Made by a program: the position numbers and the translations under genes. Below are positions 1 to 64,000 of a DNA stretch of 64,000 bases, piece after piece. The stretch is from the IMG/VR virus record IMGVR_UViG_3300036770_006296, positions 62,001 to 126,000 of that record; one strand, given 5' to 3'. The notes beneath the pieces are model-generated. The model saw only the letters and a program-made list of their open reading frames with translations, ran no database searches and was not told the origin of the DNA. Positions within the stretch are counted from its first letter, which is position 1. Every line of letters starts with the position of its first letter.

Positions 1-1
1 G

Positions 2-823
2 GGATTCGGAGAACTTGTAGTAAACTTCCTAGCCTATGTGGGAAAAGCATGTTTCTCGTGGTTATTTAAAGCTATTACCGGTGCTTTATCAGGGATAGGC
101 AAGCTTATAAATGGAATAATGGATCTTCCCTCGAGAATAACAAAGGGAATAGATTCATTTAGAGAAAAATATAAATCATCCTTCATAGGAGGTATTCTAT
201 CAGGGGCTCTTGCAACATTTGTAAGACCTTTTTCTAGCGTTGCATCTAAAGTGATAGATGGATATGTTAAACCAATAGTTAAACCGGTTACAGGTTGGAT
301 GATAGATCTTGGTAAAAAAGAGGCATCTATTTCAGCTAAAATAAAAGCTAATCCAGTACTGGCAAAACCTCCTATACCAGGAGTAAAAGACCCAGGTAAA
401 GTAACTATCCCACAGAAAAAAGTTGAGATATCACCTAAAGATCAGGCAGCTATAAAGAAAATCGGAGTTACTGGAGTAAAAACAATGGTTAAATCTGGAG
501 GTGGATCGGAAAAAATGGTGGAAAAGATCAACAAAGCTCAGGATGAATTCAAAAAGAAATTTCCTGGGGTTTCTAAAGAAAAAGGATCCTGGGGACAAAG
601 TCCTAGCGGTAAAGCAACTTACACCATAAAATCAAAAGAAGCAGAAGGCTCAGTTACCCTGTTCAATGACGGTAAATACACAGTTGTAACAGGTCCCAAC
701 AAAAAAGCTAGAGGGGAATTTAAAGCCGACAAGGGAATAAAATTGATGGAGCCTAAGGATGGATGGAAGAAAAAGAATGAATCTAGAAGATATGTTCTAC
801 CTATAAATTCTTTCTTGGGTTGA
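2..823 (+). CDS. hypothetical Lys-rich protein, 5'-truncated
   Basis: Frame is open from the window start (GFGELVVNFLAYVGKA...), so the GTG at 38 is not the true start. Confidence 0.75.
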   Translation, partial: GFGELVVNFLAYVGKACFSWLFKAITGALSGIGKLINGIMDLPSRITKGIDSFREKYKSSFIGGILSGALATFVRPFSSVASKVIDGYVKPIVKPVTGWMIDLGKKEASISAKIKANPVLAKPPIPGVKDPGKVTIPQKKVEISPKDQAAIKKIGVTGVKTMVKSGGGSEKMVEKINKAQDEFKKKFPGVSKEKGSWGQSPSGKATYTIKSKEAEGSVTLFNDGKYTVVTGPNKKARGEFKADKGIKLMEPKDGWKKKNESRRYVLPINSFLG

Positions 824-865
824 AAACAATTTATTAATTAGATATATAAAACATAAAAAAACAAA

Positions 866-2380
866 ATGAAAAAACAAGTATTATCTTTCAACGAATTTAT
901 ATTCGAAGCTTATAATTCAGTATCTAGAATAATGGAAGGAGAAGTATCCGGAGCTGAAGAATTGATAGAAGCTATAAGTAAATTGGACAAAGCCGGATTA
1001 TCAGCAGAGGCCAAGAAACAGTTAGGCAATTTATCAGGAATAGCTAAAGCAGTTCAAACTACTGAAAATCCAAATGCCGAGAAACATCTAGGAGAAGGCT
1101 TACTAGGGGTTTTGGATAATCTAACAACAACCGGTGTTGAAATAACAGGTATCGTATCAAAGGTTAATACTATTACCTATGACAATCTAATTGCTGGGCA
1201 TGTTTTACTGGAGGATGATAAAAGAGTTAATCTATTGGATTTCTTATATCTTATTAATAGTGAAAACTGTTACAGTAAAATCAATATAGGAGCTTTTGAG
1301 GAAGATGGAAAATTAGAATGGAGCAAGATTCAAACTGATAGAAGATTTACCTTAGCAATGGAGGATTACAGGAAAACAGCAGGTGGCAAAAGATTGAAAC
1401 CTGGAGCAGCTAAATTTGGCAACTTTATTGGATCTTTCTTTTCAAGAGACCCTAATGTTGAGAAAAAAACTAAAGATAGTGTTTACTTAACAGGATCTGG
1501 ATTATTAGGAAATGAAGTTATAACAGGTATCGAAAGCGGAGTTATAAAGACAGAAAAATCTGTTTCCACTTATAAAGATATGGCTCTTGGAGGTAAAAGT
1601 AAAAAAGGAAGAGATAAAAAAGGGTTTTCTAATATTGGAGGAGATAAGAGCGTAATTACTGGATATAATATTGCTCTTCCTTTAGGTGCTGAACTAACGC
1701 CCAATCAAAAATTCCCAACTAAAGGAGCTACTAAAGTATCTAAGAATCCTAAGGCTTACTTTAGTCTTGTTCTTTATACTATGGGACAATCAGAAAAATC
1801 AAATAGAGAAATACCATTTAGTGATTTAGTACTCATAGAAAAAATGAGACCTACTGGCGAAACTATCGTTGAATATACGCTTGATATGTACAACAATGAC
1901 GAAAATGGTAAGCCTCTATTATTTGCTGTGGATTCATCAGTACTTACTGCAGCAGGGAAGGACAACATTAAAGCTGCCATAGAGCAATTTTATGCAATTG
2001 AATCTATAGAGATTCTAGGATTTGCTTCTCAAGAAGGTGCGGTAGATCATAACACTAATCTTTGTAAGGCAAGAGCAAAAGCAGTTGCAGACTTTGTAAA
2101 AAGTGTAAAAGAATGGAACATTCCTGCTACTAGTGTGACTTCTTCAGATACAGCTAACATTCAACCAAAATCTCCAGCAGCAACCGAAACAGAGAGGAAG
2201 AAATGGAGAAAAGTTCAATTTAAAATTAAAGGTACTAAAACAATTACTAGACCTGGGGAAGAAAACTTTATTGAATATGTGCCTACTACTGGTAAATTTA
2301 ATCCAGATAAAGTTGATATCTACCAAACAATTATAACTATGGAAGTTAGCGCTAGATCAACTAGAGTTAAAGGAAGATAA
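866..2380 (+). CDS. CTS-bearing protein with C-terminal OmpA-like peptidoglycan-binding domain
   Basis: IEILGFASQEG..HNTNLCKARAKAVADFV...RKKWRKVQFKI fits the OmpA_C pattern; N-term MKKQVLSFNEFIFE; LP upstream. Confidence 0.6.
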   Translation: MKKQVLSFNEFIFEAYNSVSRIMEGEVSGAEELIEAISKLDKAGLSAEAKKQLGNLSGIAKAVQTTENPNAEKHLGEGLLGVLDNLTTTGVEITGIVSKVNTITYDNLIAGHVLLEDDKRVNLLDFLYLINSENCYSKINIGAFEEDGKLEWSKIQTDRRFTLAMEDYRKTAGGKRLKPGAAKFGNFIGSFFSRDPNVEKKTKDSVYLTGSGLLGNEVITGIESGVIKTEKSVSTYKDMALGGKSKKGRDKKGFSNIGGDKSVITGYNIALPLGAELTPNQKFPTKGATKVSKNPKAYFSLVLYTMGQSEKSNREIPFSDLVLIEKMRPTGETIVEYTLDMYNNDENGKPLLFAVDSSVLTAAGKDNIKAAIEQFYAIESIEILGFASQEGAVDHNTNLCKARAKAVADFVKSVKEWNIPATSVTSSDTANIQPKSPAATETERKKWRKVQFKIKGTKTITRPGEENFIEYVPTTGKFNPDKVDIYQTIITMEVSARSTRVKGR

Positions 2381-2395
2381 AAAATATGACACAAT

Positions 2396-2425
2396 AAAAA
2401 AGGATCCTCTAGGGGATCCTTTTTT
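2396..2425. terminator. bidirectional intrinsic terminator
   Basis: AAAAAAGGATCC-TCTAGG-GGATCCTTTTTT between convergent genes. Confidence 0.85.
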
Positions 2426-2439
2426 GTTTTATACTATTT

Positions 2440-2874
2440 CTAGTTTATTGCAACCACTAAGTAATATTTGCCATTCTTTTCTACTGACTCTACCCAGAAA
2501 CGATTTCCCTCAATGTAGGGTACATAATTACGGAATGTATCCTGTCCTAGCATTTTAACTAAGGAATTACATAATCCATCGACCTTATAATTTTCTGGCT
2601 TCTCAGAAAGCTCCCAAATTTGGTGGAAGTAAGCGTAGTTTTTACCTTTAACTATTTCTTTCCCATCGACCTCCTGGTCAACAAATTTAATACAGCTTTC
2701 TTTTAAAGTTGAGTCGAGTTCAACCTCATGGTTGAAAAACTGCGTGAGACTTTGGTCAAAAGAGACCTTAATCTTGTCGAGTCCTACAAATAAAGGCTGA
2801 GGACCATTACTAAAGCCTTTGTTATTAATTCCAATCAAGGATAAAAATAACAGTGATAAACCTAAATTTTTCAT
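2440..2874 (-). CDS. secreted protein (Sec signal peptide), possibly CAP/SCP-like
   Basis: MKNLGLSLLFLSLIGINNKGFS signal; EP on - strand at ~2900-2940. Confidence 0.65.
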   Translation of the reverse strand: MKNLGLSLLFLSLIGINNKGFSNGPQPLFVGLDKIKVSFDQSLTQFFNHEVELDSTLKESCIKFVDQEVDGKEIVKGKNYAYFHQIWELSEKPENYKVDGLCNSLVKMLGQDTFRNYVPYIEGNRFWVESVEKNGKYYLVVAIN

Positions 2875-2987
2875 AACATAAATTTTAAATTGTTAGACAT
2901 CTCAAATATAGAGCATTATCTACTGATAAAAAAAGGATTCTTGGAATTTATTTAAAATAGAGATATATAATAGAAAAACTAAAAAAA

Positions 2988-4268
2988 ATGAAAAAACAGG
3001 TATTATCGTTCGCCGAATTCGTGTTTGAAGCATATAACACTATGAATGAGGAAGACAAAGTTACAATAGGATCTTTTGATCCCCTAAAAAAAACCCTAGG
3101 AGGGGGATTAAGTTTTAATAAAACTGAGACTGAAAGATTTAAGTTAACAATCGACAGACTAAATATGCTTAATCCTTCTACAAAGGTAGCTGAAGAGGCT
3201 CTTGTAAGAGCAGAAGGTATAACAGAGAAGATAAACCAATCATCAGAAGGGGTTAAGATATCATCAGCAGGAATAACACAGGCTGTTACCGTTACAAACA
3301 AATATGGATGGTTAGTAAATGGTACATGCAGAGTACAAAATGATATTACTGCCGATTCTAGTGTAGCTGAAGGAGATTCTCCTGCTTATAATGGAACAGA
3401 TGGCACTGATGTAGTTGTGGCACCAATAGCATCAGTGTTAAAAAAATTGTTTGCACATAACCTAGATTCAGCTAATGACTTGTTAGGGAAATCAAAAAAG
3501 GAACTTAAAAACGACTCAAATTTTGGAACAAAAGGTAAGAGCAAAGGGAAAAGTGAAGTGTTTTATACTATTGATGAAGACTCATTGAAAGGAGATGTTA
3601 TACAAATTATTAAATTTGAGGGGGAAGTCCCAGGAACTCCAACTGGAGAATATGGATTTGGATTCCCTGTTTATACAATTGCAGAAAATCCAGAAGGAGG
3701 TCTTGCAATTGAGACCGGAACTAACGAGATATCTAAGGATATTTACGATGTGGTTCTTCCCCCAGATCCAACAGCAACAGTTGTGACTGTAGAGAATAAG
3801 CCTTACAATTCAACGGGAGTGGATTTCTTTGAAGAAAATGCGGTTGAGATTGGTGAGGATGGTATGGCAGCTCTTAGAGCTATTCTATCCGAATTTAATA
3901 CAATTTCAAAAATCGTAGTTAATGGAGGAGCATCTAGTAAACCAACTTCCAGAGCAGGAGGAAACGAGAAACTAGCTAAAGATAGAATGGCTGCTGGAGT
4001 TGCTGCTTTGACCCAAATGAAAAAAGATGGTGTTGCTCAGCTAGCTGGTGCTACTATTTCTGCAGGTGAAGCAAAAGTACAGGCTGCAGCACCTTCAGAA
4101 AGCGATCCTAAGAATCAACAGGTTTCTTTTGTAATCTCTGGAACAATTAAAAAAATGGTGGAGAGCACAGATACAACACCCGTTGTTATAAAGAAAGTTG
4201 ATTCCAAGATGGCTCAGGTAGTAACATTGAAAAAGCAATATTTATATTGTAGTTATAATATATCTTAA
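2988..4268 (+). CDS. paralog of 866..2380, degenerate OmpA-like C-terminal domain
   Basis: N-term MKKQVLSFAEFVFEAYN; IVVNGGAS...NEKLAKDRMAAGVAAL...KNQQVSFVI; LP upstream. Confidence 0.6.
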   Translation: MKKQVLSFAEFVFEAYNTMNEEDKVTIGSFDPLKKTLGGGLSFNKTETERFKLTIDRLNMLNPSTKVAEEALVRAEGITEKINQSSEGVKISSAGITQAVTVTNKYGWLVNGTCRVQNDITADSSVAEGDSPAYNGTDGTDVVVAPIASVLKKLFAHNLDSANDLLGKSKKELKNDSNFGTKGKSKGKSEVFYTIDEDSLKGDVIQIIKFEGEVPGTPTGEYGFGFPVYTIAENPEGGLAIETGTNEISKDIYDVVLPPDPTATVVTVENKPYNSTGVDFFEENAVEIGEDGMAALRAILSEFNTISKIVVNGGASSKPTSRAGGNEKLAKDRMAAGVAALTQMKKDGVAQLAGATISAGEAKVQAAAPSESDPKNQQVSFVISGTIKKMVESTDTTPVVIKKVDSKMAQVVTLKKQYLYCSYNIS

Positions 4269-4281
4269 TATCAAAGAACAC

Positions 4282-4315
4282 AAAAAAGCCTATCTTTTGG
4301 ATAGGCTTTTTTTTT
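4282..4315. terminator. bidirectional intrinsic terminator
   Basis: AAAAAAGCCTATC-TTTTG-GATAGGCTTTTTTT. Confidence 0.85.
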
Positions 4316-4328
4316 GAGATAAGGAAAT

Positions 4329-4775
4329 TTATTCATTACCAGTGGATAAATTTCTACTAAAGTTGTTGTCTATGATAATTCCATAACGAACCATCCCGTT
4401 TTCTTTGGTAGCAGTTGCACAGAATTCGGTAAATTCACATTTTTTTAAAGCTGCATCATCCATATACAAAACTTTTTTAAGGTATTCCTTGTAAGCTGTA
4501 ACTAATTTTTCGGCTTCTACCTTTTCCTCGTTGGCTGTGTTTACCATGCCTCCTTTTTTAGTTCCGTAGCAATCTGGATACCCTGCCTCTGCCTGACTTG
4601 TAGCTCTTGTAGCAAAATTTAATGTCGTGTCCAATTTCATACCCGGAAATTGCTTATACATTTCAGAGATTAGCAGACTCTCGAATTTTTCAACTTTAAA
4701 GTTGTTGGCTTTTTGTGCTTTCAATCCCGTTACTGATACCAGGATGACAGCTAAGATTAAAAATAGATTTTTCAT
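4329..4775 (-). CDS. secreted protein, remote paralog of 2440..2874
   Basis: MKNLFLILAVILVSVTGLKA signal; shares LD(S/T)TL and (K/E)NG..(Y) C-terminal strand; EP on - strand ~4800-4845. Confidence 0.65.
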   Translation of the reverse strand: MKNLFLILAVILVSVTGLKAQKANNFKVEKFESLLISEMYKQFPGMKLDTTLNFATRATSQAEAGYPDCYGTKKGGMVNTANEEKVEAEKLVTAYKEYLKKVLYMDDAALKKCEFTEFCATATKENGMVRYGIIIDNNFSRNLSTGNE

Positions 4776-4860
4776 AACTTTATTTTTTAATTGTTAGACC
4801 ACTCAAATGTAGAGCATAACCTATAATAAAAAAAAGGATTTCTAAAAAAATAAAGCCACA

Positions 4861-4886
4861 AAAAAAGACCCCTTTCAGGGTCTTTT
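4861..4886 (-). terminator. intrinsic terminator
   Basis: AAAAGACCC-TGAAA-GGGGTCTTTTTT on - strand. Confidence 0.75.
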
Positions 4887-4906
4887 AGTAGTTTGATCTA
4901 GGTTGA

Positions 4907-5188
4907 TTAAGCGTTAGCCCAAACAAATCCACCAGCAGTTTTCATGATTCCACGAACCACTTTAGAGATTGAGCCAGTGTTAACTCCTGTTGCTCTTTCA
5001 GCATCAGACATTGAGTTGTACTTTCTGATTCTTCTACCTCTTGGGGTAAGCTGGATAACTGCAATAGTATTTCTATTACTAGTTTTAGATTTAGTAACTA
5101 CTGCCTTAGTAGCTTTAGGAGCTGTTTTAGAAACGGCTCTAACAGTCTTAGCCGTAGCCTTAACAGTTTTCTTTGTTTTTGTACTCAT
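4907..5188 (-). CDS. NUMOD1 HTH DNA-binding protein with K/A/T-rich basic N-tail
   Basis: VIQLTPRGRRIRKYNSMSDAERATGVNTGSISKVVRGIMKTAGGFVW is a typical NUMOD1 motif. Confidence 0.8.
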   Translation of the reverse strand: MSTKTKKTVKATAKTVRAVSKTAPKATKAVVTKSKTSNRNTIAVIQLTPRGRRIRKYNSMSDAERATGVNTGSISKVVRGIMKTAGGFVWANA

Positions 5189-5290
5189 TTTTTTTGTTTT
5201 TTATGATTATATAATTTATACTCATTTATCATTAAAAAGTTTCATTTAAAGCGTTTTAAAAGCATTTAGATGTTTGATATATAGATTAGG

Positions 5291-5458
5291 ATGACAAAGA
5301 AAAAAAGGCGCATTAAAACGTTTAAAAACTGGCTTCTTGCTAGAGATTCATCTAGCCGTATATCAACTAAATCAAATTATAATGGGTTTCTTGAATCTGA
5401 AGAAACTGAAGATAAGAAGGATCCGTTATTTTTTAGATCTTCTAGGCTTAATAGATGA
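5291..5458 (+). CDS. 55-aa small protein, not in ORF track
   Basis: MTKKKRRIKTFKNWLL...; LP at 5275; RIKTF is CTS-like. Confidence 0.45.
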   Translation: MTKKKRRIKTFKNWLLARDSSSRISTKSNYNGFLESEETEDKKDPLFFRSSRLNR

Positions 5459-6433
5459 TTTTTTCTTATATGAAACCTTAGCCTGTCCTATTCTGTCAAT
5501 AGTAAACTTGTTTAATTCTTCAAACACTATATACTGAAATGGTTCTTCCTTGTTCTTACTCTCGTATATTATAATGGAACTCAAAGAACATAGTATAAAG
5601 TATTGCTCTAAAGGAATAGGGGAAAGATCCCCTAGCCCCAATATGTTATTCACATAATCGTTTAATTCCCTCTTTTGTACACGGGTGGTTCTGTTAGGAT
5701 CTATTATAGATGCTAGCTTCACACTTAGCATACCCCTTCCTAACCAGTTCCTGAGAGAATTTCTCACCACTGAATAATTAATATACTCCTTAGGTGATTC
5801 TGTGCTGATCTTAAATACGATTCTGTCGTCCGTCTTGGACTCTAGCTTCCAGATATTACTATTTAATTCAATGTATCCTCTAGGACAAAGAAAGCTTTCA
5901 CAAAAATGTCTTAGACCTTTCCTTATATCATTATTATTTACGTCTGTTAAGCTAGTAATAAACCCACCCTGGACTAGAGCTTGTATGATTGTCCCTAAAT
6001 CAGTAAAGAAAGATGTTGCTTCTGTTAGTCTGAAGTTTTCTCCGTAAGATTTAACCTCCATTCTTTCAGACGAATCAAGAAATAATATATCTGGATTTCT
6101 TTTACCCCCGCTGTAACTATTATCTGATAGGAGTAAACACATTATTTCACCAGGTCCCAGGTATGAATGACTCCAATCCGAAACGAAATAAAATGTCCTA
6201 GTTAATTTCTTGTCTTCCGAGAGAAACTTATTTAGAACTAATAAAGAATCCTTTAACTGATTTTCCCTGTTTTCTTTTATGAATTCCCAAAAAATCTTAA
6301 ATGGTTTTTGGTTCTCGTTTATGTGAGAGTAAAAAGAGGTTAGAAATCTTTTGGATATAGTTGGACTGATTAATTTGGTCCTGAAATATTCTTCAAATTC
6401 CTGTTTATAAATCTCAACAGTGCTTCTTCTCAT
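5426..6433 (-). CDS. putative PD-(D/E)xK nuclease-fold protein
   Basis: GPGEI...NPDILF..SERMEVKS spacing matches E...PD...ExK. Confidence 0.45.
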   Translation of the reverse strand: MRRSTVEIYKQEFEEYFRTKLISPTISKRFLTSFYSHINENQKPFKIFWEFIKENRENQLKDSLLVLNKFLSEDKKLTRTFYFVSDWSHSYLGPGEIMCLLLSDNSYSGGKRNPDILFLDSSERMEVKSYGENFRLTEATSFFTDLGTIIQALVQGGFITSLTDVNNNDIRKGLRHFCESFLCPRGYIELNSNIWKLESKTDDRIVFKISTESPKEYINYSVVRNSLRNWLGRGMLSVKLASIIDPNRTTRVQKRELNDYVNNILGLGDLSPIPLEQYFILCSLSSIIIYESKNKEEPFQYIVFEELNKFTIDRIGQAKVSYKKKSSIKPRRSKK

Positions 6434-6505
6434 TCATAATATTATATCCAAAAGGACATAATAAGTTACAAATCATTCTTTTGTCTTACAGTAAAAATAG
6501 GTAAT

Positions 6506-6580
6506 AAAAAAACCGATTCCGAAGAATCGGTTTTGAGAGATATGGAGAAGCAGAAAGCCCTAGAGCTTTTGCTGGATGTA
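6506..6580 (-). ncRNA. candidate late small RNA
   Basis: GATAAATA on - strand (6582-6589), bulged hairpin, C(UUCG)G terminator with U-tract on - strand; no ORF. Confidence 0.35.
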
Positions 6581-6673
6581 TTATTTATCCGGTATTTAAA
6601 GAAAAGTTTCAATAAAACAAAAAAACCCCGGACTCCCGCAAGAAAAAAGATATATAATAAAAAACTTGAATAG

Positions 6674-7384
6674 ATGAAAGTTAAAAATTATAAGAACTTT
6701 ATAAAACTCCAAGAAGTTAGGAGAGAGAAAAAATGCCCCGTATTAAGTTTTAAACCAATTAGAGAATCTGAAACATATCAAGATATGATCGGAATGGGAT
6801 GGATCGAGGTACTAGCAGACAATCCTAAAGGAATTTTAGCATGGGCAACAGCAGAAGAAAGAAGTCATAAAGATAGAATGGGTAACATCGCATTCTATCA
6901 TCCGGTATTTCAAGGGAGAAGATTAACAAGAAGAGCAACCTCGAATGCACCGGAGGGATATCCACACTTTAATATAAAACACGACGGTGGAGTTAGAGTT
7001 GTTGAGGGTCTTCAAAACAGTGCTGAATTTCCAAGATTAACTACAGATCTAACAAGATCTTGTATGACTATTGAGGATTACCTTTACAAAATGAGTTTTT
7101 TAATAAAATATGCTATGAGAGAGCAAGGATTTCCTATCTCAGATAGCGAACTTTATGATAATGAATCCTACAAAGATCTTATAAAAAGAAAAATGCAGGA
7201 AGATCCAACAGTAATCAAACATTTCAAAGATGTAGATGTGCCTTCAGATCCTAGAGAAACAAGTATTGCTGGATCTGAAAAAATATACAAGCAAGTTTCA
7301 CTTCCTCCTAGTTTAAAAAAGGATGATCTAGGAAAAGGAGCTGCGATGTTGAAAAGATTTGGAGCATTCGGAGAAGATGAATAA
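6674..7384 (+). CDS. hypothetical protein, CTS-like N-term and C-terminal KG-tag
   Basis: MKVKNYKNFIKLQE...; ends KGAAMLKRFGAFGEDE; LP at 6649. Confidence 0.85.
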   Translation: MKVKNYKNFIKLQEVRREKKCPVLSFKPIRESETYQDMIGMGWIEVLADNPKGILAWATAEERSHKDRMGNIAFYHPVFQGRRLTRRATSNAPEGYPHFNIKHDGGVRVVEGLQNSAEFPRLTTDLTRSCMTIEDYLYKMSFLIKYAMREQGFPISDSELYDNESYKDLIKRKMQEDPTVIKHFKDVDVPSDPRETSIAGSEKIYKQVSLPPSLKKDDLGKGAAMLKRFGAFGEDE

Positions 7385-7401
7385 GGTTAGGGCTTAAAAC
7401 A

Positions 7402-8010
7402 ATGATAGAGATAACACAGATAATAGTAACCGGAATTTTTTCCGTAGTAGTGGCCTTTGGTACCGTTTGGTTAAAACACTATCTAGATAATAAAAAGAAA
7501 GCTACCGACGAAGAAAATTATGAGAGAATCTCACAGCAAGACATAGACTCTATGCTGGAAGTACAGGAATTTCTAGAAGATTTCAGAGAAAAATGGGGAT
7601 TCGACAGGGTAGGTATATTTCAATTTCATAATGGGGGTAAATTTTTTCACGGTATTCCGATGAAAAAATATTCACAGACCTTTGAATCAGTATCTCACGG
7701 GGTTTCTAAATCTAAGGAACATAATCAGGGCGTGTTTGTAACGGAACATCCATCTCTTATGAAACACTTAAGTGAGAAAGAATTCTTTCATGTTGATGCG
7801 GACGATCCAGTTCTTGACTATATAAGAGGAAGAGTAACAGAGGAAGGTATACTGCAGATATTTAGCTCTCCTATAAGAAGTCTTTCTGGACAACTAATTG
7901 GATTTATTCAGTTACACACTGTTAAGCACAAAGTGGATATGACGGATGAGCTAATAGTTGAGATAATAGATCTAGCTAATAATCTCTCCGGATATTTAAT
8001 AAAAAAATGA
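7402..8010 (+). CDS. single-TM + GAF-like protein, putative T4 gp t-type holin
   Basis: N-terminal TM (IIVTGIFSVVVAFGTVWL) then DRVGIFQFHNGG...SSPIRSLSGQLIGFIQL GAF-like strand pattern. Confidence 0.45.
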   Translation: MIEITQIIVTGIFSVVVAFGTVWLKHYLDNKKKATDEENYERISQQDIDSMLEVQEFLEDFREKWGFDRVGIFQFHNGGKFFHGIPMKKYSQTFESVSHGVSKSKEHNQGVFVTEHPSLMKHLSEKEFFHVDADDPVLDYIRGRVTEEGILQIFSSPIRSLSGQLIGFIQLHTVKHKVDMTDELIVEIIDLANNLSGYLIKK

Positions 8011-8429
8011 CAACAGAGTACGAGATAAATTTTTTTACCAAAGGAGAAGGGGAATTAGTTTTTACTCTTGGTATAGTAGGAGGCTCAAGAACTAAGCTTC
8101 TCTATAATATTATTACCCAGAATTGGGACCAGGGAGGATATTTCACCGTTGACGAAGATGATTGGAATGATATAGAATGGAATTTTTTAGATATAATTTG
8201 TGAGAATGTCCCTTATCATCATGAAGATCCAGATGGATATAATAAATTCATCTATAATTTAGAAATGCTTTGTGAATACAATCTTAATATAAGAGGAGCA
8301 ATATCAAAATATAATGCTGAAATAAAAGAAAAAGCTATCTTAGAAACGCTTTGTGGTTGTATACTAGAAAATTTCGATTACGAAGCGGCAGGAACTGAGG
8401 AATTTAAATTTAAGATACAAAAATTATGA
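8007..8429 (+). CDS. acidic hypothetical protein
   Basis: ATGA-coupled; paralog of next ORF (RTKLLYNIITQNWD vs RSNLLYNILNNQWD). Confidence 0.8.
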   Translation: MTTEYEINFFTKGEGELVFTLGIVGGSRTKLLYNIITQNWDQGGYFTVDEDDWNDIEWNFLDIICENVPYHHEDPDGYNKFIYNLEMLCEYNLNIRGAISKYNAEIKEKAILETLCGCILENFDYEAAGTEEFKFKIQKL

Positions 8430-8812
8430 TATACGAATTTAGATTTTCAGCAGAGGAGGATCCTGAGGTATACAAGATGGTAATAGAAGCAGATACTAGA
8501 TCTAATCTACTTTATAATATATTAAATAACCAATGGGATACGGAACAAATTTATTTTGATGATACCGAAATAATTCAGATTTTGGAGAACATCTTTGATA
8601 GATTAATGAATGCGGATCCAAGAACATATTCGGAAGATCTATATGATTTTTTAATGAGATGTCAATTTAAGCTTGATCTTAGAAGATTTTTAGGTGAAAA
8701 CAGCAATGAATCTTTACAAAGACTATTACATTTATTTGGAGAATGTGTTTGTAATATTTTTGACGAAGAATCTGGAGGTCTTGATTTCGAGTACGAATTC
8801 CTAGAAAGGTAA
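8426..8812 (+). CDS. acidic hypothetical protein, tandem paralog
   Basis: ATGA overlap; shared motif with 8007..8429. Confidence 0.8.
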   Translation: MIYEFRFSAEEDPEVYKMVIEADTRSNLLYNILNNQWDTEQIYFDDTEIIQILENIFDRLMNADPRTYSEDLYDFLMRCQFKLDLRRFLGENSNESLQRLLHLFGECVCNIFDEESGGLDFEYEFLER

Positions 8813-9043
8813 ATCCATAGCCATTAAGAATATGTGCTCCTTATTAGCATTATACATAGCCATTTTTTCTAACATCTCCTCTTTACTTAACTTGCTAAAT
8901 AAATAAGATTTATCCTCCACGATACATTCATGATCCTCGTCTCCCAGTGTATTATCCCACAATTCGTAGAAATATTTCAACGCATGGTCATATCCATATA
9001 CGAATTCTCGATTTCCCTCTAGTTGTATAACGTATCTACTCAT
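8801..9043 (-). CDS. hypothetical protein
   Basis: Coupled to the upstream DUF4326 gene. Confidence 0.7.
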   Translation of the reverse strand: MSRYVIQLEGNREFVYGYDHALKYFYELWDNTLGDEDHECIVEDKSYLFSKLSKEEMLEKMAMYNANKEHIFLMAMDLPF

Positions 9044-9402
9044 TATATTAATTGTTTTTGTTTGTTTTTAAGCTCGCTATTGAGATATTTTGCTAAGACT
9101 TGACCATGACAAAGGAAACTCTTTTCAGATCCGTCTGCGGGCTTATTACAACACCAACATCCCAATACTTTTCCCTTTAATTCATCGATATCTTTTATTA
9201 ACCCGCTTTCATTTAGATACTTTTCATATCCTTCTATAGCTTCTTTTCTAGAATCAACCTTAAATTTAGCTTGCGTCTTATCAAGATCTTTGTGTGTGTA
9301 AGGATTAGCCCACTTGCTAGGCCTTCCTATATACACATCATGGAAATATTTTTTAAAGTGGACCACATATGTTACTCCATCTATCCTTTCGAAATTCTCC
9401 AT
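9043..9402 (-). CDS. DUF4326 domain protein
   Basis: DVYIGRPSKWANPY...ELKGKVLGCWC...CHGQVL; EP on - strand ~9410-9445. Confidence 0.85.
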   Translation of the reverse strand: MENFERIDGVTYVVHFKKYFHDVYIGRPSKWANPYTHKDLDKTQAKFKVDSRKEAIEGYEKYLNESGLIKDIDELKGKVLGCWCCNKPADGSEKSFLCHGQVLAKYLNSELKNKQKQLI

Positions 9403-9446
9403 ATCACAAAGATAGTAAAATATAGATGTATAAAAAAATGATTCTT

Positions 9447-9815
9447 TTAAATAGAGCGTACTAATCTAGCCCTTTCTCTCTGATTTTTTGGTAATCCCCC
9501 TCTCCTGCTAGTGGGGAAATAAAATTTTACTGCCCAATCTCCAGATATTTGCTCTGGATATCCATTAGGATCTACCCAATATCCGCTATCATCAAACCCC
9601 ATTATCCCCATATCATAGTATTGTTTTAAAAAGATGATTTCTTTTATTGTGGGAAGTCTCCATCCAGGACCGAGTTCTTCTGCATATTTTATGGCTTCAT
9701 CGTACATGACACGATAATCGAATCTATAATTAGCAGGAACATTAGGATTCTTACTTCTTTCGACCATAACATCCTCTGCCATAACTTCCAATATTCCTAG
9801 ATTGTAGAATTTCAT
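9447..9815 (-). CDS. DUF1566/Lcl-like protein
   Basis: YDEAIKYAEELGPGWRLPTIKEI...YW. Confidence 0.55.
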   Translation of the reverse strand: MKFYNLGILEVMAEDVMVERSKNPNVPANYRFDYRVMYDEAIKYAEELGPGWRLPTIKEIIFLKQYYDMGIMGFDDSGYWVDPNGYPEQISGDWAVKFYFPTSRRGGLPKNQRERARLVRSI

Positions 9816-9818
9816 TAA

Positions 9819-10220
9819 TTAAAGCATCATACTTAGTGCACCCGATACGTCAGAACCAACATTCTTACCATTTAATTTGAATTCTCCGCCTTTTTTAACT
9901 ATTTGGTAATCCCCTCTTTTTGTTTTAATAGAAACAGTATTACATAAATTTCCCCCACGAGTAAAGAAGTTGTGGACTGACTCTTCTAATCCCCCTCTCC
10001 CGTCTGCTTCTCCAAAAAAGCTCATAGAAACACCTCTGCTTTTATTGAGAATTCTAGGAACACCTAGCTGTGAAGCTCTTTCCCTAATTTTATCTATTTC
10101 ATCTCTTGTAAACCAGTTAACAGATCCTTTGGATCTCTTTTCTGATAATTTAGGTATACCGCTATAGGATGTTTTTGGATTATAGCTGGTAAACTCTTCG
10201 AAAAGCTTTAGGTATTTCAT
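9819..10220 (-). CDS. hypothetical CTS-bearing protein (start corrected to 10220)
   Basis: MKYLKLFEEF start with LP ~30 nt upstream. Confidence 0.75.
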   Translation of the reverse strand: MKYLKLFEEFTSYNPKTSYSGIPKLSEKRSKGSVNWFTRDEIDKIRERASQLGVPRILNKSRGVSMSFFGEADGRGGLEESVHNFFTRGGNLCNTVSIKTKRGDYQIVKKGGEFKLNGKNVGSDVSGALSMML

Positions 10221-10256
10221 TTTTATTCCTATATTTACTCTATATATATCATTGAT

Positions 10257-10805
10257 TTGATACTTCCCAATGAGATAAAATACAGATTCGTGAGTGACAT
10301 TGACGTCTCTCACTTAAAAGAAAAGATTATAGCCAATAATCTTGATTGGGATTCATATGATTTTAGACAATTAAGGTACAAGGACCACTCACAAACTAAG
10401 ACTATACCTCTTATATGGTCGGAAAATTTCAGTTCTCCGCAAAAATGGGATCCATATTATTCAATTTTTAAAGGGGATCTAGATAAAATAGAATTGATAA
10501 TAAGATCTTCCTTATGTAAAAGCGGAGATTTTATGAGTGCTATACTTATTAATCTTCCCGCTGGAAAATCTATAACAAGACACGTAGATGCAAATCCAAT
10601 AGGGGACAAGTTTAATAGGTGCCACAGAATACACATTCCTATAATAACAAACTCTGACTGTATATTTGAAATTGATGGAGAGGAGAAAAATATGAAGGAA
10701 GGAGAAATCTGGGAGATAAGCAACGTCAAGAAACCACATAGTGTACAAAACAAAGGTGCATCCGATCGGATACACCTCCTTATAGATTGGGATCCTTTTC
10801 TTTAA
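10257..10805 (+). CDS. aspartyl/asparaginyl beta-hydroxylase-like 2OG-Fe(II) oxygenase
   Basis: LPAGKSITRHVD...HRIHIPIIT...EGEIWEISNVKKPHSVQN...DRIHLLID (HxD...H triad). Confidence 0.85.
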   Translation: MILPNEIKYRFVSDIDVSHLKEKIIANNLDWDSYDFRQLRYKDHSQTKTIPLIWSENFSSPQKWDPYYSIFKGDLDKIELIIRSSLCKSGDFMSAILINLPAGKSITRHVDANPIGDKFNRCHRIHIPIITNSDCIFEIDGEEKNMKEGEIWEISNVKKPHSVQNKGASDRIHLLIDWDPFL

Positions 10806-11494
10806 TCTATTCCAAATCTCCTTAGCATAGATCCTCCTTTACCAGCTCTAACAAGGTCATCATACTCTTCAGGCGAAAGCTTAGCTCTAACTTTATCATC
10901 AACCCCAGAGATTGAAGAAGATGTATCCTTATACATCATAACCCCAGTTTTTGGGTTTTTATCTCTATATCCTTTTACTATGGTATCGGATAACACATCA
11001 GATAATTCTTGAGAAGTTGAATCGAGAGGATATATTTGCCCTGCTATTGCAATTTCATTATCTGAACCTCTTGAAATAACATAAACAACTCCTTCAGTCT
11101 CTATAGCTGCTTGCATGAAATCGTCGTGACATGAAGTACCCTCATAATCAAACACTCTATTCAATATATCGTCAGGATCTATACCAGGATTAGCTAGCAT
11201 TTCATATGAATTTCTGAAAACATCAAAACTTCCCCATTCATCGTAACAGTCTTCTTTAGAGCTCTTCTGACTTTCTTCCCAATCTGCATATGCTTCATCA
11301 TATTCTTCTGATGTTTCATAGTCATCCTCATCCGGCGCCTCATCCACATCGTAATCCCCCATATGCCATGCACTGTATCCGGATTCACAATAATCTTCAA
11401 CTAAAGTATCATAGTCAAGGGGTTCTTCACCATTGGTTGATTCCGGATATCCATAGTGTCCATCAGGAACGAATATAAACTTCTTTATTTTCAT
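10802..11494 (-). CDS. highly acidic protein with C-terminal KG-tag
   Basis: PDEDDYETSEEYDEAYADWEE; ends KGGSMLRRFGID; LP upstream. Confidence 0.85.
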   Translation of the reverse strand: MKIKKFIFVPDGHYGYPESTNGEEPLDYDTLVEDYCESGYSAWHMGDYDVDEAPDEDDYETSEEYDEAYADWEESQKSSKEDCYDEWGSFDVFRNSYEMLANPGIDPDDILNRVFDYEGTSCHDDFMQAAIETEGVVYVISRGSDNEIAIAGQIYPLDSTSQELSDVLSDTIVKGYRDKNPKTGVMMYKDTSSSISGVDDKVRAKLSPEEYDDLVRAGKGGSMLRRFGID

Positions 11495-11511
11495 TTTTTT
11501 GATTTATATCA

Positions 11512-12072
11512 TTATTTATCCATATTTCGAATTAAAAAATAAAGCTCCTTTGGAAATTCTGGTATGTCCCCTATGGAATTAAGATCGAAAACTGATCTGC
11601 CTAAGAATTTGTAAGATTTTCCCATGAATTCAGAAGGGGAAGTAAATGATTTTCCATTAAAAAGCACATCAAAATTGATGTTGCCGTGCTTACTCGCATA
11701 AATGTTTCGCATTTTCCATCCCTTAGGAACCCTAAAATATAGATGGAGACCTCCATTCATAGTGGTTTCCACCAGGAAATCTTTGATTTTTAGCGAATTT
11801 TCCTCTAAAATCCCCATGAATTCATCTACTGAATGCGGTGTTCCCTCTATATCTAAGCACATAATACCTGAATCCTTCAGGCAGATACCCAGAAAATTAT
11901 ACCCCTGATAGTTTTCTCTGAAATTTTCTGCGATATCAACAGAAAAATAAACGGAATCTTTGTGTAATTTTCTTATTCCTAACTCTTTTTCTATCTTACA
12001 TATTTTTGTTTCGATGCCTAAGCCGTACCACTTGATACAGTGTCTTAAAATCTCTGATATTTTATCTCTCAT
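11512..12072 (-). CDS. stand-alone Prim-Pol (bifunctional primase/polymerase N-terminal) domain
   Basis: GIMCLDIEG...VETTMNGGLHLYFR...DV...SPS. Confidence 0.75.
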   Translation of the reverse strand: MRDKISEILRHCIKWYGLGIETKICKIEKELGIRKLHKDSVYFSVDIAENFRENYQGYNFLGICLKDSGIMCLDIEGTPHSVDEFMGILEENSLKIKDFLVETTMNGGLHLYFRVPKGWKMRNIYASKHGNINFDVLFNGKSFTSPSEFMGKSYKFLGRSVFDLNSIGDIPEFPKELYFLIRNMDK

Positions 12073-12182
12073 TTCTATTTTTATAGAGAAAATAGAGTAA
12101 AGATTTCAACAAAAAAGCCCCTATCTCTAGGGGCTAGCTGTAAATCGTAGATCTTCTCTACCTTGTCCTGAGACAATATTTA

Positions 12183-12896
12183 TTAGTTATTTAATGGGTG
12201 TGATAAGAAGTCCTTAGCCACCTTTGCTATTGATATCTTTGTTTTTAATTTGTCCTTCAATTCCATATTCTCCTCTGGTTTACTAAGGGCTTCTCCAACA
12301 AATTCATTTAATTCTTCGGACTCTAAATCTGAAAGACCATATCCAGCAAATATCTTTTCCAATCGGGATAGAAATTCGCCACCCTCTAGGGTTCCAACCA
12401 AAATGCTGTGAGCCAATATGAAGAAATTCTGTGTGTCTACTAAGAAACTATCGTCGCTGCTTTCGTAAACATCATAGAATGCCTTTAATACCACGCCAGA
12501 CTCCTCATCCTTGAGAAATAATATGAGCTTCTGTAACTCCTCAAATACTTCTTTATTAAGTCCATCAAAGTATTTGTTCAGTTCGTATTTATTAACATCA
12601 TATTTCGGTACTGGACTTTCGTCCTCATCAATCATTAAGTGTGTGGGATCCTGCATCACCACTTTGTATATTTTCTCGTGATACCAATTCTGATATTCCT
12701 GCAGTGCGTTGAGCGCCACATTTTGTACCATATCACGGTATTGATTACCTCCATTAATGTAAATCACTGCAGCTCTTTTAATAAGTGCAGCGGCTCTATC
12801 ATTTCTAGTGTCCTTTTCGTTGATCCCTTCTAGTTCGTGTGAAAGCAAAAGAATATCTAATCCGAAGAAAAACCTTGCTTTGTCTTTTTTTTCCAT
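12183..12896 (-). CDS. hypothetical helical protein (start corrected)
   Basis: ATG after A-rich leader downstream of a - strand EP (~12915-12958); terminator ~12114-12135. Confidence 0.75.
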   Translation of the reverse strand: MEKKDKARFFFGLDILLLSHELEGINEKDTRNDRAAALIKRAAVIYINGGNQYRDMVQNVALNALQEYQNWYHEKIYKVVMQDPTHLMIDEDESPVPKYDVNKYELNKYFDGLNKEVFEELQKLILFLKDEESGVVLKAFYDVYESSDDSFLVDTQNFFILAHSILVGTLEGGEFLSRLEKIFAGYGLSDLESEELNEFVGEALSKPEENMELKDKLKTKISIAKVAKDFLSHPLNN

Positions 12897-12962
12897 ATTT
12901 CTATTAATTTTTCTTTCCAAATGTAGAGTATCGAATCTGGTTAAAAAAAAGATTTCATAAAA

Positions 12963-13691
12963 TTAATATTCACCAAATCTCCTAAGCATTCTTGATCCCT
13001 TAAAAGCCTCTTCTGGTGTTTCTCCAAAGAATAATTTTATCCTGTCCTCTAGATGAGGATAAGCTTTTATAGTTCTATGTGCCACTATGGTGAATTCAGA
13101 GAAAGATGTTTTATCAAGAATGTCCTTCAACATAGTAACAATATCGTCATCCGAAACATCCCTTATTCCTATAATCAATTTCTCCTCGTGCTGGTAGTTG
13201 CTTCTTCTCTTGCCATTCCTGAAATTAATGGAATATATTCTACTTCTATTTGGATGATCAATATCTTCAAGGTCCGATGTTCCATAATCAAGCGCTCCAG
13301 TTTCATCTACCATTTCATCATATTCTCCCATACCACCACTCTGATAGAAATCATAAAAAGCCTCCATCTCATCGATGTCCATAAGCCTCCAATTAGTAGC
13401 AGATCCACTCAATGACTCTGGTGTGTTGTGCCAGTCTTTCCCGAGCAGGATCTTCTCTCCCTCGCTGACTTTTCTAAAAGTAAGCATCCCTGGAACAAGC
13501 ACAATCTTATTTCTAAAACGTGGATCGTCAACTAGAAAAACCTGATGCACTGCATAATCTTTATGAAAATTCGAATATTGACAAAGATCCACGGGGATTA
13601 TCCTTCCCATTTCTTTATCTGATAGATCCATTCTAGGGGATTTGTCTATTCCTTCACTTAACATTTCGTAGTATCCCTTGATGTGTTTCAT
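12963..13691 (-). CDS. hypothetical protein, CTS and C-terminal KG-tag
   Basis: MKHIKGYYEMLSE...; ends KGSRMLRRFGEY. Confidence 0.85.
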   Translation of the reverse strand: MKHIKGYYEMLSEGIDKSPRMDLSDKEMGRIIPVDLCQYSNFHKDYAVHQVFLVDDPRFRNKIVLVPGMLTFRKVSEGEKILLGKDWHNTPESLSGSATNWRLMDIDEMEAFYDFYQSGGMGEYDEMVDETGALDYGTSDLEDIDHPNRSRIYSINFRNGKRRSNYQHEEKLIIGIRDVSDDDIVTMLKDILDKTSFSEFTIVAHRTIKAYPHLEDRIKLFFGETPEEAFKGSRMLRRFGEY

Positions 13692-13810
13692 TTTGTAAAT
13701 GTAGTTATTTATTTATCCAACAAAAAATGATTTCTAATTCTAATTCTATTTAATCAAAACTTAACGCTAAATAAGTTATTTACCAGCAATTGTTGCCATA
13801 TATAAATTAA

Positions 13811-14488
13811 ATGAATTGCAATTTAAGTATAGTTATTCCTTGTAAAAACGAGGAAGATATAATAATAGAAACTTTAAAGTCTATAAAAAAAAGAGAGAAA
13901 TACAAAATAATTGTAGCTGACTGCTCTACCGACAAAACCAAGGAATTGATAAAAAATCACGATGCTTCTATAGAAATAGTAGATGGTGGATTACCCGCAG
14001 TAGCAAGAAATAAAGGAGCTTCTCATTCATCATCTGATCTCATACTCTTCATGGATGCTGATATGAACATATCAAATATAGATCTAGATGACATAATATC
14101 AGATTTTGAGAAAAAAAATCTTGATCTCGCTACTTGTAAGATAACAGTAGATGGATTTTTCTACAAGATACCCTATTTTTTATTCTATATAGCTCAAAAA
14201 ATAATCTCATTAAAAACTCCATTCGCTGTGGGAGGGTTCATGCTTTTTAGAAAGAGTGAATTTGATAAAATGTGTGGATTTAACGAGAACGATAAGTTTG
14301 CAGAGGACTATCATCTTTCAATGAAAATAGACCCTAGAAAATTTAAAATATACAACAAAAATATCTCAACATCAAACAGAAGACTTAAAAATAAATCAAT
14401 ATTCTACATGGTAAAAATGATGACTCTTTGCTGGATTAATAGGTACAATGATGACTTCTATAAAAAAGATTACAACTACTGGAAATAA
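13811..14488 (+). CDS. glycosyltransferase family 2
   Basis: SIVIPCKNEE...IIVADCSTD...ARNKGA...LFMDAD...GGFMLFRK..F...FAED. Confidence 0.9.
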   Translation: MNCNLSIVIPCKNEEDIIIETLKSIKKREKYKIIVADCSTDKTKELIKNHDASIEIVDGGLPAVARNKGASHSSSDLILFMDADMNISNIDLDDIISDFEKKNLDLATCKITVDGFFYKIPYFLFYIAQKIISLKTPFAVGGFMLFRKSEFDKMCGFNENDKFAEDYHLSMKIDPRKFKIYNKNISTSNRRLKNKSIFYMVKMMTLCWINRYNDDFYKKDYNYWK

Positions 14489-14512
14489 CAAACTGTGCTA
14501 AATACATTTTAT

Positions 14513-15226
14513 ATGAAAAAGTGGAGAACTATAATAATGAGTGATTTGCATCTAGGTGCAAGACAATCTCAAACAGATAAGATATTAAAATTCTTGAACG
14601 AAAACGAATCAGATATCCTAATATTAAATGGAGACATAATAGATGGATGGGCTTTGAAATCAGGGGGAAAATGGAAAAAAGACTGTTCCAAGATTTTTAG
14701 AAAATTTATGAAGAGAAGTGAAGATGGAACCAAAGTGATTTATATAAGGGGAAACCACGACGATTTTTTAAAACCTTTTGTTCCTTTTAAACTTAACAAT
14801 ATAGAAATGCTTAGAAAATATATCCATATAGGAATAGATGGAAGGAAATACTTTTGCTTTCACGGTGACGTTTTAGATTTTGTTATAATGAAAGCTAGGT
14901 GGCTAGCCGTTATAGGAGGATGGTCATATGATCTAGTAATTAAATTAAACACAGGGTATAACTACATCAGAAAAAAATTAAACCTCCCTTATCATTCACT
15001 AGCTAACACAATAAAACAGTCAGTAAAAGGAGCAATAAATTTTGTGTCCAATTTTGAGGAAAATGCTAAGGGATTAACCAAACAAAAGGGATATGATGTT
15101 GCAGTTTGTGGTCATATACATCAACCAAAAATAGATAAAGAATATATGAACTCCGGCGATTTTTGTGAGAACTCAACCTGTTTAGTGGAGGATATAAATG
15201 GTAATTGGAAAATTATACATCTATAG
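14513..15226 (+). CDS. LpxH-like (UDP-2,3-diacylglucosamine diphosphatase family) metallophosphoesterase
   Basis: SDLHLG, GDIIDG, RGNHD, FHGD, CGHIH, NSGDF motifs. Confidence 0.88.
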   Translation: MKKWRTIIMSDLHLGARQSQTDKILKFLNENESDILILNGDIIDGWALKSGGKWKKDCSKIFRKFMKRSEDGTKVIYIRGNHDDFLKPFVPFKLNNIEMLRKYIHIGIDGRKYFCFHGDVLDFVIMKARWLAVIGGWSYDLVIKLNTGYNYIRKKLNLPYHSLANTIKQSVKGAINFVSNFEENAKGLTKQKGYDVAVCGHIHQPKIDKEYMNSGDFCENSTCLVEDINGNWKIIHL

Positions 15227-15252
15227 ATTATTTATCCAATAAAAAATGATTT

Positions 15253-15600
15253 CTAAGCTCCTAATCTTTTAACCATCAATTTAAAGAGCCTCATACTATC
15301 AATTCCAGGTAGATCGGAATCCTGGGGATCATCAGTTCTAAACTCTTTAAGAATCACTTTCTGAATACCTTCGAACTCTGTGTCTTTTGGTATATCCCAA
15401 AAAGAGATGTAATATATGTTTATAAAATCTCCCCTAAAAGTGACTCTTGGCGGAATATGAAGTACACCGCTTATGTATAGAACATTATATAAGCCTCGCT
15501 TTTTCGTAACGGGGACGGATACTACTATTCTATCATCAATCAGATCTGCTCTATACCCAAGCTCCTCAATTTCACCCAAGAATTTCTTTGTCACATTCAT
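15253..15600 (-). CDS. terminal member of LRR-20 array; conserved ends, non-LRR core
   Basis: KKFLGEIEELGY...GIDSMRLFKLMVKR. Confidence 0.8.
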   Translation of the reverse strand: MNVTKKFLGEIEELGYRADLIDDRIVVSVPVTKKRGLYNVLYISGVLHIPPRVTFRGDFINIYYISFWDIPKDTEFEGIQKVILKEFRTDDPQDSDLPGIDSMRLFKLMVKRLGA

Positions 15601-16040
15601 AAAAATACCCCTTGTTTAACCATAAGCTTAAATAATCTCTTGGTGTGTATATCATCTATAGATCCTTCCCATGATTCACCCCAATCACCAGATGTGCTAA
15701 ACATATATGTTCCACCCCTTTGATACCCAAGCATAATCTTACTCTTTCCGTTATTGAAAACAGTGGAGGGATGTATCTTAATACCTTGGTCGTATAATCC
15801 CAAAACAATATTGCCACCATTGTTAAATTGAACACCCTCAGGAATCTCCTGTAGCTCCGTTAGATGAACATTACCCTTGTTATTAAAGATAACACCAGAA
15901 GGCAGAGACTTTAAGTGATTAATGCCCACGTTCCACTTGTAAGCAAGCCCATTAGATCCAGTGATCTCAATCTCGTTGCCCAAGATATTATAAGTGATCT
16001 TATCACTATCTAACTGTTCTATAAATTCTTCCCTTGTCAT
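15597..16040 (-). CDS. LRR-20 array protein, ~3 degenerate repeats
   Basis: MTREEFI...LPSGVIFNNKG...KRLFKLMVKQGVFL. Confidence 0.85.
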   Translation of the reverse strand: MTREEFIEQLDSDKITYNILGNEIEITGSNGLAYKWNVGINHLKSLPSGVIFNNKGNVHLTELQEIPEGVQFNNGGNIVLGLYDQGIKIHPSTVFNNGKSKIMLGYQRGGTYMFSTSGDWGESWEGSIDDIHTKRLFKLMVKQGVFL

Positions 16041-16504
16041 ATAAATAAGCCTCTTTTAATCATCAAGTTCAATAACCTCTTACTATCTATTCCCTCTATG
16101 TTACCTTCCCAATTTTTAAACCATACAACATAATTCCCCATTAATGACTCCAAATAGACACTCCCTTCATTCTTAAACTCCACACCAGGCGGAAGGGTTT
16201 TTAATGAGTCCAAATAGACACTCCCTTCATTCTTAAACTCCACACCAGGAGAAATGGTTTCTAATGAGTTCAAATAGACACCCCCTTCATTCTTAAACTC
16301 CACACCAGGAGGAAGGGTTTTTAATGAGCTCAAATAGACATTCCCTCCATTCTTAAACTCCACACCAGAAGGAAGGGTTTCTAATAATGAGTTCAAAAAG
16401 ACAGTCCCATTCCTATCTCCTCTAGTCACCACTAGCTTATCTCCTTTTATCTCGTAGGAGTAACCTTCCTTATCTAACTTCTTTATAAACTTTTCTTGTG
16501 TCAT
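16037..16504 (-). CDS. LRR-20 array protein, 4 repeats
   Basis: VxLxSLxTLPPGVEFKNEG units at 60-bp period. Confidence 0.9.
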   Translation of the reverse strand: MTQEKFIKKLDKEGYSYEIKGDKLVVTRGDRNGTVFLNSLLETLPSGVEFKNGGNVYLSSLKTLPPGVEFKNEGGVYLNSLETISPGVEFKNEGSVYLDSLKTLPPGVEFKNEGSVYLESLMGNYVVWFKNWEGNIEGIDSKRLLNLMIKRGLFI

Positions 16505-16947
16505 ATAAATAAGCCTCTTTTAATCATCACGTTCAATAACATCTTACTATCGATACCTTCTATGTTACCAGTCCATGTATAAATCCATCCTCTGATTAGT
16601 GATTCCAAATAGACACCACCTTCATTCTTAAACCCCACACCAGGGGAAATACTAGTTAGTGATCTCAAACTGACATATCCCTCATTATTAAACTCCATAC
16701 CAGATGGAAGACTAGTTAGTGAATCCAACCAGAGATCCCCTACATTCTTAAACTCAATACCAGGAGGAAGTGTAGTTAATGAGTTCAATTCGACATATCC
16801 TTCATTCCTAAACACCACATCAGAAGGAAGACTATCTAGTAATCTCAAATCGACCCACCGTTTATGATTAATAACTATCTTATCTCCTTCTATCTTGTAG
16901 GAGTAACCTTTCTCTTCTAATATCTCTATAAATTCTTCTCTTGTCAT
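16501..16947 (-). CDS. LRR-20 array protein, 4 repeats
   Basis: Same N-cap, repeats and C-cap; ATGA overlaps. Confidence 0.9.
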   Translation of the reverse strand: MTREEFIEILEEKGYSYKIEGDKIVINHKRWVDLRLLDSLPSDVVFRNEGYVELNSLTTLPPGIEFKNVGDLWLDSLTSLPSGMEFNNEGYVSLRSLTSISPGVGFKNEGGVYLESLIRGWIYTWTGNIEGIDSKMLLNVMIKRGLFI

Positions 16948-17336
16948 ATAAACATTCCCTTACTTATCATGTAGTTCAATAGCCTCTTATTATCTATTCC
17001 TTCTATGTTACCAGTCCATTTATGAAAGTATCCTCCGATTAATGATCCCAAATAGACATCCCCTCCATTCTTAAACACAACACCAGGAGGAAGGGTTTTT
17101 AATGAATTCAAAAAGACATTGCCATTATTCCTAAACTCCACACCAGGAGAAATGGTTTTTAATAAGTCCAAACTGACATAACCTTTATTCATAAACACCA
17201 CTTCAGGAGGAATGGTTTCTAATGAGCCAAAAATAAAACCCCCAATTAAACCCCCTACAACCACTATCTTATCACCTTCTATATTGTAGGGGCAACCTTC
17301 CTTATTTAATATTCCTACAAACTCTTCTCTTGTCAT
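16944..17336 (-). CDS. LRR-20 array protein, 3 repeats
   Basis: Same architecture. Confidence 0.9.
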   Translation of the reverse strand: MTREEFVGILNKEGCPYNIEGDKIVVVGGLIGGFIFGSLETIPPEVVFMNKGYVSLDLLKTISPGVEFRNNGNVFLNSLKTLPPGVVFKNGGDVYLGSLIGGYFHKWTGNIEGIDNKRLLNYMISKGMFI

Positions 17337-17848
17337 ATAAACACACCTTGCTTAATCATCAAGTTCAGAAGCCTCTTACTATCTATTCCCTCTATGTTAC
17401 CTTCCCATTTACTAAACCGAACAAACCGCCCTCCAACTAATGATCTCAAATCGACATCCCCTTCATTCTTAAACTCCACACCAGGAGGAAGGGTTTTTAA
17501 TGAGCTCAAATTGACACCCCCTTCATTCCTAAACACCACGCCAGGAGAAATGGTTTGTAATGATGACAAATCGACATACCCCTCATTCCTAAACACCACG
17601 CCAGGCGGAAGGGTTTTTAATGAGCGCAAATAGACATGCCCTTCATTCTTAAACTCCACACCAGGGGGAAGTGTTTCTAATGATCTCAAATCGACATCCC
17701 CTCCATTATTAAACTCCACGCCAGGGGGAAGGGTTTGTAATGAGCGCAAATAGACATCCCCTCTATGAGTAACAATTATCAGATCTCCCACAATCTCGTA
17801 GGAGTAACCTTTCTCTTCTAATATCTCTATAAATTCTTCTCTAGTCAT
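17333..17848 (-). CDS. LRR-20 array protein, 5 repeats
   Basis: Same architecture. Confidence 0.9.
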   Translation of the reverse strand: MTREEFIEILEEKGYSYEIVGDLIIVTHRGDVYLRSLQTLPPGVEFNNGGDVDLRSLETLPPGVEFKNEGHVYLRSLKTLPPGVVFRNEGYVDLSSLQTISPGVVFRNEGGVNLSSLKTLPPGVEFKNEGDVDLRSLVGGRFVRFSKWEGNIEGIDSKRLLNLMIKQGVFI

Positions 17849-18288
17849 ATAAATAAGCCTCTTTTAATCATCACGTTCAATAACATCTTACTATCTACCC
17901 CTTCTATGTTACCTTCCCATTTACTAAAATAACCCCCAACTAATGATCCCCATTTACTAAAATAACCCCCAATTAATGATCCCAAATTGACATTCCCTCC
18001 ATTATTAAACTCCACTCCAGGAAGAAGCTCCTCCACATGATATAAAATAGCATCCCCACCATTATTAAACACCACACCAGAAGGCATAACTTTTACACTC
18101 CTTAAGTCGACATCACCTTTATTATTAAACTCAACATTAGGAGGAATGCTACTTATTGAGCTTAGCCAAACATTGCCATTATTATCATCGATCCTCCCAG
18201 TATTAACCACTATCTTATCACCTTCGTTACCGTAGGTGTAATAGTAATCCATCTGTTCTAATACATCTATAAATTCCTCTCTTGTCAT
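17845..18288 (-). CDS. LRR-20 array protein, 3 repeats plus 33-bp tandem duplication
   Basis: GSL(I/V)GGYFSKW twice (17916-17981). Confidence 0.9.
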   Translation of the reverse strand: MTREEFIDVLEQMDYYYTYGNEGDKIVVNTGRIDDNNGNVWLSSISSIPPNVEFNNKGDVDLRSVKVMPSGVVFNNGGDAILYHVEELLPGVEFNNGGNVNLGSLIGGYFSKWGSLVGGYFSKWEGNIEGVDSKMLLNVMIKRGLFI

Positions 18289-18980
18289 ATAAATAAGCCT
18301 CTTTTAATCATCAAGTTCAGAAGCCTCTTACTATCTATTCCATCTATGTTACCTTCCCATTCATCAAATCGACCACCAAATAATGAATCAAAATAGACAT
18401 CCCCTCCATTCTTAAACTCCACACCAGGAGGAAGGGTTTCTAATGATTTAAGATAGACATCCCCCCAATTATTAAACTCCACACCAGGAGGAAGGGTTTT
18501 TAATGATCTCAAATCGACATCCCCTTCATTCTTAAACTCCACACCAGGAGGAAGGGTTTTTAATGATCTCAACCAGACATCCCCTCCATTCTTAAACTCC
18601 ACACCAGGAGGAAGGGTTTCTAATGAGTTCAAATTGACATACCCTCCATTCTTAAACTCCACACCATGAGGAAGGGTTTTTAATGAGTGCAAATTGACAT
18701 ACCCTCCATTCTTAAACTCCACACTAGTAGAAAGGGTTTTCAAAAAATTCAGAAAGACATTGCCATTATTCATAAATACCACCCCAGGAGGAAGGGTTTC
18801 TAATGATTCCAAATTGACATTCCCTCTATTATTAAACTCCACACCAGGAGGAAGGGTTTGTAATGATTGCAATTCGACACTCCCATATAACCCTCCTCCA
18901 GTCACCACTAGCTTATCTCCTTTTATCTCGTAGGAGTAACCTTTATTTTTTAATATCTTTATAAAAGCTTCCCTAGTCAT
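18285..18980 (-). CDS. LRR-20 array protein, 8 repeats
   Basis: 60-bp repeats visible line by line over 18361-18890. Confidence 0.9.
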   Translation of the reverse strand: MTREAFIKILKNKGYSYEIKGDKLVVTGGGLYGSVELQSLQTLPPGVEFNNRGNVNLESLETLPPGVVFMNNGNVFLNFLKTLSTSVEFKNGGYVNLHSLKTLPHGVEFKNGGYVNLNSLETLPPGVEFKNGGDVWLRSLKTLPPGVEFKNEGDVDLRSLKTLPPGVEFNNWGDVYLKSLETLPPGVEFKNGGDVYFDSLFGGRFDEWEGNIDGIDSKRLLNLMIKRGLFI

Positions 18981-19444
18981 ATAAACACCCCTTGTTTAAT
19001 CATCAAGTTCAATAACCTATTACTATCTATTCCATCTATGTTACCTTCCCATTCATCAAATCGACCACCAAATAATGAGTCCAATTCGACCTCACCTCCA
19101 TTCTTAAAAACAACATCAGGAGAAATACTAGTTAGTGATTCTAAAACGACATACCCTCTATTATTAAACTCCACACTAGTAGAAAGGGTTTTCAAAAAAT
19201 TCAGAAAGACATTGCCATTATTCATAAATACCACACCAGAAGGAAGGGTTTTCAAAAAATTCAGAAAGACATTGCCATTATTCATAAATACCACATCAGG
19301 AGGAATAGTATCTAATTCTTCCCACTCTTCTATTGAATCCAAATAAACATCACCATCTTCTGTAACCACTATCTTGTCCCCTTCAATCTCGTAGGAGTAA
19401 CCTTTAAGATCTTCTAATACCTTGATAAATTCTTCCTGTGTCAT
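18977..19444 (-). CDS. LRR-20 array protein, 4 repeats
   Basis: Shares a 71-bp identical block with the preceding gene. Confidence 0.9.
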   Translation of the reverse strand: MTQEEFIKVLEDLKGYSYEIEGDKIVVTEDGDVYLDSIEEWEELDTIPPDVVFMNNGNVFLNFLKTLPSGVVFMNNGNVFLNFLKTLSTSVEFNNRGYVVLESLTSISPDVVFKNGGEVELDSLFGGRFDEWEGNIDGIDSNRLLNLMIKQGVFI

Positions 19445-19471
19445 ATAAATAATATGTTTTAATATATTTCA

Positions 19472-20056
19472 TTAAAAATCTAATATTTTTAAATTTCCAG
19501 AACCGCTATAGCCAAATTGATCCCTATGCAAATCCATTCCTGGCTGAGATGTATTCCTCATCTTTCTCAGGTCTTCTATCCCTAAAGTGTCCAGATATTT
19601 TTTCCATTTGTCCGAGAACTTAGAAAAAATCTTTATATACCTTTCCAAACAAACTTTCCATCTTTTCCATATATTCTTTATTTCTATGGTTGAATTCTCA
19701 AGGAGATTCGAAATTATATCTAAATTACTTTGGCTTAAATCCTGTGATAGGATTTCTTCTAGATCTAATTTTGGACTCAAACTCCAAAGCCAATTGTCCA
19801 GTATATCATATTCCCTTCCAGCTTGTTTCGTGTCTAATTTCTCTATTGAGATCCAATCTTTTCCTTCGCCATAAACCACGGGAAAAATGGAAGAATCCAT
19901 TTTTAATAATTCTAAATACCACTTTTCGATTGTTTCGTATCTAGTTTTCTTGAAAACTCTATCAGTATGTAATGGATCATAGAAAACATCGTGCTCAGCC
20001 CCACTACCAAAAGAAGGGCTTTCAAAAAAATTTTCAAATATCACTATATGCTTCAT
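19472..20056 (-). CDS. protein-kinase-like fold protein with CTS
   Basis: FGSGAEHDVF...VFKK (Gly loop, Lys), DLHRDQFG (catalytic loop), LKILDF; MKHIVIFENF. Confidence 0.55.
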   Translation of the reverse strand: MKHIVIFENFFESPSFGSGAEHDVFYDPLHTDRVFKKTRYETIEKWYLELLKMDSSIFPVVYGEGKDWISIEKLDTKQAGREYDILDNWLWSLSPKLDLEEILSQDLSQSNLDIISNLLENSTIEIKNIWKRWKVCLERYIKIFSKFSDKWKKYLDTLGIEDLRKMRNTSQPGMDLHRDQFGYSGSGNLKILDF

Positions 20057-20076
20057 AATTTTATATTATGTACTCT

Positions 20077-20130
20077 CTAATTTAGATATCCTTTCTTGTC
20101 TAATATCTTTATAAAACTCTCTCTAGTCAT
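20077..20130 (-). pseudogene. truncated first member of the LRR-20 array
   Basis: MTRESFIKILDKKGYLN* matches the array N-cap; GATATATAGATGT directly upstream. Confidence 0.7.
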
Positions 20131-20149
20131 ACATCTATATATCGTTATT

Positions 20150-21100
20150 CACATCGCCTCGTTACCCCGAGGCAAGCACCTATAAACTTGCCCCGTTTTC
20201 GCCCCGTTCCTCACCAAATACTCCACTTCGCCCCGCAACCTCTAATTAAACTATCTTAAAGCGCGGAATAGAAAAATCCCCATTTAGTCCCCCGATTTTT
20301 CCACTAAAATGATCAGAAATTTCTACCCTAAAAATGGGGGGACTAAAACGATAAAAACCCCCAAACACGCCCCCGCTCTTATACATACTACTACTAGCTA
20401 TTACCACCTATTAACACCTACTACTAACTAGACATATACCTATACATATACAGTACAGCATACACATATACACTAGACACACTCCTACCCCTATAAATCA
20501 ACATACCTTAATTAAACTAATAAAAACAAAAAGAATCACTACATCTACTATAGTACATAGAGTACCCATATCTATATAGACACCTACCCCTACTGTATAC
20601 ACAACCCATACCCCTACTGTATATGAAAGGGGACGTATAGATGACCCCGCGCTCACACGTATACACGTACTTAATAGATAGAGACACAAGGGCATTTTTA
20701 TAGCGTCCCGTGCATCCAAAATACTCCATGATAACTACCCCTTTGACCTCCCGTGGAAAGGCCCGTAGAATATACCACAGAGTGAGCAAGGTTAAACCCA
20801 CTTTCTACGTGCGCCTCGGAAGGCCCCCAGGGGGACCCCACGCGGTCTCGAGCGGGCGATTATCTGGGATTTTCTGGGAATCTCCTGGAGATCTAGGATA
20901 CCTTCCCGGGGAACTCCCGAGGATTCCCTGGGATTCCCCTGGATATTCTTAGAAACTCTTGGAAACCCCTGGATGCGTGCGAGTGCGGGGGCGAATCCGG
21001 GTGATCCCGGGAGTCACGAAAAATATTTGGATAGGGGGATTTACTTTTTGATAAACTTTTTATATAATTGAAATATAAGAAAGGAGGGGAAAATTTAGGA
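20150..21100. other. non-coding divergence region, candidate origin or control locus
   Basis: No credible ORF; C-rich to G-rich switch; CCCCTACTGTATA x2; GGGG(A)CTAAAA units; CTGG(G)A array. Confidence 0.45.
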
Positions 21101-21160
21101 ATCGTTTTTTTCTTCCGAGGAGAACTGCTAAATTTGCAAAAAATAAAAACGTAAAAAGCG

Positions 21161-21532
21161 ATGATTATAAAAAGAAAAAAAGAAACTCCCCCGAACGATT
21201 CCCGTCTGTGGTCTAAAGGAGATCGTAAGACTTTGAAGGCTATGGTGAAGGAGGGTAAGACACTTAAGGATATCGCAGAGGAGCTTGGGCGAACCCCTGC
21301 TGCTGTGCAATATCAGAAGAGTGCGATGGGATTGGTTAAGAAGGACAAGAAGGTGAGGATGAAGACTAAGGAGGGTAAGAAGATTGAAGTTAATGTGTCT
21401 GCTGAGGTTCTCCCTGATAAGGAGATGACCCCTAGAGATAATGCCAAGGAGTTGGCGAGGGTTGCTCGTGGAATAGCCCGAGCAAATGGTAAAAGGATAA
21501 CGATGGCTATGTTCTTCGTTGAAGATTTGTAA
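21161..21532 (+). CDS. Myb/GcrA-like HTH DNA-binding protein
   Basis: WSKGDRKTLKAMVKEGKTLKDIAEELGRTPAAVQYQK. Confidence 0.7.
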   Translation: MIIKRKKETPPNDSRLWSKGDRKTLKAMVKEGKTLKDIAEELGRTPAAVQYQKSAMGLVKKDKKVRMKTKEGKKIEVNVSAEVLPDKEMTPRDNAKELARVARGIARANGKRITMAMFFVEDL

Positions 21533-21552
21533 ACAATTAAAATCAAATAAGT

Positions 21553-22197
21553 ATGGGAAAACAAATTCCAAAAAATGTAAAGGTGGCTGCTATGAAGGCA
21601 TATGTGGCCGATGGTAAAAACCTAAGGGATGCTGCGTCAGAGCACGGGGTTAATCCAGAGAGTCTACGTAAATGGTTAGGTAGCAAAGTGCGTAAGAGAG
21701 GTGCACATCTTAGAGGTAAGAGAATCACTATGTCTCCTGTGCCTACTCCAATTAATGCTCGTAAGCCTAGAACATCTAAGGCATCTCCGGAGAACAACCG
21801 TTCTAATAAGCGATGGAGCCGCACAGAGGATGAACTACTAAGAGACGCGGTTCTTAGCAAGATGACTGTTAAGGAGACTGTTGAATTGTTAGGAAGAACC
21901 TCCGTGGCTATCTACTGTCGTAAGAACTACCTAACCGATAATGGATTCATTAACGAGACGAGTAAGTTTGTTATGCCGACTGGCATCAAGAGAGTACGTA
22001 AGCAGATGGAGACTCCTTTCGATACTGCTGAGGTGGAAGCTATTGTGGATATCCCTGAGACTGAGCCATTACAAGAATCTAATGGAGCTTACCAGAACAT
22101 TGAGCTTTCCGATCTTGCTAAAGTTGTCCGAGACTATGGTGTTAACATCACCGTGTCTATGACACCACGAGGTATGGAAGTTAAAATGAGTAACTAG
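21553..22197 (+). CDS. two-HTH DNA-binding protein
   Basis: N-terminal LRDAASEHGVNPESLRKW HTH; second WSRTEDELL...VELLGRTSVAIYCRK. Confidence 0.7.
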   Translation: MGKQIPKNVKVAAMKAYVADGKNLRDAASEHGVNPESLRKWLGSKVRKRGAHLRGKRITMSPVPTPINARKPRTSKASPENNRSNKRWSRTEDELLRDAVLSKMTVKETVELLGRTSVAIYCRKNYLTDNGFINETSKFVMPTGIKRVRKQMETPFDTAEVEAIVDIPETEPLQESNGAYQNIELSDLAKVVRDYGVNITVSMTPRGMEVKMSN

Positions 22198-22306
22198 TCT
22201 CAAACCCCTCGAGATTAAAAAAGAAGGCCAGTCTTATGACTGGTCTTTTTTGTGGGAGGGCCCTTGATAGGACCCCTTGCGTGTGTGCGTGCGTATGTGG
22301 ATTTTT

Positions 22307-22759
22307 CTAATATTTATCCTCTTCCCCTAGGTGTAGGGTGATCTTCCAGAGTTTAGTGTCTTCTGAGTTGTTCATATAGATTTCTATTGAGGTGAGGGAT
22401 AGAGGAAATCTGTGTACTTCTGCGGTGAATGTGTCGTATTCAAAATCTGATTCTGTGAGTTCGATGGTGTCTTCTTCAGGATCTCCTGTGGCGGGATCGT
22501 CCATCTCAATAGTCATGGAGAGGGATTTTAGTTTTATTCCATTAGATCCTATGTCGATGCCCCAGTTTCTGTAATCCAGATCTATCGTCCATTCTGCGGT
22601 GCCGTCGATGACTCTTGCCATGTAGAGAGATTTGGGTTCGTCATAGAAGTCTATGGATGTGGGAGCGCCACTGCGGGAGTAGGTGGCTATTTTTGTGCGG
22701 TACACTAGGGTGTCCGATGCGGATTCCGAGATGTGTCCGAATGTTTTAATACGTTTCAT
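22307..22759 (-). CDS. acidic hypothetical protein with CTS
   Basis: MKRIKTFGHISES; GATAAATA at 22764-22771 on - strand. Confidence 0.8.
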   Translation of the reverse strand: MKRIKTFGHISESASDTLVYRTKIATYSRSGAPTSIDFYDEPKSLYMARVIDGTAEWTIDLDYRNWGIDIGSNGIKLKSLSMTIEMDDPATGDPEEDTIELTESDFEYDTFTAEVHRFPLSLTSIEIYMNNSEDTKLWKITLHLGEEDKY

Positions 22760-22817
22760 AAGATATTTATCCGTGAATTGTTTTTTTATTCCGAGAAGGA
22801 GCCGTATATTTGCAATG

Positions 22818-22900
22818 TAAAAACACTTCTTTGTTTTTCCATATTATTTAGGTTTATAATTGGTTATCATAAGACCGAGTCCACAAAGGCTCGGTTTTTT
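22818..22900 (+). ncRNA. candidate antisense-type small RNA
   Basis: TATATTTG at 22805-22812, ORF-less body complementary to leader+ATG, terminator 22873-22900. Confidence 0.5.
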
Positions 22901-22947
22901 GTTGTCCGTGAATTTGCGGACATCCCAGAATTTCTAAGAAAATCCCA

Positions 22948-23020
22948 GCGGCATCCCGAGCGGAACTCGAGCGGAATCCGAGCGGAAGGTCTGCGGCATC
23001 TCTGCGGAAGTCTCCGAGGA
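22948..23020. repeat. 11-bp-period GCGG(A/C)A array
   Basis: GCGG at 22948, 22960, 22971, 22982, 22993, 23004. Confidence 0.8.
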
Positions 23021-23144
23021 TTAATCCCCAGGGGAGCCACCGGGAAATATAATGCGAGGGAAATTTATCGGATCGGATTGGAATTTTTTGGAAATCATTT
23101 TTTTGATTGTAGAGAATTTTCTATCTTTGTAAGAAAAAGGGATT

Positions 23145-23675
23145 ATGAAAGACACTACCAAAGTTGCAGCATTAGCGGTCACAAGGAACATCGCAGACAA
23201 GCTTTACGAGGGTAACGACGTGAGCAAGCGTATGGGACGCATATTATCTATAACATCTGCCGTGCTGGAAAAGAGCGATGCTCGATTTGATAGAATGCGG
23301 GAAGAGTTACAGAGTGTATACGAGGAGATGTCCCGTGTACATAATAAATTGTATCAGGATTTGGGCGGGCAATTAGGTTCCGGTGAATTCTTCGGAGTGG
23401 ACATTGAGGATCTCGAAGGTAAGACGGATTTAAACTTTAAGCGGCTGGTTGAAGGAATCGATCCCGACGGATTTATGAGTCTTCAGCTTTCCCTTGGAGG
23501 ATTACGAGAGCTCATTGGTAAACTCTCGGCCGGTGTTCCCTTTAGAACCCCAGACTTGATTTTTGCCGAGAGACTACAGTTTGCTCATTGGTTGACGTTC
23601 ATGAGTGTGTACGAGAGTAAGCACCGAGATCGGGTTTTAAAAATAATCTCTAAGTACGATCCAAAAGCTTCTTAA
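23145..23675 (+). CDS. hypothetical protein
   Basis: EP upstream; stop abuts the next EP. Confidence 0.8.
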   Translation: MKDTTKVAALAVTRNIADKLYEGNDVSKRMGRILSITSAVLEKSDARFDRMREELQSVYEEMSRVHNKLYQDLGGQLGSGEFFGVDIEDLEGKTDLNFKRLVEGIDPDGFMSLQLSLGGLRELIGKLSAGVPFRTPDLIFAERLQFAHWLTFMSVYESKHRDRVLKIISKYDPKAS

Positions 23676-23726
23676 ATCATTTTTTTAATTAAATAGAATT
23701 TTCTACATTTGTAAAAACAATCAAAC

Positions 23727-24599
23727 ATGCCAAATCACATTTCTAACATTTTGACTATCGAAGGCGACTCCAAGAGGGTAGCACAGATTAAGAGCGATAT
23801 CATTTCCGTTGATGAGGAAGGGAATATCAGACACATTGATTTCAACAAGATCGTTCCGATGCCGGAGAGTTTGCATATCACGAGTGGCAGCAGTACGAGT
23901 AACGGGCTTGCTATCTTGAAATATCGTGCAGGTGATCCCACGGAGATTAATCAGATAATGGGATATCAATGGGCGACTGAGTTTGCGACCCCGGAGGATT
24001 TAATCAATCATATGCTCGAGAAGGGTACGGCTAATCTCGAAGAGGCTCAGAAGGCTTTGGATAACGAGAAGTTATACGGACACCTAGATTGGTATTCTTG
24101 GAGTATTGCTAATTGGGGTACTAAGTGGAACGCATATGACACCAACGAGAATGAAGACGACGGGATTTATTTCCAGACGGCTTGGAGTAATCCATATCCT
24201 GTCATGGAGGCTTTAAGCCGTAAGTATCCGGATGTTGTGTTTCATGTGAGATTTGCCGACGAGGATTTCGGTCACAATGTGGGCGAGTACAGTTTGGAAA
24301 ACGGAGAGGTTATCTCGGAGAACATTCCCGAGGGTGGTTCCGAGGAGGCTTATGATCTGGCCGCTGATATCACGGGATATGAAAGTTATCTCACTGACCG
24401 TGTGTATGATATCGAAGCAGAGACTATCGACGAGCTTGAGGATTACGAGAAGACTTATATCAAATCGGTTTACAACAAGGGTGTCATTGAAGACTTCCCG
24501 AGAGTTGTGATTGACTACATGTTGGAGTTAGCCGTTGCTGATGAGAACTTCGAGTTAGCTACTCAGCTAAGAGATATGATCGCTTGTAATGACGAGTAA
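23727..24599 (+). CDS. DUF1281/YubB ferredoxin-like domain protein
   Basis: MPNHISNILTI...IDFNKIVPMP...WYSWSIANWGTKWNAY...FQTAWSNP. Confidence 0.8.
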   Translation: MPNHISNILTIEGDSKRVAQIKSDIISVDEEGNIRHIDFNKIVPMPESLHITSGSSTSNGLAILKYRAGDPTEINQIMGYQWATEFATPEDLINHMLEKGTANLEEAQKALDNEKLYGHLDWYSWSIANWGTKWNAYDTNENEDDGIYFQTAWSNPYPVMEALSRKYPDVVFHVRFADEDFGHNVGEYSLENGEVISENIPEGGSEEAYDLAADITGYESYLTDRVYDIEAETIDELEDYEKTYIKSVYNKGVIEDFPRVVIDYMLELAVADENFELATQLRDMIACNDE

Positions 24600-24639
24600 T
24601 CATTTTTTTTAACAACAAACGTTTTCTATATTTAGGTGG

Positions 24640-25458
24640 ATGGACGATAAATCTAAGATAGTTAGAATGCGAGATATAAGCTTCGATCCCTCCTTATTCG
24701 AAACAATGAGGACGGGAAAGAAGATTGATAACTTGCTAAGCTCTGAAGGTGGATTTACAAGATCCACCAATTTTATTTTGGTGGGTGACCCAGGAATTGG
24801 TAAGAGTACGGTTTCGATGGATATCTTAGCGGATTTAAAGCGGAATGGTTATTCTGTTCTTTTTATCTCTGGTGAGATGGACCGCGTGGATTTATACCGC
24901 TATGTTAAACGATATCCTAAGTTTGCCGATCTCGACATTCTTTTCCTCGGTGAGTACATAGACGAAAATCCGATGAGAGTTATAGAGAGTACACTCGACC
25001 TAGGATACGATGTGGTGCTGATAGATTCATTCATCGAAGTTTGTGACACGGTCAAGGAAGGATGTAAGATCACTTCGAATGCTGCGGAAAAATGGCTGAT
25101 TGATTTAATGCGTAAGAACAATGCGGGTGGCAATTCTAAATCCGCTTACACCTCGTTCCTTTGTATTCAACAGGTTACTAAGGAAGGTGTGTTCGTCGGT
25201 TCGAATAAACTTAAACATAATACGACCGGTATGATGGAGCTTCGATTTACACCAGACGGATCCCGTTTTATTATGTTTACTAAGAACCGAAGAGGCGAGG
25301 TCAACAAGAAATTATACTTCGACCTTTCTTCCACTTCGGATGTAAACTATGAATACGAGACATTTAATATTTCCATAGAGAAAGCCGCAAAACACGTGAC
25401 GTCACGTAAGGATGACGAGGACGAAGAGAACACCACTAGTATATTTTTCGGGATGTAA
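24640..25458 (+). CDS. RadA/Sms-like RecA-family ATPase, ATPase domain only
   Basis: GDPGIGKST Walker A, LFISGEM, VVLIDS, QVTKEG..VGS..LKH, KNRRG. Confidence 0.8.
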   Translation: MDDKSKIVRMRDISFDPSLFETMRTGKKIDNLLSSEGGFTRSTNFILVGDPGIGKSTVSMDILADLKRNGYSVLFISGEMDRVDLYRYVKRYPKFADLDILFLGEYIDENPMRVIESTLDLGYDVVLIDSFIEVCDTVKEGCKITSNAAEKWLIDLMRKNNAGGNSKSAYTSFLCIQQVTKEGVFVGSNKLKHNTTGMMELRFTPDGSRFIMFTKNRRGEVNKKLYFDLSSTSDVNYEYETFNISIEKAAKHVTSRKDDEDEENTTSIFFGM

Positions 25459-25586
25459 TTCCTGCTTTTTTGCATCCCGAGGCCCAAGAGCGATCTTGGG
25501 TTTTTTTGTGGAATCATTTTTTATATTAGAAAATTCTATCTACATTTGAATTAGAAACAAACAACAAACAAACGACTATAATTGAT

Positions 25587-25841
25587 ATGGCAAAAAGAAA
25601 GATATCAAGAAAGAAGTTAGAGGAAAGGTTATCAAGGGGTGAGGTTAATTTCTCTTATGAGAAAATCGATGGTACTACACGTAAGGCTAGAGGTACCACT
25701 AATGTTGATTTGATACCTGAGGAGTGGAGACCTACTGGAGGTTCATTAGCGCATGATGGCACTGCGTATTTTGATTTGGATATCCAGGAGTGGCGTTCAA
25801 TTTCGTCGGTTGTTTCTAAGGTTAATCTTTTGGGACTATAA
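25587..25841 (+). CDS. DUF2693/WYL_2 SH3-like protein
   Basis: VNFSYEKIDGTTRKARGT...YFDLDIQEWRS. Confidence 0.75.
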   Translation: MAKRKISRKKLEERLSRGEVNFSYEKIDGTTRKARGTTNVDLIPEEWRPTGGSLAHDGTAYFDLDIQEWRSISSVVSKVNLLGL

Positions 25842-25851
25842 ATCAAATAAT

Positions 25852-26268
25852 ATGACTAATCGGAAAATTAAACTTAAGTTTTGGAAAATGGTCAGGTGGA
25901 TGGACAGAAAAATGATAAAGCCCACGCCTCTAACCGACACACAGCAAATGGGTGTTAAAATATTTGAAAGAACTGTGTCGATTAAGGATGCTGAAATCTT
26001 TTTCTCCCCCTTGAGCGACTCAATCTATATAGAGGTCGACGACATTTATATTATACTAGAGGGTAGCGATCTTCAAATCATCAACGGGAAATTCAGATAC
26101 GATTTACACTATCCAGATTCGGTTAGATCTAAGCTCGTAAGGAAAGTGCTTAACACGCTGGAGCAAAGAAGAATAGAAGTTGAAAGAAGAATAAAAGCTA
26201 AAAGCGATCGCACACTTAATTCCATAATGGAAGAAATCGAAGATATTCGAAAAGAAAAGGGACAATAG
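25852..26268 (+). CDS. hypothetical protein (start corrected)
   Basis: ATG after A-rich leader. Confidence 0.75.
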   Translation: MTNRKIKLKFWKMVRWMDRKMIKPTPLTDTQQMGVKIFERTVSIKDAEIFFSPLSDSIYIEVDDIYIILEGSDLQIINGKFRYDLHYPDSVRSKLVRKVLNTLEQRRIEVERRIKAKSDRTLNSIMEEIEDIRKEKGQ

Positions 26269-26459
26269 TTTGTTTTGTTTGTTCATAGAAAAGGACCGGG
26301 GTTTTTACTTCGGTCTTTTTTTGTGGTCTGCTGTGTGGTTGCACTGCACATCTCCTGAGGAACCCCCGGAAGGATGCTAAAAAGTTTTCTTGGAAAATCA
26401 TTTTTTTCTTTATATAGATTTTTCTACATTTATTAGGTAACCAAATAAAAAATTATGTC

Positions 26460-27269
26460 ATGAAATTATTTGATGAACGCCAGGTGAAGATGATGAAATA
26501 TCTTTCCTCTGGACTTCCACCACAGAGTAGATGGCGGTACAATCCGGTAACAGACCTTATAGATATAGAGGGGGATTTCAATTGTGGATGGACGGGTTTT
26601 AAAGATTTTAGAGGAGTTAAATTTGGAAAGATCACTGGACATTTCGATTGTTCCGGTATAGGACTCACCAGTTTAATAGGAGCTCCTGAAGAGGTCGGAA
26701 AAGATTTCAATTGTTCGAAAAACAATTTAACTAGTCTTGAAGGTGCACCTAAAAAGGTTGGTTATAGTTTCAATTGTTCAAAAAACTCTCTAGAAAGCCT
26801 AGAAGGAGGTCCTGAATATGTTAGGGGAAATTATGATTGTTCGAGTAATAAGCTCGTTACTCTTAAAGGATCCCCTAAAGCTTTACGCAGGGGGAGTAAA
26901 TTTATTTGCTCCAATAATCTTTTAAAAGATTTAAACGGGTTAATAGATAATGATTTTATGGGATTTTTTACATGTAAACGCAATCCCCTTACTAGTCTGG
27001 AAGGAGCACCAATCAACATAGAACCTTATTGGGATGGAAGTTATGAAGGAAAAATTTCATATTATGGAAATAAAGGTGTTTCGGGAAAGGTGCTCGAATT
27101 AATTCATCTCACGATGATTGAAAAGAAAGTGCCATTTATTATCGCTCTAGGTATTCTTAAGAACGAGATAAAATCGAGCGATCTTAAGAAGCTACTTCCT
27201 TCGGATCAGGAGAACGTAGAAGATGTACTAAAAGGAGCTAGCATGTTAGCTAAATTTGAATCTTTCTAA
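26460..27269 (+). CDS. LRR-21 family protein with KG-tag
   Basis: FNCSKNNLTSLEGAPKKVG repeats; ends KGASMLAKFESF. Confidence 0.88.
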   Translation: MKLFDERQVKMMKYLSSGLPPQSRWRYNPVTDLIDIEGDFNCGWTGFKDFRGVKFGKITGHFDCSGIGLTSLIGAPEEVGKDFNCSKNNLTSLEGAPKKVGYSFNCSKNSLESLEGGPEYVRGNYDCSSNKLVTLKGSPKALRRGSKFICSNNLLKDLNGLIDNDFMGFFTCKRNPLTSLEGAPINIEPYWDGSYEGKISYYGNKGVSGKVLELIHLTMIEKKVPFIIALGILKNEIKSSDLKKLLPSDQENVEDVLKGASMLAKFESF

Positions 27270-27331
27270 GAATCATTTTTTTATTTAGGTAGATTTTTCT
27301 ATATTTATGATAACCAATTAAACTTCCAGTT

Positions 27332-27559
27332 ATGGAAATGAACTTCATTAAAGTTATAGACGAGAGAACAAGAGACACAGTAGGATTTGCTGTTGTTGAG
27401 AAAGGCTCTCTGGAAGAGTCAATGATAGTTGACCGCTTCATAGACGAGGGAATGATTTTTGTAGCCTCGAATGAAGAGGAATTTAGTAATTTTGATGGAG
27501 ACTTCGTGAAGAGGTTTGGTAATGGAATGTTTTGTACTCACGCACCAATGGCAGATTAA
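27332..27559 (+). CDS. hypothetical protein
   Basis: EP and leader. Confidence 0.7.
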   Translation: MEMNFIKVIDERTRDTVGFAVVEKGSLEESMIVDRFIDEGMIFVASNEEEFSNFDGDFVKRFGNGMFCTHAPMAD

Positions 27560-27560
27560 T

Positions 27561-27833
27561 ATGACAAATAACGAAAGAATAGAGGCTTTAATAGTTGATT
27601 TAGTTGCTAAGAGTCCTTCGCAGGTTAATGTATGTGATTTGTTAATCGACTACATTAAGACTTTAACAAAAGACGAGATTATTGAATTCGTTGACAGAAC
27701 TACAACTGAAGTTTGGCCAGCTAGGTTTGACGAAGAAAGAAGCGGGTGTTTACACAAGGAGACATATGCTGCTGTTCGTCACGAGTCCGGGATGGCTTTG
27801 TACCGATGTAAAAAATGTAACGCCAAGGTATAA
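27561..27833 (+). CDS. hypothetical protein with C-terminal Zn ribbon (start corrected)
   Basis: CLH...CKKC. Confidence 0.65.
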   Translation: MTNNERIEALIVDLVAKSPSQVNVCDLLIDYIKTLTKDEIIEFVDRTTTEVWPARFDEERSGCLHKETYAAVRHESGMALYRCKKCNAKV

Positions 27834-27873
27834 ATCATTTTTTTCTTTAGATAGAATTTTCTACATTTACAAT

Positions 27874-28164
27874 ATGGAAACATCAGTAATTATAACACCT
27901 AACCCTTATGGCTTCGGAAGGAACTGGAGCTTACTTGTTAAGACGCCAGAACACACCAAGAGTTTTTATCTTGGACAGGACGTAAAGTTTTGTTCGAGAG
28001 TTCTTGGTATGGAGCCAAGAGATGTCGTTGAGGCTATAGGTACTGGAGAGATCTCGGAAGGTCAACCAGGAAATAAGAAGCTCGCCGAGTTTATTTGTGA
28101 GTGTTTAGAATTAAATGAAACCAACGTCATGGAGTTAGAGCCATGGAGTTTAAGCGCAGAATAA
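27874..28164 (+). CDS. hypothetical protein (start corrected)
   Basis: ATG just after EP. Confidence 0.75.
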   Translation: METSVIITPNPYGFGRNWSLLVKTPEHTKSFYLGQDVKFCSRVLGMEPRDVVEAIGTGEISEGQPGNKKLAEFICECLELNETNVMELEPWSLSAE

Positions 28165-28165
28165 T

Positions 28166-28489
28166 ATGGAAAGGATATACGTAGCAATCATTAAAGGACC
28201 TAAGGAATATTTACCAGGAGGCATTAAGTTCGAGAAGTTCGAAATCCATCAACATGAGATAGACGACTTTTTAGAGGATGGCGAAGAGGGAGAGACCGAG
28301 GAGGATGCTATCCAATACTATAAGGAAGAGTATGCTGCGGAGTGGGAGCAACGATGGTGCTCAGTTACTTTCCTGAGTGAGTCTGAGTTTAATTCCCTCT
28401 ATGGAGCGGTTCAGGAATTCTTTATCGACAATGGGGATGACGGAGAAGAGGAAGAGCAAGAAGAAGACGAATGGCAAGATTGGAAGTAA
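28166..28489 (+). CDS. highly acidic protein
   Basis: E/D-rich throughout. Confidence 0.8.
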   Translation: MERIYVAIIKGPKEYLPGGIKFEKFEIHQHEIDDFLEDGEEGETEEDAIQYYKEEYAAEWEQRWCSVTFLSESEFNSLYGAVQEFFIDNGDDGEEEEQEEDEWQDWK

Positions 28490-28499
28490 ATTAAAAAAT

Positions 28500-28724
28500 A
28501 TGAGACAGGTAGATATTAAAATTTCTGGTAGGAAGATCGAAGGCTATCCTACAGTTACAAGAACTATAAAGTTCAATAACGTCGAAGAATTTATATCAAA
28601 GGCGGATGAAGCTATAGACGAAACTGATTTTGGTAAGGTTGATTGCTATGTCGATAACTTTGATAATGTATTTAACGATGAGGAGATTAAGCTTCTAGAG
28701 GAGCAATGGTTTATTATTGAATAA
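28500..28724 (+). CDS. acidic hypothetical protein (start corrected)
   Basis: MRQVDIKISG...; stop abuts EP. Confidence 0.7.
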   Translation: MRQVDIKISGRKIEGYPTVTRTIKFNNVEEFISKADEAIDETDFGKVDCYVDNFDNVFNDEEIKLLEEQWFIIE

Positions 28725-28764
28725 ATCATTTTTTTAATTAATTAGAATTTTCTATATTTGAGAT

Positions 28765-29256
28765 ATGGCAACAAGGAGTAGAATAGGAATAGTAAACGAG
28801 GACGGAACAGTTTCCTCAATATATTGTCACTGGGACGGATACGTATCTCACCACGGTCCACTCTTACTTACGCATTATACAGACCGTGAAAAGGTTAAAG
28901 CCCTTATCGAATTGGGAAGTATTAGTGTCTTAGCTCAACACGTTGAGCCGCCTTCAGTCGTTGACGAGAATGATATCGATGGTAAGAAGGGTGAGAGGAT
29001 GCTTAAGAGATTTGGAGTCATAGGAAAACATTCTTTCTACGATCCACTACCAGGTGTTACTGTTGCTTATCATCGAGACAGAGGAGAGGAATACATCAAA
29101 CCGAGAATTAATAAGTCGCTAGAGGATTATTTTCTAGCAGACAATGAAGAATATGGCTACGTCTTTACCCTTGAGGGTGAATGGCTAGTCAAGTCGGGGT
29201 ACAACGAAAGTGCTCCAATTAGACCAATCGCTGAGGTTTTAGCAGAAGAAACTTAG
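28765..29256 (+). CDS. conserved phage protein (TRSxIG...YCHWDGY) with internal KG-tag
   Basis: ...DGKKGERMLKRFGVIG... Confidence 0.8.
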   Translation: MATRSRIGIVNEDGTVSSIYCHWDGYVSHHGPLLLTHYTDREKVKALIELGSISVLAQHVEPPSVVDENDIDGKKGERMLKRFGVIGKHSFYDPLPGVTVAYHRDRGEEYIKPRINKSLEDYFLADNEEYGYVFTLEGEWLVKSGYNESAPIRPIAEVLAEET

Positions 29257-29462
29257 TGTTTAATTGGTTTAACGCTGAGGGGATCGAGAAATCGGTCCCT
29301 TTTTTTGTGTGCTGGTTTTTTTGCAGCATATGCTAGATTCCCGGGGGCTCCTCAGGAATCTCCCACGGTTGCGTGGTAATTTTTTTTAGAAATTTCTGGA
29401 AATCATTTTTTATATTACATAGAAGTTTCTACATTAGCTATGTAAATCAAAAAACGCTACCA

Positions 29463-29813
29463 ATGAAAAGCCATTGTACACACTGCGGAGCCATACATGA
29501 AAGAAAGAGTAAATTCTGCTCAAAGAAATGTAGCGATGCAGCCTACAGAGCCAGTAAGAAAGAGGAACCGATCGAGCCAAAGGCTTCAACATCCGACCCA
29601 GAAGTAGTGGTCGAGAAATTCACCAAAGCATTCGGTTTTCCTGTCAGACTATATTGGAACCGTAGGTTAGAGGGTAAGAACTCCTCTTGCGCTAAAGCCG
29701 GTACAGTACTCGAGTTCGAGCAGATAACAAAAGTGGGCGGCAAGGTGATCTACAGGGTAAGAAGGGGTAAGCGTAACTTCTTTACCTCAAGTCGAGAGAT
29801 TGAGGAAATTTAA
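29463..29813 (+). CDS. Zn-finger plus beta-rich C-terminal domain protein
   Basis: CTHCG...FCSKKC N-term; C-term homologous to 51704/55657/58436. Confidence 0.8.
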   Translation: MKSHCTHCGAIHERKSKFCSKKCSDAAYRASKKEEPIEPKASTSDPEVVVEKFTKAFGFPVRLYWNRRLEGKNSSCAKAGTVLEFEQITKVGGKVIYRVRRGKRNFFTSSREIEEI

Positions 29814-29907
29814 GAAAGCCATGGGGGCAAAAATAGCCTGGGTTAAACGCCCAGGCTTTTTTATGAAATCATTTTTTTAATTAAATAGAATTTTCTACAT
29901 TTACAAT

Positions 29908-30219
29908 ATGAACAAAAGGGAAAACAAAAGAGGTGAGTTATTAGTTTGGCCGGGAATTGGTCCTTGTGGTAGCACGCCAGCGGAAGTTAAAGAATTCGAG
30001 AATTATGTGAGTTCGGAGTTCAACATTAGGGTGGAGTTCGTACAGGATTTGGAACGGAAGGACGGTAACGTCGACACAATCATTCGGGTGTTTGCCGAGG
30101 ATGCTTGGGGATCGGACCTCATCTTTAGAATGTTCTGCGTACATGTGGGGATCTATCCGATTGAAATGATTAGTCGCACAGATTATGATGTTGTTTCGGC
30201 TTCAAAAATTTTCAAATAA
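29908..30219 (+). CDS. hypothetical protein
   Basis: EP upstream. Confidence 0.7.
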   Translation: MNKRENKRGELLVWPGIGPCGSTPAEVKEFENYVSSEFNIRVEFVQDLERKDGNVDTIIRVFAEDAWGSDLIFRMFCVHVGIYPIEMISRTDYDVVSASKIFK

Positions 30220-30291
30220 TTTCCAAAATCATTTTTTTTATCAAGTAGAATATTCTACTTTAGCAATGTAAACCAATAAACACAAATAAAA

Positions 30292-31314
30292 ATGGCAAGA
30301 ACAAAAAAAGCAGAAGGGTCGGTAACGACCGAGACAACGGCTAAGAAAGGTCTTAGTGAAGAGACAAAAGCAAAGATCTCTGAGGCGTTAAAACGCAGAA
30401 AGACTTCAGTGGTCGAAGCAGCGGAAGCGCTATCTCCTAAGTTGGTAGCGGATGAGTCCAAAATCAAGGAGGAAGGAAACATCGTTACTCTTAACGACTA
30501 CTTCAAAGTCGAGAAGGGGACTTTCGAGATACTCAAGCACAACATCGGCTATGGTATCAATACGATGCTTATCGGGGCAACGGGTACTGGAAAGACGGAA
30601 GTCGTGGCTAACATCGCTAAGGTGTTCAATGTTCCGCTGACTATCTTCGACATGGGTACAATGACCGATCCTGTAATGGGACTTGTGGGTACTCACGTCA
30701 TCACAGTTGAGAATGGGGTGACTAAGTCGGAGTTCAAACGCTCTCGCTTCTCGGAACTCATTCAGCAACCAGGTATCATACTCTTAGACGAGATCTCCCG
30801 AGCCGGAGCGATGGCTAACAACCTTCTCTTCCCTTGTCTCGACTTCCGTAGAGAGTTACCGATGGAGTACTCGTTCCACGACACAACTCCAATCCCGGTT
30901 CACCCACAGTGCGTATTCTTCTCAACGGCTAACATGGGAAGTCAATATACGGGAACTCACAAATTAGACCGTGCCTTACTTGACCGTTTCATGCTCATCG
31001 AAGTAGACTCGATCAAACCAGAGGACATCATCGCAACACTAACCGCAGAGTTTCCGAAAATCACTAAGACGAAAATCAAGAAGTTGGTAAGCGTGTTCAC
31101 CAAAATCAACAAGGAACACGACGAGTTCAAAATCTCGTTCAACCTCTCAGTTCGTCACCTTAAGACTATCGCCAAATTGGTCTCTAACGGCTTCACAATC
31201 TACGACGGTTATGTCGCTCTTTGTAAAGGTCTCGGTAGTCAAGAAGGTTTGAAAGCGATTAACGCAATCTTGGACGATGCTAAAACCTCAACGGATACAG
31301 ATACAGAATCCTAA
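30292..31314 (+). CDS. MoxR-class AAA+ ATPase (CobS/CbbQ/NorQ-like)
   Basis: GATGTGKT, ILLDEISR, NMGSQYTGTHKLDRALLDRF. Confidence 0.9.
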   Translation: MARTKKAEGSVTTETTAKKGLSEETKAKISEALKRRKTSVVEAAEALSPKLVADESKIKEEGNIVTLNDYFKVEKGTFEILKHNIGYGINTMLIGATGTGKTEVVANIAKVFNVPLTIFDMGTMTDPVMGLVGTHVITVENGVTKSEFKRSRFSELIQQPGIILLDEISRAGAMANNLLFPCLDFRRELPMEYSFHDTTPIPVHPQCVFFSTANMGSQYTGTHKLDRALLDRFMLIEVDSIKPEDIIATLTAEFPKITKTKIKKLVSVFTKINKEHDEFKISFNLSVRHLKTIAKLVSNGFTIYDGYVALCKGLGSQEGLKAINAILDDAKTSTDTDTES

Positions 31315-31433
31315 TTCGTAAGGACTCAACAGGACTGGCGGCAAAACACCGCCAGTCTTTTTTTTGAAATCATTTTTTTCTCTAAGTAGAATTTTCTATA
31401 TTAGCTATGTAAACCAATTAAAACAAAAAAACA

Positions 31434-32984
31434 ATGGGTAAGTATGGATATGGATCTTGGGGCTCAGGCTACGGTAGGAAGACTTGGTCTTCAACATCGG
31501 GCTGGGAGAACTCACACTACGGAGGGTACAATCGACTAATTTACGATTATCCCTTCATCAAGTTCGATTATAAGGCAAACATCGAAGTCTCGCAAGACTT
31601 AAGAACCCAATTAGGTATCTGGTCGGCGGAAAAGCTTATCAAGATGTATCTTATGAAATGTAAGGAGAAAGGACTTCTTAAACGTTTAATTCGTGAACGT
31701 ATAACTAAGAAAAACTTTCTTGGGCAGGAAAAACATTACGACGTTCTTAAGCTAGATAACGAAGTCGTTCTAGAAGCGGTGATGAAAGAGTTCAAAGAAT
31801 TTGCTCCTCTCTTCGACCACTATCGTAATGAGATACTTTCGAGTAGCCTACAAATCGAAGTTCCGCCACCAGGAAACGAAGGTGGAGGAGGACAAGGTAA
31901 AGGCGAAGGGGAAGACAAAAAAGAAGGCCAAGGTAAAGGAAAGGGTGAAGGCGAGGGAGAAGGTGAAGGAGAAGGTGAAGGTGAAGGTGAAGGAGAGGGC
32001 AAAGGTAAAGGACAAGGTAAAGGACAAGGCGAAGGGGAAGGCGAAGGGGAAGGCGAAGAAGGTAGAGGCGAGGGTAAAGGAAAACCGAGTAAGAAAGGCG
32101 GAGGTTGGGGACCTTCGGATGGTGATGCTCCGGACTTCAAAGAACTTGAACGAGTACTTAAGGAAATGTCGGAACAAAAACCTTTCGAGAGCTTTAAAGG
32201 TCTCGGAGCAGAATGTAACCCTAAATTCGTTCCACCAAAAAAGAATGCGAAAGACTACAAGTTCAAGACCGATGAGATTAGAAATGCCGAGATGATGCTC
32301 AAACAACTCGACATCAGTTTTGAACCAAAGAGTGACGAAGTAAAGAACCTTAAACTCGGTAAGCTTGACACTTCAAAATTGGCAGAAGTACCCGCAGGTA
32401 ATATCTCCGTCTACAAACAAACTTTGGAGGATCAAGATACGAAACCATTTGCGGTATGTGTGTTGGCAGACATGTCGGGTAGTATGCAAGGTGCTAGACT
32501 CGATACTCAACTTAAGGTACTTAACGCTTTATATCTTGCCTTAAGCGAAATTATACCGGAAGAGGACCTACACATTTACGGTCACAGTGGAAATTCGTCA
32601 GAACCTAAGATATACACCTTCTGTAATCCGTATCACCCAGACTACCGAAAGAATATTCAAGACTATTATAGGATAGAGAATAACACTAATTACGACGGGA
32701 TTGTTATAGAACAGGTACACAAAAAGATACGTGAGAAAACAGATCGCCCAGTAATTCTGATTAGTCTTTCTGACGGTCAACCTTGTGATAGCGTGGCAGA
32801 CATGAAACGAATTCTTGAAAGAGCTAGACGAGACTCATTCGTTACAGTAGGTATCGGTATTGGTACAGACTACGTCAAAAAACTCTACACTTATTCGAGA
32901 GTGGTACACGACGAAAAGCTACACGAAATGCCGAGAGAGGTAGCGGGAATTATCAACCATGTTGTTAAAGCCGAATTCAAATAA
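31434..32984 (+). CDS. vWA (MIDAS) protein, CobT-like, with (GE)n linker
   Basis: [13 protein letters not shown]; long GEGEGE tract. Confidence 0.88.
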
Positions 32985-33150
32985 ATCCATATCCATACCC
33001 GAGAAGGGGAAGACTTCGGTCTTCCCTTTTTTTTGTGGGCTAAACCTTAGTCCTGCCGGCAGATTCTCTGGGGAACCCCAGGAAACTGGATACAGAGATC
33101 ATTTTTTTCTTTAATTAGAATTTTCTACATTAGCTATGTAACCAATTAAT

Positions 33151-33867
33151 ATGAAAATACTAGGATTTAATTTCCTTACTCTAAGACAGATAATATTTTT
33201 AAACGAGTTCACTTATGGCAAGTGGACTCTTAACAAGAAGACTGGACTGGTCGATATAGAAGGAGATTTCAATTGTTCAGATAAAAAATTAACCGGCTTT
33301 AAAGGTGTTCGGTTTGGAGTGGTTACTGGGAGTTTCTATTGTTACGATAACAATCTCACAAGTCTTGAGGGAGCGCCACAAAAGGTTGGATGGTATTTCG
33401 ATTGCTCCCATAACTCTCTCACAAGTCTTGAGGGAGCGCCACAGAATGTTGGGAGGGATTTCCGTTGCTACAATAACAAGCTCACAAGTCTTGAGGGAGC
33501 GCCGCAGAAGGTTGGATGGAGTTTCTATTGCCCATATAACAGGCTCACAAGTCTTGAGGGAGCGCCACAGGAGGTTGGAGGGTGTTTCTATTGCTACAAT
33601 AACTCTCTCACAAGTCTTGTGGGAGCGCCACAGGAGGTTGGAGGGAGTTTCGATTTCTACGGTAATCCGATCTCAGAGAAGACGTTAAAGTTGGTATGGG
33701 AGACGATGAGAGATAATAAGATCGACTATTGGTTTGCTTTATCGATACTTAAGAGCCAGATCGAGAGTGAGGATTGGAAGAAGATGTCTATAGGCTTAGA
33801 CGAGAGATTATCTAAAGACGCTCTGAAGGGTATTTCAATGATGGATCGGTTTGGACATTTTGATTAG
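33151..33867 (+). CDS. LRR-21 family protein with KG-tag
   Basis: 63-bp repeats FxCxxNxLTSLEGAPQxVG; ends KGISMMDRFGHFD. Confidence 0.9.
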   Translation: MKILGFNFLTLRQIIFLNEFTYGKWTLNKKTGLVDIEGDFNCSDKKLTGFKGVRFGVVTGSFYCYDNNLTSLEGAPQKVGWYFDCSHNSLTSLEGAPQNVGRDFRCYNNKLTSLEGAPQKVGWSFYCPYNRLTSLEGAPQEVGGCFYCYNNSLTSLVGAPQEVGGSFDFYGNPISEKTLKLVWETMRDNKIDYWFALSILKSQIESEDWKKMSIGLDERLSKDALKGISMMDRFGHFD

Positions 33868-33931
33868 AATCATTTTTTTCTTTAAATAGAATTTTCTACA
33901 TTAGCTATGTAATTAAAAACAAAATAAGGGT

Positions 33932-35440
33932 ATGGGTAAATATGGATATGGATCGTGGAATTCTTGGGGTTCCGGTTGGGGATCTGGAAAAGGAAAGGGT
34001 AGTGTTTCCGGATGGGAGAATTCGCACTTCGGTGGATACAACAGAGTACTAACGGATTACCCTTACATCAAGATCGACTTCGAACTTGATATTAAAGCGG
34101 GTAAAAAGATTGGAGAGGATCTCGGATCGTGGATGGGTGACAAACTAATCAAGCTTTATATTCTTAAAGCGAAGGAATTAGGTTTAATCGAGCAATTACA
34201 AACCGAGGTTGTTGAGCGGATGAAATTCTTGCAACTTAAAAAGTACGTAGTTGCAAAATTGGACGATGAGCTTGTGTTTTCCCTTATCTGTGGAGCTTAT
34301 ACCGAGCTAGCTCCTATGTTCGAACATTACAAAGAAGGGATCTTTGAAAGCACCCTAGAGATGGAAATAAAAGACGGAGAGGAGGGTAAGGGTAGTAAGA
34401 GCGATAAAGGAGAAGAGAACGAAGGCGAAGGTAAAGGAAAAGGTGAAGGCCAAGGCGAAGGCGAAAAACAGGGCGAGGGTCAAGGTGAAGGCCAAGGTGA
34501 AGGTGAAGGTGATGCAAAAGATTCACCAGGAAAAGGAACGGGTCAGCCTACAAGAAACGGTAAGACGATACATCAATACATGAACGATATAGGGGAGGTT
34601 AAACCTTATAGCTCGCATAGTTCGTTAAGTGACTTCTCCGAAAAACCTAAATTTATCTCGTTCGCTCAAAGAATAAAAGAGGAAGGAAAGTCTCCTTATA
34701 AATTCTCTCCAGTAGAGATAAAAGATGCCGAAGCTTTAATTAAGTTATTGGATATCGATTTTGACCCAAAAAGCGACGAGGTTAAAAATCTTAAGCTCGG
34801 TAAGCTAGACGTCAGTAAGATAGCAGAGGTACCCGCAGGTAATGTATCGGTCTACAAACAGATAGTCGAAGAACAAGATACCAAACCATTCTCCGTCTGT
34901 ATCTTAGCCGATATGTCTGGTAGTATGGGATATGGTAATCGGATAGCTTCTCAGCGTCATATATTAAACTCGCTTTATCTGGCAATGTCGCAGATACTTC
35001 CGCCAGATAAACTTTACATCTACGGACACAGCGGAGAATACACCCCGGAGATCTATACGTTCTATAGTCCTTACGATCCCGACTACGAAAGGAACATCAA
35101 ATACTACCAGAAAGTACATTGGTGTCAGAACTACGACGGTCCGGTTATCGAAGCTATCCATAAGAAGATACGAGAAAACTCAGAAGACCGTATTATCTTC
35201 ATATCACTATCCGACGGTGAACCAGCAGGTAACAACTACGGAGGTCTTAAAGATAACGAAGAGCTCAAAAGAATACTTGAGAGAGCTAGACGAGACTCAT
35301 TCGTTACAGTAGGTATCGGTATTGAAGCAGGCCACGTATCAAGCCTATACACATACGCCAAACCAGTATGGGATTTATCAACCCTACCGAAAGACGTAGC
35401 AGGTATCATCAATCAAGTGGTTCGAGCCGAGTTCAAGTAA
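33932..35440 (+). CDS. second vWA (MIDAS) paralog
   Basis: [15 protein letters not shown]; same [10 protein letters not shown]-term and GE linker. Confidence 0.88.
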   Translation: MGKYGYGSWNSWGSGWGSGKGKGSVSGWENSHFGGYNRVLTDYPYIKIDFELDIKAGKKIGEDLGSWMGDKLIKLYILKAKELGLIEQLQTEVVERMKFLQLKKYVVAKLDDELVFSLICGAYTELAPMFEHYKEGIFESTLEMEIKDGEEGKGSKSDKGEENEGEGKGKGEGQGEGEKQGEGQGEGQGEGEGDAKDSPGKGTGQPTRNGKTIHQYMNDIGEVKPYSSHSSLSDFSEKPKFISFAQRIKEEGKSPYKFSPVEIKDAEALIKLLDIDFDPKSDEVKNLKLGKLDVSKIAEVPAGNVSVYKQIVEEQDTKPFSVCILADMSGSMGYGNRIASQRHILNSLYLAMSQILPPDKLYIYGHSGEYTPEIYTFYSPYDPDYERNIKYYQKVHWCQNYDGPVIEAIHKKIRENSEDRIIFISLSDGEPAGNNYGGLKDNEELKRILERARRDSFVTVGIGIEAGHVSSLYTYAKPVWDLSTLPKDVAGIINQVVRAEFK

Positions 35441-35613
35441 ACCCACAATCCAATCCATCATACACAAGAAAAGACCTTCGGGTCTTTTTTTGTGGGTCAC
35501 AGTTTAACTGCAGACGGCCTCTGAATTCTCTGGGGAACCCCTGGAAGTTTGATCAGGAATCATTTTTTTCTTTAAATAGATTTTTCTACATTTACTTTAT
35601 AAATAAAACCTAT

Positions 35614-36063
35614 ATGTCAAAAGAAAGACAAAAAGCAGCAGAAGAGATTAAGAGCATGGCTGATGCTAATGGAGGTAAGATCTTTATGGGAATGGTGCAT
35701 CATATGTACGGTCCTTTAAGAGGTCTCAACTTTATTGTAGATAACCCGAATATTGAAGAGGTTATGTTGGCTATGGATTCGCAAGCTGAAGGGATGGAGC
35801 TGGAGGATCAATTAAAGCTCATTGAGGACATCAAAACAAGAGAGCCCAATAATGTTATTGAGTTATGTTTTAAGATTTGGACGGAGACTGCATTATCACC
35901 AAGGTTAATGATATTGCCTTTCGAGATGGTTGAGCAGGCGGAGAACTATCCTAACATTGTCAAGGACATCGATGGTGGAATCAAAGAGGTTTATTCGGCA
36001 TTAAAGATGACTTCGTCTTTGCAGGGTAAGGACGCATTCTTTTATCGTACTGGTATTATTTAG
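35614..36063 (+). CDS. hypothetical protein (start corrected)
   Basis: ATG after EP; the track's extension crosses a terminator. Confidence 0.75.
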   Translation: MSKERQKAAEEIKSMADANGGKIFMGMVHHMYGPLRGLNFIVDNPNIEEVMLAMDSQAEGMELEDQLKLIEDIKTREPNNVIELCFKIWTETALSPRLMILPFEMVEQAENYPNIVKDIDGGIKEVYSALKMTSSLQGKDAFFYRTGII

Positions 36064-36176
36064 CGGAATCTTTTTTTTATTCCGATCGGTTTATCTAGAT
36101 TTGATAAGAACAATATCTTAACAAATGAGCGGAAAGAAAAAGGGGGAAAAGGGGGCAAAACCGAAATTTAATTATT

Positions 36177-36704
36177 ATGAAATCGCTAAAGGTACAAAGC
36201 CAATTAATAAGCCGAAATAATAAACACTCGGTCAGGAACTATTTGAACGCTCATGGTATAATGAACATGAGCGTTTCTAGTCTAGATGGGTTCTTTTCTG
36301 GAGTTTTCAAATCGTTGGGTTTAGACATTAACGGTACATACACAGTGGCCGATCTGTTTAAGATATTCAACGGAAAGAAGATTAAGATCCTTTCAGTATG
36401 CGGTATAGAGTGTCCTCCTTTAGAGATAAACCCTGACATTCGTGATGTGATAATGCAGAGCAATTCGCGTAAGAAGATATTTGGGAATATGCTATTTAGC
36501 GAGAGTGAGGACAGAGATGATTTTTACGAGATACTCAACCGCTTAGACGATTCTTACAAGATAGTTACTGCTAAGATACTTCCATCCTTTACTGAGTTAA
36601 ATCACAACCTTTCGATCAAGGACAGATACACAATAATAATATTTGGTAGTAAATCGGACGGTAAATCGGCATCTGAGCCGGTTATGGCCGTAGAATTATC
36701 TTAA
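36177..36704 (+). CDS. hypothetical protein
   Basis: ORF with leader. Confidence 0.75.
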   Translation: MKSLKVQSQLISRNNKHSVRNYLNAHGIMNMSVSSLDGFFSGVFKSLGLDINGTYTVADLFKIFNGKKIKILSVCGIECPPLEINPDIRDVIMQSNSRKKIFGNMLFSESEDRDDFYEILNRLDDSYKIVTAKILPSFTELNHNLSIKDRYTIIIFGSKSDGKSASEPVMAVELS

Positions 36705-36773
36705 AAATATTCGGAAATCATTTTTTTTATTTAGAAAAAACTATTACCTTTACGGTATATAAACCGGACAAAA

Positions 36774-37001
36774 ATGAACGACTGGGAACGATGCAGAAAT
36801 TACGGATTAGTACAAATCGACAACAATGTTATTCGCTTGTATTACAACCCTTACAGTTATCAACTAGCTGGCAATCCGCTTTTCTTAAATGTTAACGAAG
36901 CCTACTGGCAAGGCGAAAATTTAATCTTAAGAGGAACGGACACATCGGGATACCCAAGAGTTTATGTAATGAACGGATTCAACAATTATCGACAAATTTA
37001 A
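36774..37001 (+). CDS. hypothetical protein
   Basis: EP upstream. Confidence 0.7.
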   Translation: MNDWERCRNYGLVQIDNNVIRLYYNPYSYQLAGNPLFLNVNEAYWQGENLILRGTDTSGYPRVYVMNGFNNYRQI

Positions 37002-37020
37002 ACTTAAATTAAAAAAAAAC

Positions 37021-37236
37021 ATGAACAGGACGTTAACAGTAACGCTAGCCGAATCAGTTAAATTATACGCTAGCTTGAAGTTCGAAGAGAAGGGGATAAC
37101 TCGATTAAAAGAAGGTGCAACGGTAACATTTGAAGAAACGGGTAAAGTCCACATAAATTCCGAGGGTAAAGAATGTAAGGTATTACGCCTTCGTAAAAAC
37201 ACTCGTAACTATTACGTATTAGAAGAGTTAAAATAG
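37021..37236 (+). CDS. hypothetical protein
   Basis: A-rich leader; terminator follows. Confidence 0.7.
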   Translation: MNRTLTVTLAESVKLYASLKFEEKGITRLKEGATVTFEETGKVHINSEGKECKVLRLRKNTRNYYVLEELK

Positions 37237-37594
37237 AAAGCGGATATACTGCCTGTCCGCTAACTGCCGTCAGAGAGCCTAGATATAAATCTAGGCTCTT
37301 TTTTTGTGTTCTAATGCGATATCGTAGCAAATATATGTGTTATAATGTTACGAGAAATAAAGTGTCTTAAACGTAAAGTATTTAATATTTATTGGGGTCC
37401 TTAGCAGGGGGGCTAGCGTATACGTACGCGTAGAGGGGTTAACAGCTGAAAACACCTTGAAGACATCTGAAAACACCTGAACTTTCCTGAGGATCCCCAG
37501 GGAAATATGTGTATTTCACATACTTACTTTTGTAATCTTTACTTACTTTTGGACTATAACTAACAACATAATGTTCTAAAACCAAACCAAAGAT

Positions 37595-38005
37595 ATGCAA
37601 TGTGTTCAATGCGGTGCTAATCACGAAAGAAAGGGTATGTACTGTTCTAAAAGCTGTACGGATAAAGCATACAGAGAAAGAAAGAAATTAAAAGATCTTA
37701 AACTAAAGTATAATCACGAGGAAACCCCCGAGGAAGAATCTGAACCTCATGTAAACATACCAGAGGAAAAGGGTGAAAAACAAAGATGGTGTAACTTCTG
37801 TGGCGCTACTATCGAGAATTCCCCTAAGCTAGGGTTCTGCGACGGACAACACGAACGGGACTACTGGCGATCGATAAGCTTAAATCTCCCGCTTAAGATA
37901 AGAATCGACTCTAAAACAATAGTAGAGACTCGGAGGTACCACAAGGTGCAAGACATAATAGAGGCTATGCTCAGCCGAAACAAAATGGGTGTCACCTTCT
38001 TTTGA
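37595..38005 (+). CDS. double Zn-finger protein
   Basis: CVQCG...YCSKSC; WCNFCG...FCD...H. Confidence 0.8.
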   Translation: MQCVQCGANHERKGMYCSKSCTDKAYRERKKLKDLKLKYNHEETPEEESEPHVNIPEEKGEKQRWCNFCGATIENSPKLGFCDGQHERDYWRSISLNLPLKIRIDSKTIVETRRYHKVQDIIEAMLSRNKMGVTFF

Positions 38006-38043
38006 AACTTTTTAGTGGTTTTATCTATAATTCGAAAATTCAT

Positions 38044-38334
38044 ATGAACAAAAATTACCGGCTTATAATTATTCTTATATTCCTGTGTCTGATGTCGCTT
38101 GTCGTGGCTTCGTGTAAATCCTCGAAAAGCGGATGTGATGCCTATGGTATTCGATGGGAGAACCCCCGGATAGATTCACTGGCTGTTGTAAAGGACGATA
38201 AAACATATCTTCCTTTTATTCCCGTTAAAGATGCAAGAGAATTTCATATCAGCTATGCGGAGCGTGGGAAGTATATGATCCTCTTAAAAGACGGAGACGT
38301 AATAGTTGAGGAGAAGTCTTTCGTGTTAAAATAA
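38044..38334 (+). CDS. lipoprotein (start corrected)
   Basis: Hydrophobic signal with VAS-C lipobox, then KSSKSGCDAYG. Confidence 0.7.
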   Translation: MNKNYRLIIILIFLCLMSLVVASCKSSKSGCDAYGIRWENPRIDSLAVVKDDKTYLPFIPVKDAREFHISYAERGKYMILLKDGDVIVEEKSFVLK

Positions 38335-38403
38335 ATTTCTGAATCATTTTTTTCTTCATATAGAAATTTCTATATTTGAGATAACCAATTAAATCAAATA
38401 GAA

Positions 38404-38679
38404 ATGACTGATGAAGAAAGAGAAAGAAAACACGAGCTGCTATCTAAAATAGCAAACCTCGTAAAGTTAGCTTCCGCACTAGGAGAAGTTACCGATGATG
38501 AGCAAACTAAATTTATCTCGGAAACATGTAAGCTAGTTCTTATAGCAGGAAGCGACCCAGAAGACACGCTTCTCCTTTCGGAACACATAATAAATTATCT
38601 CGAAAGCCAAGCAATGAGGAAAGGCGAAAAAACAGCAACGGAGTATTTAACTAAGGACTATAAAGTCCAATTAAATTAA
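38404..38679 (+). CDS. hypothetical protein
   Basis: EP upstream. Confidence 0.75.
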   Translation: MTDEERERKHELLSKIANLVKLASALGEVTDDEQTKFISETCKLVLIAGSDPEDTLLLSEHIINYLESQAMRKGEKTATEYLTKDYKVQLN

Positions 38680-38684
38680 AAGGG

Positions 38685-39119
38685 ATGACGAGTATATTTT
38701 TTATTCTAGCAGTATTCTTCTTTTTCTACGAGATCAGAGTAGCTTTAAACCCTTCTAAGTCCACAGCGAGGTTAAAGCAGCTTATGGATAAGGAAGAGTT
38801 TAAAAAAGCTAAGACGGATGACAAAATTGGAGGATGTCTTTTTGCACTCAATCAGATGTTCTATTTAACATGGACTATTATCGGTCTTGCCTTTGCCACC
38901 CAGTGGATATCATTCGCCTTACTATTTTTAATAAGCGTGATATCATGGTTAGTACAAAAGGCTTTCCGTATGAAATCACTAGATAATTCAAAAGTCGCAT
39001 TAGGCCTAAGATCCATTGACGCTTTATTATGTGCCTTTATAATCTTCGACATCTTCATGACTCATTTCCGGGGAGATGTTTGGGGAACAGGACTTGTCAG
39101 AATGCTGATTGGTTTATAG
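38685..39119 (+). CDS. membrane protein, ~4 TM
   Basis: Hydrophobic segments. Confidence 0.75.
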   Translation: MTSIFFILAVFFFFYEIRVALNPSKSTARLKQLMDKEEFKKAKTDDKIGGCLFALNQMFYLTWTIIGLAFATQWISFALLFLISVISWLVQKAFRMKSLDNSKVALGLRSIDALLCAFIIFDIFMTHFRGDVWGTGLVRMLIGL

Positions 39120-39292
39120 TTTGATTGATTAACAATAAGAGCCTAGGATTTTATCCTAGGCTTTTTTGTGTGCTAAGGTTTTGCAGCATATGCTAGATGC
39201 ACTGGGGAACCCCAGGAAGTTTAATCAGGAATCATTTTTTTCTTTAAGTAGAATTTTCTATATTAGCTAGGTAATCAATAAAACAAAAAGAC

Positions 39293-39889
39293 ATGCCTGG
39301 AATATTAATGGATCTAAGAAAATTAACGGAATACCAACCTTGGTTATTTAGAAACAAACACATGCAGCCAGTTATGGAAGCTCTTATGGAAGCACGTATA
39401 AATATCTTTAAGGACGAGGTACTATCCTCATTGAAAGGAGGTGATTCACTAACCGAGGATCAGATACGTATACTAGCCCTTTCTACCGATGCTTCTATTC
39501 ACATTAGGAAGGATGGAAAGATTAACGTGAATGGAATTTTTAACTGCTCTGGATTAGGACTAACTGATTTGTGTGGACTTCGATTTGGTAGAGTAAAAGG
39601 AAGATTTATTTGCAGAAATAATTCTATAACAAATCTTGAAGGGTTTCCTATTGAGGGAGATCCGGAGGTATTCTTTGACAGAAACAAAGGTATATCCGAC
39701 GGAACCTTAGATCTTATATTTGAAGCTATGAGAAAGAACCAAATGGACTATTGGTCGGCTTTATGTGTTGTTAAAAGCGAGATAGACTCTAAAGAATGGG
39801 TTGTTATGTCTAAAGGGATAGACGAGAGACTTTCACAAGACGCTCAGAAGGGAGCTTCGATGTTGGGACGATTTGGACATTTTGATTAA
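39293..39889 (+). CDS. minimal LRR-21 family member with KG-tag
   Basis: 1-2 repeats; ends KGASMLGRFGHFD. Confidence 0.85.
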   Translation: MPGILMDLRKLTEYQPWLFRNKHMQPVMEALMEARINIFKDEVLSSLKGGDSLTEDQIRILALSTDASIHIRKDGKINVNGIFNCSGLGLTDLCGLRFGRVKGRFICRNNSITNLEGFPIEGDPEVFFDRNKGISDGTLDLIFEAMRKNQMDYWSALCVVKSEIDSKEWVVMSKGIDERLSQDAQKGASMLGRFGHFD

Positions 39890-39929
39890 ATCATTTTTTT
39901 CTTTAAGTAGAATTTTCTACATTTATAGT

Positions 39930-40688
39930 ATGGAACTTAATAAAGAACAAATAGAATTTTTAAACGGGTTTACTAAAGGCAAATGGACTCTTAACAAGAA
40001 GACCGGACTAGTTGATATAGAGGGTTATTTTGATTGTTCATGTGAAGAATTAACCGATTTTAAAGGTGTTCGGTTTGGAGTGGTTACTGGGAGTTTCAAT
40101 TGCAGCGGTAACAATCTCAAAAGTCTTGAGGGAGCGCCACAAGAGGTTGGACTGGGTTTCGATTGCGACAATAACAATCTCAAAAGTCTTGTGGGAGCGC
40201 CACAGAAGGTTGGAGATTATTTCAATTGTTACTGGAACAAGCTCACAAGTCTAGTGGGAGCGCCACAAGAGGTTGGAGGGATTTTCGATTGTTCCAGTAA
40301 CAAGCTCACAAGTCTAGTGGGAGCGCCACAAGAGGTTGGAGAGATTTTCGATTGTTCCTATAACAAGCTCACAAGTCTAGTGGGAGCGCCACAGAAGGTT
40401 GGGCGTTTCGATTGTTGCTATAATAAGCTCACAAGTCTAGAGGGAGCGCCACAGAAGGTTGGGGAGGGTTTCTATTGCTACAATAACCCAATCTCGGAGA
40501 ATACTCTGAATTTAGTGTGGAACACTATGCAAGAAAAAAAGATCGACTACTGGTCGGCTTTATGTATTCTTAAGAGTGAAATCTCAAGGAGTGATTTCGA
40601 GAATTTAGAGGGAGAGTTGGAAAAGAGACTTTCACAAGACGCTCAGAAGGGGGTTTCTATGTTGGGACGGTTTGGACATTTTGATTAA
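39930..40688 (+). CDS. LRR-21 family protein with KG-tag (start corrected)
   Basis: ~6 repeats; ends KGVSMLGRFGHFD. Confidence 0.9.
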   Translation: MELNKEQIEFLNGFTKGKWTLNKKTGLVDIEGYFDCSCEELTDFKGVRFGVVTGSFNCSGNNLKSLEGAPQEVGLGFDCDNNNLKSLVGAPQKVGDYFNCYWNKLTSLVGAPQEVGGIFDCSSNKLTSLVGAPQEVGEIFDCSYNKLTSLVGAPQKVGRFDCCYNKLTSLEGAPQKVGEGFYCYNNPISENTLNLVWNTMQEKKIDYWSALCILKSEISRSDFENLEGELEKRLSQDAQKGVSMLGRFGHFD

Positions 40689-40743
40689 ATCATTTTTTCT
40701 TTAAATAGATTTTTCTACATTTGACTTAACCAATTAAAATAAT

Positions 40744-41082
40744 ATGAAAGACAATTTTGATGTAACCTATGTTCCTTGCGGTTCGATAAAACCTGATAAC
40801 AAGGATTACGAAAGAGCACTCGATTTTGCATACTCGGATGATCCAGAAACACCGCAAGCATCTAAGGCGGAGAAGATGTCCAAGCTCATAAAAGATCCTC
40901 TTAAGTTAGTACGAAGATCCAAAGCCGTAGTAGGTATCTGGGGTACTGACGACTACTACAACAACAATGAAGGAACAGAAAATGTTTGGCTTCCGTTCAA
41001 GAGAGCTTTGATCGCTATGGGATTCACCCCCGATCAAATAGCGGAGATAAGTGAATTTGAAATTGACGAAGAAAATTTATAA
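40744..41082 (+). CDS. hypothetical protein
   Basis: EP upstream. Confidence 0.75.
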   Translation: MKDNFDVTYVPCGSIKPDNKDYERALDFAYSDDPETPQASKAEKMSKLIKDPLKLVRRSKAVVGIWGTDDYYNNNEGTENVWLPFKRALIAMGFTPDQIAEISEFEIDEENL

Positions 41083-41158
41083 AATAATTTCAGGAATCAT
41101 TTTTTATATTAAATAGAATTTTCTACTTTAGCTACATAAACCAATTAAATCTTTTAAC

Positions 41159-41581
41159 ATGGCTGAAAAAAATCAAACAATCACAGGAGGACTCGGCATT
41201 CGGGAAGGCTATTTCGAAGTTGCTCAAGAACGAGTCGTTAAAAAACTTAAAGACCTCGACACCATCTCTGATGCGTTAGAGGCAGTTGCGGAAGAGATCC
41301 GGGACGAGGAGTTCGGAGAGTCTAATCTTCGAGTATCTGATTACGAGAAAAAGCTTATTTTGTCGGGATTCATTATGGGATGTGTTCGCTCAGAAGCTCA
41401 GATGTCGCAAAAGCTCGACGAGCTAAAAATGATGTTTCATCTTATGGCGATGAGTAAGCAGGTCGGCACGAACAAAGACGGAAGTCCTATCTTAGGAGGT
41501 ATGATCGACGCTAAAGATATGCCGAAGGAGCTTCGAGATCTTTTAGAAAAATTATCAGGCGAGGATGACGAAGACGATTAA
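41159..41581 (+). CDS. hypothetical protein
   Basis: EP upstream. Confidence 0.75.
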   Translation: MAEKNQTITGGLGIREGYFEVAQERVVKKLKDLDTISDALEAVAEEIRDEEFGESNLRVSDYEKKLILSGFIMGCVRSEAQMSQKLDELKMMFHLMAMSKQVGTNKDGSPILGGMIDAKDMPKELRDLLEKLSGEDDEDD

Positions 41582-41711
41582 TTGGTTAAGGTGAGCAACC
41601 CGAGGGGGAAATAGGATGCCTCCTCGGGTTTTAGAAATTTCCAAAAATCATTTTTTTAATTAGAATAAAATTCTTATATTAGCTAAGTAAATCAATTAAA
41701 GATATAGAGAT

Positions 41712-41960
41712 ATGGCATCAAAAACGAAAATTAGTCATTCGGATCTTAAGAAGAAATTAAATGGTGGTTCACTAAAGTTTTATTACCGAAAGGTTGGAGG
41801 CGAGCTTAGAGAAGCACTCGGAACCTTAGACTTAAGTCGAATCCCTAGTGTTAATCAACCTAAAGGTGGAAAGGTTTCTGGAGACCAAACCGCTTACTAC
41901 GATTTGGAAGTTGGAGCATGGAGATCGGTTTCAAGCTCGCAAGAAATTTGGATAGATTAG
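41712..41960 (+). CDS. DUF2693/WYL_2 paralog
   Basis: FYYRKVGGELREALGT...YYDLEVGAWRS. Confidence 0.75.
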   Translation: MASKTKISHSDLKKKLNGGSLKFYYRKVGGELREALGTLDLSRIPSVNQPKGGKVSGDQTAYYDLEVGAWRSVSSSQEIWID

Positions 41961-41962
41961 TC

Positions 41963-42247
41963 ATGGCGAAAAAAATTAAGGACGAAGAAATAATGCACGA
42001 GCTCTATAGAAGAGCTTTTGCTGTGAGTACGCCTCCGGGTGATTTTGATGAGTTAATGACTAAAGCAGAGATCAACGAGTTTGGACAAAAAGTAATTCCT
42101 TTTATGGACTACGAATGTCCGCACGAAGTAATGGAAAAAATACTAGAGGATGCGATGGTTGAATTCAAAGTACCTAAGCATAGAATCAAGGCTTTCTCAT
42201 TTAACTTCTGGCTTGGATGTTCACCTAAATCAGCCCAACCAAAATGA
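41963..42247 (+). CDS. hypothetical protein (start corrected)
   Basis: ATG 2 nt after the previous stop. Confidence 0.75.
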   Translation: MAKKIKDEEIMHELYRRAFAVSTPPGDFDELMTKAEINEFGQKVIPFMDYECPHEVMEKILEDAMVEFKVPKHRIKAFSFNFWLGCSPKSAQPK

Positions 42248-42380
42248 TGAAATCATTTTTTTCAATTAATAGAATTTTCTACATTAGCTATGTAACCCAA
42301 TTAGGTCTTGTTAAGTATCACCAGAGAGATGATATGATGAGTCTGGTAAGGTTCCAGGCGACAAACTAAAAGTAAAGAAT

Positions 42381-42563
42381 ATGAGACGCTACAATCCAAA
42401 CAATTTAATAATTTCAATTTTAGCTGTAATCGGGATCTCTTTTGCATTTGAGAGCTATCCAATTATTGTAGGTCTTGTTTCTTTCGGTGTTGGGATAGCT
42501 TACAAATCCCTTTCCTGGGAGAAAGGGAATTCAGACAAGAAGATCGGAGACGTCCTTGATTAA
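42381..42563 (+). CDS. small membrane protein
   Basis: Two hydrophobic segments. Confidence 0.55.
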   Translation: MRRYNPNNLIISILAVIGISFAFESYPIIVGLVSFGVGIAYKSLSWEKGNSDKKIGDVLD

Positions 42564-42728
42564 CTTGTAAGTAGGTAAAAAGATTAGGCTTCCTTATGGA
42601 AGCCTTTTTTGTGTGGTAAATCCTAGGGTCTGCATGGAGATGCACTGGGGAACCCCAGGAAGTTTGAGCAGGAATCATTTTTTTCTTCATGTAGAATTTT
42701 CTACATTTGTATTGTAACCAATTACAAT

Positions 42729-42983
42729 ATGAATATGAAATTACTAAAATTAAGAAGAGTTAAAAGAGGTCCATTCAATTTTTATGAGAGAGGAGGATAC
42801 ACTAGCTCTAATGTAGTAGAGGTAAAACTTTTCTTCTTATTCATCCCAATCAAAACAGTACGCGTTTATCGTGAATCCTATATTGGTAAAATGGAGCCTC
42901 TCGAGGATTTAAGTTTTAAAGCAAAAACTTTTAGATACGTCGAGGCTTTGGGTGTTGTTGCTTCAATAATACTTAACAAATGA
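42729..42983 (+). CDS. hypothetical protein
   Basis: EP upstream. Confidence 0.65.
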   Translation: MNMKLLKLRRVKRGPFNFYERGGYTSSNVVEVKLFFLFIPIKTVRVYRESYIGKMEPLEDLSFKAKTFRYVEALGVVASIILNK

Positions 42984-43327
42984 CGAAAGTAACTATAGGT
43001 GATTTAGAATATGACTTATCTCATAGGGAAAGTATGACCTTCGAAGAAGCAAAGTCTCTTTGCATTGATGGATGGAGAATACCAAAGATTGAAGAGCTAG
43101 CTATATTAGGTTCAGAATACTACGTTAAAGGTAAAAAGATTTTCTTAGGTGGAAGACATTTCTCTCCTAGATTATATTGGACGCCAGGTATGGTTAAGAA
43201 TATGAGAGGTGGACTCATAGACGAAACAAAAGGATGGTCCACTCTATTCTATTTTGATCTTAATTGTGGATGGTTCATTTCACCTCACGAGAACAAGCAT
43301 TTTCTAATATTGGTTAGGAATATTTAG
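42980..43327 (+). CDS. DUF1566/Lcl-like protein
   Basis: MTFEEAKSLCIDGWRIPKIEEL...YWT. Confidence 0.55.
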   Translation: MTKVTIGDLEYDLSHRESMTFEEAKSLCIDGWRIPKIEELAILGSEYYVKGKKIFLGGRHFSPRLYWTPGMVKNMRGGLIDETKGWSTLFYFDLNCGWFISPHENKHFLILVRNI

Positions 43328-43389
43328 AAATCATTTTTTATATTAAATAGAATTTTCTACATTTACATTAACCAATTAAAACAGTAACT

Positions 43390-43593
43390 ATGACACCAAA
43401 AGCAAAAGAGGTATTTATTAACGTAACTCCTCAAGATGAATTGAACCAAAGAATCGCTGATGCTGCAGCAAACTGCGAGGAGTTAATCCACAACCTTCGT
43501 TTAAGCTATGATATCCAACCTAACAAGAGGTTATCCGATATCATCATAGCTCAGGAGGTGTCATTAAGGGAACTTAAAGCCCTTGTAAAATAA
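43390..43593 (+). CDS. small coiled-coil protein
   Basis: EP upstream. Confidence 0.7.
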   Translation: MTPKAKEVFINVTPQDELNQRIADAAANCEELIHNLRLSYDIQPNKRLSDIIIAQEVSLRELKALVK

Positions 43594-43708
43594 GCGGGGA
43601 CCCTCCCAGGAGGCCACGCGTATACGTGCGTAGCAATAGATAAGATCAGGAATCATTTTTTTATTCAGTTAGAGTTTTCTACATTAGCATTATTAAACAA
43701 ACGAAACT

Positions 43709-44029
43709 ATGAAATATTTTGGAATTGCAGATGCCCACGGAATTGAAAGCTTCATTAAAGGAGACCCAACCGAGGGAGAACACTCTCATCAAGCTATGAT
43801 TCTAAACCTTAGAGCAGGAGCTAACCGTCACAGACACGCTGTAGTCTATGTGGTTGACATACCAGAAGACACTGCAGAAGAGGTAGATGATCTTATCATT
43901 GCTGGTAATTATATAGGTGCATTAGAACATCTAAAAGATTCAGTGAAATCCCTTCAACTAACTAGTCTACCCGGCGCAGAAAAGAGCTGGGGACTTATCC
44001 CGAATCCAGATTTGGATCCTTACAACTAG
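43709..44029 (+). CDS. hypothetical protein
   Basis: EP upstream. Confidence 0.75.
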   Translation: MKYFGIADAHGIESFIKGDPTEGEHSHQAMILNLRAGANRHRHAVVYVVDIPEDTAEEVDDLIIAGNYIGALEHLKDSVKSLQLTSLPGAEKSWGLIPNPDLDPYN

Positions 44030-44182
44030 GCGGAACCTGTCCGCTGCGGCCTGGGTGAATCACCCAGGCTTTTTTGTGCGCTAAGGTTTCCGAATGATTC
44101 TTTGATTCGCTCTCTGGGGAACCCCAGGAATCTTGATCAGAAATCATTTTTTTATTTGTAGAAAAATCCATACATTAGCTAC

Positions 44183-44512
44183 ATGAAAGATAAGGATATA
44201 CTAGCGAGAATAAAAGAACTATCAAATGAAGATTGGTTCCAGAACGGTGATGATTCACCGGAAGAGGTCTACGAGGAGCTTTACGGGATAGAAGCTGAAA
44301 ACGATGATCTTGCATATCTTCTCGAGTTAACTATTGGTGGACCGGGATACTCGGATGTTTGGCTTTCACGAGGTGTACTTATAGGAGATGTGCTTGCTTA
44401 CGGAGATGGATTAGAAGAGGGTGAGGAAGTTACTGAGGATGATATCTACGAAGATAATCAAATGTTTATTGCGGAAAGAAGAATGGGTTTACTTGATGAA
44501 ATAATTTTGTAA
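44183..44512 (+). CDS. highly acidic protein
   Basis: E/D-rich. Confidence 0.75.
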   Translation: MKDKDILARIKELSNEDWFQNGDDSPEEVYEELYGIEAENDDLAYLLELTIGGPGYSDVWLSRGVLIGDVLAYGDGLEEGEEVTEDDIYEDNQMFIAERRMGLLDEIIL

Positions 44513-45372
44513 TGGGATTAACTAAAGATCAAATAGAATGGCTAAATAGCTGCCACGGATGGGCTGGTCTAAAAAAGACTAAATGGACATTTAACGAAGA
44601 AACCGGACTAGTAGACGTAGAGGGTGATTTTATAACCCCCAATTCATATGGTTCTTGTAAAGCTTTAGGACGGAAAGGAGGTGGTGGATATGGAGGTATT
44701 AAGGATTTTATGGGTATTAAATTCGGTACTGTTACTGGGACCTTCGATTGCTCGTATAACAATCTAACAAATATAGAGGGAGCGCCTATTTACGTAGGAG
44801 GGGATTTCGATTGCTCATATAACAAACTCACAAGCTTAGTGGGAGCACCACAAGAAGTTGGAGGTTCCTTCAGTTGTATAGATAATAATCTCACAAGTCT
44901 TATTGGATCTCCTCGAAGGGTTAAGCTTCACTTCCACTGTGCTTATAACAAACTACCAAATCTAGTAGGAGCTCCTATGTACGTGGGAGGGGATTTCTGG
45001 TGCACTGATTTATCCAATGATCTACATATAGAAAGTCTGCACGGAGCAGAAGAATGTATAATAGGTGGAGATTTCGATTGTCATTACAACAAATTGAAAG
45101 ATTTAAAAGGTGCTCCTAGATTAATTTACGGTCAATTTATGGTCTATGGTAATTACGAAGGAAATTACAAAAGAGTTAAAAAAGATACATTCATTCTAAT
45201 AACTAGTACAATGAAAGAAAAAAATCTAGACTATTTTGGCGCTTTGTGCTTATTAAAAGATTCCCTCGATAAGAAGGAATGGAATAAGTTATCTAAAGGT
45301 ATAGACGAAAGATTGTCGAAAGAAGCCCAGAAGGGTCTTAGAATGTTGGACAAGTTTAAAATTTTTGAATAA
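44512..45372 (+). CDS. LRR-21 family protein with KG-tag
   Basis: GDFDCSYNKLTSLVGAP repeats; ends KGLRMLDKFKIFE. Confidence 0.9.
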   Translation: MGLTKDQIEWLNSCHGWAGLKKTKWTFNEETGLVDVEGDFITPNSYGSCKALGRKGGGGYGGIKDFMGIKFGTVTGTFDCSYNNLTNIEGAPIYVGGDFDCSYNKLTSLVGAPQEVGGSFSCIDNNLTSLIGSPRRVKLHFHCAYNKLPNLVGAPMYVGGDFWCTDLSNDLHIESLHGAEECIIGGDFDCHYNKLKDLKGAPRLIYGQFMVYGNYEGNYKRVKKDTFILITSTMKEKNLDYFGALCLLKDSLDKKEWNKLSKGIDERLSKEAQKGLRMLDKFKIFE

Positions 45373-45432
45373 ATCATTTTTTTCTTTATGTAGAATTTTC
45401 TACATTAGCTGTGTAACCAAATAAAAAATAAT

Positions 45433-45981
45433 ATGAGTAACCATCTAAACCCCCACGGAGCCACAGCACAAGAACTAAAGGAACAAGAATTATTAGACTC
45501 ATTATTACACGCAGAATTTGCATGGAACGATTCAAAGACCTTAGAAGAAAAGAAACAAGCATTAGCTCAAGTCAACCTCGCTTTAGAGGCTATCGAAAAG
45601 TTCGAAGAGGAGAAAAAAGCAAAACCTAAAAGACCAAATCTTTATTTCGATGTAGATCCCTCGCTTATCCCTATGATGATGCAAGAGATGGAAGCTCGTG
45701 TAGCACGCCATGAAAGATTACAAAATTGGCAAAATCCTGAATGGATGGATAGACAAGCTGAGGAGTTTAGTAACTTGAAAGAGATGGGTTACTCCGAAAG
45801 CGAAGCAGAGAAATACGTAGGTATACTCGGTAATTCCGTAAAGGAGGTAAAAGAAATCTTGGACTTAGAAGCCAAAGACTACTCGCAATTGAATTGGTGC
45901 CATCCGATCGACGACTATGATTTTGATATCAACCCAGTAGATGAGTGGGACAATCAATCTTGGGCAGAACAAAGAGGGTAA
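45433..45981 (+). CDS. hypothetical protein
   Basis: EP upstream. Confidence 0.75.
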   Translation: MSNHLNPHGATAQELKEQELLDSLLHAEFAWNDSKTLEEKKQALAQVNLALEAIEKFEEEKKAKPKRPNLYFDVDPSLIPMMMQEMEARVARHERLQNWQNPEWMDRQAEEFSNLKEMGYSESEAEKYVGILGNSVKEVKEILDLEAKDYSQLNWCHPIDDYDFDINPVDEWDNQSWAEQRG

Positions 45982-46045
45982 AATCATTTTTTTCTTTAAA
46001 TAGAATTTTCTACATTTATAGAGTAACCAAATAAAAATTAAAGTA

Positions 46046-46588
46046 ATGGAGAACACACAAGAAGAAAACGCGAGAAAAGGTGAAGCGATGCTAACCAAAT
46101 TCGGAGTAATTAAAAAAATCGGGGTTTATTGCTACGATGTTACAATAGAGAATCATAATGGAGCGGTAGGTACAATATCGAGTGAAGAGGAGCAATTAAT
46201 CATAATCGGTATTAACGAAGAATCTTTAGAAGAGAGAACTAAGGAAGAACACTACGAAGACGATGGATTCATGAGATCAACTACATATTCCTTAGTATTC
46301 AAAGAAGAAGGTTGGACCTCCGACGAGGTCATGGAAAGATTTAATCTAAGCGAATATGAGATAGAGGAAATCCTAGATGGGGAAAACCTTGAATTAGATG
46401 ATTGGGACTTAAGAGATACATATTATTTTGATGAGTGTAAGCTCTCAATTAAAGAGTTAAGGGAGAAAAGAAAGATCGATTCAGAACCTTTCGATGCCGA
46501 CGAGATCATAAGCAAGATTGCTAGCGAGTATGTTCTTACTACAAGAAGAAAAGCATCGCTTGTTAAAAGTATTAAAAAATTATCCTAA
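46046..46588 (+). CDS. acidic protein with N-terminal KG-tag
   Basis: ARKGEAMLTKFGVI; ends paralogous to 47778. Confidence 0.85.
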   Translation: MENTQEENARKGEAMLTKFGVIKKIGVYCYDVTIENHNGAVGTISSEEEQLIIIGINEESLEERTKEEHYEDDGFMRSTTYSLVFKEEGWTSDEVMERFNLSEYEIEEILDGENLELDDWDLRDTYYFDECKLSIKELREKRKIDSEPFDADEIISKIASEYVLTTRRKASLVKSIKKLS

Positions 46589-46604
46589 ACTAAAAACGTA
46601 ACAA

Positions 46605-46970
46605 ATGGCAAAGTGTAATAATTGTAAAGGAGAAATGAAGAGGACAAAAAAATTAACAACCTGCGACTTAACAGGAACCCATCAATATATCGAATTCGGA
46701 GAATGTGATTGTGACGACATTTCAGGAAGAATGATAGATTTCGGAGAGAAACCATATTACGAAGAGGTACAGGCTAAAAAAAAGCTTTATCCACCTCATA
46801 TTCAAAGAAAGATCGATCAGCTTGAAGAGCTAGAAGAAATGAATGCTGCTTTAGGACTTCATGATAAGATAGATTCGATTAGACATTTGATTGCTAAAGA
46901 GATCGAAGAGGAAGCAAAAAAAGAAGCACAAGTTTCAAACAAAAGGATAGAATCCGGAGGGTTCATGTAG
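46605..46970 (+). CDS. Zn-ribbon protein
   Basis: CNNC...C...CDC. Confidence 0.7.
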   Translation: MAKCNNCKGEMKRTKKLTTCDLTGTHQYIEFGECDCDDISGRMIDFGEKPYYEEVQAKKKLYPPHIQRKIDQLEELEEMNAALGLHDKIDSIRHLIAKEIEEEAKKEAQVSNKRIESGGFM

Positions 46971-47211
46971 ACATGAACGTAATTATATAGCCGCTGCAAA
47001 ACCGAGGGGTGGAGAGATGGCAAACTAAGAGAGGACTTTTAAGTCCTCTTTTTTTGTGTGGTAAGCCAAAGGGTCAAAGGGCAGATCTAGATGCACTGGG
47101 GAACCCCAGGAAGTCTGATCCAGCTTAACCTATAGGTTTATTTTTTTAGAATCATTTTTTTATCTGTAGAAAATTCTATATATTAGCTAAGTAACCAATT
47201 AAAACAATAGT

Positions 47212-47754
47212 ATGAAAAGAGTTAATTTAGTAGAAATTTTAGGGGCAGATATATTAGATATATTCAATCGCTCCAGGTATCACTCCAGTCTAGAAAGATT
47301 TAGTGTCTTTGCAGTAGCATCAGACCTTTCTCCTTCTTCCGCAGATTTTATAGAGGAGGTTAAATCTTTAGCGGGATCATATGCCTTTAACTTCTTCCGT
47401 CATATGAGTCTCGAGAAATCAAAAAAGCTATTAGAAAAAGCACAAACTATAGAAGAGATAGAAGATATCATTAAAGAAGAGCTAACTGACTACAGAGACG
47501 GAGACGACGAATATCGGGAGACCTTGGGGATATTCGTAACAGAAATTAAAAATCCGGACATATTAGATGGACTAGTTCATCTTCCCGAAAATTCTTTTAG
47601 TTGTGATGTTGATGTGGAGTCAAGAATAAAAGAGCTTAAGAGTGATGAAAATTTTAAAGAAGCTCTTGAGCTAACCGAATCTTTTAATGAATTAAAAGAT
47701 CTGATAAATAATAATGGACCCAGCAAATACCAAGAAATTCTCGGAAATAGCTAA
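47212..47754 (+). CDS. hypothetical protein
   Basis: EP upstream. Confidence 0.75.
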   Translation: MKRVNLVEILGADILDIFNRSRYHSSLERFSVFAVASDLSPSSADFIEEVKSLAGSYAFNFFRHMSLEKSKKLLEKAQTIEEIEDIIKEELTDYRDGDDEYRETLGIFVTEIKNPDILDGLVHLPENSFSCDVDVESRIKELKSDENFKEALELTESFNELKDLINNNGPSKYQEILGNS

Positions 47755-47777
47755 GTAACCAATTAAAAATTAGAGTA

Positions 47778-48260
47778 ATGAAGAGCACACAAGAAGAAAA
47801 CGCTAGAAAAGGTGAAGCGATGCTAACAACATTTGAGGTAATTAAAAAAATATACGTATCACCATATATTATTGAAGGCGAGGATGAGCGGGAAATACAT
47901 GTAGTATTATTAGGTGCTAAGGAAGAAGATTTAGAAGATTTTTTCGAAAGAAATGATGACGATGCTGATATCATTGGTACGCCTGAAATTATAGAGATGC
48001 TGCGATCAGAGGCAGAAGAAAGGTACGGGAAGGATCGGATAGAATATATTTTAGGAGCAAGAGATGGATACGTTGATTGGATTCACGGTGAGAATATTTT
48101 TGTCGAAACTCTGATGCCCATAGAAGAATTAAGAGAAAAAAGAAGAATTGAGTCTGAGCCTTTCGATGCTGAGGAGATCATAAGAAAGATTGCTAGCGAA
48201 TATGTTATTACCCAGAGAAGAAAAGAATCGCTTATTGAAATTATAAATAAATTACTCTAG
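47778..48260 (+). CDS. acidic protein with N-terminal KG-tag
   Basis: ARKGEAMLTTFEVI. Confidence 0.85.
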   Translation: MKSTQEENARKGEAMLTTFEVIKKIYVSPYIIEGEDEREIHVVLLGAKEEDLEDFFERNDDDADIIGTPEIIEMLRSEAEERYGKDRIEYILGARDGYVDWIHGENIFVETLMPIEELREKRRIESEPFDAEEIIRKIASEYVITQRRKESLIEIINKLL

Positions 48261-48314
48261 ATCATTTTTTTCTTTGTAGAAAATTCCATATATTAGCTAA
48301 GTAAATCAATCAGA

Positions 48315-48662
48315 ATGAAATGTCAAAGATGCGGTAACGAGGCCAAGGCACACACGATGTCTATGTTCAATGTACAAACTATTTGTTTACCTTGTAAGGA
48401 GATCGAGAAGAAGCATCCTAAATATGAAGAAGCTTGTAAAACCGATCTCGAATATATTAGGGCAGGCGACTATAACTTTCCTGGTATCGGTTGGGATGCT
48501 TTGACGTACGAGGAAAGGATAGCTTGGTTCGTTAGCAAGTATTACGAGAGTGGTATGGAATACCAGAGCTTACTCGTTACTATGAAGGACGAAGACCTTG
48601 ACAATTTCAAATGGTACGATGACGTGATTAAGTTTCCTAAATATAGATGCGAAATTAAATAG
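48315..48662 (+). CDS. Zn-binding hypothetical protein
   Basis: CQRC...MSMFN..ICLPC...NFPGIGW. Confidence 0.75.
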   Translation: MKCQRCGNEAKAHTMSMFNVQTICLPCKEIEKKHPKYEEACKTDLEYIRAGDYNFPGIGWDALTYEERIAWFVSKYYESGMEYQSLLVTMKDEDLDNFKWYDDVIKFPKYRCEIK

Positions 48663-48664
48663 CT

Positions 48665-48910
48665 ATGATAATAATTGACGCAGACTACACTCCAGAATCT
48701 TCAGCGAAACAAGCAGAAAAAGAGTTTGGTAATATGTTGCCACTAGGTATGAAATTTAGAATTGGTACTACACCTAGAGGTAGAAAAAGATTGCAGATTA
48801 AAGAGGGAAGAAAACTAGTGTTTGAATTTAGTACCATCATCGGACAGAAAGATTACCTAACTCGTGATAAGGTTAAGCACGCATTAGAATATATTAAAAA
48901 ATACGGGTAA
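48665..48910 (+). CDS. hypothetical protein
   Basis: Coupled ORF. Confidence 0.7.
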   Translation: MIIIDADYTPESSAKQAEKEFGNMLPLGMKFRIGTTPRGRKRLQIKEGRKLVFEFSTIIGQKDYLTRDKVKHALEYIKKYG

Positions 48911-48911
48911 C

Positions 48912-49247
48912 ATGGCAGAGAAAATAGACCCACTAAAAATTGCAAGGTCCTCCAGAGACATGGACGTGAAAGGACTCGTAGGATTCTTTTATGCACACCA
49001 AAGTAAGTTCTGGTCGTGGGGACCGCACAATTTTGTAGATATAAAAAGTAGAGGCTTACGCTTTAATGTTCAAGGACACCACCACACTGGACATGTGTAT
49101 CTGTTCGTCAATGGATTGGACTTGTTCGATATTTACCTTACCTCATCCCATGGTACGATAAAAGAAACTATAAATGATATTTACTTAGACGATTTGTTTG
49201 ATACTCTTGATAAGAAGATCGAGTGGATTGATATCTATGAAGATTAA
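48912..49247 (+). CDS. hypothetical protein
   Basis: Coupled ORF; stop abuts EP. Confidence 0.75.
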   Translation: MAEKIDPLKIARSSRDMDVKGLVGFFYAHQSKFWSWGPHNFVDIKSRGLRFNVQGHHHTGHVYLFVNGLDLFDIYLTSSHGTIKETINDIYLDDLFDTLDKKIEWIDIYED

Positions 49248-49312
49248 GAAATCATTTTTTTCTTTAGGTAGAAATTTCTATATTAGCTAGGTAACCAATT
49301 AAAATAATAAAA

Positions 49313-49777
49313 ATGGATAATAAAGTTTTTGTTCTCTCTTATTACAATGGATATTATGATGAGTGGAAAAAGAAAAAAACCTATTCAAACTATAACGAAG
49401 TCCTGAAATTTTTATGGAAAAAATTTACTAAATCAACGAAGAAAGACTTTTATGGGAATCCAATGGAACCTGAAGTAAACAGTTATACTTTTGAGGATAC
49501 TATTTATTGTAGTTATCTTGAAAGTACCGAAGAGGGAGCTGAAATTCTCAAAAAATCGAATTCTTGGAAAGAATTTTTAGAAGCTATAAAAGATGTTGAT
49601 TGTATAGAATCTTTCTGCTTGGACGAATTTTCTTCTAAAGATAAAGCGATAGTTGGTGAGGTAGGAGACGGAATTGAAATAAGTCAAGCTCAGATTTTAT
49701 TAGACCTTGATCTATCCGAAGGACTTAATAACCTATATGATTTTAATAAATTCAAAAAGAATTATTTGTCTTGTTAA
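49313..49777 (+). CDS. hypothetical protein, paralog of 61536..62153 without CTS
   Basis: ILKKSNSWKEFL and ISQAQILLD motifs. Confidence 0.8.
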   Translation: MDNKVFVLSYYNGYYDEWKKKKTYSNYNEVLKFLWKKFTKSTKKDFYGNPMEPEVNSYTFEDTIYCSYLESTEEGAEILKKSNSWKEFLEAIKDVDCIESFCLDEFSSKDKAIVGEVGDGIEISQAQILLDLDLSEGLNNLYDFNKFKKNYLSC

Positions 49778-49794
49778 TCAATTAAAATAATATC

Positions 49795-49986
49795 ATGGGA
49801 ACAAAAAATGTTTATGTCTTAGTCCACTCTAATCCGGATTACGTGAATGTTGAAGTTTATGAAAAAGAGGAGGATGCGATACAAGCTCTTGAAGAGTTAG
49901 CAAATGAGTACGATATGGAAGTGGACGGGAGTGAAGCTTTTGGAGACGAAGATCATGCTATAGTAGAAGAGAAGGAAGTGATATAA
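49795..49986 (+). CDS. small acidic protein
   Basis: A-rich leader. Confidence 0.7.
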   Translation: MGTKNVYVLVHSNPDYVNVEVYEKEEDAIQALEELANEYDMEVDGSEAFGDEDHAIVEEKEVI

Positions 49987-50074
49987 AATAATTTCAATTA
50001 TTTTTCAGAATCATTTTTTTATTCATGTAGAAATTTCTATATTTGTAATGTTAATCAATTAAACAAAAACAATT

Positions 50075-50920
50075 ATGAAACATCACATTTTTCAGCAATC
50101 AGTTACAGGACGTAACGAAGTAGTAGACGCTTACCTAAGCGAAATCAACAAAATCTCGATGGTCAATCCGGACGAGGAAAAAGTTCTTTGCGACCGTATC
50201 ATCTCTGGCCAGAATGGCTTAGACGAAAAGGCTCGTCAAAGATTTGTCGAGGGCAACTTAAGATTTGTCGTATCGGTTGCGAAACAGTACCAAGGTTCGG
50301 GACTAGAGTTAATGGACTTAATCAACGAAGGGAATGTCGGCTTAGTTAAAGCTTCCCAACTATTCGACCCGACCAGAGGTATACGTTTCATCTCATTTGC
50401 AGTTTGGTGGGTTCGCCAGGCAATCATGGAGTCGCTAAAAGAGAAAGGGCGTTTGGTAAAACTCCCTCTAAATCAAATCAACGCTCAAAAGAAAATCTCC
50501 CGTGAAATGGACCAAATCCTAAAGACGGAAGGGTTCACATCGGTTGACTTGGCAGCGGCTTCTTTAGGACTCGAGCCGGAAAAATACCAAACACAATCTT
50601 CAGTTTCGCTAAGTACACCTATCGGAGAAGAAGACTTCACACTAGGCGATACTCTATCAGACGGAACAGTTTCAGATGAGGGATTAGAAAAACTAAGTTT
50701 TATCAAACAGATATCCGCAGTACTTAAAACGTTAGAGGAAAGAGAAAGCTTCGTAATCTCTAACTGGTTCGGAGTCAACGGTCAGTCACAAAGACCAAAA
50801 AGCGATATTGCAAAAGACCTCGGAATCTCAGAAGAGCGAGTAGAACAAATCTACCACAAAGCAATTCGCAAACTCAAAGCTTCTAACCGCTCTCGCCTAC
50901 TAAAACATTTTGTTTCATAG
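50075..50920 (+). CDS. RNA polymerase sigma70 factor, Bacteroidota RpoD/SigA-like
   Basis: NLRFVVSVAKQY, DLINEGNVGL, FDPTRG.RFISFAVWWVRQAI; region 4 HTH. Confidence 0.93.
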   Translation: MKHHIFQQSVTGRNEVVDAYLSEINKISMVNPDEEKVLCDRIISGQNGLDEKARQRFVEGNLRFVVSVAKQYQGSGLELMDLINEGNVGLVKASQLFDPTRGIRFISFAVWWVRQAIMESLKEKGRLVKLPLNQINAQKKISREMDQILKTEGFTSVDLAAASLGLEPEKYQTQSSVSLSTPIGEEDFTLGDTLSDGTVSDEGLEKLSFIKQISAVLKTLEERESFVISNWFGVNGQSQRPKSDIAKDLGISEERVEQIYHKAIRKLKASNRSRLLKHFVS

Positions 50921-51161
50921 GTTTGGTTGATTAACAAAAAGAGAGGAGACTTCGGTCTCCTTTTTTTGTGGACCTAAGTTTATTATCCAGTGAATGATAA
51001 ATCCCCAGAGGTACCCCAGGATCTGGATTTATAACCTGTAATATTGGATTTACATTAAAATAATAATGGGGTCCTCACCAGGGGGCCACGCACGCGTAGG
51101 GTATTTTAGAATAAACCACAAATCATTTTTTAGTTTAGTTAAGATTACTTATATTAGCTAT

Positions 51162-51485
51162 ATGGAAACAATCAATAGAGACACATTCAAAACACATGAA
51201 TTCTTTGCAGAGATTATGAAGAAAGAGTCTCATCACAGCCATGAGATTGTAGATGAAGGTCATGGTGCAAGATGGAAGGAAGATCCTGATGTATGTAAGT
51301 TGGTTGATGACATGGGAGGTTTAAATAACATTATAAGACTTTTCTTTTCACTTGGTATAACAAAGAATTCTGAGGAATGGAGAAAGCTTTACAGAGATAT
51401 AGGTTATTCACTCTATGGATATTGGGAGATATTCTATTGGGAAACGAATAACGAAGATGCTGCTGATTATCGTTCAGATTGTTAG
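51162..51485 (+). CDS. hypothetical protein (start corrected)
   Basis: ATG after EP. Confidence 0.75.
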   Translation: METINRDTFKTHEFFAEIMKKESHHSHEIVDEGHGARWKEDPDVCKLVDDMGGLNNIIRLFFSLGITKNSEEWRKLYRDIGYSLYGYWEIFYWETNNEDAADYRSDC

Positions 51486-51703
51486 TAGTTTGATTGATTA
51501 ACAGGAAAAGGTCGGATTCGCATCCGGCCTTTTTCGTGCTCCAAGGTTTGCTGGATGTTGGCTGGAAGATGCACTGGGGAACCCCAGGAGCTTTAGGCCT
51601 GCCTGGAATTATTTTTAGAAATTTCTATTTTTTTCTAAGAATCATTTTTTTCTAAGTAGAAAAATCCATATATTAGCTAAGTAACCAATTAAATTATTTA
51701 TTT

Positions 51704-52006
51704 ATGAAAAAGGAGATGTCAGTAGAACAAAAAGCAAAAAAAGCAGCAGCTAACAAAGCTTATCGTGAGCGCAAGAAAATGCAATCTCAAGACTGGATGG
51801 TATTGGATAAATTTGAAATGTCGTTTGAACATAAAATTCGACTTTTCAAAAACCTTAAATTGGAAATTGAAAATTCCTATTGCGCAAGTCCCGGTACGGT
51901 CTTAAAGTTTGAGCGAATCAAAAATGAAGACAATAAGATTATCTTCCGAGTCCGTAGAACAGGGCGAAGAACTTTCTTTACGACTTCTGAATTCCTAGTC
52001 GTATAG
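51704..52006 (+). CDS. basic protein family member 1
   Basis: KAYRERKK...CASPGTVLKFE...RVRRTGRRTFFTT. Confidence 0.85.
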   Translation: MKKEMSVEQKAKKAAANKAYRERKKMQSQDWMVLDKFEMSFEHKIRLFKNLKLEIENSYCASPGTVLKFERIKNEDNKIIFRVRRTGRRTFFTTSEFLVV

Positions 52007-52152
52007 GAATTCAGAAGAACCCTGGAAAAGGAGCCATTGGCTCCTTTTTTTGTGACCAAAACCTATGGCTGTCCTATTCTTCTCTGGGGAACCCCAGGAA
52101 GTTTGATCAGGAATCATTTTTTAGTTTCCATAGAATTCGCTACATTTACCAC

Positions 52153-52530
52153 ATGGCTAGATACAAGATAAGATTTAATTTAAGCAAGGGTGTCAACTAC
52201 ATGAAATGGAAGGTGACACATCCTGATGGTGAGGTTGAATACTTAGATCCAAATAAAGTGCGTCTAACGCTTAAAAATTGTCACCTCAAGAACAATCCTA
52301 AGACAGCTAATAAAATCTTAGCAGGCGCAAATAAAAGCGTGTGTGCATGGATCCTTTGTGATGATGTAATCCTTGAGGAACCCCACGGTGGAGATCCAAT
52401 GGAAGAAGTGCAAAGACTCCGGTTCAACCCCAGGGTAGCAGCAAACTGGATGTTCAGAGATGTCAATGTTGACTTTGTGAAGTACCACAGGATAGAAAGC
52501 AGGGGTGATCGCCTTTATGTTATTTATTAG
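52153..52530 (+). CDS. hypothetical protein
   Basis: EP upstream. Confidence 0.75.
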   Translation: MARYKIRFNLSKGVNYMKWKVTHPDGEVEYLDPNKVRLTLKNCHLKNNPKTANKILAGANKSVCAWILCDDVILEEPHGGDPMEEVQRLRFNPRVAANWMFRDVNVDFVKYHRIESRGDRLYVIY

Positions 52531-52593
52531 AAATCATTTTTTTCTTTGTAGAAAATTCTATATATTAGCTAAGTAACCAATTAAATAAAATAA

Positions 52594-52851
52594 ATGAAAA
52601 AGAATTTTTTAGCAGTAGTTGTTTTTAAAGAATATTTAGGAGGACCTGGAGGAGCTGGAGAAGGAATACAGATTCATAAGATCGAGGCATCAGATAAAGA
52701 TGAAGCAAGAAGCATTGTTTATGAAATGCACGGTATTCCTGAAGGACCATCTGAGGATGATTACGAAGATGAGGACGAATATTATGAAGCATCCGAAGAA
52801 TGGGAGGAAGATAATGATGGTGTATGTGTCGAGATCTTTGATTACATTTAA
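52594..52851 (+). CDS. small acidic protein
   Basis: PSEDDYEDEDEYYEASEEWEE resembles the 10802..11494 tract. Confidence 0.75.
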   Translation: MKKNFLAVVVFKEYLGGPGGAGEGIQIHKIEASDKDEARSIVYEMHGIPEGPSEDDYEDEDEYYEASEEWEEDNDGVCVEIFDYI

Positions 52852-52874
52852 AATTAGGAATCATTTTTTTTAAG

Positions 52875-53051
52875 GTGAAACAGATAGAACAAGCTAAAAC
52901 AATTTTAGAATCCCACGACATACTCGATGGCAGGGATTATATAATTTCCCTACAAGGACCGACAGTGATACTAACCATAGAAGGTAAGACTAAAATCACT
53001 CCGCAGATAATTGACGAATTAATTCCCACAGGTGTAGGCGTAATGCTTTAA
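52875..53051 (+). CDS. 58-aa ORF behind a truncated EP (GTG start)
   Basis: AATCATTTTTTT runs straight into the ORF without a -7 element; terminator follows. Confidence 0.4.
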   Translation: MKQIEQAKTILESHDILDGRDYIISLQGPTVILTIEGKTKITPQIIDELIPTGVGVML

Positions 53052-53253
53052 AGTTATGGGATTTTTTTATTTAAATAAAGCCAGCCTTAGAGCTGGTTTT
53101 TTTGTGGATCTTAGAAATCAACTAGGCAGATCTAGATGCACTGGGGAACCCCAGGAAGTCTGATCCAACTTAACCTATAGGTTTATTTTCAGAAATCATT
53201 TTTTTCTTTGTAGAAAAATCTATATATTAGCTAAGTAACTAAATAAACAGAGA

Positions 53254-53490
53254 ATGAAGAAGGGAGATAGAATTAAGGTGACATTTACCAAAGACACATT
53301 ACTAGTTGTATACCCAAAGTCAGACAAGCGTTATAGGGAAGGGTGTGAAGAAATGTTTTTGGAGGGACAAACATTAGAATTTGAGATCTTAGAAATCAAG
53401 AACGAAGGTGAGACTATAGAAGTTAAATTTCTTAGCGAGCTTTATTCAATCCATTACATGGGAGTTATAAGTAATATTATTTTTGTTTGA
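53254..53490 (+). CDS. hypothetical protein
   Basis: EP upstream; 3' end overlaps an inverted gene. Confidence 0.6.
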   Translation: MKKGDRIKVTFTKDTLLVVYPKSDKRYREGCEEMFLEGQTLEFEILEIKNEGETIEVKFLSELYSIHYMGVISNIIFV

Positions 53491-53662
53491 GTTCTTCAAT
53501 AAAATTCAATATACTTTCCTCACCATCAATTGTTTTAACCGAGTCATCTAGATAAATAACAACAATTCTTGGCGGTAAATCGTTCTCCATAAATGATTGA
53601 ATTTTTTCTATTCCTTTAGCATCTAATATTGTTTCATCAATATCTTTTAAATAATCTTTCAT
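53477..53662 (-). CDS. hypothetical protein in inverted cassette
   Basis: Own TATATTTG promoter (~53711-53718, - strand) and A-rich leader. Confidence 0.7.
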   Translation of the reverse strand: MKDYLKDIDETILDAKGIEKIQSFMENDLPPRIVVIYLDDSVKTIDGEESILNFIEELKQK

Positions 53663-53931
53663 AATTTTCTTTTTTAATTGTTAAACAAAAATAATACATA
53701 CTTATAACAACAAATATAAGAAATAAATCTTACTTTGTCTATTTTTTAATGAAAAGATTTACTTCTCATATTTGCAACCGATAAAACTTTTTTATTCCCT
53801 TCTGGGTTTAAAAATAATGATACGCATGGGAGAAGACAGTATTTTAAAATTATCTAAAATCCCAAGGAATCATTTTTTTCTTTAGATAGAATTTTCTACA
53901 TTTGTATCGTAACCACTAAAAAATAAAAAAA

Positions 53932-54297
53932 ATGGATAATCAAGAAGAAGAAAACATAAGGAAGGGCAAAAGTATGCTAGTAAAATTTGGGGTGATTGAT
54001 CCCAGATTAGATAGAGCTGTTAGGAAATATTATAATGGAAGAAGATCAAACGATTCAGCTTTTGATGATATTTTTGAATTCTATTACGATAAAGGAGACC
54101 TTTCAGCCGCGGGTATAACTATAGCGGAGTACGATGAATTAGATTGGAATCCTAGCGTCAGTGTACGAGCGCAGGTTGTAAACTGTGCAGAGCTTGATGA
54201 TGAATTATTTGATTATCTAAGAGGTATTGTAGATCCTGATTGGTACGATGATGACGATGATGACGATGATGACGATGATGACGATGACGGATGGTAG
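53932..54297 (+). CDS. acidic protein, N-terminal KG-tag, poly-Asp tail
   Basis: IRKGKSMLVKFGVI...YDDDDDDDDDDDDDGW. Confidence 0.85.
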   Translation: MDNQEEENIRKGKSMLVKFGVIDPRLDRAVRKYYNGRRSNDSAFDDIFEFYYDKGDLSAAGITIAEYDELDWNPSVSVRAQVVNCAELDDELFDYLRGIVDPDWYDDDDDDDDDDDDDDGW

Positions 54298-54383
54298 AAA
54301 AAGAATTAAAAAGATTTGGAATCATTTTTATTATTGTAGAAGAATCCATATATTAGCTAAGTAAATCAATTAAACAAAATCAA

Positions 54384-54560
54384 ATGGAAAAACTAGCAGC
54401 AAAAATTAATCTAATTGTTGTAGCACTACTCGTTTTATCAGCAGCAGCGATCTTCTTCATCTCAGTGGTAAGAGGAGATTTAATAATTGGTATCATCGGA
54501 GGAGCATTAACTTGGATAGGAATACAAATCTTAAAAATCACAATCAATGAATCAGCGTAA
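54384..54560 (+). CDS. 58-aa two-TM peptide, not in track
   Basis: MEKLAAKINLIVVALLVL...; EP upstream. Confidence 0.65.
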   Translation: MEKLAAKINLIVVALLVLSAAAIFFISVVRGDLIIGIIGGALTWIGIQILKITINESA

Positions 54561-54768
54561 ACCAAACAAAACACTAGGAGACCTATACGTTGAGGTTGTC
54601 CTGGTAATAGGGATACCCTTAGGAATAGTAGCACTACTCAACTGGCTGACCCTATAATATAACGGGGTCCCCACCCGGAGGCCGCGTGCCTACGTGCGTA
54701 CGTGAGGAATAAATCAGAAAAAAACGGAATCATTTTTTTAACCAGAGCATTTTAGATACATTTACCTC

Positions 54769-55056
54769 ATGAACACTTACAAATTTAGAGCAGAATGCCT
54801 TCACGATGTGATACAATTCATGAGTCATGCTCCAGAGGTAATACAACAGATAGATGTACAAAAGGATGAAAGGTTTCCTGATTGCTATGTCACTCTTAAA
54901 ACCACCTCAGAGATGTCAGAAGTACTAAATAAAATACTTGAAATGCAAGGAGACGTTCACGTTATGTTTGAGAGTCTTCAACCAGAAGGGGAATACACAG
55001 GAGAAAGAATAAGAAGCTTTCATTCATCATCAAAAGACAACTTCATGGAGAAGTAA
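54769..55056 (+). CDS. hypothetical protein
   Basis: EP upstream. Confidence 0.75.
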   Translation: MNTYKFRAECLHDVIQFMSHAPEVIQQIDVQKDERFPDCYVTLKTTSEMSEVLNKILEMQGDVHVMFESLQPEGEYTGERIRSFHSSSKDNFMEK

Positions 55057-55294
55057 AAAAGACTATTCTGTGATTAGTTTAGTTTGATTAACACCCAAGA
55101 TAGGGATTCGGCTTCGGCTCGGATCCCTTTTTTGCGAGCCGAGGTTTTTTGACCTGGCCTGGATTAATCTCTGGGGAACCCCAGGAATCCTGATCCAGCA
55201 GATGTAAGAGAAGTGTAAACTTTTTTCAGAAATCATTTTTATTCCTGTAGAAAATTCTATATATTTGTATTGTTAATCAATCAAACAAAAATAA

Positions 55295-55444
55295 ATGAAA
55301 GCAGAAACAAAAAAGAAATTAGAATTCTTAATGGAATTAGGTTTAACCCAAAATGAAATTAATGAACTTCTAGATAATCAATCTATTCTTGATGAATCAA
55401 AAGAATTCAAAAAAGAAGAAGTTGAAGAAGATGAAGATTACTAA
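55295..55444 (+). CDS. 49-aa acidic peptide, not in track
   Basis: MKAETKKKLEFLMELG...EEDEDY; EP upstream, terminator downstream. Confidence 0.7.
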   Translation: MKAETKKKLEFLMELGLTQNEINELLDNQSILDESKEFKKEEVEEDEDY

Positions 55445-55656
55445 GGGGTTAGTAATAAAAAAGGGAAGGAGACTTAGGTCTCCTTTTTTTGTGGGGAAAA
55501 TCTAGACCAGCTAGATGCTCCTGCGGTGCCCCAGGAATCCTGATCCAAACCCCAATAAATTTTTTTTAGAAAATTCCACTTTTTTCCAAGAATCATTTTT
55601 TATATTAGAATATTCTACATATATTTGTATAGTTAATCAATTAAACAATATCAATT

Positions 55657-55968
55657 ATGAAAAAGGAAATGACAGCAGAACAAAAAGCAAAAAAGGCGGC
55701 AGCTAACAAGGCGTACAGAGAGCGCAAAAAAATGCAATCTCAAAACTGGATGGAACTCGACAAGTTCGAAATGAGTTTCGAGCATAAAGTTCGACTTTTC
55801 AAAAACCTCAAATTGGAAATCACAAATTCCTATTGCGCATCTCCGGGGACAGTTTTGAAATTTGAAAAACTCACTAATAACGATAACACAATCGTTTATC
55901 GGGTTCGCCGCACAGGTCGAAGAACTTTCTTCACCACCTCCGTCCACCTTCACGCTCCCGCTGAATAG
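55657..55968 (+). CDS. basic protein family member 2
   Basis: Near-identical to 51704..52006. Confidence 0.85.
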   Translation: MKKEMTAEQKAKKAAANKAYRERKKMQSQNWMELDKFEMSFEHKVRLFKNLKLEITNSYCASPGTVLKFEKLTNNDNTIVYRVRRTGRRTFFTTSVHLHAPAE

Positions 55969-56093
55969 CCGGGACTCACCATAGAAAGGAGCTTAGGCTC
56001 CTTTTTTTGTGCCCAAAGGTTTCTGGATGTAGGCTGAGATAAACTCCTGGGGCTCCTCAGGAAATTTTCACATCTTCCTTATCTATAAGATTT

Positions 56094-56198
56094 ATGGAAG
56101 AGATAGATAAAATAAAAAGATGGGGTTGTATAGGAATAGTATTCATTACTATCCTATGGACTTCACTTATCTACTGGGCATTGTCCAAAGCATTCTGA
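56094..56198 (+). CDS. 34-aa TM peptide, not in track
   Basis: MEEIDKIKRWGCIGIVFITILWTSLIYWALSKAF between two palindromes. Confidence 0.45.
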   Translation: MEEIDKIKRWGCIGIVFITILWTSLIYWALSKAF

Positions 56199-56304
56199 GG
56201 ATCCTCCGAGAATCCCAGCTGGCCCAGAAATAATAATCAGGAATCATTTTTTTATTTGTGGAAAAATCTATATATTAGCTTGTTAATCAATTAAACAAAA
56301 GCCA

Positions 56305-56460
56305 ATGTATTCTTTAGATTGTGATTATTACACAAAACAATTCCCATCCATCGATGATCTCATATCGGATATTATATCATCTGGCATGGACCCAAATTAT
56401 GTAATAACCTATAATGGTGTACCCATAGGTTATCAAGCTATTGAGCTAATTCAATTTTAA
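56305..56460 (+). CDS. 51-aa protein, not in track
   Basis: MYSLDCDYY...QAIELIQF; paralog of next ORF. Confidence 0.75.
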   Translation: MYSLDCDYYTKQFPSIDDLISDIISSGMDPNYVITYNGVPIGYQAIELIQF

Positions 56461-56517
56461 GAAATCATTTTTTTCTTCAAATAGATTTTTCTACATTTAC
56501 ATTATAAAACAAATTTT

Positions 56518-56757
56518 ATGTATTCATTAGACTGTGATTACTACAAAAAAGAATTCTCAACCCTTGATGAACTCTTGGACGATATTATACTATCTGGTAT
56601 GGACCCAAATTATTTAATAACATACAATGGGGCCACCTTCAACTACCAAGCTATTGAACTAATAACTGGACGTATGAGCCAGCATTTCCCGAATGTTAAC
56701 ATTACCAAAGAACTCATGATGACATTTTGCAGTTGGGTAAAGTCCCGGAAGAATTAA
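56518..56757 (+). CDS. paralog of 56305 with new C-terminus from an insertion
   Basis: 17-bp direct repeat at 56647-56663 and 56759-56775. Confidence 0.75.
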   Translation: MYSLDCDYYKKEFSTLDELLDDIILSGMDPNYLITYNGATFNYQAIELITGRMSQHFPNVNITKELMMTFCSWVKSRKN

Positions 56758-56845
56758 TCAAGCTATTGAACTAATTCAATTTTAAGAAATCATTTTTTTC
56801 TTCAAATAGATTTTTCTACATTTACATTATAAAACAAAGACCTAC

Positions 56846-57076
56846 ATGTTAATTTACACAATAATTTTTACCCTAGCTCTCTTGGTCCTAATAGCTACAA
56901 AAACGACAGGGATTGACCAACCCACACTAGATTATAAAGAGAGCTATGCAGCGGAGGTGAGTAATGCCAGCTACTTTACTCTGCCTCGAGGACAGCCCAG
57001 TAGATTGTGGGCTTCTATCATAACAAATAAATCACCGCCCCGTAACAAGGGTAAGCCCGGATATAATACAAGTTAA
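56846..57076 (+). CDS. small signal-peptide/TM protein
   Basis: Hydrophobic N-term; EP upstream. Confidence 0.6.
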   Translation: MLIYTIIFTLALLVLIATKTTGIDQPTLDYKESYAAEVSNASYFTLPRGQPSRLWASIITNKSPPRNKGKPGYNTS

Positions 57077-57204
57077 AGAAAGACCCTTATTACAGGGTCT
57101 TTTTTGTGGACTATTGTTTACAATAAACCTCCTATTGTAAACCACTGGGGCTCCGCAGGAAAATCAAGAAGAAGATAAGATATATATAGTATAAAAAACA
57201 AATT

Positions 57205-57645
57205 ATGAAACATATTAGGCTTTACGAATACTATTCTGAATTACCAACTTCATTCAGTGTAGCAGAGATCCAAAACATGTCGGAGACGGACTTTTTAACA
57301 AACCTTAAAATGTTAAAAGATAAGGGAGACGAAGAGCAGGCTTTTTCGTTATTACAAATTTGGATGAATCACCATAAAGATGCGGCGAACGACATGGATT
57401 TCAATGCGAAACTCGGAGGTATATTTCGTGACGTTTCTCTTGAATCAGATGACAGCCCTAAGTCTGGCAATTTCCTTCATGATAAAGCAGTGCAATTGAA
57501 CACTTATCTTGCTAAGAACAAACGTGAAGGCGTGGTAAAACAAATAGAAGAGGTAAAAAGAAATATAAAAAATTACGAAGAAATGCTTAGAGTGGCTAAA
57601 GATAGATTAGATAGATTAGAATTTGAAATGACAAAAACTATGTAA
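57205..57645 (+). CDS. CTS-bearing coiled-coil protein
   Basis: MKHIRLYEYYSE; LP at 57179. Confidence 0.8.
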   Translation: MKHIRLYEYYSELPTSFSVAEIQNMSETDFLTNLKMLKDKGDEEQAFSLLQIWMNHHKDAANDMDFNAKLGGIFRDVSLESDDSPKSGNFLHDKAVQLNTYLAKNKREGVVKQIEEVKRNIKNYEEMLRVAKDRLDRLEFEMTKTM

Positions 57646-57871
57646 TTTGAATTCATATAATAATAAGAAAGACTCTTAGGAGTCTTTTTTTGTGATCTAA
57701 ACCACTGGGGCTCCGCAGGAAATCCAATGGTAGATGTGATTTATACTCTCATGCCCCCTCCGGGGGGACGCGTGCGTACGTATGCACGCGTAGGCACTTT
57801 TTTCAGGAATCGTTTTTTTATCTGTAGAAAATTCCATACATTAGCTATGTTAATCAATTAAATAAATACAA

Positions 57872-58006
57872 ATGGAAAAGGCAGTAAATGTTTTAGCAGC
57901 AATTTGGGTAGGTGTTTTAATGTCAATGACAATCATCTCATTAGGCTATGCAATAGTTCAAGTTGTAACCGGCAATGTACATTCCACAGCAAGTTTTGAA
58001 TTTTAA
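57872..58006 (+). CDS. 44-aa TM peptide, not in track
   Basis: ...WVGVL...QVVTGNVHSTASFEF; paralog of 59097. Confidence 0.7.
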   Translation: MEKAVNVLAAIWVGVLMSMTIISLGYAIVQVVTGNVHSTASFEF

Positions 58007-58171
58007 ATGAAAACAACAATCACAAAAGAAGCCCTAAGAAAAGCCAGAATGGGCTCAGTAAGAGAAGACCAGAAAGCACAAGGTTTCTTTGATGGTAGAT
58101 TTGTAACAAGATGTGAGGAAGACAAAAAGAAATACACAAGAAAAGAGAAACACAAATCTAAATCCTACTAA
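58007..58171 (+). CDS. 54-aa basic peptide, ArfA-like C-terminal pattern
   Basis: GFFDGRFVTRCEEDKKKYTRKEKHK. Confidence 0.6.
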   Translation: MKTTITKEALRKARMGSVREDQKAQGFFDGRFVTRCEEDKKKYTRKEKHKSKSY

Positions 58172-58435
58172 ACAAAAACAAAATCTTTTAAACCCTAGGT
58201 TCGGCCTAGGGTTTTTTTGTGGGCTAAAAATCCCAAGCTATGGTAAATCCTCCGAGGCACCCCAGGAACTTTTCCATAGATTTATTTTTTATATTTCTCT
58301 ATTTCTCCCATGCGGCACCCCAGAGTAACCCTATAAATTTTTTTTAGAAATTTCCACTTTTTTCCAAGAATCATTTTTTAGTTTGTAGAAAAGTCTATAT
58401 ATTAGCTAAGTTAATCAATTAAACAAAAACAAATT

Positions 58436-58753
58436 ATGAAAAACACAGAAAAAAAACCAGTTGCTAAAAAAGCTACAAAAACCACTAAAGTTTCTAACAC
58501 CCCTGATTGGATGACTTTGGACAAGTTCGAAATGAGTTTCACCCACAAAGTTAGATTATTTAGAAATCTAAAATTGGAAACCACAAACTCCTACTGTGCA
58601 AGCCCAGGGACTTCCCTAAAGTTTGAAAAAATCAAAAATGAAGATAATACAATTGTCTTCCGGGTTCGCCGCAATGGCCGCCGCACCTTCTTCACCACCA
58701 ACGCGGAACTCCAGGCGCCAGCTGAAATCCCCGCTGAAATCCCCGCTGAATAA
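58436..58753 (+). CDS. basic protein family member 3
   Basis: DWMTLDKFEMSF...CASPGTSLKFE...RTFFTT. Confidence 0.85.
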   Translation: MKNTEKKPVAKKATKTTKVSNTPDWMTLDKFEMSFTHKVRLFRNLKLETTNSYCASPGTSLKFEKIKNEDNTIVFRVRRNGRRTFFTTNAELQAPAEIPAEIPAE

Positions 58754-58896
58754 CCGGGGTTTCACAAAACTTCAAAAGACCCTTCGGGGTCTTTTTTTGT
58801 GACCAAATTTTAGGACAGATCCTAATCCTCCTGAGGCACCCCTGGAACTTTACCATATATTCAGTTTTTATATTTAAAAAAAATTCTTATATTTGT

Positions 58897-58958
58897 AGTT
58901 CATAAAATATTTATTCTTTGGAGTAAGCCAGGAACCCTAGATTTATCTAGGGTTTCTT
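58897..58958 (+). ncRNA. candidate small RNA, copy 1
   Basis: TATATTTG 58888-58895, ORF-less body, terminator 58930-58958. Confidence 0.5.
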
Positions 58959-59096
58959 GTGTGTAAAGAAATCTAGATCTATGGTAAATCTCCTGCGGAA
59001 CCCCAGGAAAAGAATCCAAAAAGATTCAAGAAATCGTTTTTATCTTTGTAGAAAAATCCATATATTTATATAGTTAATCAATTAAACAAAATAAAA

Positions 59097-59228
59097 ATGA
59101 AAACAGCAAATGTAATTGGAATGGCTTGGGTAGGAATTTTAATAGCAACAGTTATAGTTGCTTTAGGTTTCACAGTTTATCAAGTATGCACGGGGAACTA
59201 CCACGGCACAGCAAGTTTTGAGTTTTAA
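59097..59228 (+). CDS. 43-aa TM peptide, not in track
   Basis: ...WVGIL...QVCTGNYHGTASFEF. Confidence 0.7.
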   Translation: MKTANVIGMAWVGILIATVIVALGFTVYQVCTGNYHGTASFEF

Positions 59229-59270
59229 TTAAAGTTTTGAATTTCAATTAAAAAAAATTCTTATATTTGT

Positions 59271-59332
59271 AGTTCATAAAATATTTATTCTTTGGGATAA
59301 ACAAGAAACCCTAGATTCATCTAGGGTTTTCT
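59271..59332 (+). ncRNA. candidate small RNA, copy 2
   Basis: TATATTTG 59262-59269; near-identical body; terminator 59303-59332. Confidence 0.5.
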
Positions 59333-59470
59333 GTGTGTAAAGAAATCTAAATCTATGGTAAAACTCCTGCGGCGCCTCAGGGATGAAGAATCAAAAAAGA
59401 TTCAAGAATCATTTTTATCTTCGTAGAAAAATCCATATATTTATAATGTTAATCAATTAAAATCTATCAC

Positions 59471-59542
59471 ATGAAAAAACCACTTGTAATCTTCATCACA
59501 CCAAATGGATTAATGGTTATAGAAGATATCATAGCTAACTAA
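59471..59542 (+). CDS. 23-aa peptide
   Basis: MKKPLVIFITPNGLMVIEDIIAN between EP and terminator. Confidence 0.45.
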   Translation: MKKPLVIFITPNGLMVIEDIIAN

Positions 59543-59662
59543 CACAACCACACATCAGAAATCAAAAGGGAGGATTGTATCTTCCCTTTTTTTGTTTAAC
59601 AATTTTTAAGAATCTATTAGACAACCGAGGAGGCACCCCACGAATATATAATAGACCAATGT

Positions 59663-60046
59663 ATGGTTAAAGTGCCAGTGAGTATAGGAGAACTAATTGA
59701 TAAGTTATCAATCCTCCAAGTTAAAAAGACAAAAGTCAAATCACAAGAGAAATTATCATTTATAGAGAAAGAGTATAATCTCTTATATGAGATGAGTTGT
59801 GATTATCTAAAAAACAATGACATTCAAAACACATTTAATGAATTAATAGCAATCAATCTTGCTCTTTGGGAAATAGAAGATTCACTAAGAGTAATAGAAA
59901 GCACAAAACAATTTGATGCCCATTTCATTGAATTAGCAAGAAGTGTTTACTACACCAATGATGAGAGATTTAGACTCAAAGATAAAATCAACTCTCTTAC
60001 ACATTCAGAAATCAAAGAACAAAAAGATTACCAAGGCTATCTATAA
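59663..60046 (+). CDS. DUF6165 family protein
   Basis: VPVSIGELIDKLSILQVK...LWEIED...ARSVYYTNDERF..K..IN. Confidence 0.8.
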   Translation: MVKVPVSIGELIDKLSILQVKKTKVKSQEKLSFIEKEYNLLYEMSCDYLKNNDIQNTFNELIAINLALWEIEDSLRVIESTKQFDAHFIELARSVYYTNDERFRLKDKINSLTHSEIKEQKDYQGYL

Positions 60047-60176
60047 ATTCCCTGCGGAGCCTCAGGGACTCTTCATTAATTTGCAAATGCCTAAGAAAAT
60101 AATAGATAGAATCTTCTCTGGAATCATTTTTTTATTTGGAGTATAATGAATATATTTACTCTATAACACACAACAC

Positions 60177-60806
60177 ATGATAGCAACAATAATAGTTATA
60201 ATAAACATAGTACTTCTAGAAGTCATCCTAAGTATAGATAATGCAGCAGTGATGGCAACCATGGTTAAAAAGCTTCCACAATCCCAACAAAAGAAAGCCC
60301 TCACCTATGGTATCTTAGGAGCATACCTCTTCAGAGGACTTGCACTCCTCTTTGCATCCCTACTCCTCTCCATAGCATGGCTGAAAATAGTCGGAGGCGC
60401 ATATCTGTTCTATATAGGTGTCAAAAGCCTCTCCCCTAAAACACCAGAAGGAGAAATTAAATCATCTCCCTCATTCTGGACCACAGTACTATCAATAGAA
60501 GTAATGGACCTTGTCTTTAGTATAGATAATGTCTTAGCTGCAGTAAGCTTCACCAAAAATCTCAACCTCATTATAGCAGGAGTATTCATAGGCATCCTTG
60601 GTATCAGATTTGCCACCACTAAATTCATCAACATCATCAATCAAAACCCACAGATAGAAAAAATAGCATACATAGTTATATCAGCACTAGGACTAAAACT
60701 CATCCTCTCCTATTTCTTACCATCCCTAAACACTGAATCAGTAGACCTAGCCTTCTCTATCCTCACTCTAGCAGCATTTACCATCCCACTAATCAAAAAG
60801 AGATAA
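60177..60806 (+). CDS. TerC family membrane protein
   Basis: LEVILSIDNA...ALTYGILGAYLFR...DLVFSIDNVLAA. Confidence 0.9.
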   Translation: MIATIIVIINIVLLEVILSIDNAAVMATMVKKLPQSQQKKALTYGILGAYLFRGLALLFASLLLSIAWLKIVGGAYLFYIGVKSLSPKTPEGEIKSSPSFWTTVLSIEVMDLVFSIDNVLAAVSFTKNLNLIIAGVFIGILGIRFATTKFINIINQNPQIEKIAYIVISALGLKLILSYFLPSLNTESVDLAFSILTLAAFTIPLIKKR

Positions 60807-60981
60807 AATAACACCTCTATTATACAAGGGCCTTTTAGGCCCTTTTTTGTGACCCCACTTTTTGCCAACTCTTATCACTTCTTTCTCTGGGGCTCCTCAG
60901 AGGGCTAAAGCTACCCAAGCAAGATTAAGCTCCCTGAGGCACCCTAGCGAAACCCCTCATCAACCCAAATATTAACCCCAC

Positions 60982-61058
60982 AAAAAAGGCCCCTTTAGAA
61001 GAGACCCTTTTTGCTTAGTTCTGTAACCAACTAAAAAAGATATATGGAGATCTTTTAC
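60982..61058 (-). ncRNA. candidate small RNA on - strand
   Basis: Full EP on - strand (61063-61101), ORF-less body, G.U-containing terminator with TTTTTTGTG tail on - strand. Confidence 0.55.
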
Positions 61059-61114
61059 ATAGCTAATATAGAGATATTTCTACAATTAAAAAAATGATTC
61101 CTGGGACTAGCTGA

Positions 61115-61300
61115 AGTTTTTTTAGTGGTCCAAAATGGCTAAAATGAGGGGCCTAAAAAGAGAGGTTTTTAGGGGGCTAAAATGGCTAAAATAAGGGGGC
61201 TAAAAAAGGGGGCTAAAATGGCTAAAATAGGCCCTTTTTGACCCCCTTATAAAAGTGTGCTATGGCCCCGGGGGATATATGTAATTTGGCCCCCGGCTTA
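61115..61300. repeat. GGGG(G)CTAAAA(TGGCTAAAA) degenerate tandem repeats
   Basis: AAAATGGCTAAAAT x3 with GGGGGCTAAAA units. Confidence 0.75.
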
Positions 61301-61535
61301 GGGCTAGCAAAATTTTACGAGCCTCCCAAAATGGGTTTCTCTAGGGTTTACTCCGGACTATCTAGGAGGGTCTTGGATTGGTCTAAGGGAGTTACCCCTG
61401 TACATTATATAGGTTATCTCTGATTGTATAGGGGTGGGGCTGGGCCTTGAACAAGTGGTGTGTTCCAAAACCAAAATTTTTTTTTACAGAGAAACTATGG
61501 GTTCCTAGGGCTTCGCCTCGGTGATATATAGATGT

Positions 61536-62153
61536 ATGAAACATATTAGACTATTTGAAAGTTTTAAATCGAAACCAAAATATATCATAATGTATATTAA
61601 TAATTATCTGGATGAAGAGAGAAAGCTAAAGATTTTTGATGATTACGAAAAATGCCTTTATTATTTATTTTGGTTATATCTAAATCATAAGGAATTTGAT
61701 AAAAGACGGGATAAAAAGGAAGATACTCCTATTCCTGGGCCTAATCCATTTTCATCTTCTTTAGGAATTCCTGATGGTCCATGGAAAATATCGGTAACTA
61801 AGCAAGACACCCCTGGTGAGATAGGATTTGGTGAATTCATATATCTTAGTTATCTTGAGGGATACAATCAAATAGATTCGGAAAAAAGATTGGACATTTT
61901 AAAAAGAAGTAATTCATGGGATGAATTCCTGAAAAATTTCAAGCCTCAGGGATCATTAGATATTATTGAATACATCTACATATCTATGGATGATATAGAT
62001 CCTTCTTCTGATAGCTTTTATCCTACTCCTGATCCTCTTGAAGATATTAGTCAAAATCAGATACTTTTAGATATGAACAAGCTTCCTGGAGGATTAGATT
62101 CTTTGATACCTTATTCTGTGTATAAGGAAGATCCTTTTTTATATGTTAATTAA
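61536..62153 (+). CDS. CTS-bearing paralog of 49313..49777 (start corrected)
   Basis: MKHIRLFESF after GATATATAGATGT. Confidence 0.85.
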   Translation: MKHIRLFESFKSKPKYIIMYINNYLDEERKLKIFDDYEKCLYYLFWLYLNHKEFDKRRDKKEDTPIPGPNPFSSSLGIPDGPWKISVTKQDTPGEIGFGEFIYLSYLEGYNQIDSEKRLDILKRSNSWDEFLKNFKPQGSLDIIEYIYISMDDIDPSSDSFYPTPDPLEDISQNQILLDMNKLPGGLDSLIPYSVYKEDPFLYVN

Positions 62154-62244
62154 TAGGGCCGGGGTCCTAAAATCTGGGTGTGTTCCAAAACGAAATTTTT
62201 GCGTGCGTACTGGAATGGGTGTTCCCTCGATGATATATAGATGT

Positions 62245-63117
62245 ATGAAGTATATTAAGCTATTTGAAAATTTTAATGAGCCTGAACAGTTCTGTGAGTA
62301 TTGTTTAGAGCCTGTTGATCTTAAGCTTCTTTCTTATGAAGATAAAAGATCTTTTATAAACACAGGGTTATGCTCTAAGTGTTTAGCTGCAAAGAATGAT
62401 AAAAAATTTAATCCCGAGATAGGTTTTGATGACGTTGATGATTACCCTGAAATTGGTAAGAGAGGCAGTGAATTAGATTCTGCAGCTCTTGATGAATTGG
62501 AAAGCCTAGTGGAAAGGGCTATGAACTATCCGGTAACTAAGGATGGATATTTTAGGTTTTGGGCAGATTTCTTTAGATGGGAGGTTGCTAATAATTATTA
62601 TGGGGGCACACAGTTTTTTACTTTTGAAGTAGGAGGTAAACCATCTAAGGATAGAAAAGAATGGATTTATAAGGAGTATTCTCCTAGAACTTTAAAAGCA
62701 AGACCTGCTCTTAGAATAGGGGTTAAGCTTTTGGCTCTTAGAAAAAGATTTGCACCTGTATGGAAGGAATCTTCTGACTCTTCTTTTATGAGAAATACAA
62801 ATCCAGACGTTTCACCGAATACTCCATACCAGGATGATCTTAACAGGCTTGAGACATCTATTAAAGGGAACGTAAGAGGAGCCGTTATACATAATTGGAG
62901 TAATGCTGACCGTAAGGAATTCCATATGACACTTAGAAGAAATGCGTTGAGAAAAGTTGGATTGGCTAATAGACAAAAATTAATGGCTGATCTTGATTCA
63001 GGTGAATATTTTAAAAACCTTAGCTCTAGAGAACTTGAGGAATTAATGAATAATGCCTTAGATTCTGGTGATTTTAAAACTGTAGAGATTTTAAGAAAAA
63101 TTATGTATCCTGGATAG
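62245..63117 (+). CDS. CTS-bearing protein with Zn finger (start corrected)
   Basis: MKYIKLFENF; CEYC...CSKC. Confidence 0.85.
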   Translation: MKYIKLFENFNEPEQFCEYCLEPVDLKLLSYEDKRSFINTGLCSKCLAAKNDKKFNPEIGFDDVDDYPEIGKRGSELDSAALDELESLVERAMNYPVTKDGYFRFWADFFRWEVANNYYGGTQFFTFEVGGKPSKDRKEWIYKEYSPRTLKARPALRIGVKLLALRKRFAPVWKESSDSSFMRNTNPDVSPNTPYQDDLNRLETSIKGNVRGAVIHNWSNADRKEFHMTLRRNALRKVGLANRQKLMADLDSGEYFKNLSSRELEELMNNALDSGDFKTVEILRKIMYPG

Positions 63118-63334
63118 TAATCCTATTTCTTCTATAATGGTGGGGCCAGGCCCTAAAAATCATCATTGATTGGTTTTAAAAATTTTACGAGCGCGGTGGA
63201 ACAGGGGTTCCTATGGCTTCGCCTCGATTACATACCTTGCCCTCCGGGCTCCTAGATTTTTCTACAGATCTTAAAAACGGCCCTTGGGGCCTTGAGCCTA
63301 AGAATTCATTGATTAGATCTTGGATATATAAGAT

Positions 63335-63847
63335 ATGAAACATATTAAGCTATTTGAGGGTTTTAACGAGGAGCCTATTGTTATACCACAGTTTGTTAAG
63401 GATAGGTTAAGAGATCTGTGTCAGTACTTACGGTCAAGAGATTTATGGGGTTTGAGTATAGATTGTAATATTTATTATAGGGATGACGGGACCTGGAAAA
63501 GCGATTGGCCTATTAGAATTCAAAATAACGAGGGTAAATATGGAGTTTATATTCACTTTAATAGAACCCCAGAGAATTTAAGTGCTAGTGGGGGTATGTA
63601 CTCTGATAAGAATCCTCATATCTATTTTACTAAGGAGACTAATCCTCGTGAAGTGGGTGAGGATATTTATATCCCTTCAGACAATCCATTGGGTAGAGCG
63701 GCTTCTGGGACTCTATATAAAGGAACATATTTATCTGGACGTGGCTATATCAACCATGTAATTTCTAGAGCTTGCGGAGAGGATGAAGAATTTAAAAAAT
63801 TATTATGGGCTCTAATAACAGATATACAAGGAATTTTACCTTATTAA
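63335..63847 (+). CDS. CTS-bearing hypothetical protein
   Basis: MKHIKLFEGF; LP at 63323. Confidence 0.85.
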   Translation: MKHIKLFEGFNEEPIVIPQFVKDRLRDLCQYLRSRDLWGLSIDCNIYYRDDGTWKSDWPIRIQNNEGKYGVYIHFNRTPENLSASGGMYSDKNPHIYFTKETNPREVGEDIYIPSDNPLGRAASGTLYKGTYLSGRGYINHVISRACGEDEEFKKLLWALITDIQGILPY

Positions 63848-64000
63848 TCAAATATATCGTATGATCTTTGTTAATGTATACGAGTACTCTTCAACATCAC
63901 ATGGCGATTATATAGTGTATAGATTTTACTCTGGTGACACCGAGGATTCTGTGAAACGTATGATTATAGAGCATACCATCGATTCGTGGGATGGTGCCGG

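What the first reader, a model, noticed from the sequence alone, without database searches (positions are those of the whole stretch)
841..63847. CTS-like N-terminal peptide co-occurs with a late-type promoter: a large set of candidate virion-packaged, co-injected proteins
Seen: about 11 mostly unrelated ORFs start with MK(H/Y/R)I(K/R)x(F/Y)E..F/E or a variant (866, 2988, 6674, 10220, 13691, 20056, 22759, 57205, 61536, 62245, 63335). Nearly all have GATA(T/A)ATA within ~10-40 nt upstream, and typical EP genes lack the peptide. Established: T4 internal proteins use an N-terminal capsid-targeting sequence (MKTYQEFIAE), are cleaved after Glu by gp21 protease, and come from TATAAATA late promoters. 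Inference: this phage packages and injects a cargo that includes a kinase-like, OmpA-like, Zn-finger and acidic proteins.
Basis: partly seen in the sequence, partly recalled or inferred. Interest (0 to 1): 0.72.

Follow-up and report, generated by a model that had tools for sequence, protein, structure and literature searches.

The report
T4-like capsid-targeting leader on many phage genes
An uncultured freshwater jumbo phage puts the same ~13-residue N-terminal tag, which resembles phage T4's capsid-targeting sequence, on about one gene in six, so these unrelated proteins are probably loaded into the phage head and trimmed by its T4-type protease; loading and injection are not yet shown.

Summary
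All 11 ORFs start with the stated peptide. Genome-wide (206.6-kb IMG/VR record), a matrix built from these N-termini finds 56 of 329 genes, against about 1.6 expected. After the leader is trimmed, 52 of the 56 are unrelated. Synonymous codons in the leader follow genomic usage, so selection acts on the peptide. GATA[TA]ATA lies within 60 nt upstream of 27/56 leader genes against 21/273 others (p=7e-12). It also precedes tail-fibre genes and, in a ~90%-identical relative, head genes. Genes with the Bacteroidota-type early promoter lack the leader.

The exact peptide MKHIKLFE occurs in at least 119 IMG/VR stretches, with consensus MKHIKLFEQF[IVL]NE and conservation ending at Glu13. It occurs in only 8 MAG contigs among 596 Gb of prokaryote genomes.

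All five complete leader-bearing records encode a T4 gp21-family protease. The close relative supplies the missing head module: a protease fused to a scaffold rich in [ILV]xE, and a gp23-type capsid protein. The matrix also ranks T4's IPI, IPII and IPIII 5th, 8th and 9th of 627 T4 ORFs.

Best reading: a T4-type capsid-targeting leader (confidence ~0.6). Packaging, cleavage and injection remain untested.

The parts
2..823 (+). C-terminal part of a 703-aa leader-bearing protein. Its start (MIRMKYLSLFDDFDQIEES) lies 1288 nt upstream of the window.
   Evidence: genome coordinates 60712-62823.
841..2380 (+). GATATATA octamer (841-848) and leader gene 866-2380, 504 aa. It starts MKKQVLSFNEFIFE|AYN and has a C-terminal OmpA-like domain.
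   Evidence: The syntenic allele in relative G043 is 25% identical overall, but its first 16 aa are 15/16 identical.
2962..4268 (+). GATATATA octamer (2962-2969) and leader gene 2988-4268, 426 aa, starting MKKQVLSFAEFVFE|AYN.
   Evidence: No Pfam or PHROG family.
6649..7384 (+). GATATATA octamer (6649-6656) and leader gene 6674-7384, 236 aa, starting MKVKNYKNFIKLQE|V. This is a weaker variant of the leader.
   Evidence: (score 13.7).
9819..10250 (-). Leader gene 9819-10220, 133 aa, starting MKYLKLFEEF, with its GATATATA octamer at 10243-10250.
12963..13717 (-). Leader gene 12963-13691, 242 aa, starting MKHIKGYYEMLSE|G, with a GATAAATA octamer at 13710-13717.
19472..20143 (-). Leader gene 19472-20056, 194 aa, starting MKHIVIFENFFE|S. 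Its nearest octamer (20136-20143) is 79 nt upstream.
   Evidence: This is the one claimed gene without an octamer close to the start.
22307..22771 (-). Leader gene 22307-22759, 150 aa, starting MKRIKTFGHISE|S (weak variant), with a GATAAATA octamer at 22764-22771.
   Evidence: (score 10.5).
57179..57645 (+). GATATATA octamer (57179-57186) and leader gene 57205-57645, 146 aa, starting MKHIRLYE|YY.
61523..62153 (+). GATATATA octamer (61523-61530, only 5 nt before the ATG) and leader gene 61536-62153, 205 aa, starting MKHIRLFE|SF.
   Evidence: A 236-nt contig at >=99% identity is present in a lake metatranscriptome library. This is weak evidence.
62232..63117 (+). GATATATA octamer (62232-62239) and leader gene 62245-63117, 290 aa, starting MKYIKLFENFNE|P.
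   Evidence: A longer ORF from 62143 exists, but both the octamer and the leader point to 62245 as the start.
63323..63847 (+). GATATATA octamer (63323-63330) and leader gene 63335-63847, 170 aa, starting MKHIKLFEGFNE|E. It is the first gene of a leader-gene island that continues beyond the window to genome position ~145 kb.
23094..56789 (+). Contrast region: an early-gene block with about 48 copies of a ~40-nt promoter element (AATCATTTTTTT-N9-TAGAATTTTCTAcATTTG, Bacteroidota TAnnTTTG type). None of these genes carries the leader.
50075..50920 (+). Phage sigma-70-family factor gene behind an early promoter (element at 50010). It is one of three paralogues and a candidate reader of the GATATATA promoters. 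This role is an inference.
   Evidence: phrog_351, E=7e-52; paralogues.

Best explanation
The shared N-terminus is a T4-type capsid-targeting leader. In this phage it reads M-K-[HYR]-[ILV]-[KR]-x-[FY]-E-x-F-[ILV]-x-E. Across its clade the consensus is MKHIKLFEQF[IVL]NE.

Proposed mechanism:
1. The genes are transcribed from GATA[TA]ATA promoters together with head and tail genes.
2. The leader docks the otherwise unrelated proteins onto the scaffolding core of the assembling prohead.
3. The lineage's gp21-family (Peptidase_S77) prohead protease cuts after the Glu of [ILVF]-x-E, at residue 8 and/or about residue 13. The leader leaves and the mature protein stays inside the head.
4. Some of these proteins would then enter the host with the DNA.

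Shown here: the motif, its statistics, selection at peptide level, its modular attachment to unrelated bodies, the promoter association, the T4-type head genes of the lineage, and the likeness to T4's proven CTS. Inferred: docking, cleavage, retention and injection.
For: - 56/329 genes carry the leader against ~1.6 expected, always within the first ~12 residues.
- 52/56 bodies are unrelated.
- Synonymous codons in the leader match genome usage: His CAT/CAC 16/11 against 14.9/12.1 expected; Phe TTT/TTC 71/27 against 66.9/31.1.
- In 126 unique IMG/VR proteins found through MKHIKLFE alone, the unconstrained positions are conserved (aromatic at 10 in 95%, [ILV] at 11 in 66%, Glu at 13 in 67%). Conservation then stops. 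These proteins fall into 92 body clusters.
- Only 8 matches occur in 596 Gb of prokaryote genomes, all in MAGs.
- Peptidase_S77 is present in 5/5 complete leader-bearing records and 22/47 overall; most records are fragments.
- Relative G043 (~90% nt identity, collinear) has an S77 protease (E=3e-10) fused to a scaffold-like domain, and a Gp23 capsid protein (E=5e-38), behind GATATATA.
- The protease-scaffold proteins have a conserved V-N-E-S junction after the protease domain. They carry 26-30 [ILV]xE sites in the C-terminal part (z=3.7-6.6 against shuffles; 5-6 per 100 aa against 1.9 proteome-wide).
- The T4 CTS is MKTYQEFIAE. One gene of this phage starts MIQHYEEFIAE.
- The matrix ranks T4 IPI, IPIII and IPII 5th, 8th and 9th of 627 T4 ORFs.
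- In the complete relative G026, a 130-aa leader protein sits between the portal and protease genes, where T4 has gp67 and gp68. Sixteen consecutive leader genes form an array there.
- The octamer also precedes tail-fibre-like genes and the head genes of G043.
- Syntenic alleles keep the leader while the body has diverged to 25% identity.
Against: - There is no direct evidence of packaging, cleavage or injection.
- This record lacks its own head module. The protease and capsid protein come from a ~90%-identical relative.
- 17% of all genes is far more than T4's handful of CTS proteins. The set includes two ~500-aa MoxR-type AAA ATPases and a DUF2201 metallopeptidase, which are not typical head cargo.
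- The association of the leader with S77 is a clade trait, not a set of independent events.
- No T4 gp55 homologue was found, so 'late' rests on co-occurrence with structural genes.
- The peptide-protease complex prediction gave no answer.
- RNA libraries showed only tiny fragments.
Confidence: 0.62

Rival explanations
1. The leader is recognised by the prohead core and/or protease, but it marks transient assembly or core components, or proteins activated by S77 cleavage. These are degraded or expelled at maturation. On this reading it is not an injected arsenal.
For: T4's core proteins gp22, gp67 and gp68 are cut into fragments and leave the head (PMC5694885). Leader proteins lie inside the head modules of G043 and G026. 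MoxR ATPases and a DUF2201 metallopeptidase among the leader proteins look more like assembly helpers than effectors.
Against: Most leader genes lie far from the head module in variable islands. They have fast-diverging bodies and a conserved leader, which is the pattern of T4's internal proteins. Bodies include OmpA-like, GNAT and ankyrin domains.
Confidence: 0.17
2. The conserved start is an RNA-level signal. It would be a translation-initiation or stability element for short-leader or leaderless late mRNAs, possibly tied to Bacteroidota-style initiation without a Shine-Dalgarno sequence. The peptide would be a by-product.
For: The octamer ends only 4-6 nt before the ATG in many genes, so some mRNAs would be leaderless. 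The codons are A/U-rich.
Against: Synonymous codon choice within the motif equals genome-wide usage. Replacements are conservative at the amino-acid level: I/L/V, F/Y, K/R, E/D. Tail-fibre genes with the same promoter lack the leader. In G026 the leader is kept in tightly packed operon genes that have no octamer of their own.
Confidence: 0.05
3. The leader targets proteins elsewhere, for example to the membrane, to a phage-made compartment, or to a chaperone or protease such as ClpXP. The likeness to the T4 CTS would then be convergent.
For: The motif has hydrophobic residues at i, i+3 and i+6, the spacing of a helical periodicity (inference; no structure was predicted). Such segments serve many targeting roles. 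No binding partner was shown.
Against: The sharp end of conservation at Glu fits a cleaved propeptide, as do the identical [ILV]xE sites in the lineage's own scaffold. The matrix specifically retrieves T4's internal proteins. The leader has no transmembrane or signal-peptide character.
Confidence: 0.1
4. The shared start is a relic of duplication or of a recombination cassette (promoter plus first codons) and has no function of its own.
For: The promoter and leader are locally repeated, for example upstream of 61536 and 62245. Allele swaps break near the leader.
Against: 52/56 bodies are unrelated. The leader is conserved across records that share no nucleotide similarity with this one (G026) and across at least 119 IMG/VR stretches with free synonymous variation. 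Its position relative to Met1 is fixed.
Confidence: 0.04

Closest known systems
Phage T4 capsid-targeting sequence (CTS) of the internal proteins IPI, IPII, IPIII and Alt, removed by the gp21 prohead protease (Mullaney & Black 1996, as cited in PMC5694885; sequence MKTYQEFIAE in bioRxiv 10.1101/2021.01.19.427310)
   Same: - A short leader at the very N-terminus.
- A core of the form [FY]-x-x-F-[ILV]-x-E that ends in a gp21-type [ILV]-x-Glu site.
- Attachment to unrelated, fast-evolving bodies.
- A gp21-family protease, a gp23-type capsid protein, and the gene order portal, small core protein, protease, scaffold, capsid protein in the lineage.
- An AT-rich single-octamer promoter shared with structural genes.
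- The matrix from this phage retrieves T4's internal proteins.
   Different: - The leader is about 3 residues longer (13 aa; MKHIKLFEQFINE) and has two nested candidate cleavage sites.
- It sits on 56 genes (17% of the genome) rather than a handful.
- The protease is fused to the scaffold.
- The promoter is GATATATA rather than TATAAATA, and no gp55 homologue was found.
- The host is probably Bacteroidota.
- Nothing has been shown experimentally.
Ejection and inner-body proteins of the giant phages phiKZ and SPN3US, processed by an S80 protease (PMC5694885, PMC7411985, PMC10052503)
   Same: A jumbo phage with dozens of head-internal proteins. The protease is related to gp21 and cuts after Glu. 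The propeptides are thought to act as targeting signals. The G043 protease also matches Peptidase_S80.
   Different: The giant-phage propeptides are mostly longer than 100 residues and are not one shared short motif. Their cleavage motif is A/S/G-x-E. Here there is one short leader common to all, and [ILV]-x-E.
Hypervariable internal-protein loci of T-even phages, in which diverse anti-restriction proteins share only the CTS (PMC3012670)
   Same: Conserved leader with swapped or diverged bodies. Examples are the G000 and G043 alleles, the 16-gene array in G026, and the island at genome positions 119-145 kb.
   Different: The scale is much larger, and the functions of the bodies are unknown. 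None matches IPI or other known anti-restriction proteins.

Membership tests
T4-type capsid-targeting sequence (CTS) leader | Short (10-20 aa) peptide at the extreme N-terminus | tested here: met
   The motif core begins 0-11 residues from Met1, mostly 2-3. In IMG/VR proteins, conservation ends at residue 13.
T4-type capsid-targeting sequence (CTS) leader | Sequence likeness to the proven T4 CTS (MKTYQEFIAE) | tested here: met
   T4 CTS residues 2-10 score 8.7 bits on the matrix. Only 0.036% of internal 9-mers do as well. IPI, IPIII and IPII rank 5th, 8th and 9th of 627 T4 ORFs. One gene of this phage starts MIQHYEEFIAE.
T4-type capsid-targeting sequence (CTS) leader | Leader ends in a gp21-type cleavage site (hydrophobic-x-Glu) | tested here: met
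   All 11 window genes have [ILVF]-x-E ending at residue 8-14. 55% of the IMG/VR set have [ILV]-x-E at residues 11-13. The site is present in sequence only; cleavage itself was not tested.
T4-type capsid-targeting sequence (CTS) leader | The same phage encodes a gp21-family prohead protease and a T4-type core and capsid | tested here: inconclusive
   Not found in this record, which is 81% complete and lacks the head module. Present in G043 (~90% identical, collinear) and in 5/5 complete leader-bearing records.
T4-type capsid-targeting sequence (CTS) leader | Attached to otherwise unrelated proteins (modular) | tested here: met
   52/56 are singletons after trimming. The 126 IMG/VR proteins form 92 clusters. 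Alleles have 25% identical bodies with a 15/16 identical leader.
T4-type capsid-targeting sequence (CTS) leader | Protein is found inside the head with the leader removed | not testable with these tools
   This needs virion proteomics with N-terminal mapping. No cultured relative carrying the leader was found: PAU, MA9V-1 and T4 give 0 pattern matches (T4's own CTS, MKTYQEF, does not fit this search pattern) and the uncultured LR756500 gives 10.
T4-type capsid-targeting sequence (CTS) leader | Leader is sufficient to direct a foreign protein into proheads | not testable with these tools
   This needs a reporter-fusion experiment. The complex prediction of leader with protease domain gave no answer.
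Late promoter of T4-type phages | A single AT-rich octamer just upstream of late (structural) genes | tested here: met
   38 of 49 GATATATA copies lie within 60 nt upstream of a gene. The octamer lies before tail-fibre-like genes and before the protease-scaffold and other head and tail genes of G043. It is nearly absent from the early block.
Late promoter of T4-type phages | Read by a gp55-type sigma factor with gp33 and the sliding clamp; late timing | tested here: not met
   A single-sequence search found no gp55 homologue in this record. Three sigma-70-family paralogues are present instead. Timing was not testable.

The most novel reading that the evidence does not exclude
The leader is a sequence-readable address label for the head interior. 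This clade of uncultured ~250-480-kb freshwater Bacteroidota phages would then pack and inject an arsenal of 30-60 different, rapidly diversifying proteins per genome (17% of the genes here). That is several times the number of CTS-bearing proteins known in T4 (IPI-III, Alt and the core proteins). The whole 'ejectome' of any such phage, including candidate anti-defence effectors, could then be read from metagenomic sequence alone.
Probability: 0.35. Interest if true: 0.8.

Novelty: new member of a known kind. Interest (0 to 1): 0.62.

Why it matters
Proteins that a phage injects with its DNA are its first strike against host defences. They are very hard to recognise from sequence. If this leader works like the T4 CTS, it labels such proteins directly in metagenomes. 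There are dozens per genome in a widespread, uncultured jumbo-phage clade, nearly all without known families. It would also show that CTS-directed loading is an old trait of the whole T4-type head lineage and not a T-even speciality. Finally, it would offer a new short tag for packing foreign proteins into capsids. No description of this motif was found in the searched literature.

Tried and rejected
- A complex prediction of the G043 protease domain (residues 1-162, 8-row alignment) with residues 1-30 of the window protein 866-2380 gave no verdict (score 0.01). It counts neither for nor against binding.
- Laying RNA-library contigs on 58001-64000 gave only four short contigs at >=99% identity inside genes 61536 and 62245. 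There were no transcript ends and no proof of transcription.
- Pfam searches for gp21 and gp23 in the record itself were empty, because the head module is missing.
- PHROG and Pfam gave nothing for 10 of the 11 window leader proteins. 'Kinase-like' and 'Zn-finger' are therefore unsupported.
- The comparison of leader against body conservation in G000-G043 orthologues was confounded by start-codon choices in my simple gene caller. I did not use it beyond single examples.
- No T4 gp55 homologue was found.
- bS21 is present in only one of five complete relatives, so the clade is not simply the published bS21 phage group (PMC9723584).
- Literature string searches for the motif found nothing relevant.
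- The window contains no tRNA or Rfam families.
- Paralogy and an RNA-level signal were considered and rejected as explanations.

Full report
**What the window is.** The window is bases 62001-126000 of a 206,617-bp linear IMG/VR virus record that CheckV rates 81% complete. Its split family-B DNA polymerase is closest to uncultured huge phages: LR756500 at 41% identity, then other LR7565xx records and the Lak phages. Only after these come the cultured Sphingomonas phage PAU and Chryseobacterium phage MA9V. Near-identical DNA occurs in freshwater, lake and subsurface metagenomes. The record encodes replication, nucleotide-metabolism and tail-fibre-like genes but no head genes.

**The observation.** All eleven starts give the reported peptides. 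Ten have GATA[TA]ATA ending 4-22 nt before the ATG. The eleventh has its octamer 79 nt upstream.

A strict regex (MK[HYRKT][ILVQ][KRV]x[FY]) finds 16 genes genome-wide. Inspection of all N-termini showed a broader family, M..[ILV]..F..F[ILV]xE. An 11-column matrix, iterated from these seeds, flags 56 of 329 called genes. The threshold is one that 0.5% of internal windows pass, so about 1.6 are expected. In the window it flags ten of the eleven. The eleventh (62245) is missed only because my gene caller picked an upstream start.

**Not paralogues and not an RNA signal.** With the leader trimmed, 52 of the 56 proteins have no BLAST match to each other at E<=1e-3. Inside the motif, synonymous codons occur at genomic frequencies (His 16:11 against 14.9:12.1 expected; Phe 71:27 against 66.9:31.1; Ile 22:6:35 against 19.6:10.4:33). 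Substitutions are conservative at the amino-acid level. Selection therefore acts on the peptide.

**The promoters.**
- GATATATA is the most over-represented upstream 8-mer: 38 of its 49 genomic copies lie within 60 nt upstream of a gene, against 2.3 expected.
- It precedes 27/56 leader genes and 21/273 others (odds ratio 11, p=7e-12).
- Its spacing to the ATG is bimodal, 4-6 nt or 15-22 nt.
- It also precedes two tail-fibre-like genes and, in the close relative G043, the protease-scaffold gene and other head and tail genes. This supports 'late-type'.
- Window 23.1-56.8 kb is different. It carries about 48 copies of a ~40-nt element ending TAGAATTTTCTAcATTTG, which is the Bacteroidota sigma-A type. 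None of those genes has the leader.
- A sigma-70-family gene (50075-50920) sits in this early block. It is a candidate reader of the octamer, by inference. No T4 gp55 homologue was found.

**The leader is a clade-wide, phage-specific module.**
- The 126 unique proteins fall into 92 body clusters.
- They are conserved at positions the search did not constrain: aromatic at 10 in 95%, [ILV] at 11 in 66%, Glu at 13 in 67%. Conservation then vanishes. The consensus is MKHIKLFEQF[IVL]NE.
- The same pattern occurs only 8 times in 596 Gb of prokaryote genomes. All are in MAG contigs, three of them labelled Bacteroidetes, Cytophagales or Flavobacteriaceae.
- The bodies include GNAT, ankyrin and OmpA-like domains, MoxR ATPases and a DUF2201 metallopeptidase, but most have no family.
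- LR756500 has ten copies of a variant (MKYIKEYE). The cultured PAU, MA9V-1 and T4 have none under that pattern; T4's CTS, MKTYQEF, does not fit it.

**Link to T4-type head assembly.**
- Peptidase_S77 (T4 gp21) is present in 22 of 47 leader-bearing IMG/VR records and in all five that are at least 90% complete. Most of the others are fragments, at 10-50% of a ~250-300-kb genome.
- Record G043 is ~90% nucleotide-identical and collinear with this genome: its 67976-147607 matches our 1-87572. It extends 68 kb upstream.
- That extension holds a 696-aa protein with an S77/S80 protease domain (E=3e-10) and a 594-aa Gp23-family capsid protein (E=5e-38), with GATATATA 10 nt before the protease gene.
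- An alignment of eight such proteases shows conserved His and Ser motifs (ELDHP, SSRAAG), then a conserved V-N-E-S junction after the protease domain, then a scaffold-like region of 14-residue repeats (YSEYLAENLDKNIS).
- That region contains 26-30 [ILV]-x-E sites, which is 5-6 per 100 aa against 1.9 proteome-wide, with z=3.7-6.6 against shuffles.
- This is the pattern of a T4 gp22-like scaffold chopped after Glu. It is also the same tripeptide that ends the leader (F-[ILV]-N-E, L-F-E).
- In the complete 256-kb relative G026, 28 of 346 genes carry the leader. One 130-aa leader protein lies between the portal and protease genes, where T4 has gp67 and gp68. Sixteen consecutive leader genes form an array.

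**Direct comparison with T4.**
- The T4 CTS is MKTYQEFIAE. It is cut once and leaves the head, and any protein fused to it is packaged (PMC5694885; PMC3012670).
- One gene of this phage starts MIQHYEEFIAE.
- T4's CTS scores 8.7 bits on positions 2-10 of the matrix, which is reached by 0.036% of internal 9-mers.
- I scanned all 627 ORFs of at least 40 aa in the first 150 kb of T4 with the matrix learnt only from this phage. IPI ranked 5th, IPIII 8th and IPII 9th. The chance that three named ORFs all fall in the top nine is about 2e-6 (my calculation).

**Diversification.** At the syntenic site, the OmpA-like leader protein of this record (866-2380) and that of G043 are only 25% identical (E=2e-19). 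Their first 16 residues and their promoters are nearly identical, and the flanks are ~90% identical at the nucleotide level. This mirrors the T-even internal-protein loci.

**Verdict.** The best explanation is a T4-type capsid-targeting leader cut by the lineage's gp21-family protease (confidence ~0.6). [quoted passage not shown] The main rival is that they are transient core or assembly proteins.

The limits are these. There is no experimental evidence. The head module is borrowed from a close relative. Clade-level traits are not independent events. The RNA and complex-prediction tests gave no answer.

I file this as a new member of a known kind, because the mechanism proposed is T4's. It is unusual in its scale (17% of genes), in its longer consensus and in the fused protease-scaffold.

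Noticed in passing
window 15253-19444 (-): Nine tandem paralogous genes (115-231 aa), each starting MT(R/Q)EEFI... They have 4-nt overlaps and near-identical upstream sequence, and they are not of the leader type. They form the largest paralogue family in the genome.
   Followed up: no
window 23094-56789 (+): About 48 copies of a ~40-nt early promoter element (AATCATTTTTTT-N9-TAGAATTTTCTAcATTTG), roughly one per gene. The -7 box TAnnTTTG is of the Bacteroidota sigma-A type and points to a Bacteroidota host.
   Followed up: partly
window 61523-61538, 62232-62247, 63323-63337 and other sites: The GATATATA-to-ATG spacing is bimodal, 4-6 nt or 15-22 nt. The short class implies leaderless or nearly leaderless late mRNAs.
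   Followed up: no
window 2440-2874 (-) and 4329-4775 (-): Each of the two OmpA-type leader genes is followed by a convergent small gene. Both small genes have a signal-peptide-like start (MKNLGLSLLFLSL..., MKNLFLILAVILV...) and an early-type promoter. The pairing looks like effector plus immunity, but this is untested.
   Followed up: no
L165 (T4, NC_000866) 18966-19130 (-): T4 gp61.1 (54 aa, MKTFKEFIKEDMVAG...) scores higher on this phage's leader matrix than ipI, ipII and ipIII. It may be an unrecognised CTS-bearing protein in T4.
   Followed up: no
L136 405-2495 (G043); L146 11569-13383 (G026): In this clade the gp21-type protease is fused to a long scaffold-like C-terminus. That region is built of 14-residue repeats (YSEYLAENLDKNIS) plus an acidic tract. 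A conserved V-N-E-S junction suggests self-release.
   Followed up: partly
window 20000-36000: GC content rises to 0.41-0.44, against 0.33-0.36 elsewhere. Positions 20.2-22.3 kb have only poor ORFs with G/C-rich runs, and no tRNA or Rfam match.
   Followed up: no
window 30292-35440: A CobS/MoxR-like AAA ATPase and two CobT/VWA-like proteins sit behind early promoters. Two further MoxR-type ATPases elsewhere in the genome (genome positions 23285 and 47757) carry the leader, and a DUF2201 metallopeptidase-like gene lies near each (20383 carries the leader; 49247 does not).
   Followed up: partly

Follow-up and report, generated by a model that had tools for sequence, protein, structure and literature searches.

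What could two phage proteins do together if one is made late and stays soluble, and the other is made early and is exported? This question is raised by two tandem gene pairs in a window of 64,000 nucleotides (positions 62,001 to 126,000 of the IMG/VR record IMGVR_UViG_3300036770_006296; coordinates below are those of the window). A preliminary description of this DNA took each pair for a peptidoglycan-binding ejected effector, here A, with a cognate periplasmic inhibitor or superinfection-exclusion protein, here B, comparable to effector/immunity pairs. The best explanation of the region as a whole, offered tentatively and with somewhat less than even confidence, is that uncultivated jumbo phages of freshwater Flavobacteriales carry a conserved two-gene cassette, here in a polymorphic array. 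Among GenBank phages the region has no DNA match and A1 and A2 have no protein match.

Layout and expression signals of the two modules

Positions 866-4775 hold two convergent modules in tandem, with a hairpin between the partners of each, and the four open reading frames lie where they had been described. The first module consists of A1 (866-2380, + strand; 504 aa, with a leader, an orphan N-terminal region, an OmpA-like domain and a C-terminal tail) and B1 (2440-2874, - strand; 144 aa, predicted to be secreted and to have a minimal CAP/PR-1-like fold). The second consists of A2, of type Ab (2988-4268, + strand; 426 aa, with the same leader, a different middle, an OmpA-like domain and its own C-terminal tail), and B2, of type Bb (4329-4775, - strand; 148 aa, with a predicted signal peptide and a CAP-like modelled fold). 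The 3' end of a conserved neighbour, P700b, lies upstream of A1 (2-823, + strand). P700b is one of two 700-aa paralogues and has a related leader and two TM-like segments; P700 proteins have no match in Pfam or PHROG, and a P700 profile has none in the PDB.

Both A genes are on the + strand, each downstream of a GATATATAA box. The exact motif AGATATATAA is found about 25 nt 5' of A1 (840-849, + strand) and of A2 (2961-2970, + strand), and a GATATATA box stands 20-30 nt 5' of every distinct A start in relatives (33/33), in agreement with the late-type promoters originally assigned to these genes. The GATATATA box also precedes many other genes, one of them tail-fibre-like. Judged from sequence, the GATATATAA-box class is probably late and probably requires a sigma factor encoded by the phage; a phage gene of the sigma-70 family was found downstream of an early-type promoter.

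Upstream of each B gene, on the - strand, lie an early-type promoter (AATCC-T7...TATATTTG) and a 5'UTR box, GTCTAACAATT (2888-2939 for B1, 4789-4840 for B2). B1 and B2 have about 50 nt of promoter and 5'UTR in common, and the GTCTAACAATT box is the sole B-gene-specific part of the upstream region. The class to which these promoters belong occurs 34 times in the genome, compared with 0-1 times in Markov controls, in keeping with the early-type assignment; the notion of a private duplicated element was rejected in favour of this general class. The class is probably host-type (TAnnTTTG) and early. A scan with the sigma-70 consensus returned fewer sites than in shuffles and is uninformative for this organism.

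The two intergenic hairpins (2393-2428 and 4282-4312) are each bordered by an A-run and a T-run. They fold on either strand with z values from -4.2 to -5.4 (the first, -5.4 on the + strand and -4.2 on the - strand), and 0 of 200 shuffles fold equally well, as expected of the bidirectional intrinsic terminators that had been proposed.

The A and B proteins

The A1 leader of 17 codons (MKKQVLSFNEFIFEAYN; 866-916, + strand) resembles the capsid targeting sequence (CTS) of T4, MKTYQEFIAE (PMC8442874), in that its core SFNEFIFE can be set beside TYQEFIAE. In A1 and A2, 15 of the first 17 residues are identical, and M1-F8, E10, F11, E14 and Y16 are invariant among 24 homologues, over otherwise divergent A types. 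Codons of the two leaders differ at six synonymous and two non-synonymous positions; since the differences are mostly synonymous, it is the leader peptide itself that is conserved, and recent gene conversion was dropped as the source of the common leader. Genome-wide, the leader motif is associated with the late-type box (26/45 against 28/265 ORFs; OR 11.6, P 1e-11) and occurs in 0/29 early-type genes. An AAA ATPase also begins with it, as do about 50 further ORFs, so the leader may signal something other than packaging. With CTS-led proteins A shares a short leader conserved on otherwise unrelated late proteins. Set against this, the T4-type prohead protease (PF03420) was not found in the contig, of only 81% completeness by CheckV.

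The OmpA-like domain of A1 (aa 352-466; 1919-2263, + strand) matches Pfam OmpA (PF00691) over residues 352-446 with E 1.9e-6 and 28.6 bits, the cut-off being 27.2 bits, and an A1-family profile finds OmpA C-domain structures (PDB 4erh, E 1.3e-10). A2 alone has no match in Pfam or PHROG; between its family and the OmpA region of A1, hhalign gives a probability of 98.5% (E 2e-15), and the A2 domain spans aa 276-388 (3813-4151, + strand). Type Ad is over the PF00691 cut-off (30.7 bits) and type Aa under it (23.6 bits), and each A type related in sequence (A1, Aa, Ab and Ad) has the domain. Profile comparison gives no link between these and type Ac (675-686 aa), the partner of the CAP-type B. Both A1 and A2 therefore have the OmpA-like domain that had been described as their C-terminus, but it is not the extreme C-terminus: a tail of about 40-50 residues, variable by A type, lies beyond it.

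In OmpA of A. baumannii, DAP is bound by Asp271 and Arg286 (PMC5974059). In every A type the Asp is replaced by Ser (G-x-A-S for G-x-T-D) and the Arg is retained, the A1 motif being G-F-A-S-Q-E-G...N..L-C..R-A. The domain is accordingly best described as a candidate cell-wall-association domain in which the canonical DAP-binding Asp is replaced. For the N-terminal 320 residues of A1, 22 relatives were found in 1.84 billion representatives, all of the A family and none outside it. Neither signal peptide nor TM segment is predicted in the A proteins, and searches found no catalytic family, hydrolases included, in them.

B1 and B2 had been described as signal-peptide genes, and signal peptides are predicted on both (in B2 with cleavage between ..GLKA and Q), leaving mature proteins of about 118-125 residues. 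With the B1 model (AF2 pLDDT 82.5), the top 36 rows of the VIA fold search all belong to the CAP superfamily (Z 5.2-7.7, about 100 residues aligned) and the best Foldseek matches are mostly CAP entries; with B2 the top 31 VIA rows are CAP entries (Z 4.5-6.8). For both proteins the Z values are middling, and the assignment leans on the consistency of the match list. By these models B1 and B2 are minimal CAP/PR-1-like proteins with an alpha-beta-alpha sandwich fold. Neither has a Pfam family match at E up to 0.1 or any match in PHROG, and among the B types of relatives only Bc matches Pfam CAP (PF00188, 36.2 bits). The cavity of CAP proteins has a conserved His/Glu tetrad, which is absent here: the B1 family has a single invariant His (H84) and the Bb family none.

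The view of the modules as a duplication in which both partners diverged in parallel was not sustained. B1 and B2 have no detectable sequence similarity (no BLASTP alignment; hhalign probability <=17%, and 0.3% without signal peptides and with host sequences), profile comparison links neither of them to type Bc, and B2 is nearer to chromosomal genes. Features common to B1 and B2 are limited to fold class, signal peptide and the stretch of promoter and 5'UTR; with no BLASTP or profile link, their homology would rest solely on fold class and context. Orthologues of B2, 55-66% identical, are found on chromosomes in Flavobacteriales MAGs, where they adjoin housekeeping genes and have no A partner, and a B1-like gene on Flavobacteriales chromosomes adjoins the B2 orthologue or is fused to it. 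Unpaired B-like genes also occur in two phage contigs (L043 and L044). These A-less chromosomal and unpaired phage genes indicate that B proteins have an A-independent function. The phage B genes probably derive from a pair of periplasmic host proteins, or phage and host have them in common; here a phage would have borrowed a periplasmic protein from its host. The orthologues point to Crocinitomicaceae and relatives as the likely host group.

Pairing, cassette exchange and possible roles

Conservation of the pair was assessed in related and distant jumbo-phage contigs, the latter reached in IMG/VR with a distant A6 alignment (a scan with A1 as the only query returned nothing). Downstream of every complete A gene with enough 3' flank comes a convergent B gene for a secreted product (36/36), distant contigs included; these are of 134-373 kb and carry the cassettes singly or in tandem. 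At least five A/B types exist, and A and B are always exchanged together, in backbones otherwise 93-99% identical. In one relative (L005) the flanks are 93-99% identical to those of the window, A1 and B1 are 52 and 48% identical, respectively, and module 2 is missing. The type of module 2 cuts across A1/B1 relationships, and A/B types are incongruent with the backbone. This strict co-occurrence and joint replacement is the co-variation anticipated for effector/immunity-like pairs. Both outer ends of the cassette, one formed by box and leader and the other by the B promoter/UTR, are conserved as well; such ends could act as recombination sites, an alternative cause of A/B co-inheritance.

Cognate binding, also part of the preliminary description, was approached by structure prediction. 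Models of A1 with B1 reached ipSAE values of 0.89, 0.90 and 0.89, and the best control 0.00; the mark used is reached by 58 of 80 solved complexes and by 2 of 110 mismatched pairs. The runs have at least 88% of contacts in common, with partner pLDDT of at least 88. Residues 467-480 of A1 pair with the B1 strand 82-89 in the model, and the contact region thus falls in the type-specific tail of A1 (aa 467-504; 2264-2377, + strand), to which B1 is predicted to bind. Conserved pairing, joint swapping of types, the OmpA-like domain in both A proteins and the predicted A1-B1 complex all speak for an effector/immunity reading. The picture of B as an immunity protein is qualified by its CAP/PR-1-like fold, the A-less chromosomal orthologues of B2 and the unpaired B-like genes of phages.

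The mechanism favoured here, provisionally and with confidence that falls a little short of even, is that a virion-delivered, periplasm-acting A meets a cognate early periplasmic binder, B, in a Spackle-like superinfection exclusion. A would be made late from the GATATATAA-box class and remain soluble, lacking an export signal; B would be made early from the host-type class and be exported by Sec. The leader may target A into the virion, as the T4 CTS does for internal proteins. At infection A would reach the periplasm, where its OmpA-like domain may grip the wall and aid envelope passage. Periplasmic B, building up early, would clamp the tail of the matching A from later virions; A1-B1 binding is predicted by the model, and we infer the place and timing of the encounter. 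The outcome would be superinfection exclusion, by the logic of T4 Spackle against gp5. Competition among related phages may drive the carriage of two types and the whole-cassette replacement, the swapping itself being observed.

The same genes allow other readings. It is unlikely that A targets the periplasmic Bb/B1-like protein of the host, encoded in Flavobacteriales by two neighbouring genes or as a single two-domain fusion, and that the phage B proteins are soluble decoys captured from it. In that case A1 and A2, once ejected, would each grasp one half of this protein as a docking point in the periplasm for genome delivery; early-secreted B1 and B2 would mop up the A of competing virions in a receptor-mimicry exclusion, and switching of whole cassettes would be an escape route.

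Equally improbable is a role at lysis, in which late cytoplasmic A would reach the wall only via holin lesions, as canonical endolysins do, and pre-positioned periplasmic B would regulate or buffer it, affecting lysis timing or protecting from the A of neighbours. A wall-association domain without an export signal in A and a periplasmic, predicted A binder in B would fit such a pair, the box of A also drives tail-fibre-like genes and one that is probably of endolysin type, and distant contigs have a peptidoglycan-binding-motif (endolysin-like) gene a few genes from the cassette. However, no catalytic family, hydrolase or other, was found in A, and it is not obvious what a phage would gain by inhibiting, early on, a lysis factor that it makes late itself. 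The invariant leader with its tie to one promoter class would go unexplained, as would the diversification and swapping of cassettes in near-identical backbones.

Slightly less likely still, the B genes may be morons that came from the host and act independently, changing its envelope early; their link to A would be structural only, the cassette moving as a unit. The chromosomal B2 orthologues beside housekeeping genes, the unpaired phage genes, the separate promoter and terminator of each B and the conserved outer flanks are all consistent with this. Against it stand the pairing in all 36 cases over very deep divergence with differing flanking genes, the high-confidence predicted A1-B1 interface with its null controls, and five A types that each travel with their own B type. 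It is very improbable that B binding to the A of secondary phages is a signal rather than an entry block, on the model of T4 lysis inhibition: the A1-B1 binding prediction and the compartment evidence would serve here too, but B lacks a membrane anchor, neither a holin nor an antiholin was identified as its partner and nothing ties B to lysis genes.

Comparison with known systems

Should A and B be a virion protein and its secreted binder, as the exclusion mechanism supposes, their genes would form a linked, polymorphic cassette for superinfection exclusion, with a specificity that could be read from sequence, and would offer a handle on phage-phage competition among abundant uncultured phages of freshwater Flavobacteriales. 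Spackle (gp61.3) is an early, Sec-exported small periplasmic protein that complexes the gp5 tail lysozyme and so brings about superinfection exclusion (PMC7677548). On the predictions made here from sequence and model, a small secreted early-class binder and a periplasm-acting partner without signal peptide would be common to both systems. However, gp5 has a lysozyme, whereas A has an OmpA-like domain and no recognisable enzyme; B is CAP-like by fold search, and its proposed likeness to Spackle is one of role, not of fold comparison. The T4 sp gene and gene 5 are neither adjacent nor polymorphic as a cassette.

The internal proteins of T-even phages are diverse, with the CTS alone conserved (PMC3012670). 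A resembles them in a short conserved leader on otherwise diverse, fast-replaced late proteins. Unlike A, they are small, basic and DNA-associated, counter restriction enzymes in the cytoplasm and lack a linked gene for a secreted partner; moreover, the T4-type protease of that system was not found here, and cleavage and packaging of A are putative. If A is a virion protein with B as its secreted binder, this would point to a widespread T4-CTS-like leader system that may mark dozens of proteins in a jumbo phage.

Ltp of the Streptococcus phage TP-J34 is likewise a phage-encoded, exported superinfection-exclusion protein (PMC3952083), a role that B would share. It differs from B as a lipoprotein of a temperate Gram-positive phage, with an unrelated fold and not in a cassette with its target. 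That target is reportedly the incoming tape-measure protein.

Polymorphic toxin/immunity and colicin/immunity systems resemble A/B in that cognate partners are adjacent, N-terminal parts are conserved while C-terminal ones vary, entire cassettes are replaced in conserved backbones, and arrays are tandem. A and B differ from them in lying, by prediction, in different compartments and in having convergent promoters of different classes, and nothing marks A as a toxin. The models of B1 and B2 match CAP/SCP/PR-1 proteins (BB0689, SAV1118, the CAP domain of PrgA) over about 100 residues with Z 5-7.7, all of them secreted; B1 and B2 are shorter, and lack a Pfam CAP match and the His/Glu tetrad. PrgA is a conjugative surface-exclusion protein, and the exclusion mechanism proposed for A and B, if true, would provide the first function for minimal bacterial CAP/PR-1-like proteins.

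Cassette anatomy and genomic setting

The parent IMG/VR viral contig, whose bases 62001-126000 make up the window, is linear, 206,617 bp long, with about 36% G+C and a CheckV completeness of 81%, and carries tail-fibre-like genes, a helicase, ribonucleotide reductase-like and topoisomerase-like ORFs and a sigma-70 family gene; no match to the region or its proteins was obtained among GenBank phages. The four ORFs of the two convergent modules lie exactly where the preliminary description had placed them: A1 (866-2380, + strand, 504 aa) faces B1 (2440-2874, - strand, 144 aa), and A2 (2988-4268, + strand, 426 aa) faces B2 (4329-4775, - strand, 148 aa). Between the partners of each pair lies a palindrome with an A-run on one side and a T-run on the other; its hairpin folds well on both strands (z -4.2 to -5.4, equalled by 0 of 200 shuffles).

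Both A genes are preceded, about 25 nt upstream, by AGATATATAA, and both B genes by AATCC-T(7-8)-N-TCTA(T/C)ATTTG followed by GTCTAACAATT. The B-type promoter class occurs in 34 copies in the genome versus 0-1 in Markov-shuffled controls, and its -7 element, TAnnTTTG, is of the Bacteroidota housekeeping type. Of the 34 copies, which have the form AATCATTTTTTT-N-TCTA(C/T)ATTT(G/A), 28 are located on the + strand in window 23093-60158, roughly one per kilobase and before small ORFs; one copy of the class (50009-50045) precedes the sigma-70 family gene at 50075-50920. The GATATATAA class is also found upstream of a tail-fibre-like gene. Judged from sequence, the B-gene class would be early and the GATATATAA class late.

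Two paralogues of about 700 aa lie directly upstream of A1 (window 2-823 and genome 58505-62823, contig handle L015) and are kept beside the cassettes in all close relatives. They have a related leader, MKYLSLFDDF, they contain two adjacent Gly-rich TM-like segments, and they had no match in Pfam, PHROGs or the PDB. On the other side, the cassette array is bounded on the right, in nearly all relatives, by a conserved 93-aa protein (4907-5188, - strand), whose N-terminus is rich in Lys/Thr/Ala and whose DNA-binding C-terminus is NUMOD/I-HmuI-like. Elsewhere in the window, some nine small paralogous genes with overlapping stop and start codons and N-termini like MT(Q/R)E.FI..L..KGYSYEI are arranged in tandem (15253-20056, - strand) in a region of strongly negative GC skew, and after a MoxR-type AAA ATPase come two VWA-domain paralogues, each about 510 aa long and rich in Gly/Ser/Trp at the N-terminus (30292-35440). 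G+C is 0.41-0.44 at 20-36 kb versus 0.33-0.37 in the rest of the window. A TerC-family membrane protein (60177-60806) and a family-2 glycosyltransferase (13811-14488) are also phage-borne.

Conserved pairing and exchange of cassettes in relatives

Metagenome searches recovered 48 homologues of A1 and 88 of B2, and thirty-odd genomic contexts of relatives were read. The A/B pairing is clearly conserved: each of the 36 distinct A genes that are complete and sufficiently flanked on the 3' side has a convergent signal-peptide ORF of 142-200 aa within about 60-90 nt after it. One or two cassettes lie between the 700-aa paralogues and the NUMOD-like gene. At least five types occur, namely A1/B1, Aa/Ba, Ab/Bb (module 2 of the window), Ac/Bc (Bc being a Pfam CAP protein) and Ad/Bd, and a given A type always comes with its own B type. 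Homology extends over the whole length among A1, Aa and Ad, and likewise among B1, Ba and Bd (hhalign 99-100%), so that some relatives do carry a true tandem duplicate. For the window itself, the earlier claim of duplicated modules holds for the A genes, whereas for the B genes duplication cannot be shown, B1 and B2 having no similarity to each other by BLASTP or profile comparison.

The type of module 2 is incongruent with module-1 relationships. A1/B1 of the window and of the relative L001 share 81/89% identity, yet their module-2 types are b and a; two other relatives, L003 and L010, share 75/79% and also differ in types b and a. In the relative L005 the flanks are 93-99% identical to the window, A1/B1 just 52/48%, and the second module is absent. 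In pairwise comparisons the identity of A1 is correlated with that of B1 (rho 0.57) and not with that of the gene located 43 nt upstream of A1 (rho -0.23).

A-family members of a distant branch carry a different but analogous leader, M..(K/R)PVFE(S/N)F.EF, and occur in IMG/VR contigs of 134-373 kb among other neighbours, in single or tandem convergent A/B cassettes. Two tandem cassettes with this leader are present in L073 (2790-6737 of a 349-kb IMG/VR contig) and L074 (2167-6080 of a 99-kb contig), where three of the four B genes are of B2 type. A further convergent pair occupies the same locus in some relatives (L023, 4134-5540; L032, 7662-8922; L034, 6377-7637); it consists of a + strand protein of 267-311 aa starting M(N)NKHIKMFE.F and a - strand partner of 157-164 aa whose C-terminus is hydrophobic and whose promoter is of the same early type.

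Domains of the partners and their predicted complex

The Pfam OmpA domain is detected in A1 at residues 352-446, narrowly above the cut-off, and a profile built from 24 homologues hits structures of the OmpA C-domain at E 1.3e-10. A2 alone had no Pfam match; its family aligns to the A1 domain with an hhalign probability of 98.5%. Every A type has the motif G-x-A-S-x-(E/K)-G...N..L..R in this domain, followed by a type-specific tail of 40-50 residues. The Arg which binds diaminopimelate in canonical OmpA-like domains, where an Asp also takes part (PMC5974059), is retained in every A type and the Asp position is Ser, so peptidoglycan binding by the A proteins is plausible, not assured. For the N-terminal 320 residues, a set of 1.84 billion representatives contains only 22 relatives; each is an A-family protein whose match starts just past a leader.

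Signal peptides are predicted on B1 and B2. AlphaFold models of both are confident (pLDDT 82.5 and 80.8), and the structural matches are consistent, with middling Z values: the top 36 re-aligned PDB rows for B1 consist entirely of CAP/PR-1/SCP proteins, led by GAPR-1 (Z 7.7, rmsd 3.5 A over 103 residues), and the top 31 for B2 of CAP proteins, led by SAV1118 (Z 6.8, rmsd 3.6 A over 101 residues). The assignment to the CAP fold is based on this consistency, on language-model neighbours and on the third B type of relatives being a Pfam CAP protein; the canonical His/Glu tetrad is not conserved in the B1 or B2 families.

Modeling of A1 residues 18-504 with mature B1 supports binding. Three runs gave ipSAE 0.89, 0.90 and 0.89 (best control 0.00), a level attained by 58 of the 80 solved complexes and 2 of the 110 mismatched pairs, a calibration that is valid only roughly since the alignments used for the complex were the author's own. 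The runs had at least 88% of contacts in common and a partner pLDDT of at least 88. At the core of the predicted interface, residues 472-480 of the type-specific A1 tail pair as a strand with B1 residues 82-89, among them the invariant His of the family. We are fairly confident that A and B work together, interact physically, and evolve and move jointly. Conserved pairing, co-variation and the passing A1-B1 model favor the effector/binder part of the earlier proposal, in which A may be ejected and may bind the wall, and B may be specific for its cognate A and may exclude phages. No description of an A/B cassette of this sort was found in the literature searched.

Leader, proposed delivery and host orthologues

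Of the first 17 residues, 15 are common to A1 and A2, and their codons differ at six synonymous and two non-synonymous positions, which indicates conservation of the leader at the peptide level. The motif F/Y-x-(E/D/N/Q/S/G)-F/Y occurs within residues 3-16 of 54 of the 310 ORFs of the whole contig (17%; 3.9% per window elsewhere in proteins). It is present in 26 of 45 ORFs with the late-type box versus 28 of 265 others (OR 11.6, P 1e-11), and in none of 29 behind early-type promoters, and may represent a genome-wide targeting or processing signal. Many leaders read MKHIKLFE.F, and the motif is strongly tied to the GATATATA promoter box (window examples at 866, 2988, 6674, 61536 and 63335). At its core the A leader reads SFNEFIFE, which is similar to the capsid targeting sequence of T4, MKTYQEFIAE (PMC8442874). 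That targeting sequence is the only conserved part of the otherwise diverse internal proteins of T-even phages (PMC3012670), and the likeness fits a packaging signal. Counted against that reading, the motif is also found on an AAA ATPase; a T4-type prohead protease was not found in the 81% complete contig. A may be packaged into the virion.

No signal peptide or TM segment is predicted in A1 or A2. The most economical way for A, presumably late and devoid of an export signal, to meet the early secreted B would be to reach the periplasm from outside with the virion. A lysis-stage pair, with A arriving through holin lesions, is considered unlikely.

B proteins also occur in chromosomes. B2-type genes with 55-66% identity are present in Flavobacteriales MAGs labelled Crocinitomicaceae, Crocinitomix, Lishizhenia and Cryomorphaceae, pointing to the likely host group. 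Their neighbours are housekeeping genes (TonB/ExbBD, LptC, asparaginase) and a divergent AAA ATPase of 482 aa; in the MAG contexts read, none had an A gene beside it. In these genomes a B1-like gene follows directly downstream (hmmsearch E 1e-18 to 1e-20), or both are fused as one protein of 276-279 aa. Such loci in Flavobacteriales MAGs include L045 (4001-5014), L056 (3992-4822) and L065 (3899-4732); the fused protein is secreted and two-domain, and pair or fusion is usually divergent from the ATPase. A word search with the phage B1/Ba/Bd family yielded only 31 clusters, and the contigs that carry them are phage-sized or smaller (187 kb at most). The phage copies were probably acquired from the host pair. 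The host Bb/B1-like protein could be what A really targets in the periplasm, the phage B proteins being decoys; we give this reading a low probability. Chromosomal genes, together with the unpaired B-like genes of two further large contigs (L043 and L044), imply that B proteins have a life outside the cassette; that the phage genes are independent host-derived morons, tied to A by cassette structure alone, nonetheless appears improbable beside the co-variation and the modeled complex. A superinfection sensor is the least credible reading.

Delivery of A by the virion, combined with exclusion by B, is the favored reading and is proposed tentatively, as possible rather than probable. With this delivery, B would act as an exclusion factor likened to Spackle (gp61.3) of T4 (PMC7677548), a role that would explain the diversification of the cassettes.

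What the first reader, a model, noticed from the sequence alone, without database searches (positions are those of the whole stretch)
6674..54297. Portable KGxxMLxRFG tag on 12 proteins of several unrelated families, at C-terminal, N-terminal and internal positions
Seen: C-terminal in 6674 (KGAAMLKRFG), 10802 (KGGSMLRRFG), 12963 (KGSRMLRRFG) and all five LRR-21 proteins. N-terminal in 46046, 47778 and 53932 (KGEAMLTKFG, KGEAMLTTFE, KGKSMLVKFG). Internal in 28765 (KGERMLKRFG). The carriers otherwise fall into unrelated families and include both CTS/late and early genes. Established: the E. coli MinD membrane-targeting helix reads KKGFLKRLFG. Inference: an address label sending many phage proteins to one place, either the inner membrane as an amphipathic helix or a shared hub protein (e.g. 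the AAA+/vWA machine or a host complex). I know of no description of this motif.
Basis: partly seen in the sequence, partly recalled or inferred. Interest (0 to 1): 0.85.

Follow-up and report, generated by a model that had tools for sequence, protein, structure and literature searches.

The report
Portable peptide tag on phage proteins
An uncultured jumbo phage attaches the same ten-residue helical tag (KGxSMLxRFG) to the start, end or a surface loop of at least 15 otherwise unrelated proteins. The tag changes in step across all carriers in related phages, so it looks like a new address or docking label whose receptor is still unknown.

Summary
All 12 ORFs carry KG..M[LM]..F in frame, against 0.02 expected. 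A position matrix gives them 32-46 bits; the best score in shuffled proteins is 11.9.

Walking the source contig (206.6 kb, IMG/VR) found three more carriers, making 15 in the 120 kb examined.

- **Unrelated carriers.** With the tag masked they fall into about 8 families.
- **Protein-level selection.** Synonymous sites at the conserved codons are saturated.
- **Portability.** About half of the 28765 homologues lack the roughly 23-residue insert that holds the tag, and some 46046 homologues lack the N-terminal module.
- **Predicted structure.** AlphaFold2 makes the tag a short helix ending in Phe-Gly.
- **Genome-specific dialects.** Related phages use ML..RF, LL..R[S/C/V/F], TL..QF or NG..[LVI]L. 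These are shared by N-terminal, internal and C-terminal tags on different families, and positions 5 and 9 covary.

This pattern favours a docking helix read by one co-evolving receptor over a generic MinD-like membrane anchor, which stays the main rival. The receptor was not identified. The motif is essentially absent from other viral contigs and from 185,579 prokaryotic genomes. I found no published description. I rate it a new variant of a known kind (portable targeting peptides), of high interest.

The parts
6674..7384 (+). Carrier 1 (236 aa, no family hit). C-terminal tag KGAAMLKRFG at 7334-7363, six residues before the stop. Late-type promoter box and an MKVKNYKNF N-terminus.
   Evidence: Pfam and PHROGs empty
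10802..11494 (-). Carrier 2 (230 aa, very acidic). C-terminal tag KGGSMLRRFG at 10811-10840, two residues before the stop.
12963..13691 (-). Carrier 3 (242 aa). C-terminal tag KGSRMLRRFG at 12972-13001.
26460..27269 (+). Carrier 4, an LRR protein (269 aa). C-terminal tag KGASMLAKFE at 27231-27260. Its orthologue in relative L017 (2182-2973) ends KGASLLGRFS.
28765..29256 (+). Carrier 5 (163 aa, phrog_1987 family). Internal tag KGERMLKRFG at 28987-29016, inside a roughly 23-residue insert (about 28954-29022) that many homologues lack. The insert is predicted as helix 71-82.
33151..33867 (+). Carrier 6, an LRR protein (238 aa) lying between the two vWA paralogues. C-terminal tag KGISMMDRFG at 33826-33855.
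39293..39889 (+). Carrier 7, a short LRR protein (198 aa). C-terminal tag KGASMLGRFG at 39848-39877.
39930..40688 (+). Carrier 8, an LRR protein (252 aa). C-terminal tag KGVSMLGRFG at 40647-40676. In the AF2 model (pLDDT 95.4) the tag is the last helix, 236-247.
44512..45372 (+). Carrier 9, an LRR protein (286 aa). C-terminal tag KGLRMLDKFK at 45331-45360.
46046..46588 (+). Carrier 10 (180 aa). N-terminal tag KGEAMLTKFG at 46076-46105. Homologues show other dialects or lack the tag.
47778..48260 (+). Carrier 11 (160 aa, paralogue of carrier 10). N-terminal tag KGEAMLTTFE at 47808-47837.
53932..54297 (+). Carrier 12 (121 aa, ends in a poly-Asp run). N-terminal tag KGKSMLVKFG at 53962-53991. It shares only the 22-residue N-terminal module with carriers 10 and 11.

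Best explanation
The tag is a portable docking helix of about 12-14 residues. Its form is A-x-K-G-x-S-M-L-x-R-F-G-x-hydrophobic, usually preceded by an acidic, hydrophobic-poor stretch. It can be fused to either terminus of a protein or inserted in a surface loop. One receptor that co-evolves with it reads it and so gathers a varied set of phage proteins at one partner or place.

The carriers are of two kinds:
- products of the block of genes behind host-type promoters, inferred to be early;
- late gene products whose N-termini resemble the T4 capsid-targeting sequence, inferred to be packaged and injected.

The common denominator would then be action at the start of infection.

**Shown:** the motif, its statistical excess, its portability, protein-level selection, the predicted helix, and the genome-specific dialects with position 5-9 covariation.

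**Inferred:** that the constraint is a protein receptor, and the timing of action.

**Unknown:** what the receptor is, and whether it is encoded by the phage or the host.
For: 1. **Excess and specificity.** 12 sites against 0.02 expected, with a clean score gap. There are 15 carriers in the 120 kb of the contig examined.
2. **Unrelated carriers.** Tag-masked all-against-all BLASTP leaves the five LRR proteins, the 46046/47778 pair and singletons. The only weak link is 6674 with the 335-aa carrier.
3. **Portability.** 28765 orthologues in L002 and L017 lack the 23-residue insert. Of the 120 homologues listed, 59 carry a tag-like insert, while the shorter proteins (about 123-146 aa) lack it. Some 46046 homologues start after the tag. 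53932 shares only the N-terminal module.
4. **Old and selected.** Same-codon fractions at K1, G2 and L6 (0.47, 0.34, 0.21) match codon-usage expectation (0.53, 0.33, 0.22).
5. **Helix.** AF2 places the tag in helix 71-82 of 28765, with pLDDT 73-82 against 92-99 for the core. In the LRR protein it is the last helix, 236-247.
6. **Dialects.**
   - This phage: Met at position 5 in 15 of 15 tags.
   - L148 and L153: ML.
   - L017, L002 and L155: LL in 8 of 8 tags. These sit on LRR proteins, on a DUF8033 protein and on the N-terminus of a 46046 homologue.
   - L140: TL..QF on two LRR orthologues.
   - L154: NG or MG with [LVI]L.
   - Orthologous pairs show that the tags predate the split of these lineages: 26460/L017_2182, 46046/L155_10001, 39293/L140_2763, 33151/L140_327, and L153_9175 with L017_3030.
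7. **Covariation.** Across three carrier families, position 5 = M goes with F at position 9 in 82 of 83 cases. Position 5 = L goes with S, C, N or V in 12 of 12.
8. **Not a common host motif.** 35 pattern matches in 2.9 million viral contigs, and 14 unconfirmed matches in 596 Gb of prokaryotic genomes.
Against: - No receptor was found, and no binding or localisation was tested.
- Dialect uniformity rests on few independent lineages. The LL genomes are related to each other, so the number of independent switches is small.
- L5 with F9 does occur: L017 KGASLLGRFS, two tags in L155, and L164 and L162. The covariation is therefore not absolute.
- The tag resembles the MinD membrane helix in sequence and hydrophobic moment.
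- The high pLDDT of the LRR tail could mean that the helix packs on its own domain.
- 'Early' and 'packaged' are inferred only from promoter motifs and N-terminal motifs.
Confidence: 0.5

Rival explanations
1. The tag is a membrane-targeting amphipathic helix of the MinD, FtsA or MreB type. It sends the carriers to the inner membrane, or to a lipid compartment, with no protein receptor.
For: - The E. coli MinD tail EEEKKGFLKRLFGG shares an acidic run, then K-G, then hydrophobic-L-K-R, then F-G with, for example, 6674 and 28765.
- The tags' hydrophobic moment is 0.23-0.57, against 0.39 for MinD, and their net charge is mostly +1 to +3.
- The tag is predicted helical.
- Membrane-targeting sequences are known to be transplantable and to occur at either terminus (PMC8155659 and the references cited there).
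Against: - Lipid binding needs only amphipathicity. Here K1, G2, M5 and F9 are invariant on 14 of the 15 carriers (the 15th, KGARMLGRFG, also fits) despite saturated synonymous sites.
- Whole genomes switch M to L or T, R to Q, and F to S or C together.
- The TL..QF dialect has a moment of 0.08-0.19 and a charge of 0 to +1. The LL..RS tags lose the Phe.
- A single MinD-type helix is too weak to hold a monomer on the membrane (PMC8155659).
Confidence: 0.2
2. The tag is a recognition tag for an AAA+ machine. Candidates are one of the phage's two MoxR-type ATPases with their vWA or DUF2201 partners, or a host unfoldase or protease. Tagged proteins would be remodelled, activated or degraded on schedule. 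Alternatively, the LRR carriers would act as adaptors that bring bound targets to the machine.
For: - An LRR-tag gene lies between the two vWA paralogues next to the MoxR gene, both here and in L140.
- The 335-aa carrier lies two genes after a second MoxR and DUF2201 cluster.
- The LRR fold is a target-binding module in its nearest solved relatives.
- Short terminal tethering peptides for unfoldases are established biology (my own knowledge, not tested here).
Against: - The synteny is not constant: L153, L154, L002 and L017 have no LRR gene between the vWA genes.
- Phages sharing only the AAA+ and vWA genes (54-70% identity) show no tags within 10 kb on either side.
- There is no direct evidence of interaction.
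Confidence: 0.12
3. The tag is a cargo-loading peptide for a protein shell. The shell would be the phage's own HK97-type procapsid or some other phage-built compartment. The tag would work like encapsulin targeting peptides or microcompartment encapsulation peptides.
For: - Encapsulin peptides carry a conserved G-S-L followed by Arg or Lys anchors, for example PLTVGSLRRGG (PMC7925596). That resembles G-x-S-M-L-x-R.
- Microcompartment peptides are short amphipathic helices at the N- or C-terminus of unrelated enzymes, set off by a linker (PMC4594438).
- Several carriers are late genes.
Against: - Nine carriers lie in the block of host-type promoters, inferred to be early.
- The late carriers already have a T4-CTS-like N-terminus.
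- No shell, encapsulin or microcompartment gene was met in the 120 kb examined. The capsid genes lie in the unseen part of the contig.
- The tag is predicted helical, whereas encapsulin peptides bind in an extended form.
Confidence: 0.08
4. The tags bind one another as homotypic sticky helices. Tagged proteins would then co-assemble or condense without a separate receptor, and mutual compatibility would also force concerted dialects.
For: - Concerted change across all tags of a genome is expected under this model too.
- The residue pattern A1-G4-L8-F11 is heptad-like.
- Microcompartment encapsulation peptides can drive condensation (PMC12339742, abstract).
Against: A 12-residue helix present once per protein gives little avidity, and nothing predicts oligomers. 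This model was not tested.
Confidence: 0.06
5. The repeat is a nucleic-acid signal or an artefact. Either it is a DNA or RNA element that merely translates to this peptide (the codons AARGGN-N6-ATG look like a Shine-Dalgarno site plus start codon), or it is a leftover of common descent.
For: - The K-G-x-x-M codons inevitably read A-A-R-G-G-N, six bases, then ATG.
- The last residues and stop codon of the LRR tags overlap the conserved upstream flank (TTTGAT.A..AATCA) of the next promoter.
- TTT-GGA is somewhat over-used at F9-G10.
Against: - Synonymous positions vary freely at K, G and L.
- Conservation extends to L6, R8, F9 and G10.
- The LL and TL dialects have no ATG at that position.
- The tags occur on both strands and far from any promoter, as in 28765 and the N-terminal cases.
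- The carriers are unrelated once the tag is masked.
Confidence: 0.02

Closest known systems
MinD-type C-terminal membrane-targeting sequence (E. coli ...KKGFLKRLFGG)
   Same: Both are short basic amphipathic helices after an acidic run, with K-G at the start and F-G at the end. Both are transplantable, and their hydrophobic moments are similar (PMC8155659).
   Different: - The tag is not on a MinD or ParA ATPase.
- It also occurs at N-termini and inside folds.
- The spacing between K-G and F-G differs by one residue.
- Residue identities are fixed within a genome and switch together between genomes.
- Some dialects are barely amphipathic.
Bacterial microcompartment encapsulation peptides
   Same: These are amphipathic helices placed at the N- or the C-terminus of unrelated proteins. 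They are set off by a poorly conserved hydrophilic linker and read by a common shell protein (PMC4594438). This is the closest functional analogue of a portable address helix.
   Different: - Those peptides are about 17-18 residues long and have almost no sequence conservation, whereas this tag is shorter and sharply conserved.
- No microcompartment shell genes were seen.
- The carriers are phage proteins of unknown function, not metabolic enzymes.
Encapsulin cargo-targeting peptides (G-S-L ... R/K)
   Same: Both are short terminal peptides with Gly/Ser, Leu and a basic anchor. Encapsulin peptides bind the interior of an HK97-fold shell, and phage capsids share that fold (PMC7925596).
   Different: - Encapsulin peptides are mainly C-terminal and bind in an extended form; this tag is predicted helical.
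- The cargo gene sits next to the shell gene.
- Most carriers here lie in the block inferred to be early.
Phage T4 capsid-targeting sequence (CTS) of internal proteins
   Same: It is a roughly 10-residue peptide that suffices to address foreign proteins to a phage structure (PMC9958956).
   Different: The T4 CTS is strictly N-terminal and its sequence is unrelated. This phage has a separate CTS-like N-terminal motif (MKxIKxFExF) on many late genes, and several carriers have both motifs.
Selective protein import into the chimallivirus phage nucleus (PicA/Imp1)
   Same: It is a jumbo-phage system that sorts many phage proteins to one destination.
   Different: [quoted passage not shown] No chimallin or PicA gene was looked for or seen here.
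Sliding-clamp binding motifs (bacterial QL[SD]LF, PIP box, T4 polymerase tail)
   Same: These are short hydrophobic peptides found at N-terminal, C-terminal or internal positions of many proteins that share one hub.
   Different: The tag has no Gln and a different pattern. The phage's own family-B DNA polymerase ends ...NLLLVRALF and has no tag. The carriers are not replication proteins.

Membership tests
MinD-type membrane-targeting sequence | Sits at the extreme C-terminus of a MinD/ParA-family ATPase | tested here: not met
   No carrier has an ATPase or any Pfam domain apart from weak LRR hits. Three window tags are N-terminal and one is internal; one further carrier outside the window also has a non-terminal tag.
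MinD-type membrane-targeting sequence | Amphipathic alpha-helix with a basic flank | tested here: inconclusive
   The tag is predicted helical. Its moment is 0.23-0.57 against 0.39 for MinD, but only 0.08-0.19 in the TL..QF dialect.
MinD-type membrane-targeting sequence | Only physico-chemical character is conserved; residues are interchangeable | tested here: not met
   K, G, M and F are invariant within the genome despite saturated synonymous sites. Dialect switches are genome-wide and positions 5 and 9 covary.
MinD-type membrane-targeting sequence | Binds phospholipid bilayers directly | not testable with these tools
   This needs liposome co-sedimentation or localisation of GFP fusions.
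T4-type capsid-targeting sequence | N-terminal peptide of about 10 residues on proteins of the scaffolding core, removed by the prohead protease | tested here: not met
   Ten of the 15 tags are C-terminal. The sequence is unrelated. A different CTS-like N-terminal motif is present on late genes (PMC9958956).
Encapsulin targeting peptide | C-terminal peptide with a G-S-L core and basic anchor, on a cargo gene next to an encapsulin shell gene | tested here: inconclusive
   G-x-S-[ML]-L-x-R is reminiscent of it (PMC7925596). However, no shell gene lies next to any carrier, N-terminal and internal copies exist, and the tag is predicted helical. The unseen 40% of the contig was not checked.
Microcompartment encapsulation peptide | Amphipathic helix of about 17-18 residues at the N- or C-terminus, with a poorly conserved linker, in a locus with BMC shell genes | tested here: inconclusive
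   The helix, the terminal placement and the hydrophilic upstream stretch (27% acidic against 16% overall) all fit. No shell genes were seen in the proteins scanned. The tag is shorter and much more conserved than these peptides (PMC4594438).
Sliding-clamp binding motif | Present on the replicative polymerase and other DNA enzymes; consensus QL[SD]LF or a PIP box | tested here: not met
   The C-terminus of the family-B polymerase fragment (L146 2834-4003) has no tag, and neither do the topoisomerase subunits. The tag contains no Gln.
Leucine-rich repeat proteins (five of the carriers) | Solenoid of 20-29-residue repeats with the LxxLxLxxN/C pattern | tested here: met
   The DNA has a 63-nt period. 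The AF2 model has pLDDT 95.4 with a strand every 21 residues. Foldseek gives probability 1.00 to short-repeat bacterial LRR domains.

The most novel reading that the evidence does not exclude
The tag is a linear sorting signal for a previously unknown destination that this clade of Bacteroidota-type jumbo phages sets up at the start of infection. That destination could be a phage-built compartment, scaffold or hub. It would collect both injected virion proteins and the first proteins made, and the genome-specific dialects would reflect co-evolution with a phage-encoded receptor. This would be the first short, transplantable 'zip code' for protein sorting described in a phage. It would contrast with the surface-patch recognition used by nucleus-forming phages.
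Probability: 0.2. Interest if true: 0.92.

Novelty: new variant of a known kind. Interest (0 to 1): 0.8.

Why it matters
Short portable address peptides are known for bacterial microcompartments, encapsulins, the T4 head and membrane anchoring. I found no description of a phage that labels a large, mixed set of its proteins with one sharply conserved tag at either terminus or in a loop.

If the tag docks on one receptor, it defines a functional set of at least 15 proteins of unknown function, including a five-member LRR family. It also gives a direct handle for finding the hub they serve: a peptide bait, and a tag that could carry reporters.

The dialects provide a natural specificity experiment, and the tag could become a small transplantable targeting module. 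Finally, the case shows that short linear motifs can be found in uncultured phage genomes from sequence alone.

Tried and rejected
- **DNA similarity to 50,697 phage records:** no match. The nearest cultured relative of the AAA+ protein is only 38-41% identical.
- **Pfam and PHROGs on the carriers:** no function found.
- **Alignment-based motif scans:**
  - The viral scan gave only pattern counts, because the tblastn confirmation step rejects short matches.
  - The second gave 14 unconfirmed matches.
- **Clamp-binding hypothesis:** rejected, because the polymerase tail has no tag.
- **The conserved ...FFYRTGII C-terminus of the protein at about 35611-36063:** I considered it a degenerate thirteenth tag. 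I rejected this because it stays identical in genomes whose tags have changed dialect.
- **Shine-Dalgarno plus ATG reading of the KGxxM codons:** rejected (see the rival explanations).
- **PDB sequence search with the tag profile:** the only hit was a chance match to the ArgR recognition helix, SRMLTKFG, E = 1.3.
- **Foldseek of the 28765 model:** no significant fold match.
- **Presence/absence profile around the AAA+ gene, used to look for a receptor:** too many clade-specific genes to choose among.
- **Walking downstream through Logan contigs:** this stalled, and IMG/VR walking was used instead.
- **Literature searches for such a motif in phages:** nothing found.

Full report
**Source.** The window is bases 62,001-126,000 of IMG/VR contig IMGVR_UViG_3300036770_006296 (JGI Ga0310126_0000076, 206,617 bp, 37% G+C). 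This is an uncultured jumbo phage.
- It has no DNA match among 50,697 deposited phages.
- It encodes a sigma-70 family factor, a MoxR-type AAA+ ATPase and two vWA paralogues.
- Outside the window it encodes topoisomerase subunits, a family-B polymerase, ribonucleotide reductase, a J-domain protein and a second MoxR and DUF2201 cluster.
- A Bacteroidota host is likely. The repeated promoter ends in TAnnTTTG, and one homologue sits in a MAG labelled Bacteroidetes.

**The observation.** All 12 ORFs carry the motif in frame at the stated places.
- The six-frame count of KG..M[LM]..F is 12, against a mean of 0.02 in shuffles.
- A 14-column matrix scores the sites at 32-46 bits. The next best site in the window is below 12 bits, and the best site in shuffled proteins is 11.9.
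- The aligned consensus is A-x-K-G-x-S-M-L-x-R-F-G-x-F, with K, G, M and F invariant.
- Tags sit 2-6 residues from the C-terminus, at residues 11-20 from the N-terminus, or inside the protein.
- The 12 residues before the tag are enriched in Asp and Glu (27% against 16% overall) and depleted in hydrophobic residues.

**More carriers.** I walked the contig with exact-protein look-ups and IMG/VR scans and covered 25.3-145.5 kb. This found three more carriers, making 15 in 120 kb:
- a 335-aa protein ending KGASMLSRFGLF (L146 8944-9951);
- a 169-aa protein with the tag at residues 42-51, about 370 bases past the window end (L151 11037-11546);
- a 298-aa protein ending KGARMLGRFGVI (L168 16368-17264).

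**Selection acts on the protein, not the DNA.** Codons at the conserved residues differ freely. The fraction of tag pairs using the same codon at K1, G2 and L6 (0.47, 0.34, 0.21) equals what genome codon usage predicts (0.53, 0.33, 0.22). The tags are therefore old and are kept by purifying selection. They are not copies spread by recent duplication or gene conversion. Two minor DNA effects exist. TTT-GGA is somewhat over-used at F9-G10, and the last residues and stop codon of the LRR tags overlap the conserved upstream flank of the next promoter.

**The carriers are unrelated.** With the tag masked, BLASTP links only the five LRR proteins and the 46046/47778 pair. 6674 and the 335-aa carrier share a weak similarity just before the tag. 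That leaves about eight families.
- The LRR assignment is solid. The DNA has a 63-nt period, the AF2 model has pLDDT 95.4, and Foldseek gives probability 1.00 to short-repeat bacterial LRR domains.
- 28765 belongs to a family widespread in T4-like cyanophages, vibriophages and jumbo phages. Its fold has no match in the PDB.

**Portability.**
- The closest 28765 orthologues (L002 and L017, 50-52% identical) lack a 23-residue insert that holds the tag.
- Of the 120 homologues listed from the 5.8-billion-protein collection, 59 carry a tag-like insert at that spot. The shorter proteins (about 123-146 aa) lack it.
- In the 46046 family, most homologues have the N-terminal tag, some start just after it, and others have different extensions.
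- 53932 shares only the 22-residue N-terminal module with that family.

**Structure.** In the 28765 model (pLDDT 92.6) the insert forms helix 71-82. Its confidence is lower (73-82) than that of the core (92-99), and it is flanked by coil. In the LRR model the tag is the last helix, 236-247, and the final residues are coil. The pattern A1, G4, L8, F11, with M7 beside them, forms one face of the helix. Phe-Gly caps the helix.

**Dialects.** This is the most informative result.

| Genomes | Dialect | Carriers |
|---|---|---|
| This phage | Met at position 5 in all 15 tags | all carrier families |
| L148 (176-kb ENA contig), L153 | ML | LRR, 46046 homologue, DUF8033, 28765 insert |
| L017, L002, L155 | KGxSLLxR followed by F, V, S or C, in 8 of 8 tags | three LRR proteins, an unrelated DUF8033 protein, the N-terminus of a 46046 homologue |
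| L140 | KGY[SL]TLxQF | two LRR proteins orthologous to 33151 and 39293 |
| L154 | NG or MG with [LVI]L | three carriers |

- The orthologous pairs show that several tags already existed in the common ancestor, so the tags of one genome have changed together.
- Across cluster representatives of three carrier families, M at position 5 goes with F at position 9 in 82 of 83 cases. L at position 5 goes with S, C, N or V in 12 of 12 cases.
- The locus data contain exceptions with L5 and F9.
- Positions 5 and 9 lie on the same face of the helix.
- This behaviour is what a peptide shows when it is read by one co-evolving pocket. Lipid binding does not predict it.

**Distribution.**
- The pattern KGx[SAR]MLx[RK]F[GE] occurs in only 35 stretches of 2.9 million IMG/VR contigs, and nine of those matches lie in this window alone.
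- A related pattern has 14 unconfirmed matches in 596 Gb of genomes from 185,579 prokaryotic species. I therefore see no sign that the phage copies a common host motif.
- Phages that share only the AAA+ and vWA genes (54-70% identity) show no tags or LRR genes near them.

**Expression classes.**
- About 55 copies of AATCATTTTTTT-N8-TAGAATTTTCTACATTTG (or ...ATTAGCTA) precede the plus-strand genes between 21 and 60 kb. These include the sigma factor, the MoxR and vWA genes and nine carriers. I read this as a host-sigma, early class. That is an inference.
- Genes outside the block often have GGATA[TA]ATAA 10-25 bases before the start codon, like the T4 late box. Many of their N-termini follow MKxIKxFExF, like the T4 capsid-targeting sequence. 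Carriers 6674, 10802, 12963 and L168_16368 are among them (PMC9958956).
- If those late proteins are packaged and injected, both carrier classes are present at the very start of infection. This timing argument is inference only.

**Mechanism.**
- Best supported (0.5): a docking helix read by one co-evolving receptor, encoded by the phage or the host.
- Main rival (0.2): a MinD-like membrane helix. The resemblance is real. Against it stand the fixed residues, the dialects, the poorly amphipathic TL..QF form, and the known weakness of a single such helix (PMC8155659).
- Lesser readings:
  - a tether or degron for an AAA+ machine (0.12), for which synteny is suggestive but inconsistent;
  - a shell-loading peptide like those of encapsulins or microcompartments (0.08; PMC7925596, PMC4594438);
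  - self-associating tags (0.06);
  - a nucleic-acid signal (0.02).
- A clamp-binding role is rejected, because the polymerase tail lacks the tag.
- The receptor could not be identified. Too many clade-specific genes co-occur with the tags, and no tool for predicting complexes was available.

**Novelty.** Portable targeting peptides are a known kind of device, but I found no description of this motif or of a phage using one tag so widely. In nucleus-forming jumbo phages, cargo is reported to be chosen by folded surface residues and not by a terminal signal (PMC12908238). I class the finding as a new variant of a known kind, with interest 0.8.

**Limits.**
- Forty per cent of the contig was not seen.
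- The dialect evidence comes from a handful of related lineages.
- All functional statements are inferred.

Noticed in passing
window 21100-60122 (+), e.g. 39230-39266, 45372-45408: About 55 copies of a promoter roughly 45 bp long sit in front of nearly every gene of a 40-kb plus-strand block. The promoter reads AATCATTTTTTT-N8-TAGAATTTTCTACATTTG, or ends ...ATTAGCTA. The end matches the Bacteroidota -7 box TAnnTTTG. Two sub-types (ATTTG and ATTAGCTA) may mark two timing classes.
   Followed up: partly
window 866, 2988, 6674, 9819(-), 63335; L146 4075, 5565, 8944, 14333; L151 and L168, many genes: Many genes outside the promoter block begin MKxIKxFExF / ...F[IV]NE (one begins MIQHYEEFIAE). Many of them have GGATA[TA]ATAA 10-25 bases upstream. 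This resembles the T4 capsid-targeting sequence together with the T4 late promoter box. The peptide MKHIKLFE alone helped give 506 pattern matches in IMG/VR.
   Followed up: partly
window 15253-20056 (-): An array of eight tandem paralogous genes (115-231 aa) is built from 60-nt (20-residue) repeats. This is a second repeat-protein family, distinct from the 21-residue LRR family, and none of its members carries the tag.
   Followed up: no
window 31434-32984 and 33932-35440 (+): Two paralogous vWA proteins flank an LRR-tag gene. Both have a shared N-terminal SGWE.SH[FY]GG[FY] motif, long Gly/Glu/Lys low-complexity linkers (12-nt repeats) and an identical ...VV[KR]AEFK end.
   Followed up: partly
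window about 35611-36063 (+): A 150-aa protein next to the second vWA gene ends ...DAFFYRTGII. This C-terminus is nearly invariant in all relatives, even where the tag dialect has changed. It may be a second, different docking tail.
   Followed up: partly
window 53932-54297 (+): The N-terminally tagged 121-aa protein ends in a run of 13 Asp followed by Gly-Trp, which is reminiscent of acidic interaction tails.
   Followed up: no
window e.g. 33074-33090, 39200-39216, 42643-42659, 52082-52098: The hairpin CTGGGGAACCCCAG, followed by GAAGTTTGATCAGG, recurs just upstream of many block promoters. It is probably a shared terminator and spacer cassette between genes.
   Followed up: no
window 37021-37236 (+): A 71-aa protein is 72-94% identical across all tag-bearing relatives. 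It is the most conserved gene of the neighbourhood, and its function is unknown.
   Followed up: no
L146 4075-7567 (contig about 47.7-51.2 kb) and L156 7086-8048: There is a second MoxR-type AAA+ gene, with a CTS-like N-terminus, followed by a DUF2201 (vWA-like) gene. About 6 kb upstream of that AAA+ gene lies a J-domain (HPD) protein.
   Followed up: no
window 28765-29256 (+): The phrog_1987 family is widespread in T4-like cyanophages, vibriophages and jumbo phages. It gives a confident AF2 model (pLDDT 92.6) with no significant fold match in the PDB.
   Followed up: partly
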